A stretch of DNA of 51,672 bases, filler included, from Porpidia crustulata (GCA_964255105.1; 2 parts of 2 records of this genome joined end to end with filler, not necessarily neighbours in it); one strand, 5' to 3'. Counted from the whole stretch's first letter, positions 1 to 51,672 are shown. The notes: a model not told the origin generated them from the sequence alone. Numbers and translations are program-made.

Positions 1-308
1 CGATCATGGTGAGCATCCTGAGGCCTACGCGTAGCCCGCGTAGCCTGTGTCCTGGACAAGTGTTCCTAGCCTGGGGCTAACACTAGCGCCCCTAGGGGGG
101 TCATCGGATCAAGGTGGTTCCGAGCCTAATGGGGTTTAGCGTCGCCCTAGCATCGCCAATTTCCCACCCCCCTAAATATCGCCCTCCACCCGGATTTCCT
201 TCCTTCCTTAGCATTTATTTCCTCGTTGATAGCCCCTTAGCTAGCTAATTCCTTCAGCCTTTGGCATTATCTTCTTAGGGCTGGGCCACCTCATGTGCAC
301 CCTTAACA
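1..308 (+). mobile_element. LTR of a retrotransposon (5' TGTTA end lies just outside the window; ends ...CCTTAACA)
   Basis: Positions 104-308 align by eye to the reverse complement of 27920-28085 (shared CGGATCAAGGTGG..CCGAGCCTAATG and CGGATTTCCTT..TTCCTTAGCATTTATTTC). The window begins CGATCA, matching the TGTTACGATCA start of the other copies. Terminal TAACA, then an AT-rich flank. Confidence 0.8.
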
Positions 309-934
309 ATTAATTATTTAAAACAGTTAATTTGCTTGGATATTTGATCAAAAAGATGAAATTTTGCTAAATTGAGGACCGGATATTCTGACATTGAAAA
401 TCAGGCGCTAGCAGGGGGGCTAAGCGAGTCTACTAACAATCAATACCCCGGCTAAATGGTACACCCGGAGCGAAATATGGTAGTACCTAATTGGACACCA
501 CGACCGCCTTAGAAGGTCCAAATCCCTGCTGTAGATCGACTTCGCGTTCGTGCTTACCGCCATCGGTTTTTGACATGCATTACAGTACCAAGGTACCGCA
601 CTTTTTGACTACTCAGCTAGATGTACATAGTATCACTACAGAAGCTTTGAAGCTATCTAAACAGACATACAAGCACCGCCAGATCACTAGGCATACAAGG
701 AGAACTTAGACCAAAGAGAAACTCGCCATAACGACTATAACAAGTAGGTGTTCGTCGTAGATGACATTATACACTAAATCGTTACATTACTTATCATCAT
801 AGGCTTGCCTCGTGCAAGCATCTGCTCACTCATCCACCATTCACTCCCACGCAGACATACCGGAGGTGGGCAAGCCGGGTAAGAGAAAGGCCTACAGTTC
901 TGACGAGCATATTCGCCCGGAGAAGAAGAAGATC

Positions 935-3900
935 ATGACGGTCAGTGTCCATGTTCTTTCAAGGCGAGGTCGAGAGAGCAAGACCTAGCTAGCACAACCC
1001 TTCCTCTTATTTCATGTCCCAAACAACACTATCGAAAGTTGCTAACCATCTCTTTGATACAAGGGTACCAAGATGGAGGTTGATGGCCCTGCCATGGATG
1101 TTGGGCAACTCAAAAATGGCGATATCGACGAATCACTATACAGCAGGCAGCTCTACGTCCTTGGTCACGAGGCTATGAAGCGAATGAGTGCCTCACATGT
1201 CCTCGTAGCAGGTCTTAAGGGTCTTGGTGTGGAAATAGGTAGGCAACGAACACTCATGTACTAGTTGTGCTCCTACTTATTCGCTTTGCACAGCCAAGAA
1301 CATTGCGCTAGCTGGTGTGAAGTCTTTGACTCTCTTTGATCCAGCGCCAGCTGCCATTGCCGATCTCTCCTCACAGTTCTTTCTACACCCCGAGGATGTC
1401 GGTAAACCTCGAGCTTCAGTTACAGCACCAAGGGTAGCCGAGTTGAATGCCTATACGCCTGTCTCCGTACACCCATCGGAGAGCCTGACGGCCGACCTCA
1501 ATCAGCTCAATCAATATCAAGTTGTGGTGCTGACTAGTTCTTCTCTGAAAGATCAACTCACTATCTCTGATTATTGCCATAAGAACGGAATCTTTATCGT
1601 CATAGTTGATACATTTGGGCTTTTTGGTTCTATATTTACAGATTTCGGGAACGATTTTGCCGTAGCAGATCCTACCGGAGAGAATCCGCTCAGTGGCATA
1701 GTTGCCGGAGTAGATTCCGATGGCCTCGTTTCTGCTCTTGATGAGACGAGACATGGTTTGCAGGACGGAGATTTTGTGACGTTCACCGAGGTGCAAGGCA
1801 TGGAAGAGCTGAACAACTCTGAGCCGCGCAAGATTGAGGTTAAAGGGCCTTACACATTCTCGATTGGAGACGTATCAAGCCTAGGACAATACAAGAGCGG
1901 TGGCATCTACACGCAGGTCAAGATGCCTAAGACGATCAACTTCCAGCCCTTAAGTGAGCAGTTAAAGAAGCCGGAGTTGCTAATGTCAGATTTTGCCAAA
2001 TTCGACCGGCCACAGCAATTACATATTGGTGTTCAAGCACTGCATGAGTTTGCAAGTTGCCATGAAGGCAATATGCCTCGTCCTCATAACGATGAAGATG
2101 CTGCTGAAGTTCTCAAATATTCTTACGCTCTGGCTGAAGAATCAGAAGACAAAGTGGAGCTCAACGATAAGCTGATACGAGAGCTGAGCTACCAAGCCCG
2201 AGGTGACCTTGCTCCTATGACCGCTTTCTTTGGTGGATTGGCCGCTCAGGAGGTCCTGAAGTCGGTTTCTGGCAAATTCCACCCAATCGTACAGTGGCTT
2301 TACTTTGACTCCCTAGAATCCTTACCTATCTCAACTAAGCGATCTGAGGAGCAGTGCATGCCACTCCATAGTCGATATGATGGGCAGATTGCGGTCTTTG
2401 GGAAGGACTACCAAGAGAAGCTTGGGAATATTAACCAATTCCTTGTGGGTGCCGGCGCGATTGGCTGCGAAATGCTCAAGAATTGGGCGATGATCGGTCT
2501 CGGAGCGGGCAACAAGGGCAAGATTACCATCACCGACATGGATCAGATCGAGAAGAGCAATTTGAACCGACAGTTCTTATTCCGACCTAAGGATGTTGGC
2601 CAATTAAAAAGCGTATGCGCCGCTTCAGCTGTGATCGCCATGAATCCGGATCTTGGAGGAAAGATCGTATCGCTTCCAGACAGAGTTGGCCCGGATACCG
2701 AACATATATTTAATGAGACCTTTTGGGAAGATCTGGATCAAGTCACAAATGCTCTCGACAATGTCGATGCGAGACAATACGTTGACCGCCGATGTGTCTT
2801 CTTCCGCAAGCCTTTACTTGACAGCGGAACCCTCGGCACCAAAGGCAATACGCAAGTCGTCTTACCAAATCTAACAGAGTCCTATTCAAGCTCTCAGGAC
2901 CCCCCAGAACAGTCCTTCCCTCAGTGTACACTACGTAGCTTTCCTAACAAAATTGAACATACAATCGCTTGGGCGAAAGAAAAGTTCCATCAGTACTTCG
3001 TAGGGCCACCTGAGACGGTGAACTTGTACTTGAGTCAGTCAAATTACGTCGAGCAGACCTTGAAGCGATCCGGCAACGAGATACCAACTTTGGAGAGCAT
3101 TAGGGATTACCTTGTGACAGAGAAGCCGCTAAGCTTCGAAGACTGCATTGTGTGGGCCAGGATGCAATTTGAAAAGGAGTACAATAACGCTATCCAACAA
3201 CTCCTATACAACTTCCCAAAAGACTCGAAAACCTCAAGTGGTGCTCCATTCTGGTCTGGGCCCAAACGCGCTCCTAGTCCTTTGAAGTTCAATGCTGCTA
3301 ATCCTGCTCACATTGGATTCGTCATCGCGGCAGCCAATCTCCATGCATACAATTACGGGATCAAGAGCCCTGTAACCACAGGCAAAGATCGCTACTCCAA
3401 AGTCATGAATAGCATGATCATCCCAGAATTCTCTCCAAACCCCGCCGTCAAAATCCAGGCTGACGATAACGACCCAGACCCAAACGCTCAAGCCAATAAC
3501 TCGAATTTTGATGACAATAGCGAGCTAGAGCAGATAATCTCACAGCTGCCCCACCCCAAGTCATTGTCAGGCTTCAAGCTTGAGCCTGTAGAGTTTGAGA
3601 AGGATGACGATTCAAATCACCACATCGACTTTATCACGGCGGCCAGCAACTTGAGAGCTGAGAATTATGCCATTCCGGAGGCCGACCGACACAAGACAAA
3701 GTTCATTGCAGGGAAGATCATCCCAGCCATCGCTACAACTACTGCCTTGGTCACCGGCTTGGTTATTTTGGAGATGTATAAGATCGTTGACGGTAAGACC
3801 GATCTCGAGCAATACAAGAATGGTTTTATCAACCTCGCCTTGCCATTTTTTGGTTTTAGTGAGCCGATCGCTAGTCCTAAGGGTAAATATGTGGGCACGA

Positions 3901-4273
3901 AGGGCGAGGTTGAAATCGACAAACTCTGGGATCGGTTCGAAGTAGAGGATATAACCCTACAGCAATTCTTGGACCATTTCAAAGGTCAAGGGCTAGATAT
4001 CATGATGCTAAGCTCGGGCGTCAGTCTTCTGTACGCAAGTTTCTATCCGCCAAGCAAGCTCAAGGATAGATTGGGCCTCAAGTAAGTCAATGTGGTATTC
4101 CCCCGGACGCTCTTACTAACAGGGGCTTTGCTAGACTGAGCGCACTTGTGGAGACCATCAGCAAGAAGCCTATTCCGGACCACCAAAAGAACGTGATCTT
4201 CGAGATGACGGTTGAAGATCAGACAGAGGAAGATGTCGAGGTTCCTTATGTTATGCTTAAGTTGCGCAAATAG
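935..4273 (+). CDS. UBA1: Ubiquitin-activating enzyme E1 (multi-exon; introns about 941-1063, 1239-1293, 4083-4134)
   Basis: [35 protein letters not shown]-binding motif, [10 protein letters not shown], catalytic [27 protein letters not shown]. The last exon ends ...[11 protein letters not shown]. Confidence 0.97.
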
Positions 4274-5072
4274 AAAGCTCCCGTTCTTCATGATAGACAA
4301 AGTGTGGGGTGGGCGTTTTCGGGGCATTAGGAGGTAAATCAAAGTCTTGGGTGGCCTTACAGCTGTCTTAGATTGATGTTAGCGAAGCACAAGGTAGGTA
4401 GCGCTGCCTGCCTGCGTGTATGTATTCCGCATGATCTTTCTCTTGCCCTTTCTCTCTCACACATACATAAAAACCACACACACAGCCAAGTCGAACGTTG
4501 CGATTTCTTACTTCTCTCTAGTTGTTATCCTGGATGTAGCAATTAGCTACCAGCTCACTTGTCATCGTCCACCCGATGCTTGTCAATCGATTCGTCAAAT
4601 TTAGTCATGCTACAATAAGCAGCCACCAAATGCTAGAGACATGATTTAGTGCGCTTGGATGCCACTCCGTACCAGACCACACTCTACCGTCCTGTGGATA
4701 CAACATTAGGCACATGGGTCGCTATCCATGAGCCCCGCCAACTGGACAATGTCATGATGACATAACGGCGTTGGTGGGGCACTCGGGGGTCACATAAGTT
4801 AGCTACCTTAGGCACCTTGGTAGGCTTCGACCTGATCAATCAAGCCATCCTGGTCGAGGTATACTCGATATCCAAATCATTCTGGTGGCTGGTCAATGAC
4901 TAATTGAGGTGCATGTAGCTACATTCTTTCTCGTGTTTTACCTTCTACAATTACTATATATCCCACAGTTCCCTTCGTCTACTGTATGAGCTTGAATATT
5001 GCCAAGAATCGCTTGATCAGTGGTCATTTTCCAACCCATTCATATTTACGAGTCCTTGCGTCCTTTTCTATT

Positions 5073-6401
5073 ATGGCGGTAGGAATACCGTTTGCCTCCA
5101 CAGTACTACACTAATTCGATCGGATCAACAGACAGGAACCGACGAGAACATCACGAACTGGGCCGACAAGTCCGGAGAATTCAAAAGAGGCCAATCACAG
5201 TTTCGAGATTCGATATCAAAAAAATCCGGCTCTGAATTTCCTCCGGAAAAGGGAAGATATCATCTCTACGTCTCATATGCTTGTCCATGGGGTTGAGAAA
5301 TCCCTCGCCGTCCTTCAGTCCAAGATATTGGCTTTACTAAGAGTCGTGTTAGCTCACCGAGTGCTCATTGTGCGCAAACTGAAAGGCCTCGAAGAGATTA
5401 TCCCCTACACTTCAGTGCACTGGGAGATGCTAGAAAAGGGTAGCCGACTTTCTCTATAACCTTCCAACCTTTACGGGCATTGCTGCTAACACCCCAGCAG
5501 GTTGGCGCTTCGCCAAACTTGACGAAAAGATTCCCGGCGACAACGTGACACCCGATCCCATCCACAAGGATTTAACCCATTTACGAGATATCTATTTCAA
5601 GGTTGACCCCGAATATAAGGGGCGCTTCACTGTGCCAACTTTATATGATGTGAAGCAAGGAAAGATTGTCAGCAATGAAGTACGTGAAATGTGGTGGCTA
5701 TGGAAATGACGTTGGAACCTTAGAGTAAAGCCCTAACACGTTGTGGCTAGTCAAGCGAAATTATACGGATGCTCTATACTGAGTTTGATGATATACTACC
5801 CAAGAAGTACGCGGACGTCGATCTTTTTCCAGAGAACCTTAGAAAGCAAATTGAAGAGACCAACGAGTGGACTTACGACGAGATCAACAATGGCGTCTAC
5901 AAGTCTGGCTTCGCCACGTAAATCTCCATTACACTCCGCTTAGCAAGCCAGCTCCAAGGCACAAAGCTGACTGGCCCATACAGAACCCAGGAAGCCTACG
6001 AGAAAGCCGTTAAGCCCCTGTTCCACTCCCTTGATCGTGCCGAAGCCCACCTCTCCTCCCATCACTCACCCTACTATTTTGGCTCCTCCGTCACCGAAGC
6101 CGACATCCGCCTTTACACCACCATCGTCCGCTTCGACCCTGTCTACGTCCAGCACTTCAAGTGCAATATCAGAGACATCAGGAGCGGCTACCCGCAACTG
6201 CACAAATGGTTGCGGATGCTGTATTGGGATGTACCGGCGTTTGGCGAGACAACGCAGTTTGAGCACATCAAGAAGCATTATACGAAGAGTCACAAGCAGA
6301 TCAATCCGTGTAGTATTACGCCGGTGGGGCCAGTGCCGGATATTCTGCCAAAAGATCGGGAGGTGGCGGCGGTGGAGGCGTTGACGTCAGCGAATCATTA
6401 A
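5073..6401 (+). CDS. Omega-class glutathione S-transferase / glutathionyl-hydroquinone reductase (Gto/Ecm4 family), multi-exon
   Basis: Spliced exons give [82 protein letters not shown]. Confidence 0.92.
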
Positions 6402-8329
6402 GGATTGCAGACTAATGGACCGAATAAAAAAGGGGGGGCTGTGTTCGAGTACTTTGAGTCTTGTTTCCAACGGCAGCAGCAAAATTGAGTTGTGCGAATT
6501 TGAAATATTGTATTATCACCGTGGCTCCAAAAGTTGCGCGCAATGGGAGTTTCCAGTAAGAAAAAGATAATGAACCCGATTCCCAAATTAGTAGCATGAA
6601 GACCCAATCACCCAAATTGGAACGTCAGTCAAAACGTTAAAAACCAACACACAAAGCCTCGCATCGGGAGACAGATTGAATATTTGGATTCCCTTCGATG
6701 GCAAATACCATAGACTGGACACGACGGGGCCAAATATGTCAATCACAACTGACAATTGACCTACGTCTACCATATGTATTCCTTTACATCCCTTACCATT
6801 ATCCCATCAACTCATCAAAATCGTTCTCCCCACGTAAAGCCAGCATTGCCCTCCCTCCCAAGAACGAAAACTCAACATAGTAGATTGCTTATCTCAATAG
6901 CGACTTCACCATCCGGAAAATCCCCGCTGTAATCGCACGGTGTGGAATAGCTTTTCCCAACATTTTCACAAAATGGTACATCAAAGGAACCCCTTCGACC
7001 CCTTTTCCAAGGAGTGCAGGCCCCTGAATTCGAACGTTCAATGAACTTCAGACGCATTCATCGCGCACCAAGCAGATTCCTCGTAGACAATGCTTCGATA
7101 CGCGCGACACTTCAGACCTCCACAGAGTCTTCACAAAATAGACATCCACTTCTAACATGCTGTACCCTTTGATCCGGTCGCTTCTCCTTCAATTCAACTA
7201 CAGTCCTAATATTTCGACAACCGGATCCCGACACGTGAACTCGGCTGCCATGATTTGAGATAGGAGATGTTCAGGGAAAGAAAGGCAAGACTGACCGAGA
7301 AGGCGATGCATGAGTCCCAGAATTGGGATGTCGGCACTGTGGGCGCCACCAAGAAGCTGGGGACACTAAGCAGAGACATTTGGGGATCGTGACACCGTGA
7401 CCTGCAACGCGAATGGCAGAGAGGATGCGGGGAGCGAGGACGACGTGCAAATTCGGACTTTTCGAGTCGAGTGGATCGCAACTTCTTCGAGCAGGCGAAT
7501 AACGTGTGGGTGATTCAGTACCAGTCATCGCCCAGCCAACGCACATTGATGAGGCGTAGATTTGAGCTGAGATTAAGAGAGAGGGGTTGTTCTGTCTTGA
7601 CAGGGTCGAACTTTGACAGAATAGACAATTCTGGCACGAACAACACCTAATCCTCGAAGTCCCCGGCCGTTGACGAGGAAGGGCGGGTACTGTTCGGTGC
7701 GGCAAGTACAGTGTTGTAGAAATTCAACATTAATCGTTATCTTGTCCAAACCGACAGCGGAACTTTGCAAATTATTGTGGGGAAATAGAAAATCGAGTCG
7801 TCTCCCACGGCAAAGTTTTTGCAGAAAGAGGAGTCGGGCATTCCAAGAGTCCACCCTCGGAAGCCTCCTACCTGATCATATGAGAGTCACATCAGGGCAG
7901 GCATCGGGCTATTCATGAATCAGTAATAGTCCTTCACGTCCTACGGTGAAGCGCAAAACGGTCGAGAAAAGGGAAGTCGACATGTCACAAGCCCCGGAAG
8001 GGATGGCGGAGTAAGGACATCGCTTGAGAAAATTGAGATCCCAAAGCTGGGAAGCATAGAAGGCATAGAGAGTTAAATAAGAAGACGATTCGATTGCAAA
8101 AGTGAAATAACCACTGCACTTTCAAGGCTTTGGCCTTTACCACTGGCAGAACATGAGGCATCGGCTTCTAGCAAACAAAAGTAGAGTCACGTTCTTTATA
8201 TCTATTAAATTGCCATGCTTGCCTCTGCTCATCAGCAGCAAAGGCGATCATTAATCTAGTCGTAACCTGATGCTCCGAAAGTACTGTCGCAGCCGACCGG
8301 TAGCCAGGTGCTGGGCTGCAACTCCAGTT

Positions 8330-9622
8330 CTAATTCCCAGTAGCATGCGGCGCAAATCCAATCCGCGTATTGCCGCCGTCAAAAACAACAAATTGTGTTT
8401 TAAACATGATGTCTCCAAGAATCTGAAGAGGATTTCCGTTGTTGGACTGAATGGCGCCCTGGCAAATGCTGGATCCCCCTGTAGCCCCCGAATTTGAAAA
8501 GCTGATGAGGGAACCAGGAATGGTAGCCATGTAGCTATCGCCAAGTCCGAGATGAAAATCGGGCAACTTGGTGTCGCAGGGGAAGCTATGGCTCTTGGCC
8601 GTAGGATCGTAAAGAGCGCCGGGAACTTGGGCATAATAAGCTTGCACGGCGGGCTCGTCGAGCAGGAGCAGCGACGTTCCCGTGTCGGCGATTGCCGGGT
8701 GGGCTGATGGGTTTGTTTGGATCGGCCCACTCCCGATCTGGAAGGTTTTGGAGCCAAATTGCCAAAAGCCCTTGTTTTTATCCACGGGGGTGAATTGGAC
8801 CGTGCCAGTGAATTGATTAGTGTCGACCTTGCCGAATTCGTAAGCCCCCACGGTGAAGTGTTTGAGGTTGGCGGTGAAGACGGGCTGATCTAGGGTCGGC
8901 ATCACGTTCTCAAAAAAGGTTGGCTGAGGCCGTCTTTGGCCATTCATGGTGATGGTATTGATGCTGGAAAATCCCAAGCCCAGGAGGCCGTCAGAGTTGG
9001 CATCCTTGATAAAGCCATCAGTGACGGAGGTGGGGAGATTGATGGCTTGTGCCTGAACTGTTGCACCACCAACGTCGACAGTATCAACGCCGACTTGGCC
9101 ACTCGCATGAGACTGGTCGCCGTAATGGATCTCAAACGCAGCGCCTGGTACGCTTTTGAAAGTGGTGGATTTGGAAGGGTCATAGACGTTGGGTCGAGTC
9201 CGCGCCGCAAGTACATCGGCAGGTAATTTGGTGTTGAAGATCCACATATCCGAGGAACCAGTGTCAAAATCCATGTCAAAAGTTTGGCCTCCAATCGTGA
9301 CTGGAGACAGGAACTCGGCATCACCTTGCGCTGGTTGTTTCGCAGAAACACTCCCGGTATTCTGTTGTCCAGTTGCGGCCTTCAATTGTGCAGTGCCACG
9401 GTCTGGTGTGGCAGCCACTTCAACCGCCGCAGCCCTATCAACCATATTCCATCCATACTTCCCGTACGCTCTGTCCATGGCGCCGGGGACATGCTGGATA
9501 ATAGCTGTATCTCGCCGTTGTCGTTGAATCTTGAAGGACCTGCCTTGTGATGGGGTAGGAGCTGTCGAAGTAACCGCAGCTAAGAAAGTGATGGCGAGCA
9601 GTAAGCTCGCTCTACACTGCAT
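8330..9622 (-). CDS. Secreted pepsin-family (A1) aspartic endopeptidase, aspergillopepsin/penicillopepsin-like; intronless
   Basis: 430-aa ORF with a signal peptide, a propeptide (RAYGKYG), catalytic DFDTGSSD and IADTGTS, the flap YGD motif, DGLLGLGF and ILGDIMFK. Confidence 0.95.
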   Translation of the reverse strand: MQCRASLLLAITFLAAVTSTAPTPSQGRSFKIQRQRRDTAIIQHVPGAMDRAYGKYGWNMVDRAAAVEVAATPDRGTAQLKAATGQQNTGSVSAKQPAQGDAEFLSPVTIGGQTFDMDFDTGSSDMWIFNTKLPADVLAARTRPNVYDPSKSTTFKSVPGAAFEIHYGDQSHASGQVGVDTVDVGGATVQAQAINLPTSVTDGFIKDANSDGLLGLGFSSINTITMNGQRRPQPTFFENVMPTLDQPVFTANLKHFTVGAYEFGKVDTNQFTGTVQFTPVDKNKGFWQFGSKTFQIGSGPIQTNPSAHPAIADTGTSLLLLDEPAVQAYYAQVPGALYDPTAKSHSFPCDTKLPDFHLGLGDSYMATIPGSLISFSNSGATGGSSICQGAIQSNNGNPLQILGDIMFKTQFVVFDGGNTRIGFAPHATGN

Positions 9623-11455
9623 GGTGACGGTCTAGAGTCGCACTTAAAAAAAACAAGTAGGCTATTGCGATCAGTGAACGACTCCGAGTGGCGGTGATAT
9701 CGCTGGGGGATTGAGGCCGACAAGCGCAGGTCACTGTGAATGAAGTGAAATTCAAGGGTGTAGTGAAGTGGATTAAAGACTAGGCGGACATAAGGAACGT
9801 TCGAAGCAAACAGGCCTGGCTGATCTTCGTTTTTTGTTTGGCATCAAGGACAGTGGATTGCTCAAACAAAGATTGAAAGAAGGTATTGTTCATATGTTCA
9901 TTGATGCAATTATTTCGAATCAGGCACGCGGCGAAGGCGACAGTCAGTACGCCTGGTAGGAGTGAAGGACAAAGAAAAGAGTGTAGCAGTCGTGTGTGAA
10001 GGAAAGGGAAATAATGCGAAAGTGTTGGCAAAGAGAGCAGCAGCTTCAGGCTTCAAGCTTGAGATTGCAGTGGGCTGACCCTGGCGGTCCACCCAGTGCA
10101 GGAGCATTGCCAAGAACCGGAGAGTACCAAACGCGTACTGAGCACGGGGGTCTCATGTACTCTAGTCTATAGAGGAGAGTGGTGTTTGAGGTTGGTGTTT
10201 GAGGTTTTCATAAATTGATCTAGCAAGTCCCCTATCTCCTGCAGCCCTAGAGTCCCACACTCTACGATTGGTCCAGGGGACGCTGAGGTGCAAATCGCCA
10301 GGGGCAGGAGCGCCATTTTGGTTTCGACGAATTTTGTTACCCCCGTAAGTATCATCATTGTACCCATCAAGGAACAGCGATATCGAGTAGCTAAGCATCA
10401 AGCATAGGTATCCAAACCGAAAGGCAGCCACGGCAGGGTTGGAGGTTGGTAAGCACTCGAGAGTCCGAGACGCCGGGAAGCAAACCAATCAAATCATCAC
10501 ATCCACCTAAGTTCCTCGTAATGAAACCCCTAAATCTAATGTTAATCCCTATAATTATAAACAAACGGGTACTCTAATTAAGGCATCCACAAATAATATC
10601 CGTTTGCCAGTTGAGATTTAAGGTACCCGAGAGTCCTGAAGTTGTCCAATCACGGCGACCGGCTACCGCTACTGTCAGATCTAAATAATACACATCTCGA
10701 GGTTCTTTAAGTTACTGCTTCTTCGGCTTTTTCATATTGCTCCATCACCATTTCCACCTCGACGTGATAGTTATTCGAATTGCAGCGTACAATCGCTCGT
10801 GTGTTGGGAAGTTGAATCATTTTGCATGATACACGTAGACCGGTGGAGTCATGACATTCGCTGATTGGATAAGGTACTTGGGACATTGTCTCCATCGCTG
10901 TCATTACACCTTCACAGGCTCGTGGCCTTTGTTATCTTGATTGTAGCCTTTCATCCCCTTGTTTGGCATGTTGGGTGGTTGGGGACAAAATTTGTTACAC
11001 TAACCGCCTCGGTCTCACGCTCATATCGCATGGTACTGTAGTAGTTCTGCAGATTGTGAAACCGAATTTGCCTTGTCCACTTGGCCTCCATTCGAATAGG
11101 ATAAGTGAGCAATATGCTTCTTTATCGCCGAGACTTCGATTTGCCTAGTTTTGGGGCCTTGAATCAGGGTTGGAATATCACGAGTCAGTAAAGTTGTATT
11201 ATTGAAGTTGAATCATTGTGGAGGTATATTAGGTATTGGTTTGATATGTACACTTGCCCTCAATCATATGCAAGTAGTTTATGAAAATGAAATAGACTAT
11301 GCTTTGAAGAATCAGTCCAAACACCATGCTATCATTGCTTTTGTCGCTCAAATGCTCAAAGACTTGATGTAGATTCGACAAGCCCGGGCGCGAAAATCTG
11401 CTTCTTAGGAGTACGAGAATGGAGACGGTGGACTCCTATAAATACAAGCCACAAA

Positions 11456-13152
11456 TCACTCCGACACCCGGCCTGGCTGATCCGTACCAGCGAAAGGCGC
11501 TGCATGCCTCGACGAAGACTTCTTGTGACCTTTAGTCTTGCGTGACAACTCAGAAGAGGGACCTCGGTGATGGTTCCTTGATGCCTCCTCACCGAATACC
11601 ATCGGCCACGTCTGCCCACTATCTCGACCGCCCGTTTCCAGTTCTGGAGGGTGAACCCAAGTCTGCTCAGTTCTCTCATAACCACTAGGCGTCTCATAGC
11701 TTTTCGCGTCTCCTTCAGTTCCGTGGAATTCACGCGCGGAGAAGCGGTTAGGTGCAGTAGGGGCAGGCTGGTCAGAAGGTATCTTAGATGCCGTTTCCGC
11801 AATCACCCAGTTTTTGCCACGCCCAGGCACCTCTGACGCACTGATCTCTACCAACCCTCCTCCTTCCACTGGTAGAAAATGTCGCGGTGGCAGCACTTCG
11901 ACGTCGATTACCGGCAGTATGCGATGATATATATCATGATCGTGTATCTCGCGAGTAATCACTTCCTCTCGAATACGGTGGACTTTCCTCTGAATATTCT
12001 CATGCACAACCGCTGGATTCAATGTTAGCTTTCGAGCCTTTATTTCATTTGAGGTGCAGATATGTGCTAATGAAACTGACCCGGGGCTACCCTCTCAATA
12101 ATTTCAGTATTGGAGGAATCATGCTGCGCTCGCTGAACTATGTCTTGTGCGTTGTATGCTTCTCCTGTACTTCTTGAGATAGGTCTCGATCTATCAAGAA
12201 CACTTGGGGGCTGAGCAAGATTTTCCTTCCTCCGGGACTGATGAGAATTATAGGCCAAGCTAGGAGCTGATGGCAAAGGCTTCTCACTATTGACTCGTAG
12301 ATCGTGACCTGGAGAAGCGTATTGCGTTATTGGGGAAGAGTTGTCCGAAGATGGTAGCTTCGGAGAGCTTCCAACCTGCTTCCTAGGAATAGAAGTTCGT
12401 CTCTTCAAGTCCCCATCAACTGCAAGCTCATTACTCAGGCCTTGTCTGGTCTCGTGTACCAAATCATAGTCCCCAGTGGTAACCCCATATGGCTGTGGGA
12501 TTTCCTCACCTGGAAACATGCTAGGCGAACCTCCCTGATGGATTCGAGATGCGCCATAGTGCTTAGGGGAAGCCTCAATGAACGTACTCGGTGTCTGAAA
12601 ACTTCTTCGTGGTGGAGTCTGGGCTGAATGGACTAATTCTAGATTAATACGTATCTGTAAAGAGAGCAGTTATCATAACTGACTGTCATCATCACCAAGG
12701 CCTAATCTTGAGAGATCCTGTATGACAGGACTTTCTGATGGTATATTACGTCCTCCAATACGATCTTTGACCCGTGTCGCATCAAACTCCCCAGTATGAG
12801 GAGAGTTATGATATGGTACATCGATCCTCGGGTCTACCATCATATGCGACTGTCCTCCAACAGCCGCCGTCTGGTTAGATGTCGACGACGGGAAAGGTAA
12901 ACCCTTGCTTATACCTTGTTGGCCTTTGCTAGGCTGGGAAGAAAAATTTCCCCGTGTTACAGTGGAGCTTCCATCGGCCTTGATAGGATATGCACCTCTT
13001 TCCGGTAAATTTCCGGATGTTGTTGAATCATACGGCGTGGCGCGAATAATAGGGGGTTCAAGACCTCCGGCAGATTCACCACGATCGCCCAAGGGTTCCT
13101 GCTGTAAATTTTGGCTTTTCCGGTGCAGTTTCTTTTTAAACAGGGAAGCCAT
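11456..13152 (-). CDS. Hypothetical low-complexity protein with a C-terminal His/Val-rich 'allergen-like' domain (about 3 exons)
   Basis: ORFs 12673-13191, 12067-12519 and 11456-12022 can be joined by GT-AG introns. ATG at 13152 (MASLFKKKL). Motif ERVAP|AVVHENIQ..REEVITREIHDHDIYHRILPVIDVEVLP. The 3' end is uncertain. Confidence 0.7.
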
Positions 13153-13399
13153 ATATTGAGGGCTGAAGTAGGTTTCAAAATTCTGGTGCAAGGTGTATAG
13201 GTCTTGCTGCCAGGTATCGAAGACTTTGGTGGTGAGGATCTAATATTTCGGCAGGTGATTTAATCGTTGCAATCAATGACTACCAGCCTGGTGACTTACT
13301 CTTCAACTGCTCACTTGCCTCCATGATCATACCTACCTAATGTCAATTGACTGTTTTGCCTAGTCTCTAGTATTCTTGGCAACGGCACAATGAATAATA

Positions 13400-14241
13400 T
13401 ACGTCACTAGTCAGAGCACACGCCACCGAAACAGGGCAAGCTTCCGCCAACCCCAATCTACAATTATTGTGCCCACATTAACCGAGCACCCGAGCTACAT
13501 ATACAAAATGAGGGGCCAACACTCTATACTTGCTCACATCGCACTCCATGAACATTTCGTAGAGCTTCGTCCCATTGTCACTGTTGCATCAATCGCTCGC
13601 ACCAATTGTGAACGAATACGGCCAAATGACGCAGGCGATTGAAGTTTAGGTAGGTTCGGATGCCAAGAAACTATAGTATTATGAGCCACAGGGTCTCGCT
13701 TCTTAGCTCGAGAGACAAGGCCGAAGGTACCTACGTTGGACTGTTAATTCTCTTAATCGATCAATCTTGTCCAGGATTATTCCAATTTTGTGCATTTATC
13801 CCGCATTTGCCACGGTCCTTCGTTTTGTTTCTGTTCCCATCGCACTAGAATTATTGACGGAAATAATTACTATCGTAGCTACATTGGCTGAGGAGATGAC
13901 ATATGACTGGCCGTGGTAGAGCTGGAAGGACAAGAATTCGATGAAATAATTTGGAGTGACATGGAAGCCACTGCCACGCTGGCTACATATCTAAGTGCGA
14001 TATACGTCACAACCTTAATCGCCACCCCGCCTCCAACGCCCCACCACTGCCACCACTACTCCGTACCTTACTGCATGTGAAAACACACCGGTAACAGGCC
14101 TGGACCTCGAGATCAACAATGGGGAAAGATCGGCTACGCTGAGGATCGATTGTGCCAGCGATTGGTTTCCAAAAGAAATCAAGGATGCTCGATCTGGATC
14201 CCCAAATCCCAAATTGCCGGCTACTCACCGCGCTTGACGTA
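13400..14241. promoter_or_regulatory. Cluster of CRE/Atf1-like sites (TGACGTA) in a divergent promoter
   Basis: TACGTCA at 13400-13406 and 14003-14009, TGACGTA at 14235-14241, plus several TGACAT variants, all between two stress-type genes. Confidence 0.45.
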
Positions 14242-14677
14242 GATACTCCCACACCCTCCCAGGCAACCAGGATACCGCAGTAAACACATCCAAATCTTGG
14301 AAGTGGAGAGAGAAATGACGGCTATGGGCTACTATGGCTGGAGGATGACATCGGCTTTCTGGAGTACGTGAGTACCTAAAGTAGTGAATGTGAATACTGG
14401 TAATGGTGGGTTGCTCTCGTATGTGTGCGTGAGCGTGTCACTATCAAACCCATCGATGATGTAGTCACTGTTTGTTCACTGCTGCCCCTCATCGAATACT
14501 TTATTTACTTCTCTTGTTACCCCCACTCATTCTTCTTTCCCATTACTTTAAACAGCAATTCACCAACAACCATAGCCCGACTTCTACATCTATCTTGAAG
14601 TCTTCTACCATTTTCAGAGTCATCTCAATATACAACTACACAGATACCATTAAGAACAGACTTGCAATCTAGTAGCA

Positions 14678-15826
14678 ATGGATAAAGCAAAGGCTGCTGT
14701 CAGTGACTTTATGTAAGAATAACCATCACATTACACCGCTCACTCTCGTCAGCAACCTGTTTCCTCATCACTTGACACTTTTTTGGATCGACTGGGAAAT
14801 CAGTCTGTCCCTCAAGAGTGCCATCGCCGCGAAGAAAAACTATCAGTATGAATAAGAGCTAACATACATGTTTTTCAGGCACAAGGCTGGTCACCATGAC
14901 ACTACAGTGCATGAAAAGGTTGCCCCCGCTATTGTTCAAGAAAATATTATCAAGAAACGCCACGAGGAGGCTCAGACTGCCATTGACCGCGAAGTCCACC
15001 AAGATCACTACCACACCTCTATTCAGCCCGTGAAAGATCGTGAAGTATTGCCTGAACAGCATCAGCATCGGATGGCCGGTGTTGAAGTTCGCGAACATCG
15101 TCATGGCGATGCAGCAGCGGTTCAGGCTCGCCTCGAACAAGAACGCACACAGTTCCGCGATACTCGTACTGAGACTGCTGCTCCCGAGACCCATTCAGTG
15201 GCACCTGTCATTGCCGGAGAGCATAAACATCACCACGTGCATGAAGTACGTGACTACTACATAATTTGGAATATCTGTTGCTAATAAACTTCCAGACTAT
15301 CCAACCTGTCGTGCAGAAGGAGACTATTCAACCATCAGTTGTTCACACCACCGTCCCCATCCATGAAGTGCACCACAACGAGCCTAAGCATCACGCTGCG
15401 TCTGCCCTTCCCGCTGTCAGCATGGCTGACTTCAAGAAGCAAGGTGGTAGCCTAAGCGGCCGTGAGGAACGATATGATGGGTTTAAGGGTGAGCCAAGAG
15501 CCGTCGGCGGTGCTTTAGGTGGCTCATCTTCAGCTGGTACTGGCTCAGTTGGCACTTACGGCCATAATACTGCTGGCCCACATTCATCAAATCTGGAGAA
15601 TAAGCTCGACCCTCGTGTTGATTCGGACATGGATGGTTCCCGTAGAATGGGTGGTACTACAGGTACTGGAGCTGGCTACGGTACCGATAGCTCTATTCGA
15701 GGCACTGGGTCAACTGCAACTGGAACTACTGGCACAACCTCCACAGGCAAAAAGCCTGGACTTATGGACCGCTTGAACCCGATGAAGGACACCGATGGTG
15801 ATGGAAAGAAGGGCTTCATGGATTAG
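14678..15826 (+). CDS. Fungal 'allergen'/dehydrin-like hydrophilic stress protein (3 exons)
   Basis: MDKAKAAVSDFM|HKAGHHDTTVHEKVAPA, DREVHQDHYHT, HHHVHE|TIQPVVQKETIQPSVVHTTVPIHE, a Gly/Thr-rich tail with NTAGPHSSNLENKLDPRVDSD (DPR motif), and C-terminal DTDGDGKKGFMD. Confidence 0.85.
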
Positions 15827-16517
15827 AACTTGCGAAATTTGCGATCAACTTGCAGGTGGCAATCGCATAGTCTAATGGAGTTTTGGACAGATCGGATTGT
15901 AATACTAGCGAATAAGTAGTCCGAATTAGTCCGAAATGCAGTTCAGTTGGAACCTGTTTCTAATTCTCAACGCTCATTTGCATTACCGAAACATGAGTTC
16001 ATTTCAGTCAATCTAAATCGCGTCATCGATCCGGTTCATATTAACTACTTACCTGTTGTACCTATGTGCTACTCACCTACTCTGTAATCAGATGGCAGTC
16101 AAGCGAAGGTTCGCCGTTACTCTAATCGCTCCTACGCTTAAACCAAGCGCAGAATTTCGAATTGCACCCAGTGTTTCGAATTTTTGGAAGTCATTTTTAA
16201 TTGGTTTTCTAGAATAATACTTCGAAGCAGATTACTTTGTTTTTGCTTTTGCAATATAGTCTGGCAAAAGGACGATGCGACAAACAAATACTGCTATTTG
16301 TCAATTTTCAGAGCAAAAACTTCAACCCGTCAAGGTATGAAGCTCCAGTGTAAACTTACCAAGTCGCCATCGCTTTCGAAATGGAACGAGTTGCATGGGC
16401 AACAAAATCGCTAGGCTGACACTGACACCACAGCCAATAACAGTTGTGTGTATGCCTTCGTAGCAGCTTAAGTCAGTCTACTTTTGCACAGAACAACGAA
16501 TCCCAACTTACCACAGT

Positions 16518-18444
16518 CTACTTCTTCCCAAAGAAATTCATGATGTTTCCCTTTCCCCCTTTCGCCATACCCTTCTTTCCCTTTCCTACACTCGAAGCCG
16601 TCGATGCTGGTGTTTTCTCCTTTTGCAGTTGCGCTTCCTCTTCCGAAAATGACTCCCAGGCTGCTTCTTCTTTGGTCACTTCGCATTTAATATTGATCAG
16701 CTGCCTATTGGCGATTTTATTCAAGATACTATAAGCCATGACGAACCTAGGTAACCTTCTTCATCCTTGATAGTCTTCTTCTTCATTACCTTCCGCCTGC
16801 CTCTCCTCTGGCCTGCGGTAATTGCAGCTGGAGGCTCGGGAGAAAGCCCTTTTTGAGACACAGACGTGCCAAAGGATAGTGAGTCTCGATCTGGAGGGGC
16901 AAGGGTTCGAAGCCCGGAATTCGTATCATCATCTTGGTGTGCGTTAGCTCGAGAAGTAGAGGTAAGGGTACAGAATCCTACCTTCGTCATCCATTAGTCT
17001 TCGTAGTTTCTCTGCACGCTCAGCCTTTGATTTCTTCAACTCTGTGTTGTCGATAGATTTGGAGATAAGACCGTCTTCCACTTCATCTTCAGAATCAATT
17101 TTCATGTGTTCTGGATAAGTCAATAATCTAGGAAACATGGCAATAGTAAGACTAGGTGCTCACCATCATCTTGTAGCTTCAAACCATCCTATATAGCGTC
17201 GTAAGCGATCTCGGCCCTTGGGGTCATGACTGCAGTTTACCTGGGTGAATGCAGGAGCAGCATTAGGAGCGAGAGATGATTCAGTAGAGCTGCCAGTGTT
17301 GTCACGCTTGAATGTGGTCTTGGGCTTTGAGAACGACTTAAAGATGTCAGATCGCTCCCTCTTTATCATCGAAGGCCTAGCCGTGGCTTCTCTGTGGCCA
17401 CTTGTCTGCTTGTCAGTCCTAGCCTTAATCCTTGCTTCGAATTGATTTCTCGAGTTACTGCTTACAAAAAAGGATCCTCGGAATCTTTGGCGTTCTTGAT
17501 CTTTCCAGTCCCTGAAGAGCTAGATTGTGATACGTCGGGTTTAAACGCAATGTCTGGTGCATTGAGTGTCCCGGTTTGACGCGCCGACCTCCGCTAGCAA
17601 TTGGAGCATTAGCCAAATTACAGATAGCAGTTGTTATTGACTGACCTTGACCCCACAATTCTGTATGACTCCATACTTATTTCCATATATCAATGGGTCT
17701 TCCGTAACGAACTTCTCGGACACTGTGCGATTGCTCTCAGATATTATCTGGAGATTCTAAAATTGCAAGTCTCAGCCTTCAAGAAGGAACGTTGATGAGT
17801 CTGAGCGCACACCTACTTTGACAACACTTGGACTTAAGCTATAGATGTGGATCGATGATATGCGATCGTACCGAGCCTTCGCTTCTATTTGAAGACCTTA
17901 GCATTAGTCATGTAGCCATTCGTAGTGCTGTTGTACTAAAAATCATGTACACCTCTGCGGGTGCAGGCGGATCGTACCATCAAGATTCTCCTCTTGTACC
18001 AGGGTAATAAGCTCTACAAGAGCAGATATTTCCGTGTCCTCTTCTGGCAATTGACTGCTCACGAAAGGACTGCTTTGCATATGTGTATCTTCACCATCCT
18101 CTGCTTTCTGGCTGCTATTGCTGCGAATAGCCGTAGTAATGGTCGTGCCACTCACAAGATAAGTCGCATGGACAGATCCTGGCCTCTTGGAGTTTTGTTT
18201 ATGGTGAAAATCATAGAGCATCCTAACAGACTGTCAAGAGCCGTGGAATCCCTTTCAGTCCAGCAAACCTCACTGCTTGGCAATATTGCTATGCACCTTC
18301 ATCTCCCTACTGAGAAATCGATAGGAAACCTTACAAGATTGTAGTCAGTTCTCTTACTTCCCTACGCATGCTCAGAGATGGATTTACAATGCTTCCATCA
18401 TTCAGTACAGTGCCAGCAAGGAACGTGTTGAAATCTGGTTCCAT
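16518..18444 (-). CDS. POL32: DNA polymerase delta subunit 3 (Pol32/Cdc27), multi-exon
   Basis: N-terminus MEPDFNTFLAGTVLNDGSI..., MLYDFH..GSVHATYLVSG, RRGRRKVMKKKTIKDEEGYL|VTKEEAAWESFSE, and C-terminal PIP box GNIMNFFGKK. Confidence 0.88.
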
Positions 18445-18694
18445 TGCGTTAAAGTATAGCCTTACTGATGGCAATTCCACGGCTGCAGGTCTAGAAAGCT
18501 ATATCATGCTGTGCTATTTAACTGTATCTTGCCTCCACGTTCTTCCAGTTATTGCCGTAATAGGCAAAGTACACCGCTACAAGCGTTTCATATATAAATT
18601 ACCAACGTTACATTCCCTGAAGACGAAGCGAAGTGTGGCTCATATTACGTAGATTTAATAATCGACAAATTGGATATCTCCATTACTACGGCTC

Positions 18695-19988
18695 ATGGAC
18701 AACTCTTGTGACGTCCCAGATCCTTCTGACTGGCTAGATACATCCATAAGACAGCTTGCCCCCGTTGAGACTGCCCTGCGCTGCCAAGTATGCAAAGACT
18801 TTTTCGATACGCCTATGATCACATCCTGTTCACACACCTTCTGCTCCTTGTGTATTCGCCGCTGTTTGACTAGTGATGGACAATGTCCGATATGCCGTGC
18901 TCCGGACCAGGAATTGAGACTCAGAAGGAATTGGGCAGTCCAGGAGATTGTTGATGCCTTCCAGTTAGCTAGGCCGACGATTCTACAAATAGGCCAAGCC
19001 ACCGTAACTATGAGTGGAACATCTCAGCCAAACAAAAGGAAAAGGAAGTTCACCAACAGAGATAGGCAGGAGTCTGGGACCAATATGGCAGAAGAAGAGG
19101 GGGAAACTGAGCGATGGACTATGTCGCCGGCAAGAAGAGGTTCGAAATCTGGGCAAGGAGAATCAAGCTACGTGGCCAACGATGAGCAAGACGTATATCT
19201 TCAATCAGGTCAGTTTGCACTTATTCTCGGTGGACCAAAGTTGGAGCTGCTGATGGAGCGCCTAGAGAATGACCTCAAAGCTTGCCCCATTTGTGGTGAA
19301 AGAATGAAATTAGAGGAAGTTTATGCCCATTTAGACGTACACGATCAATCCGAATACACTGGCATTAGTGCATCCAAGACACTGAGGTACGAGTTTCTGT
19401 TTCAGTGAACTCTAAATCTAGACTCATCGGACGATTAGGCGCTCCCCTGCTGTGGAACTCACACCTAGATCTCGCCAGGTTGCGACGCCGATGGAGCGCC
19501 TTCCGCAGCTCAATTACTCCTTGATGAATGATAACGCTCTTCGCAAGAAGCTGGGGGGACTTGGAATAAACGCTGGAGGCCCTAGAACAATATTGGAAAA
19601 GCGACATGTGGAATGGATAAATCTTGTAAACGCGAATTGCGACTCTGATAAGCCCAGAACAAAGCGCGAGCTACTGAAGGACCTTGGAGTATGGGATCGT
19701 AGCCAAGGCCGTCAAATCCCAAATGGGTTAGCTGGCTCAAGAGAAAGCAATGGCGTCATGAGGAAGGACTTCGACGGCGTAGCATGGGCTGCTACACATA
19801 GCGACGATTTCCAGAGACTCATACATCAAGCCCGGCCGAGACTCGTTGATGTTGACAAGCAGGAAGCCAAAAATCCGGCGACAGTGCACAAGGCTTTTAC
19901 TCTTGACCACATACCTCTGGATGAATGTAAATGCATTGATGTGCAAAGTGCCAATGCTTCTCAAGGCCATTCAGTCCGTTACGAGTAG
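18695..19988 (+). CDS. RAD18: Post-replication repair E3 ubiquitin ligase Rad18 (uvsH/uvs-2 homolog)
   Basis: [10 protein letters not shown]3HC4 RING ([34 protein letters not shown]), UBZ (CPIC..HLD), SAP domain ([23 protein letters not shown]) and W..LVNANCDS. Confidence 0.93.
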
Positions 19989-20346
19989 CCTCTTCTGGAT
20001 CAATCAGAGTTTTAGCATCTTAACATTTGCAACGACTTCCGATATAAAGATATTTACTCAGCGTCCTTAAAATATAGGGCTGGATGTCAAATTCGAAGGT
20101 TAATAGGTGGCATCCCTTGGATTAATATGAGAAGCCCCATCTTGACCACGCGTCAGAGCGTTGGTATCCTGTCACGTCACAGTAAATCCTATCACCTCGT
20201 GTGAAAATATACATGAGAGATCCCAGGGTGAATGAGAAGGCAACCAAGTGCTCTGATGGGCAGCATTGTACGGAAGACCTCAGTACTCCTAATTTGTGGT
20301 AGTACTGGGGGCGATGTCGTCAGGCGAACACGGTATATCTTATCTC

Positions 20347-22007
20347 CTAAACGCCACTGGGCAATAACACCACTCTCTCGTCATCATGGATGCTCTCCAA
20401 ATATGGTCGCTGACGTTCGTCTAAGGACATTCGGTCGATAGCGTTGACAGCTAAAGTTTCAAGACTAGGGACCGTCGGCGCTTTGGGTAGAGCTGATTCC
20501 GGCCTGATGCTCTGCTCGGGTAGACGAGAAGCTGCTTCGGTATCAATTGAGGCTGCAGTATTAGCGAGTCTTTCCTGTGTCTGCAAAGCCTCTTTTTCAG
20601 CACTTTTGAGCTTATTCTGCTGAACTATAGCCTCCAATTCGTCATCGATAGCACCATCGTCAATGACTACATCCCCTTGTCTGGTTGATTTGATAGCGTC
20701 GCCGATTTTATCCATCTCATCCATCTCCTCCCTAAGCTTGTCTACCACTTCTTCTACACTCGTAGTGCCCCCAACTTCTGCGTTCAGGTTCTGTAAAACA
20801 CCCGTGCTCGCTTCTATTACCCGAACCATGGTGACTTGATCTACAGCTTGCTCGATCTTGTCAAAGACAGCTTCGAGCCCTGACAAAGTGTCAAGTCTTT
20901 GGGTTAGGATGATCTCGGCTGCCCTTCTTGAACGAAGAGCTGCCAGCGCAGACACACGATTTTTCACGAGGACTGCGCTTCGAGCATTCTCTGCTAAGAC
21001 ATTAATTCTTGTCTCAGTTGAAGCAACTTGCTGCTTAAGATGAGCGATCAGGTATTTGAGTGAGGCTATCGTTCTGTCTTGACTTGATATCATCAACAAC
21101 TCCTCCCCAGGACCCTTAAATTTGACAGTCTACAGCGCTGCCATCAGCATCGTTCCATTCACGAATGAGGAAGCTTACCTCGCAATCATAAATTATCTCT
21201 CCTTTATCCCGTGCTAAGAACCTTAGGATAATATTCAGGTCACCATCGGTCATCTCGTTCGGGATTTTGAGTGCCTGTGCTACCTCCTTACGGAATGCTT
21301 CTAATCCATGTATTCGATCAACTTGGTTGCTCTTCTTGGCCATTTGCGATATAACTTTACCAGCGGCTTCCTAGCTTCTCCATAAGTCTAGATTCAACAT
21401 TTACCGAAATACAATCATCATACTTCCACGTTGGCTACTATGACGACTTTTACGTTGTTCGAATCCCCATATGCCGAGAAGCTTTTGCCCAATCCAGCTT
21501 GTCGTAGACCCCACGAGAAAAGCCAAGGCACCCATGCCTGCTTGTAGATGGTGTGCGGAGAATCTAGAAATTCCCGGAAAGGTATCATATGCCGCTTACT
21601 TATCGCTTCATTCTACAGTCCAGCGAAAAAGAATTTGAGTTGTGATGAGACGCTGATAAGAGGCTTTCACCTACAATAACCGTCTTCAAAGCGAGCGGCC
21701 TGCCCCACTCCTTTGTCTCCAACAATCGCAGCAGATCTTCGCCTGGGCTCAATGACAATGTATCACGTCTGTCGCCAGATGCTGAGATTAGCCCGGCTTT
21801 GGCAGCTTTCTGTAAACCTTCTTCCCATGCTGCCACGTTGGCAGCATAGCCGTCCGGATTTGTATGTTGCTGAACTGTAAAATCCGAGTACAGCGATGGC
21901 AGGCGTCTTTTACTGGTAATTTTAGTAGAACTCATACATCGCCAGATTTGCCCTAACCTTCGAAATTGCTCCACATGTTCCGATATGAAATCCAAGATTT
22001 CATTCAT
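20347..22007 (-). CDS. ESCRT-II/III hybrid Snf7-family protein (CHMP7/Chm7/Cmp7-like), multi-exon
   Basis: N-terminal RRLPSLYSDF..HTNPDGYAANVAAW..WGRPLAL and a C-terminal Snf7 coiled coil (ALAALRSRR..KIEQAVDQV..VDKLREEM..IDDELEA). Confidence 0.8.
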
Positions 22008-22089
22008 GCTGCGCTATGTCCAGAAATATTGCTCGTAGTCTGATCGGACCAAATGGTCTGGACTGGAGATCCGGACTCCGGAGTTAAGA

Positions 22090-22198
22090 TACTCATATCC
22101 ACCCCTCCTTCGATTATACCCCTAGTTCGAACACAGCACCTAGGGCTAGGGCTCAAAAACCACTGAGCCCTGACCCTAGGTGCTGTGTTCGAAGAGTA
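22090..22198. mobile_element. MITE-like element (family 1) with an internal 30-bp hairpin of telomere-like repeats
   Basis: Left end TACTCATATCCACCCCTC resembles the family TIR; right end GAGTA. Inner arms 22126-22155 and 22164-22193 are complementary at 28/30. Confidence 0.65.
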
Positions 22199-22569
22199 GT
22201 GTACACGCCAGCGGGAATTTGTAAATACGTCTAAATACATAGACTTTTGGAGCGAGTACCGAAGGTAGGTTGGTAGTCGGGCGTCCATAGCACTCTCGTA
22301 ATATGTACTCCTCATTGGGTTCGCATTCTACACCACAAGATTTGTACTTCACGTTTATGATTGACACTGATTGAATGACTCTATTATACTATTGCTTGGG
22401 GAGCGACGGTCGCCTCGGTCCATAATGAAAAATGCTATTCGGTTTCCGTCACAGAATTCTGTCTCCAAATTTGCCAAACAAACATCAAATCACTCACATT
22501 ACACTACAAGAAGCTAAGACGAAGTCTTGAGATATCAGAATGATTCCTCGATTTTCAAAATAGATATCA

Positions 22570-24948
22570 ATGACACAATCTGGCCGCTTAGGAAATGTGA
22601 AACTCAATTCAGCTTCACCGTCTATGATAATAGACAATTCCTTCATGTTACCACAGTCTCAGTCAGCCAGCATCTTACAAAATACCGGAGACCCAACTGC
22701 CTCTGAACCTGTTGGAACACCTCCTCTGATACCTGTGTCAAATCAGCAAAAGCCCAAGTCTCCGCACCGACCTCATTTGTATGACCGTGAGAATTCGCCA
22801 AGCACAAGTGCTAGGTCGTTTTCTTCGGCGGTCCTACAGGACCGCAAGGAAGAACCCCGGCAAATTATACTAAGGTCGTTTGCACCTTGTATCGCAGTAT
22901 ATGCATCGCCAGATGCCGAAGCCTTCATCGAGTCTAAGGGTTTCGATGAAGGGTTCAAGGGACTATTAAGACCATTTGGGGAAAGAATACAAGGGAAGGT
23001 TGTGGTGCGGGATAGTGTAGGTGCCAGTAGAAGCTGGGAGGACTTTGGCATAAGATTCGTCAAATATGAAAATGTTCAGTATTCACAAAAGGCATCTACA
23101 AGTACTACACCTACTCGTGTCGAGGGCAGCACTGAAGTCGCTATCCCGCCACATGGTTCTAAGCCGCCAACGTCCGAACATGGTCATCATATAACCGTAT
23201 CTGTTGACAGGGTCGTAGAGCATCAATTGCGATCAATAGGTGATCAGTCACTGGATATGACGAATGTTTATCTTGAATCTAAAGATGAACCCCGAACGCA
23301 GCCAGGTGAAGCATCTCCAGCTTATTTACTATATCTCCGGAAGCTCTTGTCGAGCATGCCCTTTGTGCCTTACGAAACATTCTCACATCCCGTCGCATGC
23401 GTTATTGCGGTCAGCTCACATAGCCCAGAGCCTATCGAAGTTCTTCGTCAACTGTATGCTAAGACTAGTCATGGTGGTAGTCACGATAGCCCATCGTGGG
23501 TTGGCAGCGACTATCTACGATACTACGTACTCATTCATGATGAAGAAAAGGATGAGATAACCAAATCTACAGCATTGTTCGACCTGATGAAAAGGCATTT
23601 TGGACTCAATTGCCACCTTCTTCGACTTAGGAGTTCCGGATGTATACAGACGGATGATGACAGCATACCAATTCCTCCTTGCGATTGGCTCTCTGCAGGA
23701 GAAGAATTAGCTGGTATTTGGAAGAGCGGTAAGTTTGTAATTCTCGAGATCGACGTAAGTCTGATATGTCTAGGTGTAGCCGAGACCATCGAGACTTTGG
23801 ACAAGTACATACTTGAGTCTGATGCAACCTCTATTAGGAGTTTCTTGAGGGAGATGGTGACACAATCCATCATACCGTTTATGGAAGGCCGTGTTGTGAT
23901 GTGGAATGATCAAGTGGCCTCCAGACGACGCGGTATCAGTGGTCGGTTTATGTCTATGTCGAAACGCTGGACAGGATTTGGGTCTGGCCGAGGGACTGCA
24001 TCTGCCGGTGGAGCTTTTCATCCTTCTAGTAGTAGCTATGATGCTCTGCGAGGCGTCTATCCACCAGAATCGTCCGAAGCAACACTGCGACAGCTTGCAG
24101 ATTACGCCTTCATGTTACGAGATTGGAAGCTAGCTTACAATACTTACGATATTCTACGAAATGACTTCAACAACGATAAGGCGTGGAAGTACCATGCAGC
24201 GGCAAATGAGATGGCAGCAGCCAGTTTTTTATTGATACCGCAAACAATAAATTTAAGATCAAGATCAGATATTGTTGACCAGCTACTAGAAGCTGCGTCT
24301 TATTCGTACCTAACAAGATGTTCAATGCCGTATGGCATCATAAGATGTTTAACTATCACCATGGAACTATTTCGAAGCCGCGGTCCTACTGCAGCACAGG
24401 ATGCCGCAAGATGGGGAGGCAAACTACTTGAATTCGGTGTTCTTACCCCTTTTGCTCAAGCTTTCCTCACAGAGCGCATGGCGGATTACTACAGAGCTCG
24501 TACGGGTGCGGGACTACTTGCCTTGGGGTCTCGCAAACGTCAAACAGCATTTTGGAGTCTGATGTCCGCAAACACTTGGGCGAGTTTAGGGATCTCTAGT
24601 CGCGCAAGGCGCCGACTTTCAGAGGCTGGGCTTTCTTATGGTATCGATACCGATTTGGGTCACGCCACCATGCCATTCTTGAACATGCGGGCATTTTGGG
24701 ACAGAACAAAGAAAATGGTGGAACACATCAATCAGAACCTCTTGACAGACTCGGATGGAATAAATGCGAGTCATGAAAGTCATTCTATGATAAATAATGA
24801 TAGTGAGCAGCTTGAATCAGTGAGCCGTCTTGTACCGGGTATCCAAACAATGGATACAGGAGACCATTTCAATCTGGGGGTCGGTGGAATACATCAATCC
24901 AGCACAGATTACACTTATGCCCAGCCTAGCAATGATGGCTTCGAGTGA
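22570..24948 (+). CDS. TRS85: TRAPP III subunit Trs85/TRAPPC8; probable 45-nt intron at 23729-23773
   Basis: LLRPFGE, HPVACVIAVSS, YLRYYVLIHD, MKRHFGLNCHLLRL, WNDQVASRRRGISGRF, RQLADYAFMLRDWKLAY, DKAWKYHAAANEM. Confidence 0.88.
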   Translation: MTQSGRLGNVKLNSASPSMIIDNSFMLPQSQSASILQNTGDPTASEPVGTPPLIPVSNQQKPKSPHRPHLYDRENSPSTSARSFSSAVLQDRKEEPRQIILRSFAPCIAVYASPDAEAFIESKGFDEGFKGLLRPFGERIQGKVVVRDSVGASRSWEDFGIRFVKYENVQYSQKASTSTTPTRVEGSTEVAIPPHGSKPPTSEHGHHITVSVDRVVEHQLRSIGDQSLDMTNVYLESKDEPRTQPGEASPAYLLYLRKLLSSMPFVPYETFSHPVACVIAVSSHSPEPIEVLRQLYAKTSHGGSHDSPSWVGSDYLRYYVLIHDEEKDEITKSTALFDLMKRHFGLNCHLLRLRSSGCIQTDDDSIPIPPCDWLSAGEELAGIWKSGKFVILEIDVSLICLGVAETIETLDKYILESDATSIRSFLREMVTQSIIPFMEGRVVMWNDQVASRRRGISGRFMSMSKRWTGFGSGRGTASAGGAFHPSSSSYDALRGVYPPESSEATLRQLADYAFMLRDWKLAYNTYDILRNDFNNDKAWKYHAAANEMAAASFLLIPQTINLRSRSDIVDQLLEAASYSYLTRCSMPYGIIRCLTITMELFRSRGPTAAQDAARWGGKLLEFGVLTPFAQAFLTERMADYYRARTGAGLLALGSRKRQTAFWSLMSANTWASLGISSRARRRLSEAGLSYGIDTDLGHATMPFLNMRAFWDRTKKMVEHINQNLLTDSDGINASHESHSMINNDSEQLESVSRLVPGIQTMDTGDHFNLGVGGIHQSSTDYTYAQPSNDGFE

Positions 24949-25707
24949 TACCGGCTTGACTAATAAATGCCACACATCGGGATTCTCAAGCTTTGGGTGA
25001 TTGGAAATGTTGCATGCAACGAAGATCTCGACAATGCGATACACAGATTTCCACTTCGGCGGGACCCAAAGGCAGGCGTCAACCCTATCAAGTGGGGATA
25101 ACGCTCAATCCATGGCATTCTGAAAGCTATTTTTGAGAGACACGACGCGACACATGGTTCAGCAGACTTCAAAAAAATTGAGACTACCTGGTAACACTAT
25201 CATGACGATCTTCCTGATATCTAAGATTAGTGTTATCTACTACGATACACAACCCGCTCACTGGCTCTCGTTCGCAGGAAGCCCGGGGTCAAAACCCAGG
25301 GCTGATCCTTCTCCCCCCCAGCGGATGGCTCAGATGAGGACAGCTTCGCCGGAGCTGCAACGACTGGACGTAGAATCTGTCAACTGCTACTTCTTCACAA
25401 GCAAAAGGCCTTCAAAAGCTAGGCCCGGCGTTCCCGAGTTTCCAATCCTCGTTAAATACGCCAATAATGTTTTGAAGAGGAGATAAGCTGAGGCTGACTT
25501 AAATCATCGGGGCAACGGTAAGTAGTCGCTTGGCGTAAATCGGTGTTCAACGACGAACATGGAGCTGAAATAAGTATTTCAGCGCGTCGTTATAATAGAC
25601 ACTCTTCTTGTCAAAGAGGCTGTTAAAAGTCAAGATTTTTTATTTTTCAATTTTTATTTCTTCATTTTTACGTGCTTATGCAGCCTAGGGCTATGAAGCA
25701 CTATTCT

Positions 25708-25729
25708 ATCTAATCTAATCTAATCTAAT
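25708..25729 (+). repeat. (ATCTA)4 short tandem repeat in the AT-rich contig end
   Basis: atctaatctaatctaatctaat. Confidence 0.7.
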
Positions 25730-25797
25730 ATAGACTAAATATAGATATCACAATTCAGTGTATGTACGAAAATTCCAAGTGGAATTTCCTAAATTCG

Positions 25798-25897
25798 NNN
25801 NNNNNNNNNNNNNNNNNNNNNNNNNNNNNNNNNNNNNNNNNTTAATTAATTAANNNNNNNNNNNNNNNNNNNNNNNNNNNNNNNNNNNNNNNNNNNN
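25798..25897. other. Assembly gap / artificial spacer: 44 N + TTAATTAATTAA + 44 N
   Basis: Exactly 100 nt and symmetric. The central palindrome has stop codons in all six frames, as in contig-joining linkers. Confidence 0.95.
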
Positions 25898-25949
25898 CAC
25901 CTTGATCCGGTGGGCTGCTGGGGATGTTGGGGAAGGTCTGATCGTAACA
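25898..25949 (-). mobile_element. 5' end of an LTR (TGTTACGATCAG...), truncated by the gap
   Basis: 52 nt identical to 28071-28122. Confidence 0.8.
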
Positions 25950-25988
25950 TTTATCAATTTATGCGTATTGAATATTTAATTATTATTA

Positions 25989-27366
25989 TTAATATAATCC
26001 TACCGCAACTTTAACTCTATGAATTGTCTCAATTGCTTTCCTGCGTGCATCACTAGTTCCTTTAATTAATGCATCTTCAAGATTTGTATCATATAACAGT
26101 CGATTATATCGAGTCCTTATGTCTATTAGGTTACTTGAGATAACATCTGTGACGAGCTGCTTGAAATCCTTCATTCTGAGAGTATGATAAACCTTGGCAA
26201 GCTCTTCCGGAGACCGACACCCGGGATCAAGATGTTCTAGGAGAGTAATAAGATTTGACACGCCTGGACGTGTGAGTGGATTGTAGGATACCCCGTCGAT
26301 TGAATCAGTGAGTGCGAGTCTGATCTTTTCTTCGATCATCCCAGGACTGTCGTTGATTAATATTCGAGAGCGAGGATCTGCATGAGATTTGGACATTTTT
26401 GATGTAGGCTCTTGAAGTGACATTATGCGCCTTGCGGATGCTTGGACAATATTAGCCATGGGCAATAGTAGGCAGCGCTTAGACCCTACAAAGTATCGTC
26501 ACAGGTTCTTGAAAGATCTTCTGTCCATAGACGGCATTAAACCCGTTGGCGCATTCTCGTGTAAATTCCAGATGCTGTACTTGATCCTCCCCAACTGGTA
26601 CATGCGTAGCCCTTGACAGATTAGATAGTTGATCGGTCACCATAATTTCGAAGAAGTGAAGTACCTATAGATCAAAATATCTGCCGCTTGCAGTACAGGA
26701 TAAGAGAACAACCCAAGCTTTAACTTAGCTCTAGTACCTAAGTCTCCGATGGTCGATCCGGTAGGGAGTGCTAGCTTGCTCTAAAGACTATCAATTTATG
26801 TTTATTGACTGCATAGCGTTTCGCCAATGATTTGACAACGAACCTTCCACTGTGTCATTCTAGAAAGGTACCCCACCGAAGCAGTGCAGCTTAGTATCCA
26901 CATCAACTCGGTATGGGCTGGAATCTGCGACCTCTTAATATTCGTCATCACAATGATTAGGACCCAGCCGGTAGTGTAGCCATACATCGGACTGAAAGAA
27001 GATTGTCGATCGCTCCGGATCTAGGCCTACGGCCAATAGTGCAGCCAGAGTCTCTCGTTTCCACCTCCGCAACTGTTCTGGATCTTGACGCGAAGTCAAA
27101 GCATGTAAGTCAACGATTGAAAACATCAATTGAGTCGTTGGTGCGGCTTCATTCTGTAATTTGACCCATTGTTGGAGAGCACCCAGATAATTTCCTAGGT
27201 GGGGAACGCCGGTAGGTTGTATACCCGAGAATATGACGGTTTTGGAGGAATGCCGAATTTGACGGGATGGGCCGCAATATTGGATAACCGGCCATGTGCC
27301 TAATACCCTACGTGCCACATAAGAAGCAGCCCAGTACTTGGTACATTCTGCCAGCGCAGCGAACAT
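25989..27366 (-). CDS. MSW1: Mitochondrial tryptophanyl-tRNA synthetase, multi-exon
   Basis: IFSGIQPTGVPHLGNYLGA (HIGH-like), IVDLHALT, RMTQWK, LFSYPVLQAADIL, VPVGEDQ, KMSKS, RPGVSNL, and a basic N-terminal presequence. Confidence 0.95.
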
Positions 27367-27477
27367 GACCTATTCATTGGGCGTTGGGAGCAATTGATGG
27401 GGTATGGTCGAAATAGAAAAGTGGACAGTAGCTATATTATTAGCGCTCGGCTGCAGCTTGCCGCTGTGCAGTACTTG

Positions 27478-27563
27478 TACTCGTTTTCACCCCTCAACGG
27501 AACAACTAGTGAAGATAACCCTAACCCTATGCCTGCTATTCCGTTGAGGGATGAAAATGAGTA
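27478..27563. mobile_element. MITE-like element (family 1, 86 bp) with internal TAACCCTAACCCTA
   Basis: TIRs TACTCGTTTTCACCCCTCAACGGAA (27478-27502) and its complement at 27539-27563 match at 23/25. TA termini. Telomere repeat at 27516-27529. Confidence 0.8.
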
Positions 27564-27919
27564 CTCCACGTCCGCAAAAAGCCCAGTCGGATGAGGCAGT
27601 GGACTAAGGCAATACTAATTAATAATTACTACGACCACGGATGCTATTCGATTAAAAGCAGTTCTCAGGATATCACAAGCCTCTATTCTACACCGGCCGT
27701 TTAACGGCCAGCCGCAAAGTGCTTTCAAGGCATTCAGGACTTAGGGCGCCATGCTCTAGACTTGCCTTGGGGCTAGCCCTACTAAGAGCGTTAGAAACTA
27801 AGGCAACTAAAAGCGTCTACAAATAATTCTCGTCCCAAGTCAGTCTCTGTTCAATCTCCGTTCACTTACAAAGACATTTAAACGCGATGTGTTAGGAACG
27901 TGCTTCGAAGGTCCCTTTC

Positions 27920-28122
27920 TGTTAGGGGCCTCCTAACTACCTAGCTATGGGGGTAAATCAACGAAGAAATAAATGCTAAGGAAGAAAGGAAATCCGGATG
28001 CAGAGCGGTATTTGGGGTGATGGGAAATTAGCAATGCTAGAGCGTCGCTAGGCCTCATTAGGCTCGGCACCACCTTGATCCGGTGGGCTGCTGGGGATGT
28101 TGGGGAAGGTCTGATCGTAACA
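27920..28122 (-). mobile_element. Solo LTR (about 203 bp), TGTTA...TAACA ends
   Basis: Inverted TGTTA/TAACA termini. Homologous to 1-308 and identical to 25898-25949 over 52 nt. No matching TSD (ctttc vs ccttg). Confidence 0.8.
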
Positions 28123-29343
28123 CCTTGTGCCTGCTGTTGTCTCTGTTGCGCTGCTTGCTCATGCTTCACCTCTTATGCTTCCATCCGCGCTAAAGTTATT
28201 CAAATTGAGAAGCGATTTGATGAGAGATCGGTTTGAAACCTCAACGTAAAGCCTTATTTGAGTAGCACTTGTTGGAATTTGGGGGTTGATGGATAATCTC
28301 CGCTACATGGGGCTGAGGACGCTAATAGAAATTTTCCTATTTCCTGTTCCACCCCTTGGATAACTTCCTAATAACAACATCAATACCAATGTCATCAATT
28401 CCATACCTGATCCGTCAACAGCACTAAATTTCATTCGAGGGGGTGTACGAGTAGGCAAAGGGGGTGTACGGTTGTTGATTCCTTAAGTAATACAACGAAA
28501 AAGATATTAAACAGTGGATCAAGTTACAGAATTATAAAAATGCATCGCGCAAGTCTAACGTCGAACAAACGAGGTGCTAAGAAGAACTAAACAAAGAAAC
28601 ATGACTCATTATGAATGTACTATGCGCACTATGTATTTGAAAAAGATGCAAAATGGATTTGTTCAGGGCTAAGTCTGCCCTCTCAATGTTCTCTCCACAT
28701 AAAGAGTAAGATATGCCATGTTTAGGACTTGCAGGGCCAGCCCGGGAGCACAAAAGTCTCTACAAGAAAATGCTCATACGGCCGGGCTGGCTTTTAATAT
28801 GCCAACGCAGACACTAATAGGTCGGTACCAAAACTCTTCATACTTCCGCTAGAGACATTGCCTACGTCGCGAACGCACGCCATAGCAATATATACTACAA
28901 AAAGTCCTTAAATTCCTCGCTGGCACTAGCTATATGTATTGCGGCATTCTCATATAATAGATGTACTATGAGCATGTACGATGTTTGCAATATGCGGCGT
29001 GGTACACCGCAAAGCCCGCTGAACCAGAGTATGTCCGAGGAGCTGTACAATTCACGATCACAGGCAAAGTAGCAGTAATGTGCGCTGGTAATCACAAGAG
29101 CTTTGGGCGGTAACTAGCTGTCGAATTCCGAGAATGGTGTGTTGGGAGGACGAGAGCTCCACTCGACGGTAACAAAGCGTGCCCACTTAGAACTTCGGAT
29201 AAGCTACCGTTCTCTTCCTTCTCCCTAATTCGGACTTAGTAGACCGGCAGGCGTCATCAGCCTAGCCTACTCTGATGCCAATGTATCGAGACATAGGACC
29301 GTAATAACGAGGTGAAATGTGTGCAACTTGTTGTATGTTGACA

Positions 29344-30339
29344 TCATATTCTTAAATCGACCCTGCCTAGAGGAGCGTTAGAGGTATGTCGATAATTCCT
29401 GCTGCTCATCATCTCGTAAATTCGTTCTGAAGTCTCTAGGTTATTTCGTCTACCGAAATTTGCCCATTTGGGCTCGAGAATGTTTTTCATATGTTCGAGG
29501 CGAACACCTATTGTCTTCCCAAGGCCTAATGATGGTCTTTATAAGCTGTGTTTTTGGCATCGAAGCGACGATGCCTAGACTTACCTAGGCGCTCATGTTC
29601 CCAAACGTTGGCCTTCATGCCCACTCCATAATAAGCATGCTTCCTTAGGAAAGCAAGCCAGACCTCTACAGTCTCTGGATTCCCATCTTGTATCTGAATA
29701 AGCCGTCTTAATGTGATCCTCTCAAAGTTTTCTTGGCTTTTCTTATGGATGAAATTACTTCGTGGCACCGTCCATCGTTCTGTGATTCGGGGTAATGGAG
29801 TTGGCCCCACTGCGGGTAGTCCCAGATAATATGCGGCCCGAAGTGCAAAGTCTGCAAAGAACTCGACGTTGCGGACATTGTAAGAGCGTAATTGTAAATC
29901 ACATGTCGGTACTCCATATTCTGCCTTCCTTTTTAGGGGTTTGAGATAGATAGCTTGGACGCTTCGGGGCAGTCGCAAGTTCGTTTCGGATCCTTTGGCT
30001 TCGTCTACAGAGATCCTATGCTCCCAATAAATAATACATCACAAATCGTTGGATAGGTACCCATACTTAGACATTCTGTCTGTCCCTATTTCATCTGGTA
30101 TGGAGAAAGTGGATCTGGAAGACATTAGACTTGACAACTTGTATCTAGACAAGTTTTGTAAGCAAATACTGTACTTACTTCGCTGACTGAGCCTCTACTT
30201 CGGTTTGGATAGAGCTGGTCGCGAAACGAGTTCTCTGCCATCCATTCGCGCAGCGATATGGGATCCCAGCAGTCCTTCTTGCAACGTGTAGACACTTGCA
30301 TGCACCGAAAGAAGTAATAGTATGCAATGAAGGCGCCAT
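29344..30339 (-). CDS. RSM10: Mitochondrial small ribosomal subunit protein S10 (uS10m), multi-exon
   Basis: CDLQLRSY..VEFFADFALRAAYYLGLPA.GP.PLPRITERWTVPRSNFIHKKSQENFERIT; presequence MAPSLHTITSFGACKCLHVARRTAG... Confidence 0.92.
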
Positions 30340-30531
30340 AGTAAATGACTTTCCATAAAGCTAAGCTTGCCGGGACTAAGTGTGAGGTGTAGCCATTTGC
30401 TTCGAATTGTAGCCTTCTACCACCTCGTTTATTAGCGCCATTTGCCGTCATCGGTAAATCAACAACATAGCATCGTGATTTGTAGTAATGGTTCCGAACG
30501 TCCATACAAGATGGACACATGACTCGTGAAA

Positions 30532-31838
30532 ATGCAAGACCTAATGTTTGCTCACGCCTTGGAAGCTCGGAATTATTTGCGCAGCCGATTACCGACCGAG
30601 CTACAAAAGCCAACAATTGGCATCATATGTGGATCTGGATTGAGTGGACTAGCAGGTGTTGTGCTGCCTAACTCACAAAGAACTTTACATTACAATGATA
30701 TTCCACATTTTCCGTCAAGTAGCGGTCTGTTGGTCTAATCAACTAAGCCACACTCACAACGTATTGACTGGGAGCAGTGCATGGCCATACCGGCCAGCTC
30801 CTGTTTGGATATATCGAAGATGAGGATGAACCAGTAGTCTTGATGGTTGGGAGGACCCAGTTAGTACCTTTTTACAGAAGAATGTAAACGCCACTCATCG
30901 TTCTTTTCTTATTGTAGCTATTATGAAGGTCAAACAATGCATACTATTACATTTCCCGTTCGAGTCCTGAAATTGCTAGGAGTAAACACACTTATAGGTA
31001 GCGTTACTTTGCTTGGCAGTGATCTCAAAGACCTATAAAAACTGATAGATGTCATAGTCACCAACGCGGCAGGGGGCTTGAATACCAATTATGCTGTGGG
31101 CGACATTGTTATGTTGAATGACGTGGGTTTGGTACGGGCCTACACAGATCTGACTCACCTATCCATAGCATATAAACCTAGCTGGTCTTGCCGGTATACA
31201 TCCTCTACGAGGACCTAACGTGGATGAGTTCGGCACTCGATTCCCTGCTTTATCTGATGCGTATGATGTTGATCTCCGACGTCGGGTGCATCGATTGTGG
31301 AAAGGGATAAATCGTCAGACTACCTCTAGACGGCTACACGAAGGTGTATACGCTTTTGTGGGCGGTCCTAGGTATTTACTCGATCAACCCAAGATTGATC
31401 ACGATTCATTGATCATAGTTACGAGACAAGAGCAGAGTGCCGTCTGTTACGCAACCTAGGAGCAGACTTGGTTGGAATGTCAACGGTACCAGAAATCATC
31501 GTAGCACGCCACTGCAGCATCCAGGTCCTCGCCCTCAGTCTTGTCACCAACAACGCAGTATTCGAGGCGGGCCCTACAGGAGACGATTCCCAAATTGAAG
31601 GATCGAATAAAGAGGACTTGGCTAAGGCTCTAGAGAAAGGCAAGGCAAATCATGAGGAAGTTTTGAAAGCTGGGACGGAAGCCGCCGCAGATGTACAAGT
31701 ATGTTTCATTCCAAAATGCTACCTCCGACTAACTAGAAACTAACCTTGTAGCAACTGGTACAACTGCTTGTCAAGGATTTAATGGGCATTGAATCACAAT
31801 CACTTGCCATCGATGGGCCTACGCCCCACCGAAGCTGA
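30532..31838 (+). CDS. PNP1: Purine nucleoside phosphorylase, multi-exon
   Basis: [54 protein letters not shown](S)[22 protein letters not shown]. Confidence 0.95.
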
Positions 31839-32052
31839 TCTCGAGCTGCGAAGGAGTCTAGGATACTCCTGAATACACCATCAATCTTAGCATTAGAAAT
31901 TCAAGGGGATCCTGAGAGCTCATGGATACTCCATAAGGGTCCGCCCCGGACTTACATGATTGCACGTTCTTCTTGACAAGTGTCAACGTGTGACTGCGGA
32001 AAGCCCCACTACTTGTGTCTAATCCCGCATTGATTTGAACAAACACCGATAA

Positions 32053-33067
32053 TCACCTATTTGATTGACTAGACCTCTTCGTCTTCAAATTATTGTAGAA
32101 CGCCTTCCTGCCACTGGTTTTGCGAGCCTGAATGTCAATGTATCTTCTCTTGAAGTGACCAGTAGAGTCCTCAGCAGCCAAGACTTCGTCTACGAAAGTC
32201 TTTTTACGGTCCTTGTTGTGAAGCCTAGAGCTGAAATATTCAGTGGGGCCTTCGATGAGAGTGCCAACTTGGAGAAAGTCTGGTGCTTTAGCTTGGATAT
32301 TCTCTTTCTTGTAATGCCTTTTAGGATCAAGAACGGATCGCATCTTGAGAAGTTGAAGGTCTCTCTTGAGTGCAGGGTTCATGATCGTACGTGGTAAGTT
32401 GAACCAATCTGAGCCTGCGTTGGCCTTTCTTGCCTGTCACAAGCTTTGTCAGCTTTAGCTAATAAAGCTTGTGGGGGTCTGTCAGTGCCGTGCAGCCCAT
32501 GCCTCAGAGTAACTATGTTGAAAAGCCTCTCAGGAATGCAGAGTGGTCGCCCAAAACGGGGCCAAAGGTTCTGCGTCGAGTGAAATGGGAAATTTTCTTC
32601 ATAGGCTAGTCGTCAAATGAGGTATGAGGGTAGCTCACCTGTATTAAATTCTTCTTCGCCTCGATAGGATCTTCCACGCGCCTACTTTGCTCCAAAAGCC
32701 GCCGATCAACTGTGTGTATAAACCTAGTGGCGTCTGCCCGAGCAATGCCATGGCTAGTGACCACATAAGGCCGGGCTATTCTCCCAACCTCAAGCTTGGG
32801 GCACCTAACCATGTATCAATGCTAGATTCAAGAAGACTGAACTGGGAGCTTGTACTTGTAAGATGTAGAAGACTGTGATCTGTATAAGCGCACCTCTGAC
32901 TTGGGAGAGTCATTGGTTCGATTTTCTAATCGTAGTTCTGCCCTCCTCAGAAGCTGGTTCATCTGCACATCAGTGATGTCGTCTGGCCTATCCTCAGCCC
33001 CATATTCAAGATCGTTGTCCCAGGTTTCTTCGCGAAGGACTTTTTCTTCGTCTGGCATTTCGAGCAT
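32053..33067 (-). CDS. FCF2: rRNA-processing protein Fcf2, multi-exon
   Basis: AGSDWFNLPR, LKRDLQLLKMRSVLDPKRHYKK, QVGTLIEGPTEYFSSRL..K.RKKTFVDEVL, KTSGRK. Confidence 0.88.
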
Positions 33068-33197
33068 CGTGCTGCGCAGAATTGGTAGAGAGTATTCGTG
33101 CGACGGAGAACTCTATGAATCGAATCGTGTATATCTTACCTTAGCGTAATGCTAGCCTTTTTGGCTAATTAGCCCTGTGCTCTAAAACTATTAAGTT

Positions 33198-33294
33198 TAC
33201 CCGTTCTCACCCCTCAACAGAACAACTCGGCTCAAACTAGAGAAGATAACCCTAACCCTAGATCTGCTGTTTCGTTGAGGGGTGAATACGAGTA
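33198..33294. mobile_element. MITE-like element (family 1, 97 bp) with internal TAACCCTAACCCTA
   Basis: Left TACCCGTTCTCACCCCTCAACAGAACAAC; right GCTGTTTCGTTGAGGGGTGAATACGAGTA. The internal CTAG.GAAGATAACCCTAACCCTA is shared with 27478-27563. Confidence 0.8.
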
Positions 33295-33697
33295 GTGCCA
33301 AGACAACGGATCGGACATACAAATTGCTTCAATTGTCGGCAAGCTTCACGATCTTCGTAGGCGCTGCGATGCTATTGACTCTTCACCATCAAGATTTGTA
33401 ACCCCTTTGAAGCATCCGATTGACACTGCAATCCTGAGCTTAACCATTACTAAACCATTGGAAAGGACTTGGGTACCGGGCAGGTGGGTGGGTGGATAAC
33501 CGCCAACACGCGAATCTTAGTGGATTAGGCTGCCCGTTTATCGCCTTATCGAACATACGCCGAAGCGATCATCTCCTATGAATCTGGCTTCGTCGCCACG
33601 ATCTTTTCTTAGGGAAACTGTGCATTAGACATTTGATAAAATCTCTGGCCTTCTCACATATTTCCTGCACTATATCACCCCTCGTACAAGCCGGATC

Positions 33698-35008
33698 ATG
33701 GAACAGAACCAATCAGGCTCCGCGCAGCAACAGCAACGGCAACCTCCACCAGTTTATGACCCTAATAATGGTGGACACTACGGTATGCTACCTCTCAAGT
33801 TGATGTTGAATGTCTCTGGGGCCAAATAGATTTCCCAAGGTTCTAGAATACTGCTTCTAGGAAACGTGCAGTCGTGAATAAGGCTAATGTTCTGCGGTAA
33901 AATAGGTGCAAGTGCAGCAGTACGTACCTAATTGCATCTGCAAGCGCAGTTGTTTACAGTGATCATTGTCATTACTGATGTTCGTAGCTCTCAGCGCAGG
34001 GCTATGCGCCGATAGCTGATTTGTATCAAGGAGCATGGGCCAATGTACGAAAGACGCCGCTAGCTACTAAAGAACGGCGAGTCTTGTCGAGAGCTAACTG
34101 GGATCAGGTCAATCAAGGTCTCCATGGCGCCTACCGCGATATTTTATCCACCTACTGGCAGCAGACAATCAGCGCCCTGGAGACCGAGACACATGACTAT
34201 AAGATTCACCAGCTACCTCTAGCCCGGATAAAAAAGGTTATGAAAGCCGACCCAGAAGTAAAAATGATATCTGCAGAGGCGCCTATACTTTTCGCCAAAG
34301 GCTGCGATATCTTTATCACAGAGCTTACAATGCGAGCATGGATTCATGCCGAGGAGAACAAACGACGCACACTACAACGTTCTGACATAGCTTCAGCCCT
34401 TGCCAAGTCGGACATGTTCGATTTCTTAATCGATATTGTCCCACGGGAAGAAGCTGCGAGTCACGCTAAACGAAATCCTACTCAGGGTGGAACCAGCACA
34501 ATCGGAGGTCCTGCATCGTCAACTCAAGGAAGCGGCCAGCTACTACCCCCGCAGAGCAATGTACAGCAACAGCCACAATCTGGACACTCCCAGCAGGCAC
34601 AGCATCAGATGGGGCCTCCTGAATACCCCTCGCTCGGCACTAATCCCATACAACAAGATCAAGAATATCGACAGCAGCCAGGAGGAATTTACGCGCCACA
34701 AGTGCCACCTGATCCAACGGGAGGATACGTGCAACCGCAACAGCAGATGTTCGAGGGGATGTATGGCTATCCGCAAATGGCGCCCCAACAGGTTCGTTTA
34801 TTCTTCATTTGATCGTAATTGTCGACCATAATTGGTGTCAATCCCAACATACGAGTGCTAAATTCTGAAAACATCGCAGATGTACCAAGTTAATCAAAGA
34901 GGCCCTGATCCATCAGGTGGCCAAGATCCCAGTCACCACTACCAAAGGCACGATGGTGGCGAGGGCGACGTAGACGCCGAAGGCGATAGAGATTATGAAG
35001 TCGGCTGA
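33698..35008 (+). CDS. hapE: CCAAT-binding complex subunit HapE (Hap5/NF-YC); includes a 14-nt microexon at 33907-33920
   Basis: Histone fold [68 protein letters not shown] and a Q/P-rich tail. Confidence 0.95.
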
Positions 35009-35526
35009 TACTTTGGCTCTTGGCCATAGATTCTAGTTGTCCCTTTGTTAATAGTATTTACGAGCTTTTGAGATTGGTGTTTCACAGGCTGGGGATTTCG
35101 AACAGGTTGGGGTTTAGTCAATTTGCAGATTGCAAATAACGGGAACATCAAAAGCTTATCAAGAAGGACGGGAGAGTAGACATCGGTCGACGAACCCTTC
35201 CGCGGTAGTCTACATTGCAAAGCGTCATTGGGTTATAAGTAGACCTCGTTGGGGAATACGCTATTGCTGTGTGCCGTCAAGAAATGTATTGAACTCCAGG
35301 TAATTCCACCGGTGCATTGGGTAGTGAGATACACAACGACAACGTCGTTAAAACACATCTAAATGTATTCTTATAAAAGATGAATTCAACCCCGTGGCTC
35401 CAGGATTCTGGGACACTTTCCGGAATTCAATACGTTTCATGACTGTCTTGCAGAACATCGTGATTGACGAGAATATATATGACGGATGTTGCGGGGTGGT
35501 AAAGTCGTCTTGTTGTATAAGGAACT

Positions 35527-38377
35527 TCAAGACTTCATGCCGAATCTTGACGATAACGCAGTAAACTTTTCTGCCTTCGTCGGGCTTTGTATGAAATATG
35601 TAAGCCTCATCAATTGTCAGTATGTCTCAGTCGTGAATTACCCATCAGGCAATAGGTGGGAATTATAGCAAAATATACTTCTCAAGTAGGATAGGTCCAT
35701 TCAGAGCATCCACTCTTCCGTACTTCTTGTTCCTTGTTGAAACATCATAAAATTCATCCGAGTTCTCGGCTTGCATCAGGGTTACTGTCTGCTGCAATTC
35801 ATCTAGGTTCTCTCTAAGTATAGGATTTCCTAATGTATCCACAAATTCTGTGAGGTAGTCAACGTCTTTTGCGAGAGACGCAACTCCATTTGGATTTATC
35901 CGTTTCACGTCGACAGAAAGAGGAAGCGACTATCCTCGGACAGTTAGCACCTCCTTACCCATCATATTGATGTGAGAGAGCTCACTAATATCATAGTAGC
36001 GGCATGACTCAGTGCATCGAAATATATAAGCTCCTTGATCTCTGTTGGCAGGCCAAGAAGGACCGAGTTCATGATATTCGACAAATAGCGTGTCAGTGTC
36101 TGCATATAGTTGCTAGGTTCATTCTCCGGAGCCAGTGCCATCCTGAACTTGAAAGGTCAACAATGTAAATTGTAGCCCTAAGACTGGTTGCCAGGCACAG
36201 CAATCATCTGGATATTCCTGCACTTACCAGTCGTATTCAGCCGTCTCTATCAGATCATCAATCTTAGAATTGACGAGCTCAAATATACGCTTTTCAGCGG
36301 TCTTCTTGTTACTGCGAAATTGCTCGGTGGCATTTAGGGTTATACTTCCACCCGCTGAGGCAGCAGATCTAGCCGCAATAAGCAGCAGCTCCAACTCTTG
36401 GCACGCAGTCTCGAAATGCTCTAGATTAATGAGGATCTGCACAATCTGGCCAAGATACTGCGAACTCAACCTTTCAACCAACGAGCGACATACTTTCTCA
36501 GAGAGCAACTGATCCAGTGACTACAGATCATGTTAGCAATTTGTAAGTTCCACCCGAGAGTCGTCTTCGGAGAAGGCAGCGTACTATCTTCAGAGTTTCG
36601 TCTATGACCCTTGGATGCTGGAAATGGTCATCCGAAAAGAAGTAGAACTGATTCAAGAAGTTCCGTATGTCAATACAGCAGAGTGGATACATTTGGGAGA
36701 ATGGAAGTACACAGGGAAATCTGCTATTGATTAGGCCCGACCTGGATAAGGATATGCTTGAATGATAGTACCTAAGCTCTTCATGAGCTTTGTCAGGTGT
36801 ATACCATGTGACATTCACTACTTTTTCATATTCATCCAATTTATTAATAGGCATCGGCATGTAGTCATCCGTTGAAACGATCTAAAATAGAACTTGAGAA
36901 GTCCCAAAAAATGCATCGTGGTAGGAATACTTACCTCTTGGAAATCGTCACTAAATCTTCGCTTTAGTAGCTCGGCGTACTTTTCAAATAGAGTAAGTAG
37001 AAAAGTATCAAGTGCGCTCACGGGATAATTCCATGACTGCTCTACATTAGCTATCATTTTCGATGAATTGGATGTGGGCAAAGGACCACTTGCGTCCATT
37101 GTTTGAATGAAAAGTGCAATGACGGTCTTAATCTTAAGTAGCACTTCGGCGTTAGCAACCTCATGCAGTGCTTTTGAGATTAGCGAGATGGCTGTTTGGC
37201 ACATTGAGTCCCAAAGCTCGTCGACCTTTACGTTATAAGTTCTAGCAGATGGAAGGATTGGGCTTTGCATTGCGTACGTCTGCCACAGATCGGAGCCCAG
37301 GAGCCTTCTTAATCGTTGCCTTCTCGACAATAGCAAAGCCGGCAATCCCTTCCAATAGCTCACTAAGGCTTGTACCTTCCGGGTCTATTAGGGTTATGGT
37401 AAGGGGCATCAAAAGATCTTTCTGTTGCCTTCGAGTAGCAGCATACTCAGCTCGAAACTTATCAATCTGCCCAAGGGCCTCTTGTATATGAAGACATTCG
37501 AGTAATGGAGTGAAGTCCACCTGAACATCTTCGTTGTCCAATATGTCAAATTCTTCATTCTCATCGGATACTAATTCAATCGCAGAGTTCAATTTGAAAT
37601 TGCTCATGGAAGTCAACTTCTCCGCTCGCTCCTTCTGCCTAGTCCGCCTTTGCTCCGTATGGTAAAAAGCTACTTCACCCAAAAATTGAGATGTTTCTCT
37701 GATACGAAAGAGCCATGTATTCAGATCGGTCATGACGGCCTCAGTCATTAATTTCTTAGTTGCAGGTACAGACTTCTGAATCATCTCTGATATTTTATAC
37801 GGTGTAATCTCTTTCAGATGCACATTCTGTAACTCGTCAAGCGCACGTAAAGCAGAGTAGTGGCTCTTTCTACCTAAAAGATCATGAACCTGATTGACTC
37901 GACGAAGGACCTCCAAGCAGTCCTGCAGAGCCTGAGTAGCTTCGTCGATGTTCTGGCGTACTTCACGCGACTCAACAAGAGCCTTCTTTTGTTCTGCTAA
38001 ATTCTCTGTACTGGATTGTATCGATTGATTCAGCCCGAGGATCTCAGCAGTCAATTTGACAGTGCCTTCCCGGACGTGAAGCAATTGATTGACTGAAGTG
38101 ACGAAACCCTGATGATTGGTGTTGCATATGCTCTCAATTTCCGACTCCCGATTGTTGTAATATTGAGTGAATGATTGTAAGAGTAGCTGCCCTCGACCAC
38201 CATTACTAGCATCCTGAATTGCAGGAATAGACTGGCTAAAGTACTCATTGTCGGTTGGGGACAAAATTATCTAAAGCATTGTTGAGGGTCAGCGACACAG
38301 CAAAGCAGTAGTAATCGGTCATGTACCTGCTGCACAACAAGCTCAAGCTCAGTGCGGGAATCCAGAAGCGCAGGCAT
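35527..38377 (-). CDS. SEC15: Exocyst complex component Sec15, multi-exon (GC-AG intron at 37037-37093)
   Basis: EIESICNTNHQGFVTSVNQLL, HYSALRALDELQ, VDFTPLLECLHI, IAGFAIVE, CVLPFSQMYPLCC, QIVQILINLEHFE, VNSKIDDL, LIYFDALSH. Confidence 0.92.
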
Positions 38378-38512
38378 ATCGCTGGGTTCTTATGCAACTA
38401 TTATTACTAGATCAGGGAAAGAAACACACATTACAATACCGCAGCCGACGTGGTCCTCTAGTCAATAGTGGGAGTGCTATCGCGTAAAGTGATAGAGTTG
38501 TCTGAGAACCCT

Positions 38513-38625
38513 TGCTAGTAGGCACCCCTTGACCGGTCACCGTACGCTAGAGATGATGCTGAGCCCTAACCCTAGGTATGAAGACCGGCTGGGGGGTTTG
38601 ACCGAATGAAGGGTAATTACAAGTA
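38513..38625. mobile_element. Degenerate MITE-like element (family 1) with CCCTAACCCTA
   Basis: Arms are complementary at about 17/27; the right arm reverse complement is TACTTGTAATTACCCTTCATTCGGTCA. Internal CTAGAGA..TGAGCCCTAACCCTAGGT is shared with the 33198 and 22090 copies. Confidence 0.55.
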
Positions 38626-39608
38626 GTCAGCATTCATGATTACTAAGATATTCATCAGGGTGTAACCGTGTCAAAAGTCACTAAAGCAGTTCAACGGCGT
38701 TCGCTTAATCACTCTTAGCACTGGTACTGCATGAGCTGTGAGTGTCGAAAAACCCTTTTCTGACAACCTACCAGAATCTCAAGGTACGAGGAGTCACCAT
38801 CTTTACTACTCCGAGCACCAATCCTTCCGTCTCGATGAGTAAATTCCTTCCTTGAAATCGTATGTACACTGTTGCGTAATTGAATATCGCATGAATTGCA
38901 TTTATGCGATCAGCTCCTTCCTTAATTAAAGAGGACTTGATAAAGTACCTAGATCATACCGCGGGACTGTCCACTTGTCCCTGCATGGCCATGGGTAGTA
39001 GGCTAGGAAAACATAGATGGGTCCTCTCTCAACTTCTTCCCCATCTGCAACCATGGCTGTGTCTTAATCTCAATTTCATAACACTCTGGAAATCTTCTGT
39101 AAGAATGGGTCTGTGTGAACAAACTCCAGGCGCAGGATCCGTGGATTGGCATCCTCGACCCCATAGCAACTCTTGGACCTATGAATACTCCTTTGCCTTT
39201 CTCACTGTCGTCACCATCATGGCATGGGTTGATGACGTTGTTCATCACCAATCTGGCAGTCTACTTTCTCAAAGTAGAAGCGCCTGGTGTACCTAGTGCT
39301 TTAGCGCTTTAGCTTCGATCTATTCTTTGATTCTTAAATACCTTAATACTCGACTTTCCTACCTTAAGTCTTCTTCTCAACACCTTTCACTGTCTTCAAT
39401 TGTATTCAATCTTTCTCGTCCAAGATAGCATTCTGTGGTCGACTTGACGTCGTCCATAGTTCGTACCGCCGCAAGGGCTTTTCGAGCTTTTACCCAAGTG
39501 CCACGTTTTGAAGACTTATTTGGACTGAACCCCAGAGCCTAATTTTAGTACCTGGTGACTCTCCAACTCTCCAACCCTACCTTTTCTACTTGCACAGGAG
39601 CTGTAAGC

Positions 39609-42600
39609 ATGGATAGCCAACAGCGAGATGTCTCTGATAGTCCCCATTCGTCGGAAGAAGTGGAGTCTCACCCTGGAACCCCTGCCACAAAGCTTTCAAC
39701 GTTTTCTCCCGAAGACGTTCGGACGGAGCAGAAGATCAGTGTGTCAACTGCTAAAGATTCAAACTTACCTCCCGCATTTTTCCTTCATTCGGGACCCACC
39801 AGATCAAGCTCTAAAGGCAGAATGCAGCCCTCTCTGTTTGGTGATCCAGATCCATTTACGACTGCCTCAAAAGCAAGCTTCCATGACACGCCCAAGCTGT
39901 CGCCCAGTGCTTCGGCTTTCATGCCTTTAAGCCTTCGAAAGAATGCTGCAGATACAAATGGCCAAGCCCTATTGGCGAGATCTTCTCCTAACTTGGACAT
40001 AAGTGGCATTTCACCGAACGAGGGTTTCCACACAGCCCCATTGCAACAAGCAAGCCAGTCTGAGCTCAAGAGGCTGTTGCACTCAGTCGCCGAAAGTACT
40101 CTGGTTTCTCCCACCAGTCAGTCGCCGACTTGGTCTCCAGAGTCTTCAACTACCAGGAATGGGCATGCGACGGATTTCGGGCAATTTTCATCCGGAAGCA
40201 ATGTTTCCAGGTACCTGATGATTAGCGACATAGCTCGGAATACGTCTATAGAGGAATTTGAAGCCTTTTTCGATGTAAGTGGTGACAATTTCAGCTTATA
40301 ATGTATAACTAATTTCGACAAGCCAAAGCAGTTCTCATCCCTGAGACATGTAGTCATATCGGAACTACCCTCGAACGGGACCATATACATTAGCTTTGCC
40401 GACATTCGGGACACTGGCAAAGCCTACGCCAAGGTCCAGCTTTCCCATCAAGATTGGAATGTGCAAAAGATCCTCGCAACGCACATCAGAACCCAAGGTC
40501 AACTTAAGGGTTTGATCTATCCTGGATCTGCTTATGACGGCCAGGTCATTGTCAAGACAGGTTGCGACAAGCAAGGATCATTCCACGTAAGGGACATCGG
40601 ATCTTTAATCAAGGACTTACTCGCCAATTATGGCGATATTATGGCATATAGCACAATGTGGTCAAATACTGCGGATGTCACTTGTAGAGCAGAATTTTTC
40701 AATACAATTGCTGCAGACAACGCTTTGGCACATCTAAATGGTTTCAAGCTTGCAGTATGCGTCCAGTCAATGCAGATATGCAAGCAATTAGCTAATTTTG
40801 ACAGGGCTGCGTGTTAAAAATTAGCCGATACGAGCCTCGTTCGGATGGTGGTTCACAGCAATTATTGAGAGATCATGGTCCGTTGATCATCGGCCACGAA
40901 AATCTCAGCTTAGATAGTTCCTTCAGAAGTCTGGATCTGAATGGGCGTCACACCAGCTATGACCCTGAGACCTCAAAAGCCGCCTTTGCCTCGCCGTACA
41001 ACTCATCGAGCCCTGCCAGTCGGTCTCTCAGCTACCGTCGTGACACACTGGGTCAACAGTTGCCATTGGCCCTTGACGATAGCCGTTTCAATGGATACGC
41101 CGCCCGAACTGCTGCCAGTAGCCCGCAGTGGAGTCCTGTCTACAGTCCCTATGCAGACTATGTGGTGCAGTCGCCCCATTGGGCAATTTATAACCCAGGA
41201 CTGTTTAGCCCAGGCTCATATAGCCCTAGTGTATTTCTTCCTAATGGATGTACCCCTGGGGCCATTGGACAAGAGCGTGTGACTCCTCATGCACCGCAAC
41301 ATCGCCAATCGTTCTATCACCAGCAGCAGAAGGGTATCGCAAAGCCGGGCAGCCGTCAAAACCTTGACTACCCGTCAGGACACCACAATATCGTTGACGT
41401 AGATCGTATCCGTCAGGGTACAGATGTTCGCACAACCGTAGGCCCTATTACCCCTAAGCTTTGGCTGTAGCTTAAGCCCGACAGTGAGCTAACGAAAGTA
41501 ACAGATCATGCTACGAAATATTCCGAACAAGATCGATCAAGTATGCTCCCATGACTTGTTGTTTATTCTTGAGCTAATGGTCCCCAAGGCCATGCTGAAG
41601 GAGATTGTTGATGAGACAAGCCTCGCTAAGTATGACTTCATGTACCTTCGCATTGGTGAGTCACCCACATCTCCCGCTCATCATTTATCACTAAATTGCT
41701 TGTCTTGCGATTACGAATTTTTGGGCTAATCTTGAATGATAAATTCGACAGACTTTGCCAACAATTGCAAGTGAGCTTTCTCGTTCCAAATGACGGCTTG
41801 TGATTTCCAGTTTCTCACTTTCGCAGCGTTGGTTACGCATTCATCAACTTTGAAGATGTAGGTAGAGTCTATACTTGCATTGGGTTTCGAACAAAGACTG
41901 ACTGCGTCCAGCCATATTTTATTATCGATGTTTGTTCCTAGTGGCCGAGACTGTACATTCCCTTACTGACCTCTGATCAGTTTGTCACCGCCCGCGCCGG
42001 ACATCGCTGGTCAGCATGGCCGATCATGCCAGACTGTTCTCACAACTGACTAATGGGATTAGGAACCGGTACAACAGCGACAAGGTTGCGGAAGTGTCCT
42101 ATGCCAGTGAGCCATACAGTTCTCGGGTCCAATATTCGCTAAACCCTATCTACAGCCATACAAGGGAGAGATTGTTTGGTTCAGAAATTTCGAAATAGTT
42201 CTGTAATGTTGGAGCATCCATCTTTCCGTCCTAAGGTAGCAGTCCGTTACGAAGCTACCCTTGTGTCTCGCTGATGATTACAGATATTCCACACCGACAA
42301 TGGCCCTATGGCCGGTGCGGAGGACAAATTCCCAGGACCAGACAATCCCTCAAAAATGCGCCGAAGCGTAGAAAATGCGGAGCATGTCGGTAGGTGGTAT
42401 AGTGGTGTTGCTCATACTGTTCCAAAGAGCTCACAATGATGATGCAGGCTTGTTTGCGCCACGAGCTGGCCAGAATTTTCGTGATGAACAACGCCGCCGA
42501 CGCTCTCAGTACGATCGTGGTACACGGTTGGCCGAGATCGAGGATGCGTATTACTTCGACCATCCAGATTTAGATTACAACGTCGATGCAAATCATAATT

Positions 42601-42665
42601 ACCTTGGTGGGCAGTGCAGCATAAGGGTCCCAGGAACATCTCACACAGGATTTGAAGTCTATTGA
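39609..42665 (+). CDS. mei2: Mei2-like RRM RNA-binding meiotic regulator; many short exons in the C-terminal RRM
   Basis: N.VDVDRIRQGTDVRTT|IMLRNIPNKIDQ, YDFMYLRIDFANNCNVGYAFINF, NSDKVAEVSYA, KFRNSSVMLEHPSFRPKIF, PGPDNPSKMRRSVENA. Confidence 0.9.
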
Positions 42666-43309
42666 CACGCTGTCCTCCAACGCGGTAAGAAGCCCTAAGC
42701 CTCTCAGGATAATGAGCTCACTATGTTCACATAGAATTCGGGCTTGTGGCTTTAATGGCCAACGCAGAAAATGACGCGAGCTTCAACATGTTGGAACATC
42801 AGTTGTTTGTTGGTCGCAGCCGTAGACAGATAGTCTGTTGTTATCTGAGGCTCACAGTAAAAGCTATGGAGAATTTCGCCTACTTGTACAAGAGTGTTGG
42901 GAGAGCTCGAGAATTTCTTATTGGCGCAGTTGTTACTCTTCCACTATCTTGGGCCAACTTGCAACAGCCACCATGTTCGTTTGAGTTCTATCGCAATGTC
43001 AGGGTTACCTGTGGCTCTCTTTGGTCCTCGACTTGCAATACATTATATTTAATGCTTGTCGCATAATTCGCTCAAGGAAAAAGCTTGTACAATACTTTAG
43101 CTAGAAAAAATAAATCCAGAAAGTGTAGTCGGAAATAGTATAGTAGGGTAACTGCTTGTTTGAATACCTGGCCGTACCTCTGGATTGCCCATGGGTAGTT
43201 GATACTACATTCGCGATAGTTTCTTCTTTGCTGACGTACTCACCAAAAGCCTGTTGACATTTAGAACTGCTAAATCACGAGGTCATTGAAGCTACACTGG
43301 CACACTGGC

Positions 43310-44042
43310 ATGGATAGAGACCTCGGAAACCAATTACGCCAGTCGCAAGATGTGATCAGTCTGCTTTACCACCGTAACAAAAATCAGCACCGCCAGGCGA
43401 AATGGTGGCGTGTCCTGTCCATTCTACGACGGTGTGTGGAAAAATGCATCAAAGAGCTGGATTGCTCTGATATGGAACGATGCACGGCTAGGGTGATATA
43501 CATGAATCAATTTCTACTACCACGCTGCTATATGTAAGTGGACTAAACTTAGCTGTGCATGGCATCATCTCCTAATAAGGCATAGATCATTCACCCAGGT
43601 AATTCAGGACAATCAATTTTCCTCACTTGGCATAGTGCTAGTCGCGCTGCTGTCAAAACTTCAGACAATTACCAACTCGATTCGCGGCGACTGGCAAAAG
43701 AAGGCTGCACAGTCTCCTACCGATGCTTTGAGTGTAAATAGCGATTCTCAAATTGAAGACATTGGCGTGGTAGTGCGGAGATCTCCCGCACCTGACTACT
43801 CAGGGAAACCTCACTCGAATCACCCGCTAGTTGTGGACGAGGGACACTCGATTGATGGTACATTGGTCAAAATCCGGCAAGCTAAGTCTGAGTCTGAATC
43901 ACGGGGGTTGAAAGCTGATACAAGAATGACTTTCCACAGCAACAGACATGTTACTCAGTTCCAAGAACATACAAGAGCGGTCCGCGGGAAGAAAGGTGTC
44001 ACGGCCGATGCTATCAATGACATTTTTCAGGGGGTTGTGTAG
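43310..44042 (+). CDS. RMP1: RNase MRP protein subunit Rmp1-like (2 exons)
   Basis: LLYHRNKNQHRQAKWW, P.CY..FTQVIQDNQFSSLGIVL, EDIGVVV.R and C-terminal AINDIF. Confidence 0.72.
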
Positions 44043-44077
44043 GTAGAGTACGAGACACCTTGTCTACATGGAAATCG

Positions 44078-47069
44078 TCAAGATAATAGCCAGATTGCCA
44101 GACTTCCATAGCCTACGTTAACACAGAGGTGTTGACCAATACTCCAGGCAATTGTGTAAATATACTTCGGCGAGAACACAGTCCATATGAACAGATGTCT
44201 TCTCAACGCCGTACACGCAAGCATGGTGAATAGGATGTTAGTAGCCGTAAAGGTGGTCAGCAGTGCTAAGTGCCGAACCAATGATTCTTTGCGCCTTCCA
44301 TGATACTCTCGATCTATAAGAGGTTGTGCAGATGTCCACAGTAATGGACCGGCCCAATTGCCACAGAAAGTGAGCAGACCGACTGCCGCGGCATTGTATC
44401 CACTGATGCCATTGTAAGCATTGGAAAGATCAATAGATGATATAGCATTTGATCCTCCAAAGGCGAAGAACGACGTATATTGAAGGACTATGATGGTTAG
44501 CGTAATTTCATTGGGGTTGAGTTTTAGGGACCTCAATGCCTCGATCTGTAAGTCAAAGCAGAGGAAGAGTGGTATGTTGGTGACTCGAGTTTGGGTTGCG
44601 AGGAAGAGATTGAGGAGACAATGAAGTGGCCTTAGGATGCCTAGCCACAAGGTTTCAGTATTTCGAAATGGCCACACATTACAGGAGCATACCATCATGA
44701 CTCTCTTCTGGCGTAATTTGTAAAGCCTTAGAAAGAAGTATCAAAGTCACAAAAGTGCCGATGCCTACAAAAACAGCCCTAGCCTGTACTACGAGTGAGA
44801 CTCCGTCCAACATTTCTAGAAGGCCTGTAGGAAATCCGATGAGTAGTTCCGGAGCCTCTGCTTCTGTGAAAGCTATTTTGTGTCCTAGCGCTACAGCGCA
44901 CAAAGCAATAGCACAAACAGTCGGAACAAATCGGCTTGCGCTATGGAAAGCCTTTCGCGCGAGTTGCTGGGTGATGTTGAAGTAAGTCCCAAAGACTAGG
45001 AACCAAAGCACCCAATTATGGAGAGGGAGCATCGTCCTTGCGATGTCGGGTTCACCAGCATGTTTCTGGCCGGTTTGGTTCCACTTTCGAATTACCTGCA
45101 TAAGGGCAAGAACAATCATTGCTGGGACGTATGACATCGTGCCGTGCTTTGTGTCCCGAAGACTGGATCTGTCAGTTTTGAAGCCGAGCCGAGAATTAGA
45201 TTATGTACTAACGAATTTACAACCTGCCAACCGAGCCAGGAAGAGGTGACCCAATACCAAAATTGTTGCTCCTCCTCAACATAGCTGCTTGCGAACATCA
45301 TAATTCCATAAACGATGCCGATCGATATGATCCATAATTTAGTTGTTCTCGTATGCGCTAGCGCTCGTCCTGAAACTAAAAGCGCGGCCGTTGTCGCCAA
45401 CGAAGCGATGCATATGCCGGTGTAAAGTCTTGGAAGATCATAAGTACTCGCAGTGCCGCTAATGATCTCTTGAGCACGTTCCGAAAACTACGCGTTGTTA
45501 GTCTTGAAGCAGGAGGTCGATCCATGCCAGACTAACTGCCGTCAAAGCCCAAAGTGCTTCAGTCGTATTGTCACGTTTTGAATGATCCAATGCGTGCACC
45601 ACATGTGACCACAGACGACCTAAGATTTCTCCGTCAGACTCCTTGTGCGTATCATCTGCTATTGCCGCCTCTTTGTCAAAAAATTGGCTCGCAAATGTTC
45701 CTTTAACTACGTTTAGGATCTGACGAGCGTTTTGTTGCATAAGAACAACTCGATCTTCTTAGTCAGTGTAAGTATGAACCTCGACGATCCCAGCTTTTGA
45801 CCAGTGCAGAACGAACCTTCACGCCAAAAAGCCAGCAAGTCGGGGATAAATACCCCCAGGTTATTGCGAGGCACTGGAAATGCCAAAAGTCCTGCAATGG
45901 TTGGTGCAATGTCGGACTGCTCAACCTTGCTGTAATAGTGGAATGGTTTTGCTGTATGAGCTATTGGGCACATTGACCCTGTTGAGATGTTTTGGAGTTT
46001 GGGGGAAATGAAAACTAGGGCAGGGGACGTTTCGCCATCTGCAGAACCCCCGTGATTCCCGGCATCGTTCATACCGTGGTCTCCGCAAAGCACGAGGAGA
46101 GTAGAACGGAGGTGCTCCTTGGTCTCAATGGCTTCATAAATCTGCTGGATAACATCGTCCATCTCTAGTTGCTTTGGGATCATGTGTGGACTGCAACGAA
46201 TTTAGCCTTTCTACACATGGCACTCAGCCAACAAATCAAAAGTACCTCTTTGGCCCCAGCTTATGGCCAATGTGATCGAGGCCAAGAAAGTGCATGAACA
46301 TGCCGTTCCAATCAGGCTTGTTCAGTTCTTCAGGAACATGCCTCGTCACGTTGTTATCCACTTCAGTATGATCCTGGCGACATTGAATTTAGTATTTATA
46401 TATACATTGCCGCCGCCAATTGAAGTACTACTGACCGAAACAAAAAAGCTTGACGTCCCTTCTGCACGAGAAAATGTGTCAGGAAATAACTTTAACCATG
46501 TGTCATCCCCATACATAACAAGTTTCCCCCCCGGCTTGGCTTTCAGCTGCGCTAGCCATGTGTCCTGATGAGCTAAATTCGAAGTTGTGTCCGACTCCGC
46601 AAAGTTCAATATCAAGTCAATGAAGGAAGGCGTAGATCCAGTGGTGATGGCTTTGATCCGGGGCATCGTGATGGTGGGGGAGGTAGCATGAGCGGTGAAC
46701 GGCATTGCTGCACCTGACCTTATGAGGCTGATTTCTGATCAGCTATTGCATTGAATTTCAACACGTCTTGCGATTACCCTTGGGTATACTTAAAGCCTGA
46801 ATTGGGGGAATACACAAAGTCACTGCTTTACTTAGTCAAAGAGGGTAACAGAGGCCACGAGATCTTGACCTTCTAAGCGCATCAACGACCATGAACACAA
46901 CCTTGTCGAATGGCGGTTCTGGTATTTGTTCAACCCCAACATCTTCATAACTGGCAGTTCCAGGGAGAAAGGGTTTGTAAGGAAAGAAGCCAGATGCAAA
47001 GACAAGGATTGCTAAGGGTATCAGTAAGTTCGCGATCGTCAACAGCGGTACAGAATTCTGGAAAGGCAT
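44078..47069 (-). CDS. GPI7: GPI ethanolamine phosphate transferase 2 (Gpi7/Las21/PIG-G), multi-exon
   Basis: FASGFFPYKP, FDKVVFMVVDALR, PTITMPRIKAITTGS, YGDDTWLKLFP, HFLGLDHIGH, GDHGMNDAGNHGGS, GGSNAISSIDLSNAYNG, RRHLFIWTVFSPKY. Confidence 0.93.
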
Positions 47070-47141
47070 CGAATTAGCTCTGGGATAGTCAAGAAGGGAT
47101 TTCCATGCTGGTTGACATGCTGCTGCATGGAGAAAGCGAAA

Positions 47142-47265
47142 TGATATTGCGGTCCCGAGATTCTGAAGTTCTCACGATTAAGAGTGCCGTACCCGACTAA
47201 CCCTAACCCTGAGGCTCGTGCCGGATTACAATTAGTGCGCAAAAGTCTCCGGGACTGTTACATCA
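47142..47265. mobile_element. MITE-like element (family 2, CAGTCCCG-type inverted ends) with central CTAACCCTAACCCT
   Basis: Left TGATATTGCGGTCCCGAGA versus reverse complement of the right arm TGATGTAACAGTCCCGGAGA. Telomere repeat at 47197-47210, in the middle. Confidence 0.5.
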
Positions 47266-47698
47266 AAATTATTTCGGGAGCTGAAGCGCTGCGCCCTCAC
47301 GCCCCCAGGCTGCACCCCAAAAGGAATACTAAGTCGCTAGACCTAATGACCTGCTCGATGTACTGCTACATATGCTTGGTCGTAAGAGTTTTCGGATGTT
47401 GTGAAATACAATATACTATTCTGCTTCTTTAAACTTTTGAGTGTCGTTTTAACAAAATAGAAAGATGTAAATTATACAAACATTATGTTATTCAATCTTC
47501 ATATATGAAGATCTCAAAATTTCAAGCGAGGATCGTGGCCAAATTCCTAACATAAGTGTATATATTTATATAATCTTGTACAGAACTGTAAAATTGCAGA
47601 ATTAGAAATTTCATAGCGTAACTATCTATCAATTTCTTGGATTTAACAAAGTTATCTTGATAAATTAGTTATTTGACATCTATCTAAAAGGTACTTAT

Positions 47699-47837
47699 TA
47701 CTCGTTTTCACTCCTCATCAGAACACACCCCTGATCGGACCACCTCAATCAAAACTAGCAAACTAGGAAGAGGAGACCTAAACCTAGGTGTAATGGTTCG
47801 CTAAGGGATGTGGTCCGATGAGGGGTGGAATCGCGTG
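47699..47837. mobile_element. MITE-like element (family 1 variant) with a duplicated left TIR and a decayed telomere motif
   Basis: Left TACTCGTTTTCACTCCTCATCAGAACAC followed by ACCCCTGATCGGACCAC; right GTGGTCCGATGAGGGGTGGAATCGCGTG. Internal CCTAAACCTAG at 47777-47787. Confidence 0.7.
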
Positions 47838-48170
47838 GTAGTTTTGATGTGTATAGAGGCCTGCTGAAAATCTTTACGCACCGTGCGCACTAGCTCTACG
47901 TTCGATTGATGAAGGATACGATTGTTATATTATTCAACACTGCTGATAGATCAGAGCCCGTAGACACCAGTAAAGGTTCCGTCGGTATGCACGAATTTCG
48001 CGAGCATACGGCCATCAATAAGATCTGCAGAGTTAGATTCCTGAGGGTAAGAGCTTATAATACATGATGTGAGCCAAGGCTAGGTATATCATGGCCGTCA
48101 ATTCCAATGTGAAATAGGACAATCGGGCGTATCAATAGGTGGAGGAAACAGTCTCATTATTGCTTAACTA

Positions 48171-48720
48171 TCATCTCTTTCGCTTCGGGAGTGAACCCAC
48201 CCTCCTACCTTTCCTGGAGACTCGAAATACCATCGCAGTCGCAGCTTTCCCTCTTCCTCGCTTCTGTATTCGACGAATGCTGCTGGGTCTTTGATTTGGA
48301 ATAGATTTGCTCTGATGTTCGACTTCCATGTCTGTAGAGATCCTTACCATTAGAAGAGTCTTCTATAACCATGGTGGAGCATATCTCCGAGCACTTCGGT
48401 CGGAGAGACTGACCTTCCTTTGCCAAATCTTCGTTCCTTACCATATCCGTAGCTGATTGCTTCTGCTGCTCCCCCGCTGGAGATATGGCCGCGGTCAATT
48501 ATCTTCGACGGTTTCGCCTGATAAAGTCCATGCTTTCCTAACCTTTGCGATTATCTGCCATCTCTGCAGCTTCCTTTGCGACCACTTCCGCCTTTGAAAC
48601 TATCGCCACTAATCTTGATGATAGCCTTTCCTTCCTAGCCTCTTCTACAGGCCCGAAAACGCAAGACCGTAGTTGTGTCCTATTGGCTTTCTTTGTACTT
48701 GCTCGCAATCCCTTGGCCAT
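48171..48720 (-). CDS. Small basic nucleolar-type protein, DUF2423 (YBL028C-like), about 3 exons
   Basis: MAKGLRASTKKANRTQLRSCVFGPVEEARKERLS.RL; spliced C-terminus DMEVE..RRIQKRGRGK..MVF..KRKR*. Confidence 0.75.
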
Positions 48721-49293
48721 ATTGGAACTTGCAAGGGTGCGTAGTCACTGTAGAAGAATCAAGGCTTAAAGACGGTGCGCGGCGATTGTGCTGTCCTAGG
48801 TTGCATATGCTCGAATTATCAATTAGCCACAGGTCATCGGCGCTTCATGTGTAGATATTCTGGTGTTCCCCGGCACAGCTTTTAAGTACGGAGTATGAAA
48901 ATCTGCTGCAGCTTACACCGGATTCATGTATTGTGGTCTTTCGAGGATTGTGGTTGGCGACGAAAGATTACGTCTAGGCAGAATCTCGATAGACAGATAT
49001 ACATCGGCCAATCGTGTTAACGAAACGCCGTCATTCTTTCGTGTACCGATGCACCGCACTCCCCACCCACCTCACAAAGAATTTAATTATCATGAGCCTT
49101 TCACAGCTTCTTGTTTTCGATGAAGAAGGCTTCCTCCAACACTTGAGCATGATCGCCTTGCTCTCACCTGAAAACTCGCCATAACTCCGCATACGTTTCA
49201 AATATCGAATACATGACGACGTCTAGGCTTCTTACTATGAAGTTTGCAAGCTTCTGCCTGTGACCATCAAATACCCGTTACAGTCGCCACATT

Positions 49294-51125
49294 ATGGCTG
49301 CTATATCGCAAGGTGATGTTCAACCAGTTGTTGCCAAAGTGAAGATCTTGATCAATGCACAACTGAAGCAAGTCCTCAAGAAAGAAGGCCTTGCCGTCTC
49401 TGGAGTCAAAATTGCGATGCAGGAGCGTATAATTCGGCGTCAGTCTTCTTTTGCCGTTTTCCTCGATGTACTGCCTCAAAGTTTCAAACTTTTTCATGCC
49501 TTTCTTCGAAGTCATAGCCAAGACTAAGCTCCCTCACTGACTCTTCATCTACGATATATAGAAATCGAGCATCACACACGAAAGGGCGACCTAGCAGCTT
49601 TCAACCAATTGAGAGCAATAGTGAACGATCCGGACTCGTCAGCCACACCGTCTCCCGGAGCGCCGCGTACCAGTCAGGGAAATGCCCCTACCGCATCGAA
49701 CCATCACGGATATACTTCGTCTAACGGTCCAGCAAGACCCTCTGTATCCCCTGCCATGACCATGCCTCAACAAGGCTATGGATTGGGTACATTACGAAGC
49801 CAGTCCGATTTCATTATTTCGACTTCACTGACAGAATGACAGCTCGCCTGAACTTTAAGGAAAGTCCCTTTTACACGGTCTTGGAACATTTAACGCCCAT
49901 CATGGAAACGAAAGGTGTGTTCTTTTATAAGCTCTTGATTTTAACGCTTAATTTGACATGTGTGATTAATCAAGCATCAGTGCGAGAGTCTACAAGAGAT
50001 CAAGTGGATTGCAAAATTATTCTGAGAGCAGATCTGACGGACCAGCTTGTGAGGGACACAACGACGAGAGTCATGATATACTGCGCTTCAGATCCACTTT
50101 CGCCATTTTCGAAGGCTGACATTGCATTTCCATATCAAGTGGAAATCAAAGTTAACATGGACGAGATCAAGGCCAACCTTCGAGGACTCAAGAACAAGCC
50201 AGGTTCTACAAGACCTGCTGACATCACAGATCTGCTGCGTAAACGTGCTGGATATGAGAACACTGTGACAGTGACATACGCCCTCACGCAGAAAAGGTTT
50301 CATCTCATTGGAAACCTTGTCAGGCAGCATTCCGTCGAAGAACTTGTTGTCAAGCTGAGATCGGGAAAGAACATCTCCAAAGAGCAGGTGGTCCGTGAGA
50401 TGATCAGTAGGGTGCAAGATACCGATATCCAAGCAACATCTTCGATAATGTCGCTAAAATGCCCAATCTCTACGCTACGAATCGAAGTTCCTTGTCGTTC
50501 CACCGTATGTAGTCACAATCAATGCTTTGATGCTTCGTCATTCCTTCAACTCCAAGAGCAAGCGCCAACATGGACTTGCCCAGTGTGCTACAAAATTGTC
50601 AATTTCGAAGCACTCACAGTCGATCAGTATGTGAACGATATACTACAACAGACACCCAAGTCAATAGACCATGTCATGATTGAGCCAACCGGAAAATGGT
50701 TTCAGACATCAGATGACAACTCATTCTTGAGGTCCAATGACAGTCGTTCTAATACCGATGATGAGGATCTAATCGAGATCAAGGACATGCCCCGAATGAT
50801 GGCAGTCAAGAGCGAAGCAAATGACGTGTTGATGAGGACGCCGCCCACTTCATCTCGGGAACAGTCGACATCCTCCGCGGCCCCACCCTTAATAGGTGAG
50901 AAAAGATCAAGAGGACAGGTTATAGATCTTACGTTCAGCAGTGACGAAGATGATGAACCACCAAGAGCGCCCAAAAGGCAATCGACAATCACGTCAGCAG
51001 CTGCACTCCCTAGCCTTCCAAATTCGGAAACTGGACGTCCAAGACCACACGAAGTAAGCAACGGACCAAGATTTGCTCATAGTACCCCCCTCGGCCGGCA
51101 GAGCTACTACGCATATCCCTCCTAG
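49294..51125 (+). CDS. SIZ1: Siz/PIAS SUMO E3 ligase (SAP, PINIT, SP-RING), multi-exon
   Basis: SAP (LINAQLKQVLKKEGLAVSGVK..MQERI), FKESPFY, NLRGLKNKPGSTRPADIT, SLKCPIS..RI.VPCRSTVCSHNQCFDA..WTCPVC, and SIM VIDLTFSSDEDD. Confidence 0.93.
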
Positions 51126-51672
51126 CTAGTGATCGATCAGTACTAATTGAGTGCACTTCCTACTATCTCGCGTAACTGGGCTCGAGAGGGATCGGAGGCG
51201 TTTGGGGGATATCCTGGAAGATCTTCTTTGGAGTTTTTGCATCGGGAGTTGTGACGAATGACTGGCTATTGATGCCGGTCGCAATAGATACCCCTTTTTC
51301 AACGGACATACTCAAGTGCTTTGGTATTCTCACAAGAGCGCTCTGTAGTTTATCATAACTCACCCCGATATGTTATTAAGCACTTAATGTGAACTAGTGT
51401 GGTCCATTTTTGATAAATTCATGAAGATGTTTTTATCATATCGAGATATATATATATACACAATTGGTGGGTTTAGATATCTATGTCGATACAGGTTCGG
51501 CAAGCATTTCAACTTTGGACCGACCTCCCTCCTCTTCCAAGTACTTGTTCACTGATTGAAACCCAACGCAATTCTGAGTCTGGGTATCGCAATGCTGCAA
51601 CCTTTGTCGCCTATACTGTAAGGTACTTGCGGAGCAGCCACTCGGAAGTAGAAAACCGCACCACCCCCAATG

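Follow-up and report, generated by a model that had tools for sequence, protein, structure and literature searches.

A multi-copy, MITE-like family of short elements with a telomere-type core is present in the window, the stretch of 51.7 kb of fungal DNA analysed here, where sites with this core lie close to the start codons of five genes. The first-pass annotation had proposed that such elements form a portable promoter or insulator module, and this much of the proposal stands. The explanation that we tentatively favour, at a little less than an even chance, is that of a MITE whose telomere-like core may have been kept as a candidate site for a protein of the Tbf1/Tay1 type. It is doubtful that a MITE installed a putative double telomere-repeat site, at a near-fixed distance and in one orientation, before many ordinary genes while its ends rotted away; in that event the family would be a fungal counterpart of the transposon-borne insulator and factor sites of animals and plants.

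In mammals and plants there is ample documentation that transposons spread factor-binding sites. To our knowledge, the evidence on fungal MITEs near genes so far consists of correlations with expression, and one set of them proved dispensable; we also know of little on the non-telomeric roles of Tbf1/Tay1-type proteins in filamentous fungi. If the favoured explanation is true, the family would be a concrete, testable example of a mobile element wiring promoters or insulators in the Pezizomycotina. Its kept cores and lost ends would be a built-in record of selection, and a non-telomeric role would be added for Tbf1/Tay1-type proteins in filamentous fungi.

Structure and membership of the element family

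A check of the window recovered all six flagged sequences (e1–e6) at the positions listed below.

22090–22198, plus strand: e1, rearranged member on a different contig; left terminal repeat kept at 15/18
22141–22151 and 22168–22178: cores of e1, TAGGGCTAGGG (plus-strand reading) and CCCTGACCCTA, one mismatch each, both inside a palindrome; motif 161 bp before the CHM7-like ATG at 22007
27478–27563, plus strand: e2, best-preserved copy, 86 bp, with TA at both ends
27478–27502 and 27539–27563: terminal repeats of e2; the inverted repeat detected here has 26-nt arms, 92% complementary
27519–27529: core of e2, CCCTAACCCTA, in the loop, 153 bp before the ATG at 27366 of mitochondrial TrpRS (minus strand)
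33198–33294, plus strand: e3, 97 bp, 85% identical to e2 over 60 nt
33250–33260: core of e3, 183 bp before the Fcf2 ATG at 33067 (minus strand)
38513–38625, plus strand: e4, decayed member, repeats largely lost; the right end, TACTTGTAATTACCCTTCA (reverse complement), matches the consensus at 15/19, and the left end retains CACCCCT
38564–38574: core of e4, intact, 187 bp before the Sec15 ATG at 38377 (short first exon)
47195–47211, plus strand: motif of e5, CTAACCCTAACCCTG, within the flagged region 47142–47265, 132 bp before the GPI7 ATG at 47069
47699–47837, plus strand: e6, long variant of 139 bp with good repeats; the left arm contains a second terminal-repeat-like copy
47776–47786: core of e6, ACCTAAACCTA, decayed

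The family element is non-coding and 86–139 bp long. Its terminal inverted repeats of 24–27 bp, with the consensus TACTCGTTTTCACCCCTCAACGGA, enclose a short loop, AACTAG..GATAACCCTAACCCTAG, which corresponds to 1.8 telomere repeats and includes a match to ARCCCTAA, which we take to be the site word of yeast Tbf1. Clear copies of one element are e2, e3 and e6, each with a central CCCTAACCCTA-like core; e4 and e1 are decayed or rearranged members, and e5 has only the motif in common with the family. Six elements had been annotated, and leave-out nhmmer searches assign five of them to one family and leave e5 as a motif-only site. A profile built from e2 and e3 detected e6 (E = 2.3e-8) and e4 (E = 1.6e-3) and missed e1 (E = 0.74) and e5 (E = 1.9). 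The profile of e2, e3 and e6 detected e4 (E = 7e-4) and e1 (E = 0.027), and with e4 added to the profile the match to e1 reached E = 7e-7. The copies are homologous. Beyond the motif, e5 had no match in any of the nhmmer profiles (E of 1.9 or worse); it may have decayed completely from a family copy or have arisen independently.

Folding of the DNA, compared with 200 shuffles per site, bears out the proposed inverted repeats at four of the six sites (z = -11.1 for e1, -8.0 for e2, -3.4 for e3 and -5.1 for e6) and not at e4 (z = -0.75) or e5 (z = +0.49). The signal of e1 is due not to terminal repeats but to an inner palindrome with 30-nt arms (22126–22155 and 22164–22193, 93% complementary), which is an inverted duplication of its right half. 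The terminal-repeat consensus, previously ascribed to five of the sequences, is found at both ends of e2, e3 and e6, at the left end only of e1, weakly at the right end of e4 (15/19, p ~0.03) and at neither end of e5. TA ends are present in most of the sequences, as had been described (both ends in e1, e2 and e3, left only in e6, right only in e4). A TA target-site duplication could be distinguished from the repeat ends themselves only with an empty site, and none was observed. In agreement with the annotation, the inverted repeats end in TA and belong to a family that is MITE-like. On the best explanation, the elements would be a small non-autonomous DNA transposon, a TA-ended Stowaway-like MITE; the TA ends, the one pointer to Tc1/mariner, make that attribution a putative one.

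Neither Rfam nor tRNA searches produced a match in the elements. Pfam domains were absent from the element-crossing open reading frames 22007–22327 (minus strand, over e1) and 27304–27591 (plus strand, over e2), and from 47145–47429 (plus strand), which crosses most of the flagged e5 region. No transposase family was detected by Pfam in 124 of the 146 stop-to-stop reading frames of at least 75 residues and 16 ATG-initiated reading frames of the window.

Dispersal of the family

Evidence for further copies comes from the contigs of run X1, the one public run containing the DNA of the window; this run probably supplied the window itself, and other organisms in the sample could be the origin of some of its contigs. 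The match of six X1 contigs starts exactly at 27478, where the e2 terminal repeat begins, and the flanks preceding this position disagree among the contigs (consensus agreement 0.47). At position 33262, within e3, the depth is 149.9 against a base of 11.4, which corresponds to about 12 extra copy-equivalents of at least 80% likeness; only about 6–12 extra copies align at this level or above in the X1 contigs. The bin of e4 has a depth of 16.1 against 11.4, and that of e5 has no excess depth in the run. The element is multi-copy with unrelated flanks in these contigs, as had been supposed, and because of the exact e2 boundary, the unrelated flanks and the extra e3 copies the family appears dispersed and mobile.

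Placement relative to gene starts

The host belongs to the Pezizomycotina and is a lichen-type fungus, with lichen-forming Lecanoromycetes as its nearest named relatives. Pfam agrees with the previously assigned identities of the five genes next to e1–e5 (Snf7/CHM7-like, mitochondrial TrpRS, Fcf2, Sec15 and PIGG/GPI7). Start codons were assigned on the basis of the sequence alone, and the distances were re-measured by eye and by script. The motif lies 161, 153, 183, 187 and 132 bp from the ATG in e1–e5, respectively (mean 163, s.d. 23, n = 5 in the window), and the element edge 82, 111, 130, 135 and 72 bp from it, in each case before a minus-strand gene. If placement within the five host spacers were uniform, the probability would be 1.2e-4 for a range of 55 bp or less and 4e-3 for all sites lying within 200 bp, values that are post hoc, as the tests were framed after the data had been seen, and that refer to a single 51.7-kb window. 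TTAGGG is on the coding strand at all five genes in the window, for which the chance is about 1 in 16, and e1 holds the core in both orientations. The "fixed position" of the annotation therefore survives as a narrow distance and one orientation at five gene starts, but a true member, e6, lies elsewhere; the nearest identified start, the ATG of GPI7, is about 707 bp away, and no start was recognised nearby.

The copies in the window occupy intergenic DNA on the 5' side of genes, and divergent gene pairs flank four of the five host spacers. Among the Pfam-identified genes of the window, hosts account for five of eight on the minus strand and none of nine on the plus strand, and hosting by minus-strand genes alone is not predicted by a general promoter module. 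The same direction of all copies on the contig might mean that insertion or retention is tied to the chromosome axis, for example to the direction of replication. At the 12 Pfam-identified genes without a flagged site (three minus, nine plus), the corresponding position holds no site within two mismatches.

Enrichment and conservation of the telomere-like core

With at most one mismatch, CCCTAACCCTA occurs seven times in the window against 0.51 expected, and none of 100 shuffles reached seven. The exact word CCCTAACCC occurs four times, always on the plus strand and in 5' intergenic DNA; all four occurrences are in flagged elements, 132–187 bp before an ATG, and three are in demonstrable family members. 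ARCCCTAA is found ten times in the window, six of them outside MITE copies, against 2.53 expected (0 of 100 shuffles reached ten); it is exact in e2, e3, e4 and e5, while e1 and e6 each deviate from it at one position. No enrichment is seen for the single hexamer CCCTAA, with 25 occurrences against an expectation of about 25 by rough arithmetic.

The motif is better kept than the repeats, as had been claimed, with 3 of 55 alignment cells mismatched against 92 of 373 elsewhere (Fisher p = 7.6e-4), in a test that is biased because the best block serves as the anchor of the alignment, and in which differences between repeats may reflect subfamilies and not decay. The core is the best among 79 sliding 11-column windows of the alignment, and the mean pairwise identity is 0.89 in the core, 0.70 in the left repeat and 0.46 in the right repeat. 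Promoter-side e4 and e5 have an exact CCCTAACCC core and have lost the repeats, e5 deviating from the 11-mer at the last base; e6, far from a gene start, retains the repeats, and its core has two mismatches. The core is preceded by AACTAG..GATAA and followed by G in all copies, and because the copies share the core together with these flanks, it was already present in the ancestor. An interstitial telomeric sequence produced by telomerase healing or chromosome fusion was considered and rejected, as there are only 1.8 repeats and the flanks are shared by all members.

Origin of the promoter-associated sites

In the favoured explanation, a transposase of the Tc1/mariner superfamily would have moved the element in trans into TA sites of nucleosome-free promoter DNA. 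Where the core came to lie about 130–190 bp ahead of a start codon and the coding strand read TTAGGG, selection would have retained the candidate site, and its candidate binder is a Myb-type TTAGGG-binding protein, a homologue of Tbf1 or Tay1. The bound protein could hold the promoter open, shield it from a divergent neighbour, or both, and the inverted repeats, now useless, would decay. The cores of e1, which are one-mismatch variants that do not match ARCCCTAA, count against this explanation.

It is somewhat unlikely, in our estimate, that the core is a passenger in a neutral, promoter-seeking MITE that prefers open, TA-containing DNA upstream of transcription starts. The core would then be left over from the parent element or be used by the transposition machinery, with no role for the host genes; the "fixed" position would follow from how wide the nucleosome-free region is, and the common orientation would be chance. 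The dispersal of the family with sharp ends at the repeat in run X1 is in line with this, as are the weakness of the orientation bias (about 1 in 16) and the small number of sites, five or six. Precedents are the MITEs of Epichloe, located in gene-rich DNA directly upstream of start sites (PMC6218096), and the promoter mimps of Fusarium, which are dispensable for expression (PMC3599309). However, a passenger would decay at the rate of its element, whereas 3/55 and 92/373 mismatches are seen; the core is kept and the repeats are decayed in e4 and e5, with the reverse in e6; and the motif-only e5 has the same distance and orientation. The presence of the motif at the same place in e5 without detectable MITE sequence also agrees with the telomere-like word being an ordinary promoter element of this fungus, with or without a MITE. 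The MITE would then not be the distributor and would have taken the word from a promoter, or be tolerated only where it supplies a needed site. The enrichment of ARCCCTAA, including the six occurrences outside MITE copies, is on the side of this possibility, and Tbf1-type sites are established in yeast ribosomal-protein and snoRNA promoters (PMC2834713, PMC7952879). We nevertheless judge it quite improbable, given that every exact CCCTAACCC is in a flagged element and three of four are in demonstrable members, that the 12 genes without a flagged site lack the word at the equivalent place, and that CCCTAA is unenriched.

That the sequences are not mobile, and are chance or convergent palindromic promoter sequences or telomerase-healing scars at broken hairpins, has very little probability. 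Short repeat families of two or three copies are frequently due to chance, and e4 and e5 fold no better than shuffles, but the leave-out profiles recover e6 with high significance and also detect e4 and e1 significantly, matches in other contigs begin precisely at the end of the repeat and have unrelated flanks, and the core of 1.8 repeats with its common flanks points to an ancestor that had both.

Comparison with known systems

TA is both the target of the mimp elements of Fusarium oxysporum and the flank of Stowaway elements, plant hairpin MITEs that start with CTC and are mobilised by mariner-like transposases. Plant teloboxes, short telomere words in interstitial positions, occupy fixed places close to start sites and are recognised by Myb proteins. 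Both Stowaway elements and teloboxes resemble the present family, in another kingdom. The telobox and MITE literature, as far as it was available in excerpt, including the telobox/TRB references (PMC9498494), yielded no description of a telobox inside a Stowaway-type MITE.

The mimps are mobilised by impala, of the Tc1/mariner superfamily, and are likewise short non-coding elements with terminal inverted repeats located upstream of genes in a filamentous ascomycete; their deletion from SIX promoters left expression unchanged (PMC3599309). They mark effector genes on accessory chromosomes and lie anywhere in about 1.5–2 kb upstream, and no telomere-like core is described in the available part of that report (PMC3599309). 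By contrast, the present family, compared by description only, is found at ordinary single-copy genes, at 132–187 bp, and has a telomere-repeat core. MITEs of Epichloe festucae such as EFT-9m are similar to the present family in being located in the gene-rich part of the genome and over-represented immediately upstream of transcription starts, and a role in linking genes into a regulon has been proposed for them (PMC6218096). They are linked to genes induced in planta, with no binding motif named in the accessible sections of the source, whereas the present family lies at genes of constitutive type and has a specific, conserved candidate motif.

In Zymoseptoria tritici, also from the Pezizomycotina, the MFS1 promoter has multi-copy repeat inserts with an annotated TTAGGG "TBF1 element" (PMC5656749). 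In these inserts of about 150–500 bp, which drive over-expression of a drug pump, the hexamer appears among several motifs matched in a database and, judging from the excerpt available, is unlike the present core in not being a conserved part of a MITE at a fixed distance (PMC5656749).

The yeast Tbf1/Tay1 (Teb1) systems resemble the present one in their TTAGGG-type promoter words, which are bound there by Myb proteins (PMC4551913, PMC7952879, PMC2834713). Tbf1 shields the promoters of divergent gene pairs in yeast (PMC4551913), Teb1, the fission-yeast homologue of Tay1, regulates transcription (PMC7952879), and at least six proteins that bind double-strand TTAGGG, among them homologues of Tbf1 and Tay1, are present in Neurospora (PMC4650311). 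Off telomeres, the yeast proteins act as insulators in divergent pairs and at snoRNA and ribosomal-protein genes, and four of the five spacers here are divergent. The available parts of these sources do not report the yeast sites as carried by transposons; the candidate sites described here, recognised by their sequence only, lie in MITE-like elements except at e5. The palindromic pair of cores in e1 recalls the TTAGGGN6CCCTAA requirement of Candida albicans, with a spacing of 16 bp between the 11-mers and not 6.

Inverted-repeat elements with a telomere-like core

Intron-bearing fungal genes are present in the window, and 17 of them were identified with Pfam. The nine on the plus strand encode UBA1, a GST, a RING protein, Trs85, a PNP-type phosphorylase, a histone-fold protein, an RRM protein, RMP1 and a SIZ/PIAS ligase. 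The eight on the minus strand encode an aspartyl protease, Pol32/Cdc27, a Snf7/CHM7-like protein, mitochondrial TrpRS (MSW1), mitochondrial ribosomal S10 (RSM10), Fcf2, Sec15 and PIGG/GPI7. The best named homologues of Trs85 (792 aa) are about 50% identical and belong to lichen-forming Lecanoromycetes, with two further relatives at 62–63%; judged from these homologues, the host is a Pezizomycotina fungus. The linker at 25798–25897 (44 N, TTAATTAATTAA, 44 N) connects two contigs, the first being 1–25797. Therefore, the gene neighbourhood across that point is not real, and site e1 is not on the contig of e2–e6.

The sequences that the first-pass annotation described as six inverted-repeat elements are present at the following positions.

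Flagged sites, start codons of the host genes and re-measured distances from core start to ATG
22090–22198, e1; CHM7-like gene, minus strand, ATG at 22007 (read from sequence); 161 bp
27478–27563, e2; MSW1, minus strand, ATG at 27366 (first codon of its open frame); 153 bp
33198–33294, e3; Fcf2, minus strand, ATG at 33067 (read from sequence); 183 bp
38513–38625, e4; Sec15, minus strand, ATG at 38377 (short first exon); 187 bp
47142–47265, e5; GPI7, minus strand, ATG at 47069 (product opens with a membrane segment and GFFPYKP); 132 bp
47699–47837, e6; no recognised gene start close by

Five of the six are members of one family in varied states of decay, and e5 is a motif-only site. Homology was assessed by leave-out profile searches, in which copies omitted from a profile were then sought with it. 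A profile of e2 and e3 found e6 (E = 2.3e-8) and e4 (E = 1.6e-3). The profile of e2, e3 and e6 found e4 (E = 7e-4) and e1 (E = 0.027), and e1 was matched at E = 7e-7 once e4 had joined these three. Membership of e5 was rejected; it has no match past the motif (profiles, E = 1.9 or worse) and the terminal-repeat consensus at neither end. The ends of the family are TACTCGTTTTCACCCC. The terminal consensus claimed for five copies was found at both ends of each of e2, e3 and e6, at the left end of e1 and, weakly, at the right end of e4. Copies e4 and e6 have the repeat variant CACCCCTGA.CGG..C in common. The TA ends reported for most copies occur at both termini of e1–e3, where a TA duplication is not separable from the repeat itself.

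Comparison of hairpin potential with 200 shuffles per site showed that e1, e2, e3 and e6 fold better than all 200. There was no such excess for e4, which 45 of its 200 shuffles equalled, or for e5, equalled by 133. The folding signal of e1 comes from an inner palindrome with 30-nt arms, not from terminal repeats. At 22126–22193 the right half of e1, including the core, is duplicated in inverted orientation, the 30-nt arms being 93% complementary. The palindrome thereby holds a palindromic double site, in which two telomere-like cores face each other across 16 bp; both cores are one-mismatch variants. Neither Rfam at the gathering threshold nor a tRNA scan gave a match on the elements, which are therefore no known RNA family and no SINE of tRNA origin.

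The motif is strongly over-represented in the window. At up to one mismatch, CCCTAACCCTA was seen seven times against 0.51 expected, a count reached in none of 100 shuffles. Exact CCCTAACCC occurs four times, always on the plus strand, and the C-rich strand is the plus strand of the window at all six flagged sites. A relaxed scan of the window (up to two mismatches) gave 16 matches against 8.96 expected, a count reached in 4 of 100 shuffles, and no additional promoter sites. The Tbf1-site word ARCCCTAA is present in ten exact copies, with 2.53 expected. Six of these lie outside the MITE copies, at 275, 5729, 36174, 36334, 37388 and 42691; the Sec15 gene body contains three of them, and another precedes the RMP1 ATG by about 620 bp.

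Placement before start codons

Start codons were taken from sequence reading; the short first exon of Sec15 is needed because the domain begins upstream of the large frame's first ATG. On this basis, the motif-to-ATG distances of the first-pass annotation were re-measured as listed above. Its description of a fixed position applies to the five sites 132–187 bp before an ATG; it does not extend to e6, for which the GPI7 start is about 707 bp away. Between the ATG and the nearer edge of an element there are 82–135 bp, or 72 bp for the flagged e5 region. The spacer of e2 is about 2.1 kb, yet the edge of e2 is only 111 bp from the MSW1 ATG. Divergent genes flank four of the five host spacers. In a post hoc simulation with one site placed uniformly in each of the five spacers (e5 included, e6 omitted), a range of at most 55 bp arose with a frequency of 1.2e-4, and the five sites all lay no more than 200 bp from a 5′ end with a frequency of 4e-3. 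The 72 bp that separate the GPI7 start from the flagged e5 region (47070–47141) contain three upstream ATGs, and MSW1 has one, 11 bp ahead of its start. Transcription of MSW1 and GPI7 may begin very near the coding ATGs, or these genes may have short upstream reading frames.

Among the Pfam-identified genes of the window, the motif precedes the ATG of five of the eight on the minus strand and of none of the nine on the plus strand. The minus-strand genes for the protease, Pol32 and RSM10 have no such motif, and it is therefore not general to ordinary promoters. A functional site would account for the gene-relative orientation, but not for the absence from plus-strand genes; that absence may be due to an effect of the chromosome axis or may have arisen by chance (about 1 in 16). 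Hosting by minus-strand genes only, with the same orientation at all six sites, is not accounted for by a simple promoter module.

Dispersal of the family

Of three sequencing runs listed, only one contains this DNA, probably as the source of the window itself; no RNA run with the stretch was listed. When its contigs were compared with the window at 80% likeness or more, six started matching at exactly 27478, the first base of the e2 repeat, and their flanks before this point were mutually discordant (agreement 0.47). The summed depth at 33262, within e3, was 149.9 against 11.4 for the locus, about a dozen extra copy-equivalents. This count is a minimum where diverged copies are concerned, and some of the contigs may come from other organisms in the sample. 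Depth was slightly higher in the e4 bin (16.1), with no rise in that of e5. Such a pattern is characteristic of a repeat that ends sharply at the inverted repeat. The proposed MITE-type family is upheld by the profile matches together with dispersed copies that have unlike flanks; a non-mobile or chance origin of the sites is accordingly most improbable. Two scans of ORFs in the window, one covering 124 of 146 and the other 16, found no transposase domain.

The other two runs, from other organisms of the same study, matched the window at 80% likeness over coding parts only (for example, the histone-fold and Sec15 genes) and not over promoters. A metagenome scan for repeat plus core found no copy of the element; six loci were telomere-type repeat runs in unrelated contigs. 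The same element search gave no matches in a prokaryote genome collection or in viral contigs. With the repeat on its own as query, the prokaryote collection gave a single match, on a Bacillus chromosome, which was taken as chance.

Retention of the core and possible function

In an alignment of five copies, the 11 core columns were compared with the other well-occupied columns. Mismatches occupy 3 of 55 core cells and 92 of 373 elsewhere (Fisher p = 7.6e-4), a test that is suggestive only, because alignments tend to be anchored by their best-matching block and some of the repeat differences may be those between subfamilies. The core is the best among 79 sliding windows, and mean pairwise identity is 0.89 in the core, 0.70 in the left repeat and 0.46 in the right repeat. 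At the promoter sites e4 and e5, exact CCCTAACCC and ARCCCTAA are kept and the repeats are gone; by contrast, the repeats of e6, a copy distant from a start codon, are well preserved and its core carries two changes. This difference points the same way as the preference for core over ends. The earlier picture of a near-intact telomere repeat within diverged ends is supported in that the core is the best-kept block; e6 departs from it.

The likeliest reading of these observations, a tentative one, is a Stowaway-like MITE with a loop-borne double site for telomere-type Myb proteins, retained where useful; both binding and function are putative. The element would insert in open promoter DNA, and a useful site, most plausibly of the Tbf1 or Tay1 type, would be retained and could keep the promoter open or shield it against a divergent neighbour. 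A neutral MITE that seeks promoters is rather unlikely, being consistent with the narrow placement and less so with the better-kept core of e4 and e5. It is improbable that the motif was already present in the promoters and is only carried by the MITE; the motif-only site e5 would suit this explanation. As regards the putative retained binding site, yeast Tbf1 is described as an insulator within divergent gene pairs (PMC4551913), and as active at snoRNA promoters, with fission-yeast Teb1 a transcription regulator (PMC7952879). Candida Tbf1 is reported to need the palindrome TTAGGGN6CCCTAA (PMC2834713), and for Neurospora at least six double-strand TTAGGG binders are described, Tbf1 and Tay1 homologues among them (PMC4650311).

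Fusarium effector promoters are described as carrying mimp MITEs, whose deletion was without effect (PMC3599309), and in Epichloe several MITE families are reported as enriched directly upstream of start sites (PMC6218096). For Zymoseptoria promoter inserts, the TTAGGG hexamer is given as one of several database motif matches (PMC5656749). MITEs upstream of fungal genes are thus known already. The literature searched, including that on lichen MITEs and represented partly by summaries, yielded no fungal MITE with a telomere-repeat core, and none with such a conserved core at a narrow, oriented distance before ordinary genes. For animals and plants, it is a familiar idea that transposons distribute factor sites.

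Other features of the window

Another repeat family, far commoner than the MITE and not related to it, is present at the following positions.

27920–28473
102–240, minus strand
25898–25949

A 129-nt stretch at 27957–28085 matches 102–230 in inverted orientation (86%), and the first 52 bases of the second contig are identical to 28071–28122. In the run containing the window DNA, the bin 27470–28136 has a depth of 2568, compared with 11.4 elsewhere, and loose ends are numerous at 27920, 27950, 28420 and 28473. This family probably breaks the assembly at this point. Another organism, represented by one of the other two runs, has a 27.5-kb contig on which a match to the histone-fold gene is followed by matches to Sec15 exons (window 34150–38096), with order and strand as in the window; therefore, the two genes are neighbours in that organism too.
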